From Oopsacas minuta (lineage: Eukaryota > Animalia > Porifera), in contig JAKMXF010000322.1 of the NCBI GenBank assembly GCA_024704765.1, positions 1 through 64,000 of the forward strand: a DNA stretch of 64,000 bases, in the 5' to 3' direction. How positions within the stretch are numbered: position 1 is the first letter of the stretch; the number at the start of each line of letters is the position of its first letter. The position numbers and the translations under genes were made by a program. Shown one piece after another: positions 1 through 64,000 of the stretch. The notes below the pieces were generated by a model. The model ran no database searches. It was not told the DNA's origin and worked only from the letters and a program-made list of their open reading frames with translations.

Positions 1-1595
1 CCCCCCTTGAGCAAACCGAGGCTAGATAATCATGGCAAAGCCCATAGTCTAACATCTTAACATCTTCTTAGCCAGTTCTATATACTCTCATCCACCCACA
101 GCTTTATACAGATCCAAAAATAGTACAATCAAATCAAAATCCTTCACTGCTATCCATTTGAATCATTTGGTTACTTCTATAATACGCAGAAGACACTCCA
201 TAACCTAGCTTTGAATCAAAACGCATCAATCCTTCACTGCTATCCAGATTCTTCTACAATCACATCAAAATCCTTCACTGCTATCCACAAAGTCTACTCA
301 AATACACTGTTTCCCCCCCTTGAGCAAACCGAGGCTAGATAATCATGGCAAAGCCCATAGTCTAACATCTTAACATCTTCTTAGCCAGTTCTATATACTC
401 TCATCCACCCACAGCTTTATACAGATCCAAAAATAGTACAACTCAAATCAAAATCCTTCACTGCTATCCATTTGAATCATTTGGTTACTTCTATAATACG
501 CAGAAGACACTCCATAACCTAGCTTTGAATCAAAACGCATCAATCCTTCACTGCTATCCAGATTCTTCTACAATCACATCAAAATCCTTCACTGCTATCC
601 ACAAAGTCTACTCAAATACACTGTTTCCCCCCCTTGAGCAAACCGAGGCTAGATAATCATGGCAAAGCCCATAGTCTAACATCTTAACATCTTCTTAGCC
701 AGTTCTATATACTCTCATCCACCCACAGCTTTATACAGATCCAAAAATAGTACAATCAAATCAAAATCCTTCACTGCTATCCATTTGAATCATTTGGTTA
801 CTTCTATAATACGCAGAAGACACTCCATAACCTAGCTTTGAATCAAAACGCATCAATCCTTCACTGCTATCCAGATTCTTCTACAATCACATCAAAATCC
901 TTCACTGCTATCCACAAAGTCTACTCAAATACACTGTTTCCCCCCCTTGAGCAAACCGAGGCTAGATAATCATGGCAAAGCCCATAGTCTAACATCTTAA
1001 CATCTTCTTAGCCAGTTCTATATACTCTCATCCACCCACAGCTTTATACAGATCCAAAAATAGTACAATCAAATCAAAATCCTTCACTGCTATCCATTTG
1101 AATCATTTGGTTACTTCTATAATACGCAGAAGACACTCCATAACCTAGCTTTGAATCAAAACGCATCAATCCTTCACTGCTATCCAGATTCTTCTACAAT
1201 CACATCAAAATCCTTCACTGCTATCCACAAAGTCTACTCAAATACACTGTTTCCCCCCCTTGAGCAAACCGAGGCTAGATAATCATGGCAAAGCCCATAG
1301 TCTAACATCTTAACATCTTCTTAGCCAGTTCTATATACTCTCATCCACCCACAGCTTTATACAGATCCAAAAATAGTACAATCAAATCAAAATCCTTCAC
1401 TGCTATCCATTTGAATCATTTGGTTACTTCTATAATACGCAGAAGACACTCCATAACCTAGCTTTGAATCAAAACGCATCAATCCTTCACTGCTATCCAG
1501 ATTCTTCTACAATCACATCAAAATCCTTCACTGCTATCCACAAAGTCTACTCAAATACACTGTTTCCCCCCCTTGAGCAAACCGAGGCTAGATAA
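1..1595. repeat. 313-bp tandem satellite, about 5.1 near-identical copies, truncated by the window start
   Basis: Anchor GAGCAAACCGAGG recurs at 9, 322, 636, 949, 1262 and 1575 (periods 313/314/313/313/313; copy 2 has a 1-nt insertion). Each unit holds three copies of AATCCTTCACTGCTATCCA (138-156, 228-246, 269-287 in unit 1). No long ORF. Confidence 0.97.
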
Positions 1596-1757
1596 CATTG
1601 CTTATAAGGACTTGTTCGTATATAACAAATGCTGGCTATAAGAACTTGTTCGGCTATAAGATATGCTGGTTATAGGAACATGTTATTTTATAAGAAATGT
1701 TGCTTATAAGTATATGTTCTTGTATAACAAATGCTGCTTTTAAGAACATGTTCTTGT
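1596..1757. repeat. Degenerate 34-bp tandem array (5 units) with a GRACWTGTTC core
   Basis: Core decamers start at 1608, 1642, 1676, 1710 and 1744 (exact 34-bp spacing). Includes the perfect palindrome AAGAACATGTTCTT at 1742-1755. Confidence 0.8.
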
Positions 1758-1999
1758 CTAAGACGTTCTGGTTTTACGGCCATTATTTCCATTTCTCGAC
1801 GATGTTCTTATGACCTGCATTGACTGTACTACTTGTTAAATCTATTTGATGAGTCTTTTGTAGTATAACTATCCCACTACCCTATGCATTATAAGTTCCA
1901 TAATATTTCAAATATTCAAATTATAATTCTAAGCTTTTAACAATTTTCTGAATCGATTAACATTTCATTGTTTTTCCAGTCACTTCTCTAGCATTTCTA

Positions 2000-2705
2000 A
2001 TGTTTCTAGGTTCTGTTAGATAGGAATTTATAGTGATAAGGTCTGGGCTTATTGACGAATTGAGAGAATGCTGTCAGAAAATTGAGCAGAGGTGAGTGAA
2101 GAATTGAGAGAATGCTGTCAGAAAATTGAGCAGAGGTGAGTGAAGAATTGAGAGAATGCTGTCAGAAAATTGAGCAGAGGTGAGTGAAGAATTGAGAGAA
2201 TGCTGTCAGAAAATTGAGCAGAGGTGAGTGAAGAATTGAGAGAATGCTGTCAGAAAATTGAGCAGAGGTGAGTGAAGAATTGAGAGAATGCTGTCAGAAA
2301 ATTGAGCAGAGGTGAGTGAAGAATTGAGAGAATGCTGTCAGAAAATTGAGCAGAGGTGAGCGAAGAATTGAGAGAATGCTGTCAGAAAATTGAGCAGAGG
2401 TGAGTGAAGAATTGAGAGAATGCTGTCAGAAAATTGAGCAGAGGTGAGCGAAGAATTGAGAGTAAGATTGTAGCATTGTAATTGATAGAGAGTACATGAG
2501 CGTGGGGGAAGAAAGAAAGTGAAGAAATGAGATATCCTAAAGAGAAGTAGAAAGAACTATTTACATTAGAATATATTCCTCCTTTTCATACTCTTTCCAT
2601 TATTGCAGGTGTTGTAAGCGTTACAAATATTGTATGTGTTGGAAGCGTTACAAACATTGCAAGTGTTGCAAGCGTTACAAACATTGTAGGTGTTGCAGGT
2701 GGTAA
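2000..2705 (+). CDS. Candidate two-exon small Cys/Lys/Arg-rich protein (possibly a null allele or pseudogene)
   Basis: Exon A ends at AG|GTGAGT (about 2092) and reads ...IRSGLIDELRECCQKIEQ. A strong pyrimidine tract plus CAG acceptor lies at 2607-2608. Exon B continues in phase as RCCKRYKYCMCWKRYKHCKCCKRYKHCRCCRW* (stop 2703-2705). An in-frame ATG at 2000 is followed by an in-frame TAG at 2021-2023. Confidence 0.4.
2057..2462. repeat. 44-bp minisatellite, 9 full copies plus a partial copy
   Basis: Unit GAATTGAGAGAATGCTGTCAGAAAATTGAGCAGAGGTGAGTGAA starts at 2057, 2101, 2145 ... 2409, 2453. Units 7 and 9 carry a T>C variant. Confidence 0.97.
2602..2699 (+). repeat. 27-bp imperfect tandem repeat (about 3.5 copies) encoding a 9-aa CCKRYKHCx unit
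   Basis: AAGCGTTACAAA recurs at 2616, 2643 and 2670. Confidence 0.9.
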
Positions 2706-3355
2706 CTAAGGAAATATTACCGTTTATAAGAAACATGTTGTGACACCTGCAACTCACCAACAAGTATATATACGATCAGAATTGAACATTATAATTAACA
2801 TCTTCTCTTCTCTTCTTTTCTCTTCACTTGTTTTCCATTCCCTTCCTCTATTATTCTACATCTACTTAGCTTGAGACTGACTGAGTCAATTGCTGCATTT
2901 GATAGCGACCTTCAACTCTCATGATGGAGGGAAAGACACAGCCAATTTATTAAGCAGCCGCCCTGAGGGACTGCCACAAAGTTATTCATATATTTTACGC
3001 TATTATTTGTAGCACAAATTGTTGTAACATTCAGAAATAATTCAATAATACAATTACTTGTCATGTTTTCTTAGAATCATCTTACAATTCATGAACATTT
3101 CCTCATAATTTAGTCAAATTAGTAGTGCGTGAAGTCAGCATAGAAGCCATAGATAAGAAATATCCATGGTTTGTGTGATTATAGCACGCGTGTTGGCATT
3201 CAACAGTCCTCTGTTTACAAGTTATTAGCATTCAAATATACACATAGTTACGGCTACTGTAATTTTAAAATAGGGTATAGCTATTAACTCTAGCTTTACT
3301 CACTTATCAATTATATTTCCTTATTTTATTCCTATTATTTACAGATATATATATA

Positions 3356-4041
3356 ATGGGGAATGTATTCAAGAAGGTACGCACGGCCCTTGCAGGAATT
3401 TCCAACTCTCAATCTCGTATTGTAATGGTGGGACTTGACAACTCTGGCAAGACGACTATCCTTTATCGTATAAAACTCAAAGAGAAGGTTATTTTTAGTA
3501 TCATTCGTTATACAAGTGTGCGATTTATTATTTATACCTTACAGGTCGACACAGTACCTACTATTGGCTTCAACGTAGAGACGGTAACGCTCGTAAATAA
3601 TGTTTCCTTCCTAGTTTGGGATGTGACTGGACAGGAGAAGGTCCGTCCTTTATGGAAGCACTACACCTCAGGAGCTGACGGGATTATGTTTGCAGTAGAC
3701 AGTTGTGACAGGTTAGTTAATATTAATCTTATAAATTCAAATTATATATCTGTTATATTGATTGATACAGGTTGAGGTTTGAAGAGGCTAGACGGGAGCT
3801 AATATTCCTTCTCGAAGATCCTGAGTTGAGAGGCGTTCCGCTGATAATCCTAGCTAACAAGCAGGACTGCAAGGAGCGGGCTACTCCTGCAGAGGTAGGG
3901 GAGAGTTTAGGGGTCAATCGACTCAGTGACCGGGAGTGGCACATCCAAGGAACATCTGCTATGACGGGAGACGGCTTGCCGGACGCATTTCTGATGCTCT
4001 CCAAATTCGTGAAGAATTATCAAAAGACGAAAAAGCGATAG
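3356..4041 (+). CDS. Arf-like small GTPase, ARL4-like (3 exons; introns 3488-3544 and 3712-3770)
   Basis: MG N-terminus, GLDNSGKT P-loop, PTIGFNVE switch [14 protein letters not shown] and LANKQD. The WDVxGQEKxRPLWK motif resembles ARL4. Confidence 0.9.
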
Positions 4042-4170
4042 AGACGGATTATTTGTGTTATAAAGATAGACCTGTGAATATCTTAATTTTAATGTAACAT
4101 AACTGCACATAACAATTTGTTTGTAATTATTATATTTGTAACATATTCGCATTATACATTATAACTGTAT

Positions 4171-4734
4171 TCAGCGAGGAGGGTACGGCTCTCTCACACG
4201 ATTGTCTGTGAATACTTCAGGCTCCAGGGCAGGATCGTAGCCCCTCTCTACGTATAGATTGTTCCGTGGGTACTGCTTGGGAACTGCTACGTCACCAACT
4301 TTCTTGTCATACGCTACACACACGTAAGTGAATAGTCCCAGCACTCCTAAGAGAGTATACTAATAACATATGTATATGTACAAATACAGACACTACAGCA
4401 TACCTAGCATTGTCATTAGCTGCAGGACCTGCTGAGTATTGGTGTAACGAGGCGGAGGTCTATCGAATAGCCACATTGATAGCAAGTCATCCTCCTCGTG
4501 CAGAGGAGTGTTCAGGTTCCGACGACCTGCACTATCCATCCATCCGTGGGCTGGTCGGTCCTGATACGATATGAACGGGGGGTCAGGATAATCGTCTGGT
4601 ACTCCCATACGATCGGGTCGATCATCGAACTTTCCTTTAGGTATGCCTGTAAAGTCGGGGGATGTGTAGGGAGGACCATAACTGAGAGTCCGACTGAGCA
4701 GAAAACTGGATCGAACCAGTCTTAGCAAGCTCAT
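4171..4734 (-). CDS. NDUFB8: NADH:ubiquinone oxidoreductase subunit B8 (2 exons)
   Basis: Mitochondrial presequence-like N-terminus, DYPDPP and GRRNLNTPLHEEDD motifs. The second exon gives PKQYPRNNLYVERGYDP, matching the NDUFB8 C-terminal motif. Stop at 4171-4173. Confidence 0.9.
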
Positions 4735-4785
4735 ATTTAGCTAATAATAAATGAATAGAATTATTAGAATTCTAGGAAAAATCTA

Positions 4786-5867
4786 ATGAGTAAAGAAATC
4801 GGAAATCTGAAATACGTGAGTCTCGGGGTGCTGGTCCTACAGACTACCTCTCTAGTGTTACTCATGAGGGTGTCACGTAGAGTCCCAGAGGAGGATCTGT
4901 ACCTAGCCTCCACAGCTGTCGTGTTAGCAGAACTCATGAAGCTGGTCGCCTGTCTGCTAATGGTTTTCTTTGAGTCAGGAGACTTCAGAGTATTCTATGA
5001 AGTGTTACACTCACATATACTCTCTAAACCTGTCGATACTATCAAGGTAGCAGTACCTGCCTTCCTCTACACAATACAGAATAACCTCTTATACTTAGCT
5101 CTCTCTAATCTAGACGCTGCTACATACCAGGTAACCAGTATGGTAGTCATGTAATAACAGACTATTTACTGTAATTTTCCTAGGTTACATACCAACTCAA
5201 AATATTAACTACTGCTCTATTCTCTGTGCTGTTGCTAGGCAGGAAGCTAAATATGCTAAAATGGTTCTCTCTAACTCTCCTATTCGCAGGGGTAGCACTG
5301 GTACAACTGCCACAGGGAGAACCCTCGGAGGACGAACCTAGGATCGGACTGACTGCAGTGGTCGGCGTGGGGGCTGTTATCGCCGCTTGTCTGACCTCCG
5401 GGTTCTCAGGGGTCTACTTCGAGAAGATCCTCAAAGGCTCGGACGTATCTCTCTGGCTTAGGAATATTCAACTCGGATTCTTTGGTTTTCTATTTGCTCT
5501 GGCGGGTACTTACACGTACGACGGACGAGCAGTGCTGGAGACCGGCTTCTTCCACGGATATACGAATACCGTGTGGATAGTAGTTATCCTCCAGGCGTTT
5601 GGTGGGTTAGTGATAGCAGTTGTTATAAAGTATGCAGACAATATCCTGAAAGGATTCGCTACTTCCATCTCTATAGTACTGTCTTGTTTGTTATCATACT
5701 TCTTACTCGATGACTTTATACCTACAATATACTTCCTGATCGGAGCTGTGTTAGTCATGGTAGCAGTGTTCCTGTACTCCCTGCCTAACACGTCAGTACC
5801 ACCGCACAATCCTCACCCTGTATCTCAGACAGAGGGGACAGATAAACCCAGAATTCCGCCTACCTAA
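4786..5867 (+). CDS. SLC35A3: Nucleotide-sugar (UDP-GlcNAc/UDP-Gal) transporter, SLC35A family (2 exons)
   Basis: [50 protein letters not shown] and [15 protein letters not shown] motifs; multiple TM segments. Confidence 0.88.
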
Positions 5868-5975
5868 GCTTAAGTATTCCTGGATTAATTTTGTGGAAAT
5901 AGTTATGAGAATTGCTTATATTAATTAACAGGGAAATATTTGAATTTTCTATTAGGAAATTTATTATATTTCTAG

Positions 5976-7481
<1,506 letters not shown>

Positions 7482-7593
7482 CGTAATTAATTGTGGCATT
7501 AAATCTGTATTTTAACGATCTAGTGACGTCATAACTGTAACGTTTGAACAATTTTGTGTATAAATCGCATTTGCATTAGTTTAGTCTAATTAA

Positions 7594-10500
7594 ATGAAAG
7601 TTAAAGAAGTAACAAGATCTGCAAACATCAGCTGGTCTCCCCCCAGCTTACAGAGGTGTTATCTAGCAGCAGCTACCCTTGCTCAACAGCTGGATGATAC
7701 CTTCAGTACCAGCAGTCAGCTGGAGCTATTCTCTATGGATCCTAAGCTCTCCGGAACTCTGGATCTAGCTGTGAGTGGACGTGTACAGCTGACTCAGAAG
7801 ATGCACAGACTTATTTGGACATCATTCGGGAGTTCGGACGGAGCTGGCACGATTATCGGTGAGTTTATATCTAGTATAGCAGTTTGTAACTTTATTCGGG
7901 TACTGCAGGGAGTGGAGAGGAAGGACATATCTGGATGATGGACGCAGCTAGAATTCTCTCAGGACAAGGAGACCCTATCCAACACACAAGTACCTCTCAC
8001 TCAGGGGCTGTACGGACGCTAGACTTCTCTCCTATTCAGCCTAACATCCTAGCCTCAGGAGCTAGTGACTCTGAGATTTATATCTGGGACCTGAACTCTC
8101 CGGGCAAGCCTATGTCTCCTGGAGGACGTATACAACCGTTTGAAGAGGTAACTAGCCAGGCCTATTAGTAATTCTGACATAACTACATCTCTTATCGTTG
8201 CTAGGTAACGAGTGTAAGCTGGAATGTCAAAGTAGCTCCCATTCTTGGTTCCACATTCCCTTCCGGTCAATCCGTAGTCTGGGACCTCAGGAAGGACGGA
8301 CCTATCCTCAGAGTGTCGCAGCCTGGCACGAGGTTCCGCCCACGCGCCCTCGTCTGGCATCCAGAGATACCAACCCAGATGGCAGTAGGTTCGGAAGAGG
8401 ACACATATCCCATAATTCAGTTGTGGGACCTAAGAATGGCTAAGTCACCTCTGAGAGCATTTGATAGACACCAGATGGGTATCATGAGTCTAGCCTGGTG
8501 CAGACAGGATCCTGATCTATTGCTGTCATGTGGTAAAGATGATCAGATGTTCCTTTGGAACCCAAATAGTCCGCACACTGATGAAGGTTTGTATTCGTTG
8601 TAACTCATAAGCTGTATAACTCAATTAGTGAAATATTATAGGACATCTTGTACATACTCAGGAGTGGTGCTTTGACGCTCAGTGGTGTCCCAAACACCCC
8701 GGTCTCCTGGCTACATCCTCCTTCAACTCAAGAGTTAGTATATACTCCATTCTGGGAGGGGGACCTACTGAAGAAGAGGTACAGGCCAGACAGGCTGAGT
8801 TGTCCCTTCAGAAAACTGACTCTTCCGATCCGTTCGCCGGTTTATCACAAAATCAAACATTCTCACACGCATCCTACCCTCCCCCTAAACCGCCAAAATG
8901 GACTCACATATCTTGCAGGTAGGAATTCTATTGGTCAGTTCGTAATAGATGTGTTATTATTTGATTATTTCGCAGAGGTAATTTCGGTTTCGGCGGAAGA
9001 TTAGTGAGTTTTGTAAAGAACCAACAACCCGTTATCAGCCTAGTAACCACAGATACGAACTTCCTATCCAGGAATGTGAGTCTTGAGGGTGCCCTGAGAG
9101 AGAACAAGTGTCTAGAGTTTGCTCAAGAAAGAGTTTCCAAGGAAAAGGGACAAATCGATGAAATGCAGTGGCTATTTTTAGAAGCAGCCTTCCAGCAGAA
9201 TCCAAGACCTCGCTTCCTGGAGCTCCTGGGCTACACAAACAAAGATCTGAGGGATAAAGCTGACTATTTGATCCGTCCTCCACTGCTGTCACCGGGTGTA
9301 GACCCTAAAGAACTGTCTGAGAAGATGCAAGCTCTGCTCAGACAGAAGAGTCAGTCACCCTCCAGCAGGAGTTCCTCTACGCAGGTAATACACTATACAA
9401 TATAGTAATAAATAAATTCATTGAATGGTTGGTTAGGAAATACGAGCACCTCTGCCAGATTTTGGAGAAGGAGCGAGCTCTCTCTTCACTAACGGACAAA
9501 CAGATTTCTTCTCCGATCAGTTCGAACCAACAGTTCCCCCTCCTCCTCAGGGGTCTAATCAGGAACTAGCTAACCTTCTGTCTGAGCACACACAGGCCGG
9601 AGATAAACCGCTTGTCCAAGAGATACCCCTAGGAGAGATTACTCAACAGCTACAACAGTTCATGATACAGGCAGAGGACAGCTCCACAGAGGGTTTGATC
9701 ACGAGAGCAGTACTGCTAGCTGATTATGATACGGCGGTAGATCTCTGTCTCCAGCAGCAGAAATTATCAGAGGCCCTCATCCTAGCCACGGCAGGCGGTA
9801 AGGAATTGTACCGTCTGACGCTAGAGAAATTCTTTAGAAGATCCAGAGACCCATTCAGTCGGTTCCTGAGTCATGTCGTATGGAAGCAGTGGGGAGAAAT
9901 AGCCAATAGCTGTACCATAGCCTCCTGGAGAGAGGTCCTGGCTACCCTCATAACTTATGCACCACCTGAGGAGTTCTTCCAGCTGTGTGGACAACTTGGA
10001 GAGAGACTGACCCGGGAGGGAGGAGCTCCCGAGTACACACAGGCTGCTCTGCTCTGCTACATATGCTCCGGGGATCTGGAGAGACTGGCGCACTCTCTAC
10101 AGGTCACAGAGGGGGATGTTACTGACTCAGTAGTCCGTATCGTAGAGAAGGTTGTCCTACTCCGTCTCTCAATTGAGCAACAGTCTCGTCCTGAACAAAT
10201 CAGACCGGACACCCTCTTAGAGAGAGTCCTGCTGGATTACATACAAATGCTGACGTCACAGGGCCAGCTGGTATCAGCCCTACTCTTCTTGGAGAGATTA
10301 CAGCTGAAGTCTTCAGCTAGTCAGCTGATGGAGTACCGGATAAGAGAGTGTTTGGGCGCGCAACAGCAGCACGGACCACCATTCAAAGTAAGCAATATTA
10401 TAATAATGACGTCACTCTATAATATGTCCTGTAGATTATGAGTATAAATCCTGGGAGAATATCACAGTCTAGAGTACAGTCAGTACAGCCTCAGAGCTAT

Positions 10501-11491
10501 AGACCAGCTGTTAGAGGGTCACAGCAATCAGGTTTGTATTAATGCAAAATTCAAAAATATAATCAAATTAGATATTTATTATTTAGAATATCAGTATACT
10601 CTCACACCACAATCTGATGCTTCACAAATGCCCCAACAGGTTCCCCCTATAGAATCACAATTTCCCCAACAGGCTCCCCCAATTAAATATCAGTTTCCTC
10701 CTGTAGTCTCACCAATGCCCCCCGAGGTATCTAAATTGCCCCCTCAGGTACCTCCATTCACTACTCTTGGTTCGCAGCAGAATCCTTTGACTTCTAAACC
10801 TTTCCAATCAGTAGCTCCTACATTTTCACAGATTCCACCTCAACCAATCAATGCTCCTCCTCAGTCAGCTCAAAGATTCGTACCTCCTCCGACCAATCCT
10901 ACTCCTGGTTACAAACCTTCCCCCCTCCCTGCGTGGAATGATCCTCCGCCTCTTGGACATAGGCAGCCATCTCATGAATTTATACACCCTATCACATTCC
11001 CAGCCCCACCTGTCACTGCTCCAGAGGTGTCTAGACAGGCGGCCCCTGTCCCTCAGCCCGCTGTGCCCGTCATACTACCAGACCTCCCTCAGGAGGTAAG
11101 GCCGTTACTACAGGTCAGTTATAATCTATAATGATTATTTCTAACATTGTTCTTATTCTAAAAATAGAATAAGAACAATTCATGTAATTCTTAGGTGTTT
11201 GAGGATTTGCTCCTCCGGTGCAGACACGCTACCAGTAATCCTGGACAGAGACAGAAGCTGGTAGACATAGGAACTAAGGTCGATCAGCTCAGAGAATTAT
11301 TACGTTACGGCCGTCTAGACTCTACTATAGTAGGTAGCTTACAGCAGATAGCTATGTGTATACAGCAGAGACATTATGAGGCCTGTCTTCCTATACTAAA
11401 CTCTCTCATAGCTTCTGGTTCATTCTCAGAGCTAGGATTCCTTACAGGCGTTAAACCTCTCATAAACATTGCTAAACAATTACAAGTGTAG
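7594..11491 (+). CDS. SEC31: COPII outer coat protein Sec31 (multi-exon)
   Basis: MKVKEVTRSANISWSP start, AQQLDDTFSTSSQLELF, WD40 repeats (NILASGASDSEIYIWDL), ACE1 helical region, Pro-rich region (AWNDPP) and C-terminal helical domain. Confidence 0.95.
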
Positions 11492-11585
11492 TTATTGTGA
11501 ATTCCTTGCTAGAGATTAGTGATAATTACCCAAGAATGTATTCATTAATTGTTAATTATTCAATTCAGTTAAGATTAGAGAAATA

Positions 11586-14500
11586 ATGGAGAAACCGAAA
11601 AGAAGATCTTCTGATTCGGACGCAGATCCTAAATTCATTTCTCCACCTCGGATATCTTCCCAGACAGCTCCGGCCAATCCGTTCTTCCTCCAATCAGCAC
11701 CTGTACCAGGAGGGGCTAATCCCTTCCAGAGGGCTAACAAGAATCTAAGACCCACAGGTGAGTTTATCAGCTACAAATTGTATAAATTTAACCGAATTTA
11801 TTGCTAGTTCGTACAACAAAGACGAGACAAGTACTGACGTCACCGAGACTATCTGTGCCAGACAAATGGAAACTTAAGGCAGAAGGATTTGATCCTCAGG
11901 ACTCTATCCTAGCTCATAAGATCAGACAGAAGGAGGGCTGTATTGTTCGGATATTTAGAGAGAAGGGGTATGCTTACTTGCTGTTTGATAGCGAGCAGAA
12001 GGCTAATGACTGTCTAGCAAGGGGGCTGACTATAGAAGGACATCCTAACTTAGTTCTGAGTAAAATACAGAGAGTAACTAAGAAGAGTGTCATGGAGAGA
12101 CTAGGTCAGCCTACTGTACAATTCTCCTCAGCAGTCCCAGATCCCAGAATGAGTGTTACTACAAGAGAGGACCATCCCAGAATGAGTGTTACCACCAGAG
12201 AGGAACAGCTGTTCTTGTTAGAGCAGAGAGACAATCAGCTGAGAGAACAGCTGAGACCCGGAGGAGACACCCTTAAGGGTAGCTGTGAAGACATGTGTCC
12301 TGAGAAAGAGAGGCTATGGAGAGAGGTAAGGACTCTATCTCTTCTAAATCTGTAATTATTGCCTCTCTAGGATCGTAGATGTCTAAGCAGCTACGAAATG
12401 CTACCGGGGGGAGAGTATAAGGTAGATCATACGGCCGCAGTAAAGGAATTCTCTAGAAGTGCTGCGGACAAGTCTCAGCCCCTACCCCACGAGCTGAGAA
12501 CAGAGTCTGCCCTAGAGAGGACAGTCCTATACCTCTGTCACAAGATTATGAGTTTCAAGCTCCAGTCTAAGGACTGGTACCAATTCCTGAGTAACAGACT
12601 GGAGGCTGTCAGACAAGATATAACTGTACAGCATTTGTGCTCACTACGTACTGCTAAGCTGATGGAATGCTGTGTCAGATTCCATGAATTGTGTGCTTTC
12701 CTTCTTCTTAACTCTCCGTTTGAACAACAAGATTTTGAGATGAATGATAATTCTCTGCGGTCTATCATAACACCTCTGCTACAAATGTACAAGGACCTGA
12801 GACTGGAGGGTGTCACCTGTCCTAACGAGACCCTATTCGTGTCTTACTCCTTAGTACTAGGAATACAAACTGAGAAGATAGCACAAGATCTACTACAGAT
12901 ACCAGATGAGGTCATATTATCCCCTCCAGTACAAAATGTGCTCAGAATATGGCGGGCAGTGGCGACAGAAGATTACGTTACATTTTTCAAACTCCTGCGA
13001 GGTGCTGAATTCCTAACAGCCTGTCTCCTGAACAGATTCGTTCCTAGAATGAGACTACAGGCTCTCAGACTAATAAACAAACAAACAAGTAAACAAGGAG
13101 ACACAATTGAAACTGAAACTATTACGAGACAGCTGTGTTTTGATGACGTCACTGAGTGTATAGATATATGCCTTCAATTAGAGTTACAATGTGACACAAC
13201 TAGTCTCTACTTAAATCCAGCTAAACAGGTACAATCAGCTGTTAAACAGCTGCCTCTATCTCTCATTCTACAGAAGAATACCCAAGAACTTGGAGAGGTC
13301 GTATATGGTGCTCCCCTGCCCCCTGTCTCCAGCTCAGACACCCCTAAAGATAACTGGGATAACCTGATAGATAGCTTAGCACAAACTGAGACATTACACA
13401 GTATTGATTATGTGCTGAATAGTTTAGTGGATGACGTTGCTAGAGAGGTGTTAAAACAACAACAAAGACAACAATTTATCGATCAGCTGAGTGGTGAGAT
13501 AGGTGTTAATATAATATATGAAGGAGTAGGAATATATCTACAAGAGGAGGTAGATAGAGAGCTGACAGAGAGATGTAAGATAAGAGACACTAAACTATTC
13601 ATAGAGAATTTTTCTAACACTCTCCTAGTCAGTATACAGCAAGATATAATGATAGATATTGTAACTACAGGGCTCACAGCTGAGAGCAATCATAGAGATC
13701 TGTTATACCGAGTAGTCAGTAGTATGACAGATAGTACATACTCAGGGATAGAGGATCAGCTGATTAGAGAGCTGGTGCTATCAGAGGCTGAGACAGGGAT
13801 ACAGGAGGCTAAAGAGAGAAGGAAGGTTAGACTGGAGCAGCAGAGGGTCCAGGTAGTTAATATGAGACTACGTAACGCTTGGAAACAGTGGAAAGATGTT
13901 ATAGCTATTAAAGAGAGGAAGAGGGACGTAATTAAGAAGTTCCCTAAAGTAGCACCTGATTGGATTGCACAGGATCTTTGGCGCTTAGGAAATGACACCA
14001 ATTTTGTATCACAAGCTGATAGAGAGAGGAAGAGCTCATGGCTCAGACAGGAGAGAGAGAAAGCTGAGTTAGAAAGGATCAGGCTATTAGCTCCCATAGA
14101 CATTCTTCTGTTGCTAGGGAAAATATTGGTTAGTAGGTCGGTAACTGATTGGTTGTTAGTCTTATTAGCAGCTGATGGATCAGCTGTTTGGCCAGTGGAT
14201 ATAATGACATCACTAACTACAGATACATATATCCTAGCTGATACTCAGAGTAACGGTATTAGAATTAGAGTTAAACTAATAAAGAGAGATTGTGCTATAA
14301 CAGAGATAAAAGGATGCTCAGCTGTTCTGCTGCTAGCTGGTGACGTCACGGTAAATAGAGATAGAATAGACATCTTATCTGATATGAGGACTAGTCCCCT
14401 GGTACCATTGGGGGTGCTACACACGAGGGAGGTCCCTAGCTTAAGCTACACGCCTCCTTGTGTGGGAAAGGTATGGGAATCTTGTATTAGTAAAGGTCTG

Positions 14501-15530
14501 TGTGTTAGAGGACGTAAGGAACTAGAGAGTACTCTAGTGTGGCTAGCAGAACACAGTCAGGCTACACCGTTACTTCACTGTAAGATACTCAGAGAGTATG
14601 TAGCAGATAGAATGTACACGTTATGCTTTAAACCAGCGGCTACTCACTCAGCAGAGAGGGAAAGGAAAGGAATAATAGGAACACGTCTGTCTAACATAGC
14701 TAGTCTATACTCAGCTGCTATTAGAGGGGTGAGAGAGGAACTGACTGGATGGAGGACTAGGCAAGTTAACTGGCCTGTTCATGGTGATAATATGTGGGAT
14801 TGGAATGAGGATAATCAGCTGACTAAAATAAACACCTGTTTAAACGAGTTGTCTATAGAATCAGACATAGAGGAGGTATTTATACAAAAGTATATGGATA
14901 TATCTACAGAATGTAATAACATACTATCTACACATGCACACAGGTAAATAACTACAATAATAATATGAAAGATATAATATTAATAGCTTGCTATAGATTG
15001 AAGAGATTGGGAATACCACTGTCTCCTCCGTGGGCAGATATCCTAGAGTCTATACTCAACACTAGAATGGAGTCTGTTAGATTCTCAGCTATTATTTGCT
15101 ATCAAAACACAAGCAAATATGACATAGAAATACCCTATGAATGGTCAGCTACACTGAGTGACGTCATCAACAGATCCGTGAGTATAGCGCCTAAACTCCG
15201 CCAGAAGTTAGTCCAATCAGATGACGAGAATAAAAGCAGGAAGAGAAGTATACAGGTTATTCAACCAATCAGTGAAGAGCCCGCCAGGAAATCAGCCCGG
15301 TAATGAGTTGTTAATGAATTAAAAATAGACTTATAATTAATTCTATTTTTAGACTGAATTTAGAGAAATCTCTCCTACAACTGGAGGGACTAATAACTGA
15401 AGAAATCAGCCAATCAGAACACATAAACACACTACTACAATATGAAGATGACGTCAGAGATACCATCTGTTGGGAGGACCAGCTGGCCTGGGTGGAAAAT
15501 GAAATAAATATTTTAAAAACCAGATTTTAG
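11586..15530 (+). CDS. MCM3AP: GANP / Sac3 family mRNA export factor (multi-exon)
   Basis: RRM-like segment, GSCEDMCPEKER, VKEFSRSAADK..PLPHELR and WYQFLSNRLEAVRQDITVQH (SAC3/GANP domain). Last exon ends at TAG 15528-15530. A 33-bp internal duplication lies at 12141-12205. Confidence 0.9.
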
Positions 15531-15611
15531 GACTATTAGATTGTGTCTAGAATAATAACTGATCAAAACAATAATACAAACATTCTCAGTCAATATATGC
15601 AACTGATAAAA

Positions 15612-17584
15612 TTATTGGTCTGACCAGAGGAAGCACCGTTTAGATCGCTCTGCTGTAAGGAAGTACCTGCCCGATGGATGCCACAGAGCAGCTGTCACCT
15701 CCTTCGTATGTTCACGGATTGAAGTTTCTAGTTTCGCCTTCGCAACGTTCCAAATAAAAACAGATCCGTCGACAGAACCTGCGGCTACGAATCGGCCGTC
15801 TGGAGAGAAGCAGGCCCGCGAATATTCCATACCAATTCTGAATCCGTCAGCCGTTAGGGTACCCACTACTTGATGCATTTTGAGGTCGATGAGACGGAGG
15901 GCATCGTCCTTGGAGCAGGAGAGCAGCTGAGACCCGTCCGGACTGAGAGAGAGAGAAGTTACTTTACCTTGTAGCAGCATTTCATTTGATCCCATATCTG
16001 ACCTGTAATGTATGTTAGTTAGCTATTTAGCTTTACCGAAAGAATAGTATTCCTACCTGGGGTCCCAGAAACGTATCTTCTTATCAGTATGTCCTGATAT
16101 AATACTATTCCCAGAGCTCTCCCCGGTAACCAAATCATTACAAGAGGATCCTACGAATATTGTCCGTATACAAGCCTTGCTCCTGAGGTCCCAGAGCTTC
16201 AGTGTTCTGTCGTGAGATCCAGAGATTACTTTATATTCCGGCATAAACCGGACCGCCATGGCCTTATTAGTGTGTCCTGTTAGTGACAGTTTAAGTCTGA
16301 GATCTGTAGTCGACCAGTAACGACAAGCAAAATCAGCACTAGAGGCTATTAAATGCTTTTCTTGAGAATCAAAGTCAATACATAGAATCCCAGCATTAGC
16401 TCCTCTTAACGTAGATCTATAAATAGCCATTAAACCTTAGAAATATTATTTATTATTTATTAATTACCTAACTTGAGCTCTTCCCTCTGCTACATCCCAT
16501 AACTTCACATATTTATCGTCTCCTCCCGTTGCCATGAGGTGACCAGTAGGAGAGAACTGTATAGCGGTAACACAACCGTCATGAGCGTCCCATTTATAAG
16601 AGGGCTTGCTGGGTACAAACGCACTCATGCAGAGAGGCATTTCTAGGTCCCGGGAGTTTACAGGAGTAGCAGATTTCTGGGAAATAGAGAAAGCTCTTAT
16701 TTTAATATTTTCTAGAAGGTTCTGGGGTCTGAATTCATTACTACCGTTACTCTTAGGTAGTGCTTGAGATCTATCTAGTGTACTTTTCAATAGCTCGTTC
16801 TCCTGGGCTAGAGATCTCATCTTGTTCTCTGTCTCATTCATAGTATTTATCCTATTAATATATCCAATAATTCTCCTGTAATAAAATAATCAGTGAATAT
16901 CTTACCTGTCTGCGTCACGTGACTTAACATCCATCCATCTAGTGATCAGCTCTTGATTATCCTTCTGTAATTGTCTGAGCTTATCCTCCAGAGAGCAGCA
17001 GGTCATCTGTAATGCTTGATACTCATCATTCATAGTTTGATTAATTCTTGACACCTCTTCTCTCTCTATCTCTCTCAAACGGAGTTTGTCCTGTAGATCC
17101 TGACTGGTAGATCTGAGACGGTTCAGTTGTTGATCCTTACTTTCCTGCTCCATTTTAAGTCTGTCAATTTCTTCCCGTGACTGTACCAGTTTATTTAAGC
17201 TCTCTTTCTCCTTAGATATCGCTTGATTAAGCTCCTCCTTTACTCCCATTAGTCTCTGATGTAAATTAGCCTACAAAGATAGTTCCAGTTTATAACCCCT
17301 ATAATATCTATAGTTTCAGTACTCACCTCTTTCCTAGAGTCTCCCTTCCCCTTAGCAGGGCTCTCAGCTGTAACATTCCTTAGATTCAGCTGTAGATCAC
17401 TAATGTCTAACTCTAGCTCTCTCTGTTTACGTCTAAGAGTGTCGTTAGATTCTATTAGCTTAGCGTGAGAGGTAATTAGCTCCTTATATGGGTGTGATTC
17501 CCGGATCGTCCGGTCCCTCAGTGATGTTAGGAGTCTCTGTATCTCCCCACTGGTAGGTCTCAGATTTAGACACTCAGTAGCCAT
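15612..17584 (-). CDS. ATG16L1: Autophagy protein ATG16-like (coiled coil plus WD40), multi-exon
   Basis: N-terminal helix (LRDRTIRESHPYKELI), coiled coil (LITRWMDVKSRDADR) and WD40 repeats (ISGSHDRTLKLWDLRSKAC, RACFSPDGRFVAAGSVDG). Confidence 0.93.
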
Positions 17585-17672
17585 GTGTATCTAGCATCTG
17601 AGCAAGGTGTGATATAAGAAATATATAAATTTATTCGATAATTTAATTATTAATATGTGTAAAATATAATAT

Positions 17673-18782
17673 CTAAGAATCAGGAGGTGACATTATTCTG
17701 CGATTTACAATAAGTTCGTGTACGCTAGTAATTATCTCTGACATAGACATCCCAGAGAATGACTGCCCTGTAGCGGCCTTCTTAGCGTCTATAATGTATC
17801 CGTAGAGCTCAGAGTCCGTTAACTCGGAATGCCAATTGGATAACTTCCTTATGAGCCGATTGTGTACATCCTCAGATCTAGAGGGGAACATCTGGGGGCC
17901 GTATCTGGGCTGGGCATATCCTGTATGTACTGGATCAGAGAAATTAGCACAAGGGAGATATACTTCTACGTCTGTGGGGAGATAGGGGATTGGTTCAGGG
18001 ACAGGGATAGGGATAGGGATAGGGATAGGACGTGTAGGAAGCTCTGAGTTAATTCTGGATAGTCCTGACAGAGGAAGACCCCTGTCTAACTGATCGAATT
18101 GGCTCTGATATTGCTCTGTAACTCTCTTAAGCAATTCTCTTACAGATTCAGTATGTGTTCTGAGCTGTAAGGTGTGCTGTGTATTCTTGGAGTTCATTTC
18201 TGTCCAATTAGATAGTCTGTCTAGCTCTATAAGCTCAGTAGTAATGCAATCTAAAGTTTTATTCCTATTAATCAGCAGTATCTTCTTCTCAGCAGATACA
18301 GCTCTCTCTGTAGCGGCTATTACTCGTCTCTCCGCTTCTTCACAAATCTTTATCTTCTCATCAAGCACACTCAGAGCTCTATCTTTCTATACATATCTAT
18401 GTTACATAACTGTTGCTATGATGGTAATGATATATTAACCTACACTTGTATCAGCTGTATGCTTCAGCTCTCTGAGGTTCTCGTTTTCAACCCTGAGGGT
18501 CTCTAGTTCCCTCATCGTCTGCTCCAGCTGGTCACTCTTTTGACTCAGCTCCCTCTTAACACTATCCACCTGCGCATCAAATGGCGTAACACTAGGAGAG
18601 GTGTTGTTAGGCGGATTGAAGGGAGGGGATTGTGGGTATAAATTAGATTGATTCTTAGGGAAGAAAGGGATAGCATTAAGAGACAGTTTGTGCGGTACTT
18701 CACTCGGTAAATCCTTAAATGTAACTCTCTTAGGTTGGTAATCCTGCTTGAGAGTTGATAGAGCATCTGCTAGTGATACCAT
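17673..18782 (-). CDS. Coiled-coil protein with a C-terminal helical domain resembling the DZIP3/TTC3/RNF214 pre-RING domain (2 exons, intron 18387-18443)
   Basis: Coiled-coil N-half, Pro-rich linker (PIPIPIPIP) and C-terminal LIRKLSNWHSELTDSELYGYIIDAKKAATGQSFSGMSMSEIITSVHELI. Family call is by recalled resemblance only. Confidence 0.6.
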
Positions 18783-18844
18783 GCTAATAGAGAATAACAT
18801 ACAACTAATATATGACCTCACTATTCTATCAATACAATACAGAG

Positions 18845-19756
18845 TTAATTGGTAATATCTTGTCCTGTGGTTAGTATAGACAGAGCTCTTTGCAGGAATG
18901 TTACAGCTGTTTTCACATCCTCGTATTGGATGGCGGACCTTGCATAACTGACATGTTCATCTAACCGTATCATAAGGTCTGATTGTATAGGTACACCAGA
19001 AGTAGACATCACTCTCCCCTCTGCAGATTCTATTACAGGCTGAGCCGGGGCAGGAACAGCTGCTGAATTAGAGGAAAAATTACATGGTTACCAATATGGT
19101 GTTTAGGAATGATAACTCACAAGAAATAGTCTGAGGGGCTACAGGAAGTGGGACAGTGTCCTCCTCAGGATTACCAGGTACAGGAGTCTCTCCAGTCTTC
19201 AAACAGCGAGACAGATAAACAGCTTTTACTTTAGAATATTTCTTCAGCTCCTCAGCTTTCATTGGTAAATCCCCGAATTGTCCGAGAACCTCAAATAGAG
19301 AGGAAGCCGTGTAGAAAGCTCTAATCACTGGTTTACCAAAGTTACACGACCTAGCAAATAACAGTAATTACATAGCAAAACATAACGTAGTAAAGTATGT
19401 ACCTATCTTGGCCATCTGCCCATGAGAATACTTTGATAGCAGCTGCCTCACAGTAGGCTTCTGCCACGATATCGTCAGATATCGCGTCAGTTTCTTCAAA
19501 CTTGCTAATTATAGCCTTTTTCCGAGCTTCAAGTTCTTCCATTTTCTGCAAAAGATAAGTCTTCCCTTCTTTCGTTTTACTAGCCGGCGTCTTTATCCCT
19601 CTCTGTATAGCATGCCTGACAAAATATGATTAATACACATATTATATATAAGCTTTGAAACACCTACATAGTGATCCAATAAGATAAAATAGGATCTCTT
19701 TCCTTGAATTCATCAGCTAGTTTTAAGTATGGGGTGAGTACTTTGAATTCAGTCAT
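18845..19756 (-). CDS. VTA1: Vps4 cofactor Vta1 (multi-exon)
   Basis: MTEFKVLTPYLKLADEFKERDPILSYW (MIT domain), RAFYTASSLFEVLGQFGDL, KYSKVKAVYLSRCLKTGETPVPG and C-terminal YARSAIQYEDVKTAVTFLQRAL. Confidence 0.92.
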
Positions 19757-19807
19757 GCTAATGTGTTAATACAAACAATAATAATATAATTTTAATATAG
19801 AAGTACA

Positions 19808-20095
19808 CTATTTATTGTGTCCTAATCCTATCTGCGATCCAATCCTATCTGTATAAGCGCGGGATATTAAGTTCCAAGAATCTGTGTATCTATCCATACA
19901 CAGCTCTAGACATCTCATCTCATATCTATCAAGAGAGGAGGACGGTTTAGTAATACATTTAGTGAAACATTTCTCAACCATCTTCTCGTATAACATTTGA
20001 AAGTTTTGTATAATCATTTGATCTCTCAGAGACTCCATTACTTTAGCTCGCTCAGCTGATCCCATGTTGTTAAGCGCACTAAGGTCGTCTGACAT
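19808..20095 (-). CDS. TIMM13: Mitochondrial small Tim chaperone Tim13 (single exon)
   Basis: Twin CX3C (CFTKC ... CLELC) and MDRYTDSWNLISRAY, which match Tim13 better than Tim8. Confidence 0.9.
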   Translation of the reverse strand: MSDDLSALNNMGSAERAKVMESLRDQMIIQNFQMLYEKMVEKCFTKCITKPSSSLDRYEMRCLELCMDRYTDSWNLISRAYTDRIGSQIGLGHNK

Positions 20096-20236
20096 TCCTA
20101 TTTGCTATTAGCGAAACTAAGTAAGCACTAGTTTAATAGTTGTTGGATAAACTCAAATAATTATATAGAACATAATTCCACACTTCTATAAAATCACTAG
20201 GTATATTACAGTCAAATAATAATACACACAAACATC

Positions 20237-23200
20237 TTAAGCAAGGTATATAAATGTGTTGATATTTTCCTCATCTCTTTGCATGTATTTGTGTTCTATC
20301 AGCCATTCTATTTGTTCCTTTATCATCTTCTTCTGAGGTAGGAACATGTTCTTTAGAATCTCTACCAGTTCTGTCTGGAGAGACGCGTTATTAACTGTCT
20401 TACGCATTTTTAATATCTTTACTATAGCTTCCTATACATACAATAGTAATAATACAATCAGCTGATTATATGTAATAAACAGATGATTACCTGTACTCTG
20501 AGTATACGTAACTGTACTATCCCCTCCTCTTCCTCCTTCTTAGCTTTCTCTGTTGTTAATATTAGTCTTCCTACCAAGGATAGCTTAGCGCGTTTCTGGA
20601 GCTTTCCCTGACGACTAGACGAGAGGTATGGAATGCTAAGAATATGCCATAAATATAATAAATAACTTACAATATTCCGAATTCCTGATTTATGAAGAAG
20701 TTAGTACTATTATCAAAATCTTTAGCATTCTTAACAGCTGGTGACATCTTTAACACCTGTAATTTCAGTTTAGCTGAGGCTACCAATGAGAATAGAGTTC
20801 TTCTCAGCTCTGTATCAGGCAGCTGTGTAGCTAATCTATAGTATAGTTATATAACATAGGTGTTAATAACTGGAACTAAGGGTAACTCACTTTAAACTCT
20901 CAAAAGATATCTGATCCTCTGGTCTCTGATTGAATGCGAATAGAATACTCATTTGAAATGTTGTTACCTCTAGCTCAAATGTACCAACAGCATTCTGGAA
21001 TGTAACCTACATACACTAATTAATCAGCTGATTACACAGATGTATTAACTTACCGTCCCGTTAGATAACAGGTGATGCCACTGTAGCTTCCTGCCTGAAT
21101 GAGATTTCTTATAAAACTCCTCTACAGATGGGATGTACTCGTCTAGCTCTGTCGGGAGAGCTACCGGAACATAATCCGACCCCCGCGACCAGGCAGCAGC
21201 ATTCAGTATCTTAATATTAACCGAATCTAGCAAATAGATAAATAAATTATTGCTACTCCCAAGCGTGTTCTTATCTACTGTACTTACCAGCTGTTGTAGG
21301 TTCCTGATCGTGTAGATTCTCCTTAAATCGCTGATTAAGATCTTCTGATACTTTTATATCTTGAAACATTCTAGCTAGCTTATTGACAAACTCTACCGGC
21401 ATTCCTATGTCCCTCAACCATTCTACCATGTTCTCTTCAAGCTCTGAGTCTACACTCATCTCAAGAATTAAGCGACGTGTCAAGTGAGACTTGTGGTATC
21501 TAAGGACAGGATTAATCAGCTGTTTAGGTGTTAAATAAAGATAACTCACTTCATGAACACATCTTTATTCTGTACATATTTCAGTACCAGCAGCTATATA
21601 CACATTACATAGAGTAGACACGTAGATAATACATTAAACATATTTATTACCAAATTCTTGAGTTTCTCTTCTATCTCCTGGGGTGTCATCTTCTTAGACA
21701 GAGGACTCTTCCTCAACAACTGATCACAGAATAGAGCTAGGAGTTCAGGACACTTGGACTCAGGAGCTGTCTTGTTAGTGGTAGCACGGCTAGTCGGTAG
21801 TTCCAGTTTAAACACTGTAGTATCATTAACTACCTTCTTATATGCTTTGTCACGTGAAGTCAGGAATCTAGTGTCACTATTGAATGCCTGAGCAACCAAT
21901 TTAGAGAACCTGTTAAATAGTTTGAGTAGTTCCTCCACGTACTTCTCAGGGTCCTAAACAAGGAATAAGTAATAGCTATTTGATAGCATAACTATACTAC
22001 AATACCGTTGTTATGGTATCAGCACACTGCCTCATATCGTCTAGCCCTGCTTGATATATGTAATCCTCTAGATGATTAAGGATAGCTGAAACAGCTCCGG
22101 GAACTCTGTCAATTAGCATAAACATCATACGGAGATCTGTAAACAAATAAACAAATAAATAACAACAAATATTCACATGTGACAAGTATGTGTACTTACA
22201 TTCTATATTGTTATCTGTTATTAGCTTCAGACACTCAGCAAGTATTTGATCTCTAAAAGAATCTACAAGACATCTCACTAGACATTCCTTCAGCTACGGA
22301 TATATTATGACGTCATAACTTCATTAACAGTACAATCTGCAACTCACCAATTCTACAGATTTAATAGACTTTACAGTTTCTAAGTACTGCTTTCCTCTCA
22401 GCTCTTCTTCTGCTAGCTTAGCGTCAGCCTGTTAATAGGATATAATCATATTCTAACACCTTATATATCACATTATAACATACATATTTAAGATAGTTAA
22501 GTACACCGTTAGAAGCTAAATAAGCAGAAGCATGAGCTTTATAATAATTGTCAGTAGACTCTAGATACTTCCTCTCAAAATGTTCCTTATATATCCTCAG
22601 AGGATCAGTGTGATCAGTTGACAGGTTCACTAACGATAAGTAAATAAATATCTATAAATAGCTACAGAGGGGGTAAGCTACATACCGTAAGATTCTCTGA
22701 CCCCTATGACCAGCTGTTTATCAAATGACTCCCCTGATCTTTCCATCTCAACTAGTCTCATAGCAGCTCCGTGTATTTTATCTCGTATAGAATGGAATAT
22801 ATTATCATTCCATTCCTGTAGCATTAGTTTATAAATCAGGGATTGATCGATATCCTTCTTCATAGTAGCTACAGCCATCTTATTCCTCATGGCATCCTCT
22901 ACTACTCTGAATGGTAGAGGAAGGTAGTTACACTGCTGGAAGAATCTAGTCCATTCTCTTATGTATGCAGCTAGCAGGCTAGCTTCATCATTGTTAGACA
23001 ATACACTCTATAGTGAATATGTTATAAATCAAGGTTGAAACCGATCGAACCGAATACTGAACTATTCGGTTGCAACCTTGCTAGAAATGTGTATATGTAT
23101 ATTATGTTACTATTTCACACCTCTTGGATCTGGTTAATGTGTTGCTTAATTAGTTGCCGCAGCTCGTCATGGATCTTATGAGCTCCTTTCTCATCCCAGT

Positions 23201-23397
23201 TACAAACATTGCTTATATCTCTAAACAACAAACAAACAATAAACACCTATTTGTAAACAAACAAACAAACAAACAACTAACTGGAATAGGTCCCACCACT
23301 CCTGCTTCTTGATGTTCTCCTGTCTCAGAACCTTCCCTGCTACTAGAGCTATGTTCTCCCATTTAGACTCAAACTTAATTCCTTCCTGATGAAACAT
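20237..23397 (-). CDS. CUL5: Cullin-5 (multi-exon)
   Basis: FESKWENIALVAGKVLRQENIKKQEWWDLF, ESKCPELLALFCDQLLRKSPLSKK, LNAAAWSRGS and HSGRKLQWHHLLSNG; C-terminal ENINTFIYLA*. Confidence 0.96.
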
Positions 23398-23509
23398 TAA
23401 TCTACGTGACAGATGAATTAGCATAATAAACTAAGCACTAATTAGGATAATAATAATTGCTATATTTAACAACAGAGTTCTATCACTAATAAAATATCTA
23501 ATTAGAATT

Positions 23510-23863
23510 CTATTTCTTCTCTGGCTCCACCCCAGGAGCAGGTTCCTGGCGGATGATATCAGAATCCCCCGGGTCAATAATCGACAGCATAGATACCCTA
23601 AAGTACTTCCCACAGGCTGTCCCTAGGTCGTTATTAGTCCCTAGATAAGGATGTACCCCTGTCTTGGCTAGCATAGCGTAGTACTCAACCTCACTCTTAC
23701 GTAAAGGGGGTGTATTGTCACTGATGATTACTAGCTTGCTTTTACCGTTCCTCAGAGACCTTAAGGACTGTTTGTACCCCAAGACACACTTCCCGCTCTT
23801 CATCACTAGACGGAGTCTTGTGTTGATAGATTCCATAGCTTTCTTAGAGCTCTTAGCTGCCAT
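23510..23863 (-). CDS. RPL30: 60S ribosomal protein L30 (eL30), single exon
   Basis: [24 protein letters not shown] ... [46 protein letters not shown]. Confidence 0.98.
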
Positions 23864-23929
23864 TCCTAATGTATCTAATGGTAACTAAGGTATAATAAGC
23901 AAAATAATATACTAGCAAATAACTATGAA

Positions 23930-25144
23930 TTAGAATAAATCATAGAAATAATCTAATCCTTGTCCTAATTCCCACATTCCTATCCCTACAGATAATCTCT
24001 CTGCTAGACGAATCCTCGTCTGTATGGAGTTAAGACTTGGATATACTATTAGTCTAGGGTCTGTGGGGCTGTCTATCTGTATTATATGTTCTCCTGATTG
24101 CTCGTTCCATTCTATAGCAGGCTTAAGCTGTCTTAACTTATCAAGATACAGGTTACCGTCTAGAGGAACATGTCCCTGTCTAGAGAACTCGTTACCGAAT
24201 AGATTCACACCTATCAGGATCTTGTGTCTGAGCTCGTAATTAGGAGACAACTCATACACACACCCCTCTATCCAGGGGAGAGGGGAACTAGGTCCCGGTC
24301 TCTGTATAAGGGAGGGGTAGTCATACGTCATAATCAGGACAGAATCCAGTAGAGGATTAGTAGCAAGGAAGTGAGTAGAGTTATAAGGAGCAGGGTCTAT
24401 GGCCTCTGGATCTGGATTGGAGGGGGGTACTACCATACAGAGGTACAGATCCTTCTCCTCAAATCTATCCGACAGTATTTGTAAGAAGCCCATGAATTTA
24501 TAGAAATACTCAGATGGCATTTGTCTCCAGATCTCTAGCACAGCTCCGTGCATTTTGTAATGAGTGAGTAGATGAATGACGCCATCTACCATCTTATTCA
24601 TCCTATCTTCACTTCCATAAAAAGTGTCAAAATCATCAGCTGACCATCCGTCAAACAGGAACCTAGGAATAACCTTAAGGTCCGGATTAGACTTGTATAA
24701 TTTCCGTAACCATTTTTCTTTAATGTCATGTTTCCCTGATATATCTCCTGAAGGTGACAACTGGAACCAAACAGGAGATATATGTGTGAATTTATGACTG
24801 AAGGTTAGAGCTAGTTCGTAGCCTTTAGAATTCCAAGGAGTGACAAATACCAATGTCGTTTCCATGGATACGAATCGTATTTTAGCGTGCACATGAGAAT
24901 ATGTTTTATGATTACGTAACACGTCAGTATACTTGACATCCTCTCTAACCAAATTCCTATCTATCACAGTTGCATCCAGGGTAACAGGTGTATCAGCTGA
25001 TTTATCACATAGAGGGTCCCCGGGGGTACAGCTGTCCTTAGGGACAGGTTTCTTGCGGTCAGAGCGAGATAGAGTTTGATTGGTTAATGTAAGAAGAGAG
25101 GATAATAATAATAGCACAGCTAGGTAGCACCATAGAGACGCCAT
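23930..25144 (-). CDS. CHID1: Chitinase domain-containing protein 1 (GH18-like, inactive), single exon
   Basis: Signal peptide, FVTPWNSKGY, KFTHISPVWFQL, MTYDY, PGPSSPLPWIEGCV, KILIGVNLFG and GIGMWELGQGLDYFYDLF. Confidence 0.95.
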   Translation of the reverse strand: MASLWCYLAVLLLLSSLLTLTNQTLSRSDRKKPVPKDSCTPGDPLCDKSADTPVTLDATVIDRNLVREDVKYTDVLRNHKTYSHVHAKIRFVSMETTLVFVTPWNSKGYELALTFSHKFTHISPVWFQLSPSGDISGKHDIKEKWLRKLYKSNPDLKVIPRFLFDGWSADDFDTFYGSEDRMNKMVDGVIHLLTHYKMHGAVLEIWRQMPSEYFYKFMGFLQILSDRFEEKDLYLCMVVPPSNPDPEAIDPAPYNSTHFLATNPLLDSVLIMTYDYPSLIQRPGPSSPLPWIEGCVYELSPNYELRHKILIGVNLFGNEFSRQGHVPLDGNLYLDKLRQLKPAIEWNEQSGEHIIQIDSPTDPRLIVYPSLNSIQTRIRLAERLSVGIGMWELGQGLDYFYDLF

Positions 25145-25193
25145 GATATAAAAGGAATGCTAGAAATTTAATAGTTAAATATTCAAATAATAA

Positions 25194-26322
25194 TCAGAAA
25201 AACAACCGTTGAGCCTTCCTAAGCCTGGAGTTAGCCACCCTCCCAGGACCGAGCAGTAGAAAGGGGGATCTCTCTCCTGTGACGATACGATAAGCTTCTC
25301 TCAGGTGAGAGGGCAGGAGAGGGGGGTGGACAGGGTGAAAAGGGAGGGACGGCTGGATACGGGGCCGTTTGTGTCGTGGGGGTCTGAGGGCTGTGAGAGG
25401 AGAGGTGGATACAAGGGGAGGGAAGGAGTCCTGCTCAGATCCTGATACAGAGCTACGTTTCATAGGTCGTGACGTCATACCAGTAGAACCTATAACAAAC
25501 ATAATACATTAGTTAATAAGATTAAGTAACAGCTGACCTGATGAATCATGTTTAATGAGGTCACTCTGTGGGAAAGGAGATGACACCGGATCGAATATTC
25601 TAGAAAGAGATTGCTCTCTATCTCTACAGGATAGAGCTGTCTCTACTAATCTCCTGACAGCTTCATAGCAAAGATACCCGAGTACTTCTAGGAGTCTAGA
25701 GCTCCCTCTCTCCTCTATCAGAGGGAGGGATAGCCAGTCCCTGAGCTTCTGGGGTCTCCGGGTAAAGTTAACACTTCTACACTCTGTGAATTCTAAGTAT
25801 TCCTGTGTATTCATACACCTAGTTAGAATCTCATATCTCTGATATCTATACAGCAGTATATAAATCTAATTAGCTGATTAACAGCTGAGTAGCTAACCTA
25901 TCAGTGTTAATAGAGTCAAGACTCTCTTTATCCAGAAGGGAAGAGAAGTCTAGATTGGTGTCAGGTCCTATGGGGTCCATGAATGAGACAGTTAGAGAGT
26001 GTTTAGAGGTCCCACACCCTAACAGAGGATCCTCCATAGACTCCTCTGATACGGACTTATGAACTTGTTTAGCTAGCTTCTTGTAAGACACGTTACGGAG
26101 GACATGCTTCAGTCTATACCTGTCACCTCTCATAAGGAATAGTATGTACTCCAGAACCCTGTCTTCTGATTGGTTGAGGGACATACCGTGTGTGCATATA
26201 TGTGTTATGTCAGCACGAACCATGGATTCTATGAGACCGGCGGACTGCTTAGTAGCTCGTCTGCTATCCCCGCATGCATGCATGATAGCCTGTATCTCAG
26301 TTATAAATGACAAGGACTCCAT
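25194..26322 (-). CDS. SUPT3H: SAGA subunit Spt3 (3 exons)
   Basis: SFITEIQAIMHACGDSRR, MNTQEYLEFTECRSVNF, LEVLGYLCYEAV and LLPSHLREAYR histone-fold motifs. Start placed at the Met at 26322. Confidence 0.9.
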
Positions 26323-26418
26323 AGCTAACAAATACCAATGCATCATAACAGTAACTAACGTATATTTACACAGAAATAATCTATAATTGACACATTCAAT
26401 CTAACATGAATAATTCAG

Positions 26419-27542
26419 TTATTTTCTGTAATAGATCTGGGGGTTAGGAGCATAGTAGTTGTACGCGGGCTGGGGCCCGTAGTTCTGAGGGGGGTAAGGA
26501 GCACTGCTGGAGGTAACTACACAAACATAGTGATAACAATAACTTACATTCCTAATACAAATACTAGTTACCAGGGAATGCAGGAGTTTGTGAATGGAAG
26601 AGAGAGGAAGCAGAGCTGAGAGAAGGCGCTGATGCTTGAGCACCTGATACTTGGGGGTTAAATAACTGAGGGGGAGCATGCGTCTGTTGGTCTAATCCGT
26701 ACCCTTCCTGTATGCCAGGGGTAGGTAGTATGGCAGCTGGGAGCTGTCCTAGATTGCTGTACTGAGCTGTTGAAAGATTGGTGGATGTCTGAGGGGATAG
26801 AGCTCTTGTCTCTTCCTTCGATTCTAACAAAGAAATTATAACATATTATTAAGCCAGTACATGCCAACTACCTTGTGTGGTTGCTATGACAGGCTCCTCT
26901 TTCACCTTCTTTGTATCAGCTGTCTGGACAGGAAGGATAACTTCTTCCTCGATAGATTGGTCCTTAATACCAGAGGGTATCAGCTCTAGCACCCTGTTAA
27001 TCTCATCTCTGAGTCTAACCAGCTCGCTACGTAACTAAACAAAAGATTAAACATACCATGTGTCTTATTTCGTAACTATAGTTACCTGTGGAATGGGTAT
27101 ATCCTGTTTATCCAACTTTTTCTGAGATACAGACAGATGGAGCTTTGGAGTCAGCTGCTTAGCTAGATTGAACTCATCCTCTCCTCCCATAGTCACCCAA
27201 TCACCATCAGGGTCTTTGAACTTTAGAGTCATGGGATCACGCGGTGATATCTGTCCTGTAAACAGCTGTTGTACCATATATTGTAGGTCCTCCCATCCGT
27301 AATCCTCAGACACAGATCTAACCAACCAGATTATTACTAATATTATAATTATGACGTCATACTTACCTGCATCTAATCTCGTCTCTACATTCTATTTTTA
27401 GTAGCACATTCCCTTGACCCAGTGCGTTGCTAGGTGCAGACGTTAGAGCTTGTAAGGCTTGATATTGATTGGTTGGTTGTTGGGTGTTATTAGAGGAGTA
27501 AGGATTCTGGATCAGCTGATTGAACAAATCTCTGTCACTCAT
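26419..27542 (-). CDS. TFG: TRK-fused gene protein (PB1, coiled coil, Q/P-rich tail)
   Basis: LLKIECRDEIR, PB1 motif LKFKDPDGDWVTM, ELVRLRDEINRVLE coiled coil and P/Q/Y-rich tail. ATG at 27542 lies in an exon missed by the ORF track. Confidence 0.85.
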
Positions 27543-27930
27543 TTATAGCTAGCTAACGAGCAAATACATTAATATAGTAACCGTTTTACCGCTAGGTATG
27601 TGCTCTAAGTATAGTGTACGCTGGTTATAAGAACACCCTTAGGAGATAGGAGTAGCAACACATGTTCTTATAACTGGTATAAATATACAGGAATATATGA
27701 GAACCGTTATCCAGTGGATGGTGCTTATAATCGGCATCCACAGTACTAATGATTATGTTATACACCCAATATCCATCCCTCTAACCGATTCTATAGCTAT
27801 ATATGATAGCTGTAAGTAAAGGCAAATCCTAACATAGCCAGTGAAGGATTCATTACTTCGAGACTGCTAACAAATTTAGTTCTGCGGTGACGCACAACTA
27901 TAGTATCATAGCTAATAGAAATTAAAGGAT

Positions 27931-28807
27931 TTAGTCCTCAGGCATCAGATCCTTTGACCCAAACAGAGTGTCATACCCCGCCACCTCTATGATACACCAA
28001 TCCCTCTCAGTAGCCAGGAGGTGTTGGTCCAGGTCCTCTAGGGCGTCTAGCTCCTCCTTTGAGTACTTCTTCACCGGATATGAGGTGCTGACGGTTACTG
28101 TACTAGCGTGTACTGTCAATTCATTAGCGCTATCAGATATTACCTCTAGATCACTAGCCTGGATACGCGGTAATTTCCCTGACTCGAATAGGAGCAAACA
28201 TTCTGTGTGTACCTCAGAGATAGCGTTCTCAGAGATCGCTAGTTTCAAGACCCGTCCTCCTTTCCCTTTCAGGAGATAAGCCCCCTTCTCATTGTCCCCG
28301 TCTAGAGGGGCTTCTGGGGATTGGTGGATTAGTTCTACCTCTGTCCCCTCGATTATTGGCAGCTCCTCTTCTGAATCATCTCCCGTGCCCTCCCCCCCTG
28401 TAGAGTCATCATCATCACCCTAGTTACACAAATATATAAAAGGAATGTTACATATCATATCAATAAATACTTACATCTACCTGGTCTCCTGAGTGACTGT
28501 CATCAAATTCTTCCCCATCGACATTACTCTGTATCTTACCGCTACCATCCAAATCATCGGAATCTCCTTCTGACGCGTCCTCTAGGTCCACTTCGTCCAC
28601 GTCGTCCACTTCTGTCAATATACTATCGCCACTACTCACGAACCCCTCAACGTCTCGGGGCTCAGTGGAGTCAGGCTGTACTTCTTCTGACGGAGGGTCC
28701 AGTTTCTGTTTCTTCAGTCCTGCGTTTGTATCAGCTGGGTCTGAGGATACCTCATCTTGTGAGACACGTCTCTTTGTTTTAGTAGTCGGTTGCTGGGCAG
28801 ATGCCAT
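27931..28807 (-). CDS. Hypothetical protein: basic NLS-like N-terminus, long acidic tract, globular C-terminus (2 exons, intron 28420-28474)
   Basis: Canonical GTAAGT/TAG intron joins the two ORFs in frame; KTKRR and KKQK motifs; D/E-rich region. Family not recognised. Confidence 0.7.
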
Positions 28808-28910
28808 TGGTATGTACGAATATTAAATAATGCTAAAATATCTAATCGGTAATAATAAATAGCTTATGAAGTACTATATGGGTTGATTATAATTACATAC
28901 ACTTATAGCA

Positions 28911-31337
28911 TTATAAATGTACAGGTCTCTTCTTGCTACTCCACAAGGTGTCATGTATAGTAACTGCGTCTATTGAGGAGGAAATCCTCCTAGCGGGGAT
29001 TTCCTGGAACTCCTTAGACCCTGAATTGTACTTGTAAAGTTTAACCAACATCTCTGGGGTAACCTCACGGGGGCCGCAGCCCCCTATGCGTCTAGCACAC
29101 CCTGTCTCAGTGACGTAAGCGTATAGACCCCTGAATTTGCACCCTATAATATCCCTGAAGAGTATCAGGAAGTGATCGGATTGGCTCTCAGACAGATTAG
29201 ATAATATCTCCAATTTCTTAGCTATATTTGGGCCTCCTGCGAGGCATACGTCACTGATTGCATTCTTTACTATTTGCTTGTTTGATTTGTGTTTAGATAA
29301 GGCTGTCTCTGGTATAACCTTTGATTTTGTTACCTTACGGTCATGGTTACCAGCTTGTTGTATTGGTATGTTGTTGCCTTGTAGAGATTGCAAGGAATTT
29401 GAGCTACAAGATGGCGTAACGAATTTGACTCCATCAACTTGTGTTTTAAGGCCAGATTGCTTAGCACTATTCGTATGTCGAGCTGAATTCCTAGTTTCTA
29501 ACATTCTTAACATATTTTTTGCCTTCTCCGTTGCGAAGGGAGATTCTAACCTATTGACGTCATCCCCTGTGGTATAGAACGTAGGCGGCTTTTGGGCGAT
29601 TAGTTGAGTAGGGATGTGGTCAGATATCTTTACAATTCTTGGGTGTATAACTTGTTCTATAATTTCAGTAGAATTATCCTGTAATGTGTTAGGGATATGT
29701 ATACTAGCTTTTAATTGGTTAAATGCTGTATCATCTAATTTATCTATTGAGCTAATTCCCAGCTGATTACAGATATAATCTTCATAAGAGATATTCTGAT
29801 TGGTTGATACGTAAGAGAATGCCAACTGTCCCAGCTGTTGCCTGATGGCTTCATTATTAGGGGTACTAACGATAGCTTTTGATTGGTCAGTTTTCAGCCT
29901 CATGACCTCAGTTCTCAGTAATAAAGAGGCGGGGTTTTCTGGATATTTATTTCTTCTAGGAAATAAGTTCAAATGAATGACGCCATTCGTAATAATCTCT
30001 TGGTTAGCAACGCTTTCATTACTAGGAATGCTGCTATCAGAACTGTTAGAAATAGGAGACTGCTTGAGAGGAGACCAGGCCTCTTTAGTTCCAGTTCCAG
30101 TTCCAGTTCCAGTAGACACGTCACTCGTATCTGAAAATACATCACAATCACTAGTACCTGCTATAACAGCTGGAGGAGATAATACACCGCTAGGAATTAG
30201 GTCTTGAGTCCGTCTCAGGATATCAGTATTCTGACGAGATATACGGGACAGCTCAGGGTCGCTAGAGGACTTCACGGTACTTATAGCGGTACGGAGTCTA
30301 GACAGAGGTCTGCTTACTATTCTAGACATATTACTTCTTGGATACAGAGTAGGAGGATTGGAATGCTGAGAAACTAACAGGTTCTCAAATGAAGGTGTCA
30401 ATAAATTATCAGATGGTATCTTAGCAACAGAATCCATACTATGGAATCTACCAGCTGTCAGGAGATTAGGTGCATGAGGTGACCGACCAATGAGAGCTCC
30501 GTATAGAGTAGGTACATATACACTACATGAACTAGTCACCTCAAAACATAAGAACATAGAAGATAGTGATACCATAACATAGGGTAACATGATGGGATCA
30601 GAACAACGGACAATTCCCTGAGAACTCAAACAGAACTTCAATTGTGGAATCTGCATACACGCATTGGTTACCAGAGTACCATTATGGAATGCATCCTCTA
30701 GTTCTAGAATATCATTAGAATTAGCTGGGAACTTCCCATTAGATATCTGTACACACTGTGGTATATAATAATGTAATATTAACAGTAGGATAGTACCGTT
30801 ATAGAGGGATGAGGATATTGAGGTGACTATTGGTACAAGGGTAGCCAGATGTACCCTGTTCCTCAGTTTATCACAGACAGACTGTACCCATAACAACAGA
30901 CCGTCCTCTAGGCTATCCACACCCTGCATTACTCCAGTTATCTTATGTATCTTATTAACAATACATTCTATAGAAACCTGTGTGGTAGCGGATAGCAGCA
31001 TAATCCTCTCTATAAGGAATAGATGTTCATCTAGAGCAATGGGATCATTCCTAGATAACAATACCGTATCCATGGTACAACCTAATCTGTTTATAGCTAC
31101 TTCAAATGACGTCACCTGCTTAACAGATACAGATTGTATATGAGCTATAAGACAGAAGTACGGGTCACCTTTGGTGAGCCACCAGACCAATTCAGGCCTT
31201 ATTTTGAATGTGTATAAGTCTGTGTATGGATAAGATAGGACTTCTCTAGGGAAGGGAAATATTAAGTCATCATAGTAGGACTGTATCCAACTTATGGCAC
31301 AACGGAAACGTAGATTACGTAATGAGAATGCCATCAT
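28911..31337 (-). CDS. CAMSAP: CAMSAP/Patronin microtubule minus-end protein, single exon
   Basis: CH-like region (LLLWVQSVC, LLLILHYYIPQ) and C-terminal CKK domain (SNKQIVKNAISDVCLAG, FLILFRD, KFRGLY, YKYNSGSKEFQEIP). Confidence 0.93.
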   Translation of the reverse strand: MMAFSLRNLRFRCAISWIQSYYDDLIFPFPREVLSYPYTDLYTFKIRPELVWWLTKGDPYFCLIAHIQSVSVKQVTSFEVAINRLGCTMDTVLLSRNDPIALDEHLFLIERIMLLSATTQVSIECIVNKIHKITGVMQGVDSLEDGLLLWVQSVCDKLRNRVHLATLVPIVTSISSSLYNGTILLLILHYYIPQCVQISNGKFPANSNDILELEDAFHNGTLVTNACMQIPQLKFCLSSQGIVRCSDPIMLPYVMVSLSSMFLCFEVTSSCSVYVPTLYGALIGRSPHAPNLLTAGRFHSMDSVAKIPSDNLLTPSFENLLVSQHSNPPTLYPRSNMSRIVSRPLSRLRTAISTVKSSSDPELSRISRQNTDILRRTQDLIPSGVLSPPAVIAGTSDCDVFSDTSDVSTGTGTGTGTKEAWSPLKQSPISNSSDSSIPSNESVANQEIITNGVIHLNLFPRRNKYPENPASLLLRTEVMRLKTDQSKAIVSTPNNEAIRQQLGQLAFSYVSTNQNISYEDYICNQLGISSIDKLDDTAFNQLKASIHIPNTLQDNSTEIIEQVIHPRIVKISDHIPTQLIAQKPPTFYTTGDDVNRLESPFATEKAKNMLRMLETRNSARHTNSAKQSGLKTQVDGVKFVTPSCSSNSLQSLQGNNIPIQQAGNHDRKVTKSKVIPETALSKHKSNKQIVKNAISDVCLAGGPNIAKKLEILSNLSESQSDHFLILFRDIIGCKFRGLYAYVTETGCARRIGGCGPREVTPEMLVKLYKYNSGSKEFQEIPARRISSSIDAVTIHDTLWSSKKRPVHL

Positions 31338-31738
31338 ACTCTAATGGTAACTAAGGAGATGTGCTGATTATATAAAAGTTTGAACAATTACCCAGAGTGC
31401 GTATGGAACTAATTATTAAATAGAACATAAGACATAGTTCCATATAATCTCGTATTACAATAGTGTACAATAATTATTTGTTGTAACACGAATAGTACAA
31501 TAATTGCCTCATTAGAGACACAATAAATAAGTAACACCTCCCCTTACAAAGAGGAAATAGGATCAATAATTACAGTTTAGGAGGACTCTACAGCTGGGGG
31601 GTGGGACAGGGGTCTGAGGACTCCTAGTGCTAACAATACGATATGCCATGAGAACAATAGAGAGGTTATTTTGCGTATTATTCGTGTCAAAAGGTTAATC
31701 ACATGCAAATTCAGTGTCAAATAGGTTTCTTACTGGAA

Positions 31739-33214
31739 TCAACTTGTACACAATTGTATAGCAAATAAACATATCTTAAAATACACATAGAAATTACCTA
31801 CAGCACAATATAATGACGTCATCATAAGAGGAATGAATTGATACGTAGCTAGATAACCTCCGAAGATATCCAGACAGATTAATGGTAAGAGCCCCGACAG
31901 GTAACATAATTCTAACAGGGACAGCTGATTAGCCTTAGCAACGCATTTAGGTAGAAATATGTGACAAAAACTAATATTCAGGAGGAAGAGACATATCTTA
32001 ATAGGAATCTCTCTCAGCTGAATAACCAATGGGAAGAGAGAGAACACGCCTACAGCTGAGAGAAGAGTATAAATAGGAGTGAGAGAGGGATGCTCTATGG
32101 CTATAAGTGTGAATGGAATTATAACCAATAGAATAGCTTTCTCATGGACATGCCAACCGAAGAGAAAAGAAGAAAACCCACATAGTGTTAATGACGTCAC
32201 AAATCTAACGAATGGATTATCTACTCTATTAACTCGCATTCCTATCAGCATACCTGGTAACATAGAAACTAATGTGCATACCAGCGTTGCTAGGGGCGTG
32301 ACAGAGGGCAGGAATGTATGTGTACCGTCACCAACTAGTCCCCTGGTTAATGAAGAGTTAGAATTAGATATGAATAATTTGGATAGAATTATATCAGCTG
32401 TGTTGTAGAGAGCCCATGCGTTTGGCGCCCAATATGCATGTGTTAAACCTCTCCTGAATGGGAACAGTCTAGACAACAGCTGAGAGAGTTGTGAAATAAA
32501 TGGCAGCAGAGATACGAAGGATATAGATAGTACGGTCAGTGATAAAGCTATGAATCTAAGGGTTGCTATAGTTACTAAGGAATGTCTAGTATGTGAGGTA
32601 TACAAGCAATAATGAGTCAATAAGTATATGAAATAAGCAAACGCGAAGTAAACAAATATATGTTTAAAGAACAACAAGATAGTAAACAGGGCAGCTGCCG
32701 TAATGAACCATTCTCTCTTCATAGCAACCAGAGAGAATATAAGAATGCCAAACAGCATTCCATTATATTGGAAGTGTATATGATCTACAATTAGCAGACC
32801 AGAATTACACACAATTAACAGGGCTAGAGCAATACTACGGTGCTTAACTCTATCAGTTAATGTACTGACGTAATAATCTGTAGCTATAATTAGAATAAGA
32901 TCACTAGCAACCACTGATATCCTCTGGAATGTAACACAATTATCATTAGCATATTCATGATTATCTAGCCGCGTTATGTTAGGGTCTACCATGGTAGCAG
33001 GTTTGGAGAGAAGGAATTCAAAATAAGCGAATAGAGGGGGGTAATCTAGTGTCCATATAGAGTCATTATTATAGTACCATTCCTCTAAGGGGAGTGATGA
33101 CGTGATGGCTAACCAATTCCTGTGTACCTCAAAATCTGTAGAGTGGTAGGCAGGCATCAATAGGAGCTTTATACACGTTATAACTACACCAGTAGTTATT
33201 ACTGTAGAATACAT
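31739..33214 (-). CDS. ALG8: Dolichyl-P-Glc:Glc1Man9GlcNAc2-PP-Dol alpha-1,3-glucosyltransferase, single exon
   Basis: YHSTDFEVHRNWLAIT, WTLDYPPLFAYFE, IVDHIHFQYNG, RLFPFRRGLTHAYWAPNAWALY and FGWHVHEKAIL. Confidence 0.97.
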   Translation of the reverse strand: MYSTVITTGVVITCIKLLLMPAYHSTDFEVHRNWLAITSSLPLEEWYYNNDSIWTLDYPPLFAYFEFLLSKPATMVDPNITRLDNHEYANDNCVTFQRISVVASDLILIIATDYYVSTLTDRVKHRSIALALLIVCNSGLLIVDHIHFQYNGMLFGILIFSLVAMKREWFITAAALFTILLFFKHIFVYFAFAYFIYLLTHYCLYTSHTRHSLVTIATLRFIALSLTVLSISFVSLLPFISQLSQLLSRLFPFRRGLTHAYWAPNAWALYNTADIILSKLFISNSNSSLTRGLVGDGTHTFLPSVTPLATLVCTLVSMLPGMLIGMRVNRVDNPFVRFVTSLTLCGFSSFLFGWHVHEKAILLVIIPFTLIAIEHPSLTPIYTLLSAVGVFSLFPLVIQLREIPIKICLFLLNISFCHIFLPKCVAKANQLSLLELCYLSGLLPLICLDIFGGYLATYQFIPLMMTSLYCAVGNFYVYFKICLFAIQLCTS

Positions 33215-33332
33215 GCTAATCAGTAGTAATGAGATAATTCATTGAAGTTATATATACAGATATAAGCTTAAAAAGCGAATAGAAGTGACAAATGTGAATA
33301 AAACTAGGAGAGGGATTGGAGGAATGGTTGGG

Positions 33333-35179
33333 CTATAATATCCTGAGGAAGCATCTCTCCCACTGAGACGGGAGAATAGAGTCAGATCTAGTTCCAGAAC
33401 AATCCTCAAATACTGCTTCCTTACATACTTCTGTAACCAAATTATCAGGTACATTCTTGTGACAATTCCTGAACTCTTGTCTAGTGATCTCTCCCCCGTC
33501 ATTCCTATCACACCTGTCAAAATACCATTTCAGGGTTCTCCTCTTGTTAAGATAAGGATCTCTGTTAGTTATACGGGAGTAGTTAGCACCCTTCTGAGAG
33601 AACAGTCTCCTCTTAGCCCTGGATACAAGGTTAGGGGGACATAGAAGACAATTAGAATCCTGTCGTGATGTCAGAACTCCGTTACTACAAGAACTAATGA
33701 ACAAATAAGATAATTGCTATAATCTAGTTAACATATAACTTACTGTATAGAGCATATGTGTGTGTAGGTATCACCGTTATGAATATTAACATCTCCAGTT
33801 TCCAGTCGTAGCGTACAGTTATTACCTAATTTAATAATTCATAAATACCTATTAGTTAACACGAGTTAACATAACTATCAACATAATTTGTTGTTAGGAT
33901 ATGCTATAGATAATATAACGCACCAAAATTTGTACAGTCAGGACGTCCAGACTGAAAGCTGCCATATTTGTATACTCCAGTATCTGGCTCTACACACCAG
34001 CAGAATTGGTAGTTAGGAATCTCTGAATAGCATTGAGTATTCTTAAAGTTTCCATTAACCTCACAGCTGGGGAACACGGCCCCTTTTATGTCTGAGTGTG
34101 ACAGGGTACCAGAATTGGCCTTATTGGTCCAATCAATGATCTCGTCATCTGTTGGGCGTGTGTAGGAAGAGACGAGGGGCCTGGTGGATAAGGAACAATC
34201 TGTAGCTATATGATACAGTAACATAAATCGGAGTAGTAAGAAATATTCTTATAATAATATTACTGTATTATGTTAATGCATACCTTGAGCACAAGCAGTG
34301 AGTATTAACTGCGCTGTAGAGTTACAAGATGCTGATTTAAGGGAGCATTCTGATTGATACTGAGTACCGAATTGGTCACACACATGACCCTCCTCTAGAC
34401 AGGGGTACACCTCACACCTATAAATTACAATATAAGTATAACCTATGCGTAAATGCTAGTTCACATCTAGCACGAGTATAGTTATACATAACCATTAACA
34501 GCTGATTACAACCACACAATAGGATACAATAGAATAATAGGATAATACATGAAAGTAGTAATATAACTCACGAAGGTAGAGGAGGGATAGAGGAGGAGGA
34601 GGTCTGACATTGAGGTACACCATTAACTGACACACAGGTTTGATAATCTGGACAATTAACGTATAGACAAACTCTTTGATGTGGTTCTAAACCTATAAAG
34701 TAATAATCTAATTAAATTTCAATAGAGAAATAATTAGCAGACATCACACACGTGTATAATTACTAGAGCTACAATTGTGGTGTGAATTCCTGACAAATCA
34801 TAAGCCCCTCAAAAATACATTTCTTACAAGAAATATAGTTATTGGGTAATTCTATATGCATTCCCGAGAAAGGCGTCGTTGCTAGGGACTGAAATGAAAT
34901 AAATGCCCAATTAACCTCTACTCTATAACTTAATTAGGAAATTATTAGCTATTAGAGAGATAAAAGGTGTGAAAATATGAATATAATGGATTAATAAGAA
35001 AGTAATAAAACTACAAACTCACCAAATTCATCTTGCTCTGCAGCCGGTATAGCACGTGATTCAATCTAAATAAAATATATATTACATACATTCCAGGATC
35101 GGTAAGCGTTGCTAGGATACACAGCCAATTCTAGGAATGCGGATAAATCCGCTGAAGATAACGAGATGGTGCTAGACAT
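33333..35179 (-). CDS. SPARC-family (SMOC/testican-like) protein: follistatin-N, Kazal, thyroglobulin-1, EF-hand pair; 5' end uncertain
   Basis: Exons give CLYVNCPDYQTCVSVNGVPQC (FOLN), VCDQFGTQYQSECSLKSASC (Kazal), FPSCEVNGNFKNTQC...FCWCVEPDTG (TY) and LKWYFDRCDRNDGGEITRQEF...WERCF (SPARC EC). The start at 35179 is one plausible splice path. Confidence 0.75.
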
Positions 35180-36921
35180 ATCAATTACAGAGGTGTTAAA
35201 ACTATATATACACATCCTGGACACAGAATATACCCTAACAACCAATACGTAGATTAGGAATTTATAACTCAATAAACTGGGAATAGATCAGAAACTTGAA
35301 ACTCAGTCACGAGTCCCAATTAACTGTGACAATAATGTATACACACTTATAGAGCACACCTGCTAGGAATACAGAGGGTAGAGATCATACAGGGGGGTAG
35401 GGTGTAGTGTGGTTAAGTAATTTAGAGGTATCCCTCCTATATGTTATTAATATGGGATGAATAGGTATAGGAAATGTATTATTATTAGCATATATACATT
35501 AATTCAATTTGGGTTAATTATACTGTAACAGGTATAGCCAGCAGGAGCAATAAATGAGTGAACAACAAATCGACAATATTAACAGAGGTTTAAATATGGA
35601 TAAGGCGTTAAACTGAGAAAAACTGAACTTATTTACAAAATGAAATTTGTTGTTATTTATAAACAGAAGTAAACAAATTATAATATTATAAACAAACTCA
35701 CCGAAATAAACCAAATAAGTAAAAGTATTAAATTCAAATATTTTGAAGAAAATACTTCCATTTTTGAGTCAGAATTAGAAGAAACGAAAAAAGTTAAAAT
35801 CCAAAAAGGAAGAAATAACACAAACAAAGAACCAGTCAGCGTGTGAAATAATTAATTCATGAAAATAAAACTTTTTAGGATATTTATACATTTGAATAGA
35901 CTCACACAAGAGGTCTTTTATAGAGATTAGTGACTAGTAACTCTATATGAACTGAGCAGCTGTTGATCAATCGATTTACATCAAAGATACATAACAAACA
36001 GGAAAATATTAATAGAGTATATTTGTAACTAATAAATACAGGCAAACTATAATCAGTCATAAATACACAGAATGGTTTCTAATAAACTTCAGAAATTGCG
36101 GTTATAGCAAGTCAGTGGCCTCGTAAACAAGTAAATAAACAAATAAACAAATATTCAGTAAAAAATACAAATAAATGCATATAAATACACAAAACTAACC
36201 GAAAACAAACAGCACTTCACTATCATATCAAATGCACACTTTATCTATAAACAAACAAATAGTGAATCATAAAATGAATAATTGTCGCTATTGCTGGATA
36301 AAATGGTTGTGGATATGTTAATCACTAGCAACAGCTTTACACAGTTGGAATGTTACAATTATATTTCATTTATCGATTGAATGGAAGGAGCGTCCCTGCT
36401 AGTACGAATTACTGTAATACTTGCGCAATACAGCTGTATAGTCTTTGATCTTTAACTGAAAGTCTGTGTATCTGTGTAATTAGTCTACATACGGACTATG
36501 GTTGTAAGCTCTATTAATGTATTATACATATCCAGCAGAGATCTGAACAATTAGATTCTTGCTGTGGTTAGATCGTAGTAGTATATCGGTGTCTAGTCGA
36601 GCCGGGGATTAATCATATGAATAGAATATTATGACACCTCTGACATTTTCTATATAGTGTAACCTCCACTAACGGAGTGACAGGAATGCCAAGAATGCGA
36701 CCCCGTTATGGAGGCTACACTGATTTCAATAAAATCCCCATAATCAATGAAATAGAATAATGTGTGGTATCCAATATTCAGTGAAATAAACAAGAATACA
36801 AATAACAATAACAATAACAACAAATATATGAGGATTATGTATGAAAAAGAAAGTTGTAAACAATATGAATATACCTAACACCTCAAACAATCAGCAACAA
36901 ATCTATCCACACAATTCATTG

Positions 36922-37604
36922 TTATTTTGTTTGTCTCACTTTTCCAGGAATGTAGTTCTTGTCAATAATTGGTTCCTGTAGGAACATGTGGAGACATCTC
37001 TCGTTTTGAGCCAATGGGTGACCAGCTATCCTAGAGGAATAGGAGCGATTATTCATATGAATATACAAACAAATAAACAAACAAATTACTTGTTTACAAA
37101 GTCTTCTAATGCAGTCCTCCTCGCTTCAATGAAAGCAGGCTCAAACAATCCTAAACACGAACAACAATAACAACAATAACAACAAAATATGCATATACAA
37201 CAAGCATACCATCATCTCCTCTGAATGGTAGCTGTCTAGCTAGAGCCTTGCCGGGTAGTGGAGGGACTAGTATTTTAGAATCTCTCTCTAATTCGCCCTT
37301 TAACCATTCAAAGTCTGAGTACCTCCGTCTAACAGAGCTCTCTTTCATTTTGAATATAGGTATGTTAGTTCTCATCAACACCTACCGATTAATCATATGA
37401 TGAATCACAAATTATCACCATAACATACAAGTAACTAACCTCGTAATCAGAGTACCTGTTCTTACCCAGACCGTGGGTTTCAGGGTGTATAATATCAATC
37501 TCAAGGAAATCAGACGGGGCAGCGTATGCATCGTCCAGGTTCTGTTTCTTGTCAGTGAATAATCGATCCGTTTTTGGACCGCCTGTAGCCCCACCAGAAC
37601 TCAT
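36922..37604 (-). CDS. SNX3: Sorting nexin 3/12 (4 exons)
   Basis: LDDAYAAPSDFLEIDI, SVRRRYSDFEWLKGELERDSKILVPPLPGKA and IAGHPLAQNERCLHMFLQE. Stop at 36922-36924. Confidence 0.95.
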
Positions 37605-37739
37605 ACTAATCTAATTACGTCATAATTATAGTGTTTGTATGGGAAATAAACATATAATAGGAATTATAGTCACGTGTCAGATATAGGCTATATAAACAAG
37701 TAAATAAAAGAGATAAGCTATACCACACACGATAAACAA

Positions 37740-40700
37740 ATGTTGTATTCGATAATTCTTCTACTCGCTGTCTCTTGGATAGGTGTATGGACCATTGAGT
37801 ACCCACAGGGGCATGACGTATCATTCTACTTCTGGTCCTGTTCAATTAACGGAAGACTAGCTAACGGGAGATGTTGTGACACCTCATATAACGTAACAGA
37901 TTGTCCAGGAGACTGTGACGTAAATTTCTTCGTGTGTATAAGGGAACATAACGAGACATCTAAGTACTGTAACTCCAGCACATCAAGTCATATCAACATA
38001 TTCCGTTACATATATTTATACGTAAAGAATATCACATTCTTTGAGGGAGATAACGTATTTGGGAGAGGACTACACAATCCTTTGGTGTATAGCTTCTACG
38101 GGAACTGGAGTAAGCAGGTACAAACCGTACTAGCAGTCAGAGACTTCGATCTGTCTGGGGATAATTATTTCACTCTGATAGACTATATAGATGTAAATTG
38201 GACGAGATCAGCTGGTGAGGACATAGAGAGGAGGAATTATGCAGGAGCTTATAAGAATATGATTGTGCACGTTGGATTAAAGATTGATTGCTGGGAAGCT
38301 TGGTATGGAGAGTACTGTAATGTATATTGTGTACGCAGGTTAGTTGTAAGTAACAACAAATATTCTTAATTACCGTTAAATAGAAGCTCAAAGGACCGCG
38401 ATTATTACCTCGATAAAACCGGTCAAATATATGTTCCTTTTACGGTTTGGGACCAAATTTGTACAATTTCACACTTCTCTATAGACGGGAATTTCTATAT
38501 AACAGGAATTGGCTGTACCATCAACTTACCTATTGACATAACTAATGAAACCTAAGAGGACTTGTACTTTATGAGTTCTGTTATTGTACACATATCTATG
38601 ACGTCATTACTATCTTAGAGACGATTCAGAGGGTCATTACGAGTGTGACACTAATGGAGACAAGTTATGTTTGGAGGGTTGGACAGGGGTACACTGTCTC
38701 ACGAGGATATGTTACCCAGCATGTCCAATGGGGGCAAGTTGTAACACTTCAACTAGGGTGTGTGAATGTAACAATGGATACAAAGAGGTGGGAGAGTTGT
38801 GTAAGTGCATACCTCATTCAGAATGCAATCTAATCGGAGGACGTTGTCAGGTAAGCTCACAAATATATACAAACAGCTGATTCAAGAGTTCTATCTATAG
38901 CTACCAGGAGAGTGTAACTGCTTGACCGGATATAGCGGAAATAACTGTGACACAACGGACTACTGCCTTGTCAAAGGGAACCCCTGTACCAATGAAGGGG
39001 TCTGTGTACCCACTGGTAACTATACATACATATGCGAATGCTCCTCTGGTTACCAGGGAGACCATTGTGACTTCATGGCATGTCCTAATACAGGATGCGG
39101 TGCCTCGTTACCATGTGGTAACAATGGAATGTGTAGTAACATAACTACGGGAGTACACTGTATGTGTGATAGCGGATATATTGGGAGGTGTTGTGATACG
39201 CTAATCAACTATTGTCTGGAGAATCCGTGTCCTCATGGAGTATGTCAGAATATGGTAAGGAATATTCTAGAACATTCGTATACTGATATTAATTATTCTA
39301 TACAGATAGGTGATTATGTGTGTACATGTGATGCTGGATATTCTGGGAAAGATTGTGACATGCCAATTGACGAATGTGGTATCTATGAACGCTGTAGTAA
39401 TGGTGTTTGTATTGACATAATAGCTGGGTATCTATGTGACTGTGATACAGGCTATCATGGTGTTAACTGTACAGATATGTGCTCAAACACCTCTCTATGT
39501 GATTGTGAGTATAACTGTACACACGGGGGATGTACCCTTGTATCAGGGTCGTACACGTGTGTATGTAGCACAGGGTACACAGGAGAGAACTGTGAAACAA
39601 ATATAGATGATTGTATGGGAGCATGTGCTAATGGAGCAACCTGCACTGACGGTATAGACAGCCATCATTGTCACTGTATATCTGGCTATACAGGTATAAG
39701 CTGTGCTGATGACGTAGATGAATGCTACCTCTATAATCGATGTATACACGGGGCTTGTAATAACAATATAGGGAGCTATACGTGTAATTGTATAAATGGA
39801 TATACCGGACAGTATTGTGATACCTTTATACAGCTGGATTACTGTAGTATGAATAATCTTTGTGTGAATGGAGGCGCGTGTCTTAACGACCATTTTACCA
39901 CTAGGTATGTTCTATACATACAGTAGATGCTGATATCATTATATTATCTGTAATAGATGTGAATGTAATGGAGGATACAGCGGTACATACTGTGAGGTGG
40001 AGCCTGATCCATGTCTAGACGTGAGTTATAACATAACACTATAACAGAGGTTCATTCATTCATTATTGTTCCACGCATGATAGCAGGGGATTCACCGCTG
40101 TACTATGCTATACCTTTATAACACATATTTCCACAGATTATCTGCTATAACGAAGGAGTGTGTAAAGCAGGACTATGTGAATGCTCTGTATCATATACGA
40201 ATCCTGAATGCAGTCAGTTAGTAGACGTATGTGAAGAGTTAGTTAGCCCAGCTGATTGTAATGGAGAATGTGTGAATGATGTGACTCTATCAGAGGGGTA
40301 CATATGTGATTGCTATCCAGGGTACACAGGACCCACCTGTCATATAGATATAGATGACTGTATTACAGGGGAATGTCTAAATCAGGGAATCTGTACAGAC
40401 GGACTCAATGAATATTTGTAAGAATACTCGTGTGTCATGTCAAACTCATGTATATACTATTATTATATTATTAGCTGTGAATGTCAGTACGGATATGCTG
40501 GAGATAGGTGTGAAGAAGTCCTAAACACTTGTGAGACCAATAATTGCTTAAACGGAGCCGTATGTCTTATTGACGGGGCAGATTCTGTGTGTCAATGTCA
40601 GGAAGGTTATATTACTCCTATTTGTCAAAAGATAGAGAATTGTGATAGGAAATCTTGCAGCAATAAAGGAGAATGTAAAGTTAGTATTCCTTATTCTAAA

Positions 40701-41381
40701 TTTAGAATTATAAAATCTGTTCTCAACCTGGGATCCACGGGTGTAAAAGGTTGGGAATCGCTGGTGGCTTATAATAATGCATTTAGGAAATGTCAGAAGA
40801 CCTAAGAGAAGCGGTCTGCCTCTGTGACGGAGGATACACAGGAAAGTACTGTGACTCTATAATTGACTACTGTATCCCTGATCCGTGTGACGTAGGAGCT
40901 ATCTGTTACTCAGGGATTAATTCATACTACTGTAAGTGTGATAATAATGTATCAGGGTGTGTAGAGAGCGGAGATCCTGGATGGGTGAGTTATACTCCTG
41001 TTGTCAAGGAGAATCAATGTAATGTTATATATTACACTCGTGTAGCAATTGATAGAAGGGATAGACAACTCAGTGGCTGGCTTGGCGGGGGGGCTAGTCT
41101 TGGGGGTAACACTTACCCTCCTATCTGTCCTTATACTTGTGTTAATCATATTAATTGTGAGGTATAAGAGGAAACGCAGACAGCCAGTGGAGAGAGAGAA
41201 TACGGGAGATACGTTCATAAACCCCTTCTTTGACGGTACAGCTATCTACCCCCTTATTGACCCGCCTTCCTACGACACAGTCCAAGTACCGCACTACTTA
41301 ATTAAGCCAGCAGTACCAGCTGGCGAGGAGAAGAATGAAACATTCGAGAACTATACTTATAAGCCTAAAATCCCTCTTTGA
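37740..41381 (+). CDS. Delta-like Notch ligand A (signal peptide, MNNL/C2, DSL, long EGF array, TM, cytoplasmic tail)
   Basis: NGRLANGRCCD..C...C...FFVCIRE (MNNL), CWEAWYGEYCNVYC..DDSEGHYECDTNGDKLCLEGWTGVHC (DSL), many EGF repeats and TM LAGGLVLGVTLTLLSVLILVLIILIV. Confidence 0.92.
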
Positions 41382-41487
41382 TTATTTTTAGAATTATTAC
41401 GTAAATATAATGTAATTCGAACTCTCCAATACACCCCTAAGTATATTCTATATAAGATAGGGGGATAAGCTTAACTGTCATTCAATC

Positions 41488-43851
41488 ATGCGTATAGTTA
41501 TCCTACTAGCATTTGTATGTGTGTTAGGATGTGTTGTAGTGTCCGCACAGTCTAGTATGTACCCACAGGGCCATGACGTACTGTTCTACTTCTGGACCTT
41601 CTCTGTAAATGGGAGACTAGCTAGCGGAGAATGTTGTGACAGCACTGAGAATGTTACGGTTTGTCCCATGGACTGTGACGTACATTTTGCTGTGTGTGTA
41701 AGGGAACATAACGAGAGTTCTAACTTATGTAACTCTAACACTTCAAGTCATATCCAACTATTCGGCTATATCCATGTAAATGCGGAGAGCATAGAATTTG
41801 CTGAAGAGGATAATATATTTGGTAGCGGACTAAGCAATCCATTGAGATATAACTTCAGTGGAGAATGGAACAATCACATACAGACCGTACTCATAGCCAG
41901 AGAAACAGACCAGTATTTGGATTCGTATATCTTCACTAATATAGACTATATAGACGCTAATTGGATAGTAGCAGCTGGTGGCAATGCAGTAATGACACAT
42001 TATAACGGGAAGTATGGTAACATGATGGTTACACTAGGATTAGCTGTAGAGTGCTGGGAGGGATGGTATGGGGAGTACTGCACCAAATACTGTGTACCCC
42101 AGTAAGTGATAATAACTACTACACTTATATAATACATACAATTAATTCTGTTATAGGGATGCACCAGGAGGTCACTACACCTGTTCAGCTGATGGGGAAA
42201 TTATGTGTAATTATAACTGGATAGGAGAAGACTGTAACTTCCAGGAAACATGCCTATTACCATGTCCCGTAAGCAGGATCTGCCATAACGGCTCATGTGA
42301 TGAATGTTCCCAGGGTTACGCAGGGGAGGACTGTACCTGTATTGATCCCCATCATTGTGACCCAGATGGAGGACATTGTGATGTAAGTAATAATGTATAA
42401 TATCTATAGTATAATACGGGTTATACAGATATCGATACTATTGTTCTGTGAGTATATGAAACTATTCATGGTAGGAGGAGCCAGGCTACGTATGTTTAGT
42501 GCTATCACTTCTGGTAATTGATATTATTATGTATTCCTTATAGACACCCTGTGTGAATGGGGGTAACTGTGATAACGGTATGTGTGCTTGTACTGTTCAT
42601 TACACTGGTCAGACTTGTACAGAAATAAACGACGTATGTGGGACAGTCATCATGCCTTCAGACTGTCAAGTAGGACAGGGTGTGTGCTCCAACTCTCTGG
42701 TATCCTCTACAGGGTTCATATGTACATGTAACCCGGGGTATACAGGTGATAACTGTAATATGAACATAGATGACTGTGAGGACTCTCCATGTGGTGATAA
42801 TGGAATGTGTGTGGATGAGATAAACGCATACTAGTAAGTTATCAATATATGATATGTTTGATATGTCTTATAATAAATATTTATAGCTGTGTTTGTAATG
42901 CTGGATTCGAGGGCACTAATTGTGAGGTTAATAAAGATGATTGTTTGACTGGTTCCTGTCTCCACGAAGGTGTCTGTGTAGACGGGACTAACACCTTTAC
43001 ATGTGAATGTCCTAATGGTACCGTACAGCCCATATGTGAGCTAGCTACTGAGTGCTCTAGAGCTTCATGCAGTAACCACGGAGAATGTGATATTTCAGTA
43101 AGTTATAAAATTAATTATACATATACATCATATACATCATATACATTACATATCTTAACATCAAATAGGTGAGTATGGATACAGTGGATAGCACGTGTAT
43201 ATGTGATGAAGGATACACAGGAGAGTTATGTGCAGAACCTATTAACCACTGTGATCCAAGCCCGTGCCAGACAGGAGAGACGTGTATACAAGGAATTAAC
43301 ACGTACGTCTGTGTATGTGGTGAGGAAGATTGTGAAACCAGCGTATCGGTATGATAATATAATTATACATGTATATACATAATATTTATTATAATTCATA
43401 CAGTAGACGGGAACAATTGGACCAGGCCCTGTTCTCCTGTACATTGTTACTTTTATATATATTATTATAGGCATTAAAGACGACAGAAGCAGCTGTAATA
43501 TCAGTAGCAATGGGAGTAGTAATAATAATATTAGTTATAATAATCATTGTAGTGGTGTTTATAGCTGTGTGTATTGCTAGACATAAGAAAATAAACAGAC
43601 AGTTTATGGTAACGACAGAAGGACCCCCAGGTGCTTTCTGTAACCCAATTTACGCGGAGGCTAACCTCCCAACATACGATGAAGCGGATGCATTCCACAA
43701 GAATCCGTTGCCAGGGGAGGAGCCTGAGTATGAGACTATGGACGCTTATAAGGATAAGTTGGGTATTATGTACGGGTATGGGGAAGGTGTGGAGGAGGGC
43801 TTCCCTACTATCCAAGATGAGAAGAAGGCCCTCGAAAATTTGTATAAATAA
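41488..43851 (+). CDS. Delta-like Notch ligand B, tandem paralogue with a shorter EGF array
   Basis: YPQGHDVLFYFWTFSVNGRLASGECCD parallels YPQGHDVSFYFWSCSINGRLANGRCCD in ligand A. DSL CWEGWYGEYCTKYC..GGHYTCSADGEIMCNYNWIGEDC, EGF repeats and TM. Confidence 0.92.
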
Positions 43852-44068
43852 ATCAGAACTGTTTGTGTTATAATAATAGTGTTAGTATTAGTATGTAAAT
43901 GTGTATATACCCAGGTGTTAAGAATAGATTATAATATACAAATAAAACTAATACAAATTGATTAAAATCTCAATTCTGAGTAAAACCTGTAAAAACACGC
44001 GAATTTAGTAAAAACACAAACAAACAAACAAACAAGTCAGGTTCATAAATACCTTCATTTATCAAAAT

Positions 44069-47000
44069 TCAATCCTTAATTTTTGTATCACTAAACCCGG
44101 TATCATCCAAATTGAACTTCACCTTGTCCCCCGAATCGGCGCCTATATTAACAGGGGGTTCGTCATCCTCATCATCCAGCCCATCATGTGTGAACACAAA
44201 GTTATTAGCTCGTGTCTGTCTGAGCCTGGAATAAGCATGTGACACTTTCCTGTACTTCCTTGCATATATGATACCACACCCCACAAATGGAATAATGAGT
44301 AAAATGAATAACACAAGGACAATAGGTAGTCCTACTAATAGTCCTATGAGGGTGTATGTATGTACTGGATCGGGTATACCCTATAGAGTTATATGATAAG
44401 GTGTCATGTATATAATAATATACGCATATGCTTACATTTATTATTTGAGAGTTGATAACTGGAATAGTTTGATTTCCTGTATTCCCAGATATTGTTATGT
44501 CATGTGAGTTTTGGAAATAATTGTTTATTGCTCTGAGGGTAATCAGCTGATCGTTTGCTCCTTTATCTGTGTTGTTCTTAGGCAGTAACTAAACAACAAG
44601 AATAATAAATAAATAACAAACAAACAAACAAACAAACAAACAACTCACCCTAACATACACATCATAAGGCTTATCTATTTGTAAATTTAATTCAACAGAC
44701 AATCTCCACGTCTCAATATGGAACATCTCAATAATTTCAAACATAACAGTATCCTCTACCTGTTGTTCCCATTCATTAACATCAACACCTATAGGTACAT
44801 CTACCCATTGGAATCTGATAATAACATTTTGTTCTATTTCCTTAACACGAGATATCTCTATTATTGTAGATACGTTAGACACCACGTTAGTGAGGGTAAC
44901 CGTAATCTTATACACCTTGTATTTAATGAGAGGAGAGAGAGGGAGCTCCAGACTACCATCTGACACCTATAAATCTATATTATAACACCTCTGTATATGA
45001 TATTATAACTTTAAATACTCACATAGAACTCATGTGTGTTATAAGCCCAGTCATTATGTGAATCATCTGATATAAGAACAGTAACAGGTCCTATGTACAG
45101 TCCGTCGTATGGATCTCTAATTGTGAAGTTAACACTAGCTGTATCTTTAGTAGTACCGGTATTATGCAGAGAGGATACAGTAGATATCACAGAGAGTATA
45201 TACAGCGTCCCTGACACCACATGGTTAATAGTCTCTCCGTCTGTAAGTGATACAGAGTGTACCCTGACTACTTTAGTGCCGGTAGTGGTGTATTGGAATG
45301 TAGTAGTGGGTAATGCAGTCTCTATAATATCTGTACCCTCCTCCCCTACGTCCCATTTGTAAGTAACACCCTCTCTAGGTAGCTCTACGGAATCAGCTGA
45401 TTCTAGGTTCAGGATAACTTTAGTTAGGACCGGGTATGTCTGTCCGTCCTGACGGATCCTTAGATTCTCAGCTGATGGATGTATAACAACTTGTAGACTG
45501 TATGTAATACTAGACACCTCATTATATACCGTCAGCTTTATAGTTACCGTAGTGGCTGATAGGAATTTATGTGTTACCCGAGGAGTAGGAGACTCTACAG
45601 GAGGTTCATCCCCGATCTCCCAGGAGTACATTATAGACCCTAGCAACCAGAGGAATGTATAATATAGGGTAACCTCTACAAACAGGAGGCCAGGGAAGCC
45701 GGAAATTTGTATGGGACTTTGAAATCGTTCTATCCATTTTCCACACCTTTTCCACAAGCCTTGTATATGGAGGATACACTATAACTCACCAGTATATTCA
45801 GTATTATACTGTAAAGTATATGAAGCTTCAAACACTTCATTGAGTCCTAGTATTATAATAGTTGGTGCACTGAATACAGCTGATTGTAATACATCAAGTA
45901 TAGTTATGTTCCTAGCAACTGTAGTGGTACCAGCTATGTTACTAGCCACTATCATGATAGTGTAAACCCCAGGAGCATTGAATGAGTGCTGTAGGTTCTC
46001 AGCTAAAGAGTAAATAAGGTCACTCATGACCTCTCCATCTCCAAAATTGACAGAATAGTTAGTGAAGTCTGTCTCAGTTCCCTGACGAAAATTAATCTGT
46101 ATTTCATGCCCTGGAATGAATAGAGCAGGGTCAGTTGTAGTAGAGAGGGTTAGGGCCCCAGGGATACCGACTACATTGATCACCAGATTCTGTACCACTG
46201 GATCTGACACATGGTTAAACACCTCAATCTACACATTCCATAGTTACAATATCATTACTATAGTAACAAGAATAACTCACATTTATGTAGTATACCCCTT
46301 CAGATTCTAGGAGGTAGGAGAATGTATCTTGACTTATACTCACAGCATTCGCTGTTCCCAGTAAAACGCTCCATCTGACGTCATAGGTACCGACAGGAAG
46401 CACATGTTGGTCAGGTTCTGGTGAGTATACAGTGAGGGAGTACTCTACCATTGTACCGGCAGATATCGGAGATTCCACCCCTGTAACATTGAATGAATCC
46501 ACTACATCAAGTACTACTATGTCTATTGATACGTTATTAACTCCAGCAGAGTTAGAAGCAGATAGATTAATCTAGAATATAAATAGCAATATCCTTGCAT
46601 ATTCATACAGGTTTTAAGAACATGTATCGCTACCCCTAAGCGTATTCTTATAATAGGTATACACGGTATAAATAACAAACAACTCACGGTGTATTTGCCA
46701 GCTCGCGTATACGTATGTGTTACAGTCTCAGATAGTGTGAATCCCTCTATCATCTGCTGTGTACTATTATCCCCATAATCCCACCTATATACTGTAGACT
46801 TCTTACTGCCATATCCCTGTGATAGTATAATAGTTACTACCGCTCCTATCTTGTAGGTATGCATATCAGGACTGAGGACCAGGGATGTAGGGGCCCTGAT
46901 AGGACAGGGATAGATATGGGGAGCGTACGCGTCATAGTCTCCTCCTTCACATTTATCCCCAGGGATCAATCTATACCCTATCGTACTCGTGTAGTTCTTT

Positions 47001-49678
47001 CCCTCCGGACAATCAAAAGGTGCCCCTTCAGGTACCGTGCCCTCTGCAGGGGTACACGGAGAGTCTGTACTCAACTTCTCATAACCTACGTCACAGTCAA
47101 AGTCCTGTAGCTTACAAGGACAAGTAGAAGTGTTGATTGGTCTAATATAGTCTCTCCCATTAAAGCAGCAGACCGCAGGATCCCTCCTCTCGTAGGTAGC
47201 CTTCTCTCCCAGCAGACAGTCACCTCCTTGTCTATGTAATATATATTAATACATTCTATATACACATTCCATTCCTCACCTCTCATCGCTAGGTATCCAT
47301 TTGATATAGTCATCAGGTCCACAGGTCACATTAACAAAATATGAGAAGTTTAGTTGTACTATTAACCATTCTACGAATCGTCCAGGGGTCTTAGCAAATA
47401 GTGTAGCCTATTAGAATATAATTCATTATTGCATAACTACCAAATTAGCCTAAGGAATGCTATAATCATAAATTCATTTGACGTATTAATTATTTAATTA
47501 ATAAGAATTATGGTTACGTGGCTTATTAATTACCTCTAAAGTAGTTGAACCTGGTTCTGTCAGGATTCCAATTACATACAGTTTAGCCGTTGAAATATTT
47601 CTCAGTTGCCATGACAACCCTTCAGTACACGAGTATGTGATACTTTGAGTGTAAACAGAATTCCCAGAGTATTTAGAAACAGCAACTATTACTCCTCCAT
47701 GGTCCAGGAAGGCGTACTCGTATGAACCTCTGTAGAACTCCTCAGTCCATGTGAATCCTATTGATATAATTATACAGCATACCTATTGTATACACCCGTT
47801 ACTATGAAGACTAATATTATGAGTGTTACAATACAGACAGCTGACTGTATTAGTTTGTAGGTCTACCCATTTCCCCTGGTCTTATTCTATGACGTCACAC
47901 TCACCAGCATCTCTTGATAGATACACATTAGAATAGTACTGTCCCCACCAGTAACTGTTAAGGTATTTCCCCGAGTTTCCATGAGCTACTATCAGTCCTA
48001 ACGCATGCTCCTTGGAGTATACACCTGATCTACTGGGCTGATCTATCCTCAGATTCAAGTTACAATCCTCTGCGAGGGTACAATTATCATTTAGGTTTCC
48101 GTTTGAGTCGTAAGGTGGTCTCTTGATATATCCCCATGTGCCCCCTATGATTATACATATGATTAATCTTCACACCTATAAATTAATACAACACATACCC
48201 TTGTCATAAGTGATCTGTGTGAAAGCAGGCCACGTGTTTGGATTAGAAGATATAGGATCTAATCTGTTAGCTATATATGTTCCCTTGATTCCCTCTATCA
48301 TAACCAGCTCTACTGATGCTGCTCTGTTCTCCCAGCTGGTAATTGATGTTCCCTATACAATTATATAATAATGAGATAAGAAATCACTTGCTTAGATGGA
48401 AGATCTTTATCACCTTAAGATTCTGTAATGACAGAGAGTAGGTATACCCCTCAGCATCAGATGTATACAGATTAGTAAGATTTTCGTGATGATACACAGC
48501 TACTAGAGCTTGTTCCTGACTAGCATCTGCTATAAGATAATGCTGCTCCTGTGTCTTTAGAGGGAACATCGCTTCTCTAAACTTACCTCTCTTGTAAGAG
48601 ACGAACAAACCTCCCTCTCCAGTCGTGTCAGACTCGTTCAGCTGTTTCTCAACGAAAATGAATTCATCTATAGAATAATATGATCATATAGTGACCTCGG
48701 ATATATCGAAGTGATTATAACAGCCCCTTAAAAAATATGATATTACTTACTATACAAAAGAAGAGAATTTGTCTCCACAGCTCCTAGGTCAGGGTCAAAT
48801 ACAACTTTACTCAACTTGTCACTAACAATAGAAGCCTTCCACACATAAGTATTGTTATCTATTTGAGTCTCAAAATACACTGTAGGGTCTGTAGCAGTAG
48901 GATCCCACACATAAGCTTGTACTCCAGTATCTATACAGATAATACAGTTATAATTAAGTTATAAAGGTGTGAAAATATGTACCTATCTGTGTCCAGGTCG
49001 CTCCGAAATCAGACGATATGTAAAGCTCCATGTGTTCTGAATCATACGCTATCACAGCCTCCTCAATGCTCGGATGGAATGTTAGGGTTTTGGGATCAAA
49101 TGACACATCTGTTACACGATAATCATCTCCACCATTAAGTGTTCTATAAATAACATAATTATGTATCCTAGCAACGATAATAATGTATAGGAATGTGGTT
49201 ACCTATATAGCCTGTTATTCTTCTGGTCAGTTAGGATAAGTTTTTCCTTATTCAGAGAAATATAGAAATAGTTAATTATTGCGTCAGCTGGTAGTTTGTT
49301 GGTGTCATTTGTGTACTCCCTCCCGAAATCAGTGGTTCGCCAGAGGTTAGATTGTACCACAAGTGATGAAGCATATCTCTGGGTAACTATGAAGATCTTG
49401 GGAGAATAGGCGCCAGAATAATGGACCAATGCGTACCCGTTATTGTCATTAGTTAGAGCAGAAGTGTGAGAGAATGAATCATTCCCGGGATTAGCACGTT
49501 TGGGTCGTGTTATTTTCTGTTTCAGCTCAGAGTTATCCTCACGGAATGTGTCCAAATTAATCTCTTGAGGTGTTGCTGTATGTGGCACATGTAGACGCGA
49601 TGTGATAGCGCCATATGACGTCATTGCACCCATAACACATAACAGCGATAAAAACAGCAATCTCATTTTGCTACTCAA
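44069..49678 (-). CDS. VPS10-domain receptor, SorCS-like, with several PKD repeats (multi-exon)
   Basis: Signal peptide, furin site RPKR, Asp-box (WRTTDFG), FPLKTQEQHYLI, 10CC (GYRLIPGDKCEGG), PKD motifs (YRWDYGD, VNFGDG, YSWEIGD, YKWDVGE), TM, and a tail with YSRL and an acidic cluster. Confidence 0.9.
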
Positions 49679-50303
49679 ACATACAAAAAGTTATTTACTA
49701 GTAATTATCAATAAATAGATTAGTTTACAGGAAGAATAACATTTAATTACAAGTAACTATGGAATAGATATTATTTATCTCAGTGCATATAAATTACTAA
49801 CCGCTGTCTAGTGATGATAATGATACCCTAACAACCATATTGTCGTAAAAAATGTAATCAATACCTCTACTATAAAATTAAATGCTGGATATGCTGTTAC
49901 GACAAGTAGGCCTTACTGGAGGTTATAAATCAAGATGATCTCACAAGAAATGAAAAGAAAATAATTCCAAGTTCTTCTGATAAAGGTAAACTACTAAAAT
50001 TTCTATTCCATGTATCAGCTATATCATAGAGCTTCTAATAGGAGTATTAGTTCTGTAAAATACTGTAATTTCTACAGATGTAAGGACAAGGGGACGAAGG
50101 GGACGAATAGGGAGGTCGTTATGGAGGGATAGTTGGGTATTACCGTCCTTAAGCGAGGGATATTATCATATCCAATAGGTGATAATATATATGTAACATA
50201 TTTGAATGCGTATATATCACTGACAATAATAGTTCAGTATATAAACTACACTACAACTAGACTCAATAATAGTCTGTTTGATTACTTATTTGTTTACTAG
50301 TAG

Positions 50304-51139
50304 ATGGCAAAAGCAGAGAAACAAGAGCCCAAATCTCCACTAGATTCTAAAGATAAGAATAATGAATTTTTCGAAGCTTTCAAGTTATTCGACAGAGACA
50401 GTGATGGCAAAATATCTGGAGTAGAACTCAAAGAAGTAAGTAAATATACAGAATAGACCGGTATATGTATATTGACACCTATTAATGAATGTACATATGT
50501 AGATAATGCATTCCTTGGGTCAACACCCAACAGAGGAGGAGATACAGGATATGATAAACGAGGTAGATACTGATGGTAATGGTACCATAGAATTTCACGA
50601 GTTCGAAAAGATGATGATTACTAGGCCTGGGAAGGATGATGACGCTGATCTTAGAGAAGCTTTCAAAGTATTTGATAAAGATGGTAACGGATCGATAAGT
50701 AAAGAAGAATTAAAAGCTGTAAGTAGATTACAATAGAACCTATTACTAACACCTAATGTGACCATCCGTTAGTGTTCATATTAACGAGGTATTATACTTG
50801 GAGAAAAGGACCAGGACAGTTAGGGACACTAGTGGACAATGATCGGCTTTGTATCCATAATGTCGTATTGAATACTTTTGGATCAAATTCAAATACAATA
50901 AACTCCTGTTACATCTAACACGGATATATAGAAGCTGTTATCACAATCCCTAGAGCTTTGATATAACAGGAATTGAGTATAATTATATTATCTGTATCCT
51001 TTAGGTTATGGAAAGTCTGGGAGAGAATATGACAGAGATTGAGTTGAAAGAAATGATGAATGAAGCTGATACTAACGGAGATGGTGAAGTTGATTATGAT
51101 GAATTCAAGAGGATGATGTGTCAAACTGAAACTAAATAA
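50304..51139 (+). CDS. Divergent calmodulin-like protein, 4 EF-hands (3 exons)
   Basis: [62 protein letters not shown] and [18 protein letters not shown]. Too divergent to be canonical CaM. Confidence 0.92.
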
Positions 51140-51263
51140 GTTACAAAGTGTAAGAGTGAAGATTTACCTTTTATAGTTTTGATATTCTGTTTGTTTGTGA
51201 GTTAATAATACAAATATTAAACTTCAAAATAATAAGCAAAAATATTGTTTATGGCAAGAATGG

Positions 51264-51398
51264 CCTCCCATAGACGTGTAGGGTATAGAGTACTGGTTGG
51301 GTAACATGTACCTCCCATAGACTTGTAGGGTATAGAGTACTGGTTGGGTAACATGTACCTCCCATAGACTTGTAGGGTATAGAGTACTGGTTGGGTAA
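51264..51398. repeat. 47-bp tandem repeat, about 2.9 copies, between convergent 3' ends
   Basis: CCTCCCATAGAC recurs at 51264, 51311 and 51358. Confidence 0.95.
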
Positions 51399-51501
51399 TA
51401 TTCCGCGTTAAATATACTGACATCTTAACAAATGTACATTATAGATAACTCACATATGTGTAATACAAATATAATCAGCTGATATTCTAATAATAGAACA
51501 G

Positions 51502-52823
51502 TTAGCTTCTCAATGCATTCAGACGTGCTGCCATAGTCTCTACGTCATCTTCATCTGCCTCTGGTTCCTAGTAACAAATAGCATACTAAAATATGTGACA
51601 GAGGAATATCTTCTAAACAGTTGATATGATACAATCTATCCCGGTTATATCAAAGCTTAAGGGACCGTGATCATTACTTGAAACATATGCTAGTATAAGC
51701 AGGCATTTCTATATAACGATAACATATCCCTAGTCCATTAATACTAACGGGAGCAGGTTCTGGAGCTATTGGTAGAGGTCCATGAGACTCCAGTACTTGA
51801 TTAAGTATCTTCTCCACCTCTGAGTTAGCTACATCCTCTAGATCCTCATCATCTAGAGTGCTTAGAGTGTCAGTAAGCATTTCATCTATAACTCCTGCCT
51901 GATAGATAACTCAATAACATTCCTATTCTACACCATAGTTACCATGGATATACGTATAACCAACCTTATGCATTTCTTTAGCTAAGTCCATCATTGTTTT
52001 CCTTATTTCTGGGAGCTTAATAACTTTCTCCATAGCCTTCATGACCTCTGTGCTCTTCTCCATAGACCCAGCCATTCGAATCATAGCTACAAATAATAAT
52101 AAGGAGGTCTGTGTATCCGTTAGTTAGTAAATATATTGTGTAGTTGAATTTGCAATAATGACAATATTCATGTAGTAGGTAAACTTGATGCGGGCGGTGT
52201 AGCTGAAACAAGTTTCCTACTAACAGGGGATTAAATAACTGACTAACCTAGCTGATGATCCATCTGCATAGAAACAGAGTTCAACTGAGCCTTACTAGCA
52301 TAAATTTTATTAATAACTCTACGGGATTGTACCATCTCCTTAGCTAGTATCTTAGCTGCATCCATATTACCCTTTTTAGCAGCATCTTTAATCTGTTTAG
52401 TGACCTTCAGTTCTTCTCTCTGTATCCCTCTAATCTGTCTGTCCATACCGTTACTCTCCTTACGTAGGGCTTGTTTCCATTCTTTAACCTAAAACAGTAG
52501 ATTATGCCTAAACCTTGAAATTGGTATTATCCATGGTCCAGTTAACACAGTAGAACTCGAGAAGATGTAGTATGTTTTCCTGAGGGGGTAGGTCTTATCC
52601 GAGTTCTGCCGTGTATAAGATAGCCTCTTCAATGACCCCACTCCCTCGCTGAGGGGTATATCCAAATACCAACGAGATAACCATGGAAACTGGGACATAA
52701 CACCTCACATAAGCACGTTAGAGAGTTGGTGAATATATTCCCCGTACAAAGGTGTTAAAATATGAATAATCACCCCAGCTACTATAATATTACCTGTTCC
52801 TTAGGGTCTTTCTTTTTGAACAT
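51502..52823 (-). CDS. CHMP3: ESCRT-III subunit Vps24/CHMP3 (multi-exon)
   Basis: MFKKKDPKEQVKEWKQALRKE, DAAKILAKEMVQSRRVINKIYASKAQLNSVSMQM and C-terminal ETMAARLNALRS*. Confidence 0.95.
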
Positions 52824-53059
52824 GATAAAAATATCTAATTTATAAAGCAAACAATAACAAATGATTAATAACAAGCAAAAATAATACAAATAAAAAGGTG
52901 TGAAGATAATATATTCATATAATATCCCTCAAAGAGTAACAGATATATACAAAATAATCAATAATTCATGGAAAATATATTCTTAACAAAACTGATTCAT
53001 ATATTAACAAATAGCTAACAATAAATAACAATATGCATACCAATTGTCAATCACGGTAA

Positions 53060-54577
53060 CTAGCTTCTAAAATCATTGAATACGGAATGAAACCCGTCCT
53101 TCTCAATTCCCAATTTTGTGATTGTAATATTTTGGAGAGAAGGAACATCCGGTTTATAGAAGCTCATGATATCTGATATCTGTGGGGTAAGCTCTTGGGG
53201 TAAATACCAACAAGCTATTGTTAGAAAATCCTGTAACTCCTGCTGGATAAATAGTTCCTGTTTATTAGGCTGATTAAGTACATTCTTGAGTGACATAATG
53301 GTAACTAAGAGATAAGTACTCATCAATTTTGGGTCTGTGTATATCTGACAATGTTTGGGTACGAATAAGGCGTGAATAAACGGAACTATAGTACTGCAAT
53401 TATATCCATTCTTAGTTTCATATTGATACAGCTGGTTCCATTTATGTAGGGCTAGAAATGACGTCATCATATGTTCTATACAAGAAAGATCTTGCTTAGA
53501 GAAATTAGGGATTCTTGGATTAATGAGGACGTTCATGAAGAATTGTAACAATAAATATTTGAGGAAGAAGTGTCCGTTCCGCTGTGTGGATTCTCTGAGG
53601 ACTTCTAGGAGTATTTGGAATATTCCCTTCTGTGTAAGAATCTTATGTGACTCACAAGAGTGTGATAATCTACATATGATAGTAGCCTCTGGAAATCTAT
53701 CGTTAGAATTAAGATTAGTCTCAATTCTATCTTCCAAACATTCAGCTATCTTAAGAATTGACTTAGGATTATCTATCATTATTTGTCTAGCTCCTGGTAT
53801 CTCTACTAACATCTGTGTAAGCCCCAGAGCGTGATGTACCAGTATATTATGTTCTATATTATCGGTAAGGACCCTAAGGGCTAGTTGTAAGCACTCCATG
53901 TTAAGGAGTAATAATTTTTCTTGTAGGGTGTCAGCAAAACCCCATAGCGATAGAAATAGGTCCTTCTCGAACTCCACGATTACGCTAAGGTTCCTCCCCA
54001 GTGGTCCCATGTCTACGGTCCATTTTAACAGCCCCATGAGCTTATCTAGACCCCCCTGACTGACGAAATATAACTTCCCCGCCTCCGTCTCTGGAGTATT
54101 CCAGGGCAGGAATACTATGAAGGTTAAACTTCTAAGAAAGGATTCTTTATCACTAATAATCTGTAACAGATCTGTCCGTACATCTTTGTCATAACAATTA
54201 GAGAATCTCTGACAGGTTCCCGTGAGACTATCAATGTCCGCTAAGATCTCATCTATAATATCAACTTTAGCTGTAGCATAGTAGAATATGTCCAAATTAT
54301 CACCTTGCTTGAAGTGTAGATGAGATAGAGGGAGGGTATCGTCTACAATTGGACCCTCTGAGTACAGAACCTGTATCTGACACACCTCTGGTATCTTATA
54401 GTTCCTCTTTATAGCTTTCCTCACGTGTCCAATGGTTACAGTTTCATAGTACTCCTGGTAGGTGTTTAGTCGGGGAATTTGTAGATCTGTCTGTGTCAGA
54501 TTGTCCGTTGTGTCCTCACATTTCGTGAGACAGTGGAGATTAACCCCCAGACTAAAATGTGTGTCGTGGTATGTCAT
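53060..54577 (-). CDS. Orphan protein: ubiquitin-like N-terminal domain, ARM/HEAT-like helical repeats, BC/SOCS-box-like C-terminus
   Basis: 505-codon single ORF from the Met at 54577; the upstream ORF part is a 53-nt intron at 54579-54631. TIGHVRKAI...IQVLYSEGPIVDDTLPLSHLHFKQGDNLDIF is UBL-like; the C-terminus reads VPSLQNITITKL. Confidence 0.7.
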   Translation of the reverse strand: MTYHDTHFSLGVNLHCLTKCEDTTDNLTQTDLQIPRLNTYQEYYETVTIGHVRKAIKRNYKIPEVCQIQVLYSEGPIVDDTLPLSHLHFKQGDNLDIFYYATAKVDIIDEILADIDSLTGTCQRFSNCYDKDVRTDLLQIISDKESFLRSLTFIVFLPWNTPETEAGKLYFVSQGGLDKLMGLLKWTVDMGPLGRNLSVIVEFEKDLFLSLWGFADTLQEKLLLLNMECLQLALRVLTDNIEHNILVHHALGLTQMLVEIPGARQIMIDNPKSILKIAECLEDRIETNLNSNDRFPEATIICRLSHSCESHKILTQKGIFQILLEVLRESTQRNGHFFLKYLLLQFFMNVLINPRIPNFSKQDLSCIEHMMTSFLALHKWNQLYQYETKNGYNCSTIVPFIHALFVPKHCQIYTDPKLMSTYLLVTIMSLKNVLNQPNKQELFIQQELQDFLTIACWYLPQELTPQISDIMSFYKPDVPSLQNITITKLGIEKDGFHSVFNDFRS

Positions 54578-54904
54578 ACTAATTGAAATAGGAAAATATA
54601 CTATATATATCATACAGCTCACCATAGTTACCAGAGGATGACACAAGAATGCATGTTGTATGATAACTATTAATAATATTCAAATTATATAATCTGTGTG
54701 GTTTCAACCACAAATTGTAAAGAATCTGCCTAGTGATATATGCATTCAATGGAATGTGTGATAAGTGATATAGTATATATGGTTGCAGATTTGTATTATT
54801 TCCTTGGTTACAGAAAACTACAGAAGAATGTATGCCACAAATAATTCAATAATGATTAGATATTTAAGATAGTTTGGGAAGTGGAACTTGTATCTGAGTA
54901 CTAG

Positions 54905-55000
54905 TAAACAAAACGAATAAATAAACAAACAAACGAATAAATAAACAAACAAACAAACAAACAAACAAACAAACAAACAAACAAACAAACAAGTAAACAA
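54905..55000. repeat. (AAAC)n microsatellite in a divergent intergenic region
   Basis: Long AAAC run with AATA/GAAT interruptions. Similar shorter runs occur near 23235-23280, 44015-44035 and 44610-44640. Confidence 0.95.
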
Positions 55001-55040
55001 ACCTATCAACAATACATCCCTCTCTAATTAGCTATATACA

Positions 55041-56001
55041 ATGGGTAACAATCTGAAGAGTCTACAATGTGTTCCCATATTCTCTACTCCCAATAGGAAG
55101 GTTAATATAGTAATCCTTGGTATAGATCAAGCAGGCAAAACAACATTCTTATACAGGATAAAGTACCAAGAACTCTTCCCAACTATTCCTACTATAGGAT
55201 TCAATATTGAGAAGGTTATTTATACATATGGCTATATAGGAACTAACATGAATTCTTAGGAACTAATGTGGTAATTATAAGATGAAGTTGCTATTTGCAA
55301 AATTAGCTCTATTATCCATGGTTATTCTTATAATAATAAGCAAACGAACTTGTATAAACATGTGGTATTATCCATGGTTCAATTTGTATTAAAGGTAAAG
55401 ATAGGCGATCAACACATGGCTACTCTATGGGATGTAGGAGGACAGGACAGACTACGAGCTATATGGCCTCACTACTACAAGGGAATAGACGGTATCATAT
55501 TCCTAGTGGACTCCTCTGATGCTAGCAGGTTACCAGAGGCTAAATATGAATTACACAACGCTTACACAAGCAGAGAGCTTCATCAGGTATGTTTCCATAG
55601 TGACATAACGGAGGGTAGAAATATGCAGTTGAATAGTTTGATAATATTTGTAATTTCGGGTCTATAGAAACTTATGCAAGTTATCCATAGTCCAATTACT
55701 GAGCTAATTAATATTGAAGTAACACATATGCTGTTGTTAGCAGTAATTCAAAAGCTGTAAATAGTTTACCAAACTATTTACATTCCATTTTCAGGTGCCG
55801 TTGCTAGTGTTAGCTAACAAGCAAGATCTACCACATGCTATGACGTCAGAGGACATCGTTACGGGATTAGGATTAGAGTCTCTCCCCCATCAGAACTATT
55901 TTGTACAACCGACCAGTCTAACTAACGGAGAGGGGATAGAGGAAGGGATCAAGGAGATGGATAAAATGCTAATACAGAGGAGAATGAAAACTAGCCAATA
56001 G
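55041..56001 (+). CDS. Second Arf-like small GTPase (3 exons; introns 55215-55394 and 55587-55794)
   Basis: MGNN start, [30 protein letters not shown] and LANKQD. Confidence 0.9.
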
Positions 56002-56205
56002 AGTGTTAGTTTGTTTGTTTGTTCACTTATTTGACAACAACATGCAACAACAAATAGTTCTGTATTTCTTATTTGTATATATTACAGATTTGTAGATTGA
56101 CATTTTGTTTGTTTTGGAGAATATTTTGAATTTGTGAATTAAAATTATAATAAAAATTCAATTACAAAACTTTGGAACAAAAATGCTGAAAAATCCAAAA
56201 ATATG

Positions 56206-57119
56206 AAATTTATAAGCTCTGTTTGTATCAATTAATCATTCCTTATAAGGAATACAGCTCTGTTAAAATCACGAATTATTAGCTAGGATATTGTAACATT
56301 ACATACTATGCAATGAGACGTAGGGGGTATTAAGAAAGTTGCAAGTACAAACGATGAGAATTTTGAATATTTTCATAAGTTGTATAAGCTTCAGATGGAT
56401 CAGCGATGAGGTGTATTGCAGTGAAATACAAACAAAAATACAAACATAAACAAGATAAACATGCTATAAAGCTGTATAATAATCCGTACAAGTAATCTAG
56501 TGCTAGACAAATCTGGTGGTTTGGTGGCTATAGCAACCTTAAGCCACCAAAAAATAGTGTATTTTGGCTAAGTAAGCAACTACCAAATTCCAATGTGTGT
56601 AGTGCTGATGCCATCTGTTAGCATAATACAAGTGTTTTACGTTTTGCAATCAATTATCTTAATATAATGAAGGGACATGTGCTAATTAGGAGATGTGGAT
56701 GTGGATTATGTACATATGTTTCGCATATAACAGAGCTCTTTGTAGCATTTTGAAATGTCCCAAAAGTTTTCAGTGGGCAGAGAATGGAAAGATCCTTTGG
56801 TTAGTTGGTGTAATAAGCTCGCAAGTGCCGCTAATGTCAATATAGAGAGCTGAATCATTAACACTAGTTACTTCAACTGTTACGGAGGTTAGGAAGAATA
56901 CACTTAGAGATTATTCTACCAATTATAGACCATTACTGATGTCTGTATATACATTATAACGAGGGGTTGATTAGGAAGAATGAGGGTTTAGTTCTACTCA
57001 GCGAAAATAAGGAACACGTGCTAGCTATTAAGTGTATCCATTTTACAGATAATATGACTCATATGGAGTGACGATTTGGTGTAAAACAAAGAATTATACT
57101 TCAGTTTCTGGAATGAAAA
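56206..57119. repeat. Copy 1 of a locally duplicated non-coding block, directly upstream of the ependymin-related gene
   Basis: 56206-56588 and about 56866-57119 match 58088-58719 with scattered substitutions. About 280 bp (56590-56865) are absent from copy 2. Confidence 0.93.
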
Positions 57120-57178
57120 CTATAAATATAATAACTTGACACACAAATTGCATATAACAGAGAGGATCTAAACCAAAA

Positions 57179-57829
57179 ATGAAGTACCAAATAATCTTCC
57201 TGCTTGGGTTATTCGCTGCAATAAATGCACAATTCCCTCAACTATCCGGTAGCTTTTCCTTCAAGGGCTCAAGTGAGGATTCCGTGCTCGGATTTGTAAC
57301 TGAATTCCCTCGATATGATTTATATGTGGACATCAGTAGGGGTCTACAAGCTGTAGAATATACTACATCATTCTTCTTTACCACAACAACAATTCAAGTA
57401 GCTAGTGTGAATGATTCAGCTGTCTATGTTGACATTAGCGGCACTTGCGAGGTTCTTACAACACTTTTCCCAAGTGTCTTTCCATTCTCTACCACTGAAA
57501 ACTTTTGGGACAGGTTCATAAATTCTACAGAGAGTCCACCTGGAACATTTACCTATGATGGATTCTTTGATACCTATGAAGTTATAATAGTGAACGGACT
57601 ACCGACACAATTGACATATGAAGGGCTAGGATCAACCATCTCTGTATATAATATCGACAGCTACATTGACGAAGCACCAGATTTCACAGCCTTCAGGCTA
57701 CCTGCAGACTGTATACAGTACGACTGCACAGCATGTCCAGAGGGAGTTAGAAGCTCAGCTGGGACTATAGCCAGCAGCTTGTTGCTACTACTAGCTGCTA
57801 CATCTATGTTTCTGCTAGCAACTGTATAG
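57179..57829 (+). CDS. Ependymin-related protein with signal peptide and C-terminal GPI-like hydrophobic tail, single exon
   Basis: Signal peptide, beta-rich body, GTCEV, and the ependymin-like C-terminal motif APDFTAFRLPADC..CTAC; small-residue omega region (SSAG) followed by a hydrophobic end. Confidence 0.72.
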   Translation: MKYQIIFLLGLFAAINAQFPQLSGSFSFKGSSEDSVLGFVTEFPRYDLYVDISRGLQAVEYTTSFFFTTTTIQVASVNDSAVYVDISGTCEVLTTLFPSVFPFSTTENFWDRFINSTESPPGTFTYDGFFDTYEVIIVNGLPTQLTYEGLGSTISVYNIDSYIDEAPDFTAFRLPADCIQYDCTACPEGVRSSAGTIASSLLLLLAATSMFLLATV

Positions 57830-58087
57830 TACAGTAATGCTATACTTAGTGATGTACATCCTCTACGCGTGTGTAATAGTTTAGTATATTTGTAGGATAA
57901 GGTGTGTTTGATAGCTGTATTTACATATTTGAGTATTTCGTACTATAGAGTGTGATTAAATGAGTGAAATAATTATGGTAGACTCCTCTTAATAGGGTCA
58001 CATCGGGGCGAGGCCATTTAGACCTGATTAAGGGAATAATTTACATCATAAAGCAGATAAATCAGCTGTGTTATTAATTATATTCAT

Positions 58088-58719
58088 AAATTTATAAGCT
58101 CTGTTTGTATCAATTAATCATTCCTTATAAGGAATACAGCTCTGTTAAAATCACGAATTATTAGCTAGGATATTGTAACATTACATACTATGCAATGAGA
58201 CGTAGGGGGTATTAAGTTGGAACTACAAACGATGAGAATTTTGAATATTTCATAAGGTTGTATAAGCTTCAGATGGATCAGTGATGAGGTGTATTGCAGT
58301 GAAATACAAACAAAAATACAAACATAAACAAGATAAACATACTATAAAGCTGTATAATAATCCGTACAAGTTATCCAGTGCTAGACAAATCTGGTGGTTT
58401 GGTGGCTATAGCAACCTTAAGCCACCAAAAAATAGTGTATTTTGGCTAAGTAAGCCACTGCCAAATAGTTACTTCACTTGTTATGGGAGATTAGGAAGAT
58501 TACACATAGAGTATATTCTACCAATTATAGACCATTACTGATGTCTGCAAATTAATTATAACGAGGGGTTGATTAGGATGAATGAGGGTTTAGTTCTACT
58601 CAGCAAAATAAGGAACACGTGCTAGCTAGGAGGTGTATCCATTTTACAGATAATATGACTTATATGGAGTGACGATTTAGCGCAAAACAAAGAATTATAC
58701 TTCAGTTTTTGAAATGAAA
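58088..58719. repeat. Copy 2 of the duplicated non-coding block
   Basis: AAATTTATAAGCTCTG...TTCAGTTTTTGAAATGAAAA aligns with copy 1. Confidence 0.93.
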
Positions 58720-59333
58720 ATCAGCTTAGTAGACTTATCTTAATGCAGTCACATCTTATATACAGGAATAGAAGGCGATTACCTATGGAACGTATCCGAA
58801 GTAATACAGTACATAACAAACCTAAACAACACACAAACTATGTATGAAGGCAGTTAACACATATAAACATCTACGAGGGGAGTTGTGTAACAGATATATC
58901 TAAGGAGAACTGTGAGAGATAACAATATATGAGTATATATGCAATATAAGAACAGGTTCTGTGGGCTGAATAGGGTTGATTGTCAGCACCAGCTGCTTAT
59001 AAACTCATCCCGTGTTTGTGTATGTTAACCTTGTAGGTAAATAACCTGCGCTGCAGAGGTTTATGTATGTAAAGTGTAAGCTCTACGGGTTTGCAAGGAC
59101 GCCAAAAATGCTACCTCGTTTCTGCCAAATCGCCCGTGTATGGAGGTTAGGCTGTACGAGGCTAAACTTCGCGTACATAGAAATCTCAAATATGTGCCGA
59201 GGCAGGAAGAAACCATAATTACCAACAAAATAGTTCCATAAACAGAACCATACATGACAATCCATATAGTCATATATCCATGGTAGCTGACTTACTGATA
59301 AATACATTTATTGATTCGATTCTATAGCAAACA

Positions 59334-59926
59334 TGAATAGTATTATAACCCAGAGCTTGTAATTTAAAGCAACAGCTGAGTACATAAACGATGAAGAAGA
59401 ACTGTCAGAGTACTCAGGTTATGACGTAGCAGGGATACATCGCTATCCTTGCTTACTGTTGATATAGAATATACAGATTATGGGAGAGAGGATTTCCTGC
59501 TGGAGAGCGAAGACAAGTAACGTGTTAATGAGAACACAGACGAAGTATGCACAATGGATCATTAGCTATGAATGCTATGAAACCCTTTCTCAATATATCT
59601 ACTAATCTATGGTTCTTCTTAACAGAGGCATCAGAGGGTCTTACTACCATTAATCTACGTACAGTCGACGACTACCTACTTATCATAGCTATGCAATTAA
59701 TGGAGGGATACCAGTAACCATGGTTACCATAACCAAGTTCAATAATGTGACACCTCCCTACTACGAGTTCTTACTGTCAGAAGGATGTTCCGCGGTGTCC
59801 TGTCCCCCTTGCAATACGGGTACACAGCCTGCGACCACCACCCCTAGCTCCGGAGGGAGGGTAGCTGGTAGCTGGGCAGTGTTACTACTCACCGTAGTTA
59901 CGATAATGGTAATAGGAATGTATTAG
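59334..59926 (+). pseudogene. Decayed, highly diverged ependymin-related paralogue
   Basis: Fragments FKATAE (vs FKGSSE), VDIEYT, EVC...NPFS and TPPYYEFLLSEGCSAVSCPPC plus a hydrophobic tail are collinear with 57179-57829. In-frame stops lie at 59563, 59569 and 59578, and there are frame changes. Confidence 0.65.
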
Positions 59927-62332
59927 TTATTATTTTGTGTAAAATCTCAATATTTATAGCAAATAAAGTACGCATGGTTCCCAACCTCCCCCTGCTGTCG
60001 TCCTTAGGCCAACAAGGGGTCAATAGACCCCAGGTTGTGAGCACTCATTGGTACATTAACATTCCTATAGAAATATCATATTGTTAGTGATATGCCAGAT
60101 ACATCAGATATCGTATGAATGGAAAAATGAATAGATGATGCAGCAATAAGTGGTTAGCCTAGTGTCGCTATAGTTGCAATTGGAACTAACCTATCCAGCA
60201 TATGATTAAGCCACGTGGATTATAAAATTGGATCAGAGATGAAATGATTAATATTAACTATGTATTAATCTAATTATAAATACTGCAAGGTATAATCTCG
60301 TCTGTTTTGCTGTAATAATGTTGACAGCAAATATTGATTAAGAATAAGGGACTGTTCCGGGAGTATAGCCTCCCTATCAGGATTGATTTAGTGACTGATA
60401 ATTAAGTATAAAAAGGTGTTAAAGTGTTATAATAATATATGCAGGAGAATGAATATGGTATAGTTCCATAAATGACAGACGTAAGTCTTAAATAGAGTTA
60501 ATTCAGGCAATATATAGCGCTATGTAATATATTACAGTTTTGCTTCACAAAATGCACGAGAAAATAGGCAATAACCTCAATTAGTTTTGCATACAGAACG
60601 AAGGGTACAAAGCCACCAAGAGCATTGTGCCTCTGGGTATCCCTCAGAATACATAAAACAGATTATCATCTCCAATCTCTGACAATTAATGACGTAATTA
60701 TCCTAGAATAACAAACTACAAAATTCGTTGTGTGCCAAATTCAAATTTTAATTAATTTTACCTTTAAAAGTTCAATTATTAATTCAATTAATAAAAGTAC
60801 AAATCAATATTTATTGTATACATTCACAGAATTATAATAACAGTTGTTTACGTAGATTTATGTAAACAATCACCTGATAAAAGTGTTTACAACTATGCTA
60901 TTCCCCTACAAAGTGTTAGTAAATAATCTCTGAAAATACTTCTAATAAATATTCCAAGAACTGAAAGTTTCTCAAAAGCAAAAATTCCAATAAATATTCC
61001 AAGAACGCTTATTAAGACATAAGATTAGTTCCAATATGGCATATGCTATTGATTATTAATCAAACGACATTAACGAGACACTAATTACCGCCATGTCATA
61101 TATTATACAATAGTTCCATATTGTAAGAGAATATAGTTCCAAATACGTCAGTCTTACTACGTATAAGACGTGAGGACTGAAAACTGGGAAAATATTAACA
61201 GATAAGTAGTAAATATGTTGATTCTACTGGTCTAATCTCCTAATACGTTTAGCGGAAGGGGGCAGTTAGGAACATGATATCTTCTGATTAGGTAGACGTA
61301 TATCTAACATTCTTGTGTTGCTAGCGAAAGAATGTTCCTACGCAAAGAGTTCAAACTCATAATGCTCTCTACCCTGAACTCCAATGACACAATATGGTTG
61401 TTAAGGTAGTGCTATAAATAAATGTCTGTAAGCGAATCAATGAACCAATAATGCTAACATATTGATAGCATATCTATCAGTATATTATAAATATCACAGA
61501 CAGGTGGTTAGACTGTAAAATTAATAAACACGTGTTTGTCAATATATGTTGTAAACAATCTAATTAAACATTCCTTCTACATAGTTACCGACCCGTTTCT
61601 ACAAATGCACGGGATTTTAATTACCAAATACTTGGATTACAGGTTATTCGCCCTAATATAGCTAAAAATAGCAAATTTCTTCACAGATTTCTTCAATATT
61701 TGTATAATATTTCTCCAAATAATTCTATAATGAACTAAACTATCGTATTTACTCAAATAATCGCCCCGGCTACTATTCGAATAAATACGGTATCTGTTGT
61801 ATTACTGATATGTATCAAAAAGGTTTCAGAATATATCCCAGTTAAACTGATCCAAGTTAGGTAAGGCTTCAAATCCAAATAAGCTAGTAATGAACTTCTA
61901 TATACATTCTAAGGTCATTTGATCACAAATATTACAGTTCACAGAGCAGACATTCAAATTATTTAATAATCAGACAACTATAACGCGGGATACTAACTAG
62001 TCCATAGCGCTATTATCTAAAATAGAAATAACAAACAAATAAATAAAGTGTAGAAACTAACAAAATGTTGTAGACAAATGAATGAATTGGAATGTATTGT
62101 ATATAGTGTGATTCTCCCAACAACAAAAACCCCCTACGATAACTAAAAATGTCAGTTCAGCAGCCATGAAGGACACAAATTACCGAACGCGATTAGTACA
62201 GCGTGAATATGTTAGCGTCCAAAGAAATGCTATCCCAAGAGGGTCCCTAAAGGAGAAGTTCCTCGGTGACATCACAAGCATGCATTATAATAGAAGAAAA
62301 CGAATCAGCCAATAATACTTAAGATATTTTAA

Positions 62333-64000
62333 TCAAAGATTCAAATCTATCAAATCGATAGGGTGTGAAAATTTATTGAAGGAAGTTGCGTATTTTAATA
62401 TTTGTTGGAACTTTGTAAAGTCTTCTATTCTTGGTTTAATTCTTATTTCTCTTGATTTGTTTGTGTGTAAGTAAATGCGTTTATCTTTCTCGAAAATCTC
62501 ACAGATATTTTTCGGGAGTTCTGAGATCGGAATTTCATACTTTTCAATATTAGAGAGATGGGAGTGTTTCCTTGTGAAGACGATCTCATTTTCATAGAGT
62601 TGTAGGAGGTATTTATGACTCCTACATAGCTTTAATTTAGAGTTATCCTTCAGTTTAAGCTTAACACCGGATATAAAGCTCACTGGCTGTTTCCCAGTAC
62701 CGTTTAATATCGGTTTACATTCACCGGCGCAATCGGAAATCTCAAAACCGTCCCCAAAGCTTCCGGAATCTGAGGAGCCACTGGAGGTATTATTAGACCG
62801 CAGGGAGCTAGCGTCATCAGGTGATAGGGTAGAGGGGTACTCCTTTGGTATGGACAGACACTGACTGACGGGATTAAGGGCGCCAAATGGGTCAGTTTCT
62901 GTCCTATTGGTTGATCCCCCATAGCTTTTAATTTTGCGATGTCCTATTTTCTTAGAAATTTGGAAATCAGTGGGTAGGGTAGAGGTGGACACATTTAGAG
63001 GGTTACAAATGGGCGATAGGATCCCGAACTGCCCGATAGCTCGGAATTCAGGGGGAGTAGGGCAGCGGTTGTCGAGGGCCATCTTATTAGAAGCTCCTAT
63101 TATCAGAGGAGACCGTTTTCGTGGAATGGTAGCACATTTTCTTGGAGAACCATGGGGTGTTAGAGGATTAGAGTTAGTTGGTCTGAGGGTACGGATGGAG
63201 TCCAGTTCCTCTGCTTCGATCTGTAGGGACAGCTTAAAAACGTCAGTCTCAAAGAATCTCTCAAACTCGTTAAGATAACAATTCTGTAATTGTTGTTGTA
63301 GAGAACTCTTCAATTTCGGGTTTTCCTTGAATTCATATAATACGATAGATCGCTGGTAATATCCCAGCTGACTGACTAGCTGATCATAGACCTCCAGGGG
63401 CTCTTGACACTCTGAGAGAGAGAGATCAGAAGCAGCGGACAATTCCACAAACCTCTTGGTGTAAATACCCAAATATGGGATACAAGGAGGGCTAGATCTC
63501 TTCATATGGTCCCAGAGCTTTTCGTAGTTATTCGAGTGTGATATAACTTCAGTCATATTATCGAATGCCTTTCTACCATCAACTTTTTTCCATGTCCTCT
63601 TCAGTCTAATAATAGCTCTTCTCTCCAAGGAAATAATAATAGCCATAAAGGAATGGAAATTCTTGAATTCTAACAGTTTCTTGGCTATTTTTATGAATTG
63701 GGTTATTATGTCTGCTCGATGTTTCTCAGTTATTTCTAAATTTAGTATACTTTTTGTAACCCAGGCACATGTACGATTGAAGAAATCTTGGAACTCACAG
63801 ATGCAGGGGGCCTTTGAGAATTTGTCCTTCTTTTCCCAGTTACAGTTTGTGAATTCTTCAGGCTGTATTTGAGTGAAGAGGTGCCCGCATAACCTAGTCA
63901 ATTGTTCCGCAACCATTTCCGGTGTTTCTTTCAATAAATCGAAGCGATCAAAGGTGTGAAAAGTGGCACAATGTACTTGAGACATATCTTCCACGCCCGT
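62333..64000 (-). CDS. RALGPS: RalGPS-like Ral GEF (CDC25 domain, Pro-rich linker, PH-like C-terminus); 5' end may lie outside the window
   Basis: FDLLKETPEMVAEQLT, IQPEEF..CNWEKKDK, IAKKLLEFKNFHSFMAI and PPCIPYLGIY; no REM domain seen. The ORF-track start at 63994 is GTG. Confidence 0.8.
   Translation of the reverse strand, partial: TGVEDMSQVHCATFHTFDRFDLLKETPEMVAEQLTRLCGHLFTQIQPEEFTNCNWEKKDKFSKAPCICEFQDFFNRTCAWVTKSILNLEITEKHRADIITQFIKIAKKLLEFKNFHSFMAIIISLERRAIIRLKRTWKKVDGRKAFDNMTEVISHSNNYEKLWDHMKRSSPPCIPYLGIYTKRFVELSAASDLSLSECQEPLEVYDQLVSQLGYYQRSIVLYEFKENPKLKSSLQQQLQNCYLNEFERFFETDVFKLSLQIEAEELDSIRTLRPTNSNPLTPHGSPRKCATIPRKRSPLIIGASNKMALDNRCPTPPEFRAIGQFGILSPICNPLNVSTSTLPTDFQISKKIGHRKIKSYGGSTNRTETDPFGALNPVSQCLSIPKEYPSTLSPDDASSLRSNNTSSGSSDSGSFGDGFEISDCAGECKPILNGTGKQPVSFISGVKLKLKDNSKLKLCRSHKYLLQLYENEIVFTRKHSHLSNIEKYEIPISELPKNICEIFEKDKRIYLHTNKSREIRIKPRIEDFTKFQQILKYATSFNKFSHPIDLIDLNL

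Follow-up and report, generated by a model that had tools for sequence, protein, structure and literature searches.

The first 64 kb of contig JAKMXF010000322.1 of the glass sponge Oopsacas minuta (assembly GCA_024704765.1; hereafter the window) contain 14 consecutive minus-strand genes, several of them separated by spacers too small to hold a promoter for the downstream cistron. This raises the question of how such genes are transcribed and whether their messages are separated by spliced leader (SL) trans-splicing. On balance, we favour the view that the block is a set of SL-resolved polycistronic transcription units, i.e. operons like those of nematodes, tunicates or chaetognaths.

Gene content and spacing of the run

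Open reading frames, Pfam domains, PDB sequence matches (TIM13, CHID1, Cullin-5) and the public annotation of GCA_024704765.1 all bear out the run of 14 genes reported in a preliminary description. The stop-to-start gaps given there (88, 62, 51, 141, 112, 66, 49, 96, 388, 103, 401 and 118 nt) agree exactly with the public CDS ends, as do plus-strand gaps of 111, 112 and 94 nt with the public CDS coordinates. Alignments with orthologs from other species start at residue 1–4, which supports the start codons. In the direction of transcription, the features are:

37605–37739: 135-nt divergent region between the start codons of SNX3 and a Delta-like gene
36922–37604, minus: SNX3, first gene of the run; PX domain; end placed by homology
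33333–35761, minus: SMOC/SPARC-like secreted protein; thyroglobulin-1 domain
33215–33332, minus: 118-nt spacer; ATTAG acceptor 1 nt before ATG
31739–33214, minus: ALG6/ALG8-family glucosyltransferase, 491 aa; Pfam PF03155
31338–31738, minus: 401-nt gap; blocks conserved versus L009, one containing CAGCTG
28911–31337, minus: CAMSAP/patronin, 808 aa, single exon; Pfam CKK domain, E=8e-38
28808–28910, minus: 103-nt spacer; nearest acceptor 25 nt before ATG (31–33 nt in other species)
27931–28807, minus: acidic protein with no family assigned, 273 aa; ORF and public annotation
27543–27930, minus: 388-nt gap; conserved TAG|CT directly after the upstream stop
26419–27542, minus: TFG-like, 306 aa; PB1 domain, weak Pfam PB1 match
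26323–26418, minus: 96-nt spacer; GTTAG acceptor 2 nt before ATG (1–2 nt in 3 species)
25194–26322, minus: SUPT3H, 342 aa, 2 introns; Pfam TFIID-18kDa
25145–25193, minus: 49-nt spacer; 44–49 nt in 5 species
23930–25144, minus: CHID1, 404 aa, single exon; PDB 3bxw, E=3e-75
23864–23929, minus: 66-nt spacer; 61–69 nt in 5 species
23510–23863, minus: RPL30/eL30, 117 aa, single exon; Pfam, homologs named eL30
23398–23509, minus: 112-nt spacer; TAG acceptor 4 nt before ATG (3–5 nt across 5 species)
20237–23397, minus: Cullin-5, 773 aa, ~10 introns; PDB sequence match
20096–20236, minus: 141-nt spacer; ATTAAA followed by a series of TAGs ending 2 nt before ATG
19808–20095, minus: TIMM13, 95 aa, single exon; Pfam Tim10/DDP, top PDB match TIM13
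19757–19807, minus: 51-nt spacer; ATTAAA (19796–19791), then ATTAG acceptor 1 nt before ATG
18845–19756, minus: VTA1, 249 aa; Pfam Vta1 and Vta1_C
18783–18844, minus: 62-nt spacer; ATTAG acceptor 1 nt before ATG, distance identical in 3 species
17673–18782, minus: TTC3-like helical protein, 350 aa; Pfam PF24525/PF24905
17585–17672, minus: 88-nt spacer; both ATTAAA and AATAAA, followed by CAG/TAG acceptors 6–13 nt before ATG
15612–17584, minus: ATG16L1, last gene of the run, 585 aa, 4 short introns; Pfam ATG16 and WD40, intron model

According to the public CDS coordinates, gaps measure 49–141 nt across nine consecutive genes, with further ones of 103 and 118 nt elsewhere in the run; adjacent same-strand genes less than 250 nt apart, the short-distance hallmark of operons, are thus found here. 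At the 3′ end of the run, the stop codons of ATG16L1 and the convergent gene GANP (stop at 15530) are 81 nt apart. Upstream, the picture is less compact. In the public model, SNX3 extends to 35927 and the gap to the next gene would be 165 nt; we rejected this end in favour of 36922, where homology places a typical SNX3 C-terminus. The gap is consequently at least 1.16 kb and nearer the 1.7 kb described before. No acceptor lies near the annotated start of the SMOC/SPARC-like gene (35761), whose exons with homology support are at 33333–34410.

Processing signals in the spacers and their conservation

Of the 25 start codons that the window contains, 18 have a YAG trinucleotide (TAG or CAG) no more than 11 nt upstream, an excess over the rate of 0.24 in shuffles (p=5.5e-7). 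Across orthologous spacers from five genomes, YAG occurs within 10 nt in 30 of 39 (shuffles: mean 9.4, maximum 17) and the poly(A) hexamer A[AT]TAAA in 17 of 39 (shuffles: mean 5.8, maximum 13). The hexamer is strongly conserved in some spacers and missing from the O. minuta 62-, 66-, 96- and 112-nt spacers. The pre-ATG sites resemble the acceptors of ordinary introns, 19 of 22 modelled introns ending in TAG. Hence, downstream cistrons appear to be preceded by unpaired 3′ splice acceptors, whose positions are conserved in the five genomes. The pre-ATG acceptor is found at housekeeping genes but not at sortilin or the two Delta-like genes. Such a housekeeping bias resembles that of other operon-bearing animals (PMC12460157).

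An ATTAAA followed by a TAG acceptor had been noticed in the 49- and 51-nt spacers, and both indeed contain it. The 49-nt spacer between SUPT3H and CHID1 comprises ATTAAA (25172–25167), a CTAG acceptor (AG 25161–25160) 15 nt before the ATG, and CATTCC. As it lacks any GT, no 5′UTR intron can lie within it. The acceptor is located 34 nt past the SUPT3H stop and only 4 nt past the hexamer; with no GT in the spacer, SUPT3H transcripts must therefore run beyond the CHID1 acceptor, and the CHID1 precursor must start within SUPT3H.

Four other hexactinellid assemblies, which represent three lineages with synonymous sites near saturation, share the order and strand of the genes as well as the lengths and signals of the spacers. 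For CHID1, proteins are 64–73% identical between lineages and four-fold sites 35–45%, i.e. close to saturation. Lengths across the five assemblies are 49/48/44/47/49 nt for the 49-nt spacer and 66/69/61/67/67 nt for the 66-nt spacer. The core A[AT]TAAA-N2-4-CTAG-CATTCC of the former is found in all five, with ATTAAA and AATAAA interchanging and the acceptor 15/15/15/15/14 nt from the ATG. Similarly, the 51-nt spacer has the A[AT]TAAA hexamer in three of four species and an acceptor distance of 1–2 nt in all, and an ATTAAA plus 'CAGATGCTA' block of the 88-nt spacer is kept in L006 and L011. In the 66-nt spacer, the final 30 nt are conserved, with YCCTAG-YTACC at -24, a second TAG at -14/-15 and AGGA adjoining the ATG. 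The 388-nt gap contains a nearly invariant ~33-nt block across a 5′ splice donor (GAA|GTAATG, core ~27861) in all five species, for which an Rfam search returned no match. The TTC3-like gene is missing from the L009 and L010 species. Synteny also covers the flanking opposite-strand genes and is hence not specific to the run.

SL trans-splicing in hexactinellids, to which the preliminary description referred, is confirmed by the literature (PMC7986045, PMC10282587). Together with the conserved, non-random processing signals, this makes polycistronic units the best-fitting reading, and we infer that genes of the run are co-transcribed. The sequencing runs covered were all genomic DNA, with even depth, introns kept and no joints, and look-ups by protein returned no transcript contigs. 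RNA polymerase II would initiate at few promoters and then read through several genes. Promoter candidates are the divergent stretch between SNX3 and Delta, the gap that separates SNX3 from the SMOC-like gene, the 401-nt gap and, perhaps, intragenic sites. The upstream mRNA would be cleaved and polyadenylated at the hexamer within the tiny spacer, and a capped leader would be trans-spliced onto the downstream mRNA at the TAG just before its ATG. While the processing signals proposed in the preliminary description thus proved real, non-random and conserved, two points limit its polycistronic reading: tight spacing is not specific to same-strand neighbours, and a single 14-gene unit is unlikely, given gaps of 388, 401 and >1,100 nt and promoter-like motifs that are conserved. 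Several units are more likely. Applying the <250-nt rule used for chaetognaths, these are likely SMOC–ALG8, CAMSAP–acidic gene and the nine genes from TFG to ATG16L1.

Promoter-like motifs and alternative readings

The genes could instead be densely packed and monocistronic, each with a small promoter in the body or 3′ end of its upstream neighbour, SL addition only trimming the outron and co-orientation reflecting collision avoidance or inherited order. We regard this as rather unlikely, and it is the alternative that fares best. The motif TGACGTCA occurs 21 times against 0.5 expected (~40-fold enrichment), its positions inside SUPT3H (last exon, 25470), ALG8 (82 nt before the stop, in 3 species), CAMSAP, TFG and CUL5 (22308, in an intron that also contains a high-copy short repeat, 23026–23082) are conserved, and it overlaps the CHID1 ATG in two species. 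Such intragenic sites could be internal promoters. Motifs of a similar kind mark the head of the run, where an E-box (CACGTGA) and a CRE-like TGACGTAA are conserved in L013 and the 135-nt divergent region is a candidate bidirectional promoter. Indeed, convergent neighbours 81 nt apart and divergent ones 135 nt apart are packed as tightly as same-strand neighbours, which implies that very small promoters and terminators exist here. In addition, a 17-nt CCTTAGTTACCATTAGA precedes the ATG in the 401-nt gap, a candidate internal promoter region, with an identical copy upstream of RPL30, and the conserved 30 nt before the RPL30 ATG could be that gene's own core promoter. Internal promoters are also contained in C. 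elegans operons. However, there are seven full TGACGTCA sites for 14 genes and none across the 6.7 kb holding RPL30, TIMM13, VTA1, TTC3-like and ATG16L1, whereas GANP alone has five, and distances from TGACGTCA to the start codons are inconsistent. Moreover, where hexamer and acceptor abut, upstream transcripts still cross the downstream acceptor, and termination within 49 nt would need extreme efficiency.

It is highly improbable that the pre-ATG TAG/ATTAG is a compact initiator or translation-context motif of genes with very short genome-encoded 5′UTRs, with neither leader nor operons involved. The pre-ATG motif is mostly ATTAG while introns more often end in ATAG, an acceptor weight matrix separates pre-ATG sites from background weakly (p=0.013), and the CATTCC after CTAG looks like an initiator core. 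Nevertheless, TAG overwhelmingly prevails at both pre-ATG sites and intron 3′ ends, the hexamer sits only 8–10 nt before CATTCC, a distance that does not suit a TATA box with an initiator, and SL trans-splicing is published for glass sponges.

The probability of about 1 in 8000 quoted earlier for 14 co-oriented genes was overstated, as it ignores selection across the genome; there are 7 strand switches among the 27 genes of the window (p=0.014). That the run is a chance product of a compact genome and nothing functional is the least credible reading: a run of at least 14 arises in ~65% of simulations with 16,413 randomly oriented genes, and strands alternate in the right-hand third of the window, where gaps measure 236–4,503 nt, but the spacer signals are far above shuffles and conserved across saturated divergence.

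Known operon systems and implications

The organization proposed here has counterparts in several systems. Nematode operons (C. elegans), including the 'SL1-type' with its poly(A) site right next to the trans-splice site, likewise contain housekeeping genes in a common orientation, one of them for a ribosomal protein; they share with the run intercistronic distances of ~50–140 nt and an upstream-gene poly(A) hexamer with an unpaired acceptor behind it, near the next ATG. A dedicated downstream leader such as SL2 is not in evidence for the sponge run, and several O. minuta spacers are shorter than the typical nematode ~100 nt, with hexamer and acceptor only 2–4 nt apart. Nine to fourteen genes would also exceed the usual nematode maximum of eight. 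Operons of Oikopleura dioica and Ciona can be likened to the O. minuta block in compact genome, tiny introns (~50 nt in O. minuta), very short intercistronic regions, housekeeping content and, presumably, a single leader type; tunicates belong to another phylum, and O. minuta is a non-bilaterian. In the chaetognath Paraspadella gotoi, operons are defined as genes spaced <250 bp, one or more of which must bear an SL, and the longest comprises nine genes, with ribosomal, ubiquitin and proteasome genes among them (PMC12460157). The block fits the distance rule and its TFG-to-ATG16L1 stretch resembles the nine-gene operon; SL reads were mapped to genes in P. gotoi, whereas for O. minuta the SL criterion rests on literature for the class. 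Kinetoplastid directional clusters are similar in that long same-strand arrays diverge from a strand-switch region (here SNX3/Delta, 135 nt) and upstream polyadenylation seems physically coupled to downstream trans-splicing. Yet, the O. minuta clusters are far shorter and ordinary transcription-factor motifs are present. A kinetoplastid-type genome, with nearly all genes in very long same-strand clusters and all trans-spliced, is not seen, as neighbouring genes are on mixed strands with larger gaps and there is no acceptor close to the ATG of sortilin or the Delta-like genes.

Among glass sponges, the leader of Aphrocallistes vastus is ~37 nt long and was present on only 4% of long cDNA reads, which counts against the operon reading (PMC10282587). 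According to a 2021 methods paper, no operons had been reported from glass sponges (PMC7986045), the O. minuta and A. vastus genome papers do not discuss them, and we found none for sponges in the literature to 2026. More tentatively, we propose true SL-resolved operons for glass sponges, comprising up to ~nine genes, in which poly(A) signal and acceptor are almost fused and which have stayed intact since the deep splits within Hexactinellida; these would be the first non-bilaterian operons and mark a further independent (or ancient) origin. If shown, operons in Porifera would add a non-bilaterian phylum to those with operonic expression, bear on repeated versus early animal origin of trans-splicing and operons, help to explain the packing of a 61-Mb animal genome and change the annotation of sponge genomes, from 5′ ends and promoters to units of expression. 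The conserved, nearly fused module of poly(A) signal and acceptor could serve as a compact test case for the coupling of 3′-end formation and trans-splicing.

Organization of the gene run

The minus-strand genes of the run were identified from open reading frames, Pfam and PDB sequence matches; window coordinates are the record coordinates of the Oopsacas minuta contig JAKMXF010000322.1 (GCA_024704765.1), whose first 64 kb were analysed. In transcription order, the run comprises:

Minus strand, first half: SNX3, SMOC/SPARC-like, ALG6/8-family, CAMSAP, acidic protein, TFG-like, SUPT3H
Minus strand, second half: CHID1, RPL30, CUL5, TIMM13, VTA1, TTC3-like, ATG16L1

The stop-to-start gaps reported in the preliminary description (88, 62, 51, 141, 112, 66, 49, 96, 388, 103, 401 and 118 nt) are identical in public CDS coordinates, and the gaps of 111, 112 and 94 nt in the neighbouring plus-strand run were likewise borne out. 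Both the 49- and the 51-nt spacer do contain an ATTAAA with a TAG after it, as described. The start codons can be relied on, as alignments with orthologs of other species start at residues 1-4. The public SNX3 model (188 aa, window 35927-37604) ends at 35927, implying a gap of 165 nt; the conserved C-terminus and stop are found at 36925-36922, and the last exon of the public model is probably wrong. With the C-terminus ending at 36922, the next gene is at least 1.16 kb away.

An initial estimate of 1 in 8000 for 14 co-oriented genes is overstated, since it ignores selection across the genome: when random genomes of 16,413 genes each were simulated and scored for presence of a run of at least 14, 65% contained one. 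Within the window, 27 genes show 7 strand switches (p=0.014), and the right-hand third has mixed strands with gaps of 236-4,503 nt. Tight spacing also occurs between opposite strands, as the divergent SNX3 and Delta-like starts are 135 nt apart and the convergent ATG16L1 and GANP stops 81 nt. A canonical poly(A) hexamer is absent from both strands of the latter junction (15531-15611), and the GANP and ATG16L1 3' ends probably overlap. The matching junction in L014, a locus of another glass sponge, measures 637 nt.

Acceptor and poly(A) signals in the spacers

A TAG or CAG precedes almost every start codon of the run, at a distance of no more than 10 nt in 11 of 14 cases; window-wide, 18 of 25 start codons have one within 11 nt upstream (p=5.5e-7 relative to the shuffle rate). 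Among window start codons, no such site was found at the Delta-like genes or sortilin. The Delta/DSL-EGF genes form a tandem pair (37740-43214, plus strand, 106 nt between them) and lack a near-ATG acceptor, in contrast to the surrounding housekeeping genes. Introns modelled from annotated product lengths measure ~50 nt and mostly end in TAG (19 of 22), so that the pre-ATG sites resemble the genome's own acceptors, ATTAG being commoner at pre-ATG sites than at intron ends. An acceptor weight matrix derived from 22 introns was too weak to be decisive and was dropped. In the 49-nt SUPT3H-CHID1 spacer, the acceptor cannot belong to a 5'UTR intron within the spacer, since the latter is devoid of any GT.

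Orthologous loci were retrieved by exact-protein look-ups from Vazella pourtalesii metagenomes (L002-L005) and from three other glass sponge assemblies (L006/L014, L009/L010/L013 and L011); a homolog search with RPL30 as query found no further hexactinellid clusters. Between lineages, CHID1 is 64-73% identical at the protein level and 35-45% at four-fold sites, indicating that neutral sites are near saturation; the compared assemblies represent three deep lineages. Spacer lengths are kept in five species: 49/48/44/47/49 nt for SUPT3H-CHID1, 66/69/61/67/67 nt for CHID1-RPL30 and 112/104/106/88/116 nt for RPL30-CUL5. Distances from acceptor to ATG are kept as well (e.g. 15/15/15/15/14 nt), and in each of the five species the SUPT3H-CHID1 spacer contains the core A[AT]TAAA-N2-4-CTAG-CATTCC, with ATTAAA and AATAAA swapping. 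Across 39 orthologous spacers, YAG occurs within 10 nt of the ATG in 30 (shuffles: mean 9.4, maximum 17) and the hexamer in 17 (shuffles: mean 5.8, maximum 13). The conserved spacer signals are under selection.

From ALG8 to ATG16L1, the genes also keep their order and strand across the compared glass sponges, apart from local changes, i.e. a P450 gene located antisense within a CUL5 intron, partial duplication and, in one species, loss of the TTC3-like gene. Synteny was ruled out as proof of operon constraint and is weaker evidence than the spacer signals, because flanking genes on the opposite strand are conserved as well. The antisense cytochrome P450 gene lies at 13391-15269 in L006 and 13726-15276 in L011, and O. 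minuta is without it. Lineage-specific tandem duplications within the run (L009/L010, about 13.5-19 kb; L006, 4.2-6.3 kb) involve the 3' portion of CUL5 together with TIMM13 and VTA1, as well as the end of the acidic gene with the start of TFG. It is the L009 species that lost the TTC3-like gene; Vazella and L009 carry an extra acidic-gene paralog before TFG.

Candidate internal promoters and the 388-nt gap

TGACGTCA, the full CRE palindrome, is more common in the window than any other 8-mer palindrome, with 21 copies as compared to 0.5 expected. Its copies have unique flanks and reside in exons and introns alike, for example at:

Window 7524, 10251, 15449, 22308, 25470, 27352, 31814, 49616: TGACGTCA

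Positions of TGACGTCA inside run genes are conserved across glass sponges, including 82 nt before the ALG8 stop (three species) and position +7 of a TFG intron, and in two species the palindrome overlaps the CHID1 ATG. TCAGCTGA is enriched too (17 occurrences). The head of the run features a conserved E-box and a CRE-like site. Together with TGACGTCA, these motifs may represent internal promoters, giving rise to 'hybrid' operons or to a fully monocistronic arrangement. Similarly, the start-proximal block of RPL30 and CAMSAP could be a core promoter instead of acceptor context: conservation covers the 30 nt preceding the RPL30 ATG, in other species the motif TAG-YWACC turns up again ahead of the RPL30, CAMSAP and SUPT3H start codons at distances of 14-27 nt, and an identical 17-nt string stands before two starts:

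Window 23870-23890, minus strand: CCTTAGTTACCATTAGA before RPL30
Window 31340-31356, minus strand: CCTTAGTTACCATTAGA before CAMSAP

Over-representation of TAGTTACC (15 versus 3.3 expected) was dropped as evidence, because this motif is partly the reverse complement of GGTAAC splice donors and its genome-wide count is therefore not informative alone.

The 388-nt gap between the acidic and TFG-like genes contains, directly 3' of the upstream stop and in five of five species, a conserved TAG|CT together with a block that hardly varies:

Window 27830-27930 (core about 27861), minus strand: ~33-nt block spanning the 5' splice donor …TCGAA|GTAATGAATCCTTCAC

This conservation persists in five species despite saturated neutral sites. 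The TAG|CT with the donor block looks like a non-coding first exon; the block may be such an exon of TFG, or else a 5' splice site with a regulatory role, and the gap may be tighter than apparent. A reading of the block as an SL RNA gene was rejected, as a conserved Sm-like site is absent and conservation stops 16 nt past the donor; Rfam returned no ncRNA in the window, the 388-nt gap included.

Proposed polycistronic transcription and trans-splicing

SL trans-splicing, mentioned for these sponges in the preliminary description, is indeed established in hexactinellids (PMC7986045, PMC10282587). In Aphrocallistes vastus, the leader measures ~37 nt and is carried by only 4% of long reads (PMC10282587). 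In spacers with the hexamer 2-4 nt ahead of the acceptor, the upstream mRNA has to be cleaved at that acceptor or past it. The branch region for the acceptor falls within the last part of the upstream gene. SUPT3H transcripts therefore necessarily include a CHID1 acceptor that can be used, and the precursors of CHID1 have to start inside SUPT3H. As transcripts of both genes have to overlap and hexactinellids perform SL trans-splicing, the simplest model is an operon, in which read-through transcripts are resolved by polyadenylation and trans-splicing coupled to each other.

We slightly favour polycistronic transcription of at least some parts of the run, with SL trans-splicing resolving the transcripts. 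The gene run itself is confirmed as described, and the original proposal of polycistronic units is upheld in part: processing signals and spacer conservation speak for it, whereas a single operon of all 14 genes is very unlikely. Applying the chaetognath rule that operon genes are <250 nt apart (PMC12460157), the run would divide into SMOC-ALG8, CAMSAP-acidic gene and a unit of nine genes from TFG to ATG16L1, leaving SNX3 by itself.

The sequencing runs compared with the window, one of them from a relative ~96% identical, show flat depth, retained introns and no joints, and are genomic DNA throughout. A short high-copy repeat in a CUL5 intron (23026-23082) reaches a DNA word depth of ~3,380 versus ~276 nearby, and many contigs branch there in four of four runs, related organism included. 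Exact look-ups of the O. minuta RPL30 and TIMM13 proteins matched the genome contig only. The Logan contigs from Vazella consist of metagenomic DNA, and two of them stop within a TTTG microsatellite; cluster look-ups of Vazella neighbours found no transcript names.

According to PMC7986045, there are no reports of operons in hexactinellids; the O. minuta genome paper is silent on both trans-splicing and operons, and we found nothing newer on hexactinellid operons in the literature to 2026. If confirmed, the arrangement described here would extend a known operon system to a new, non-bilaterian phylum.
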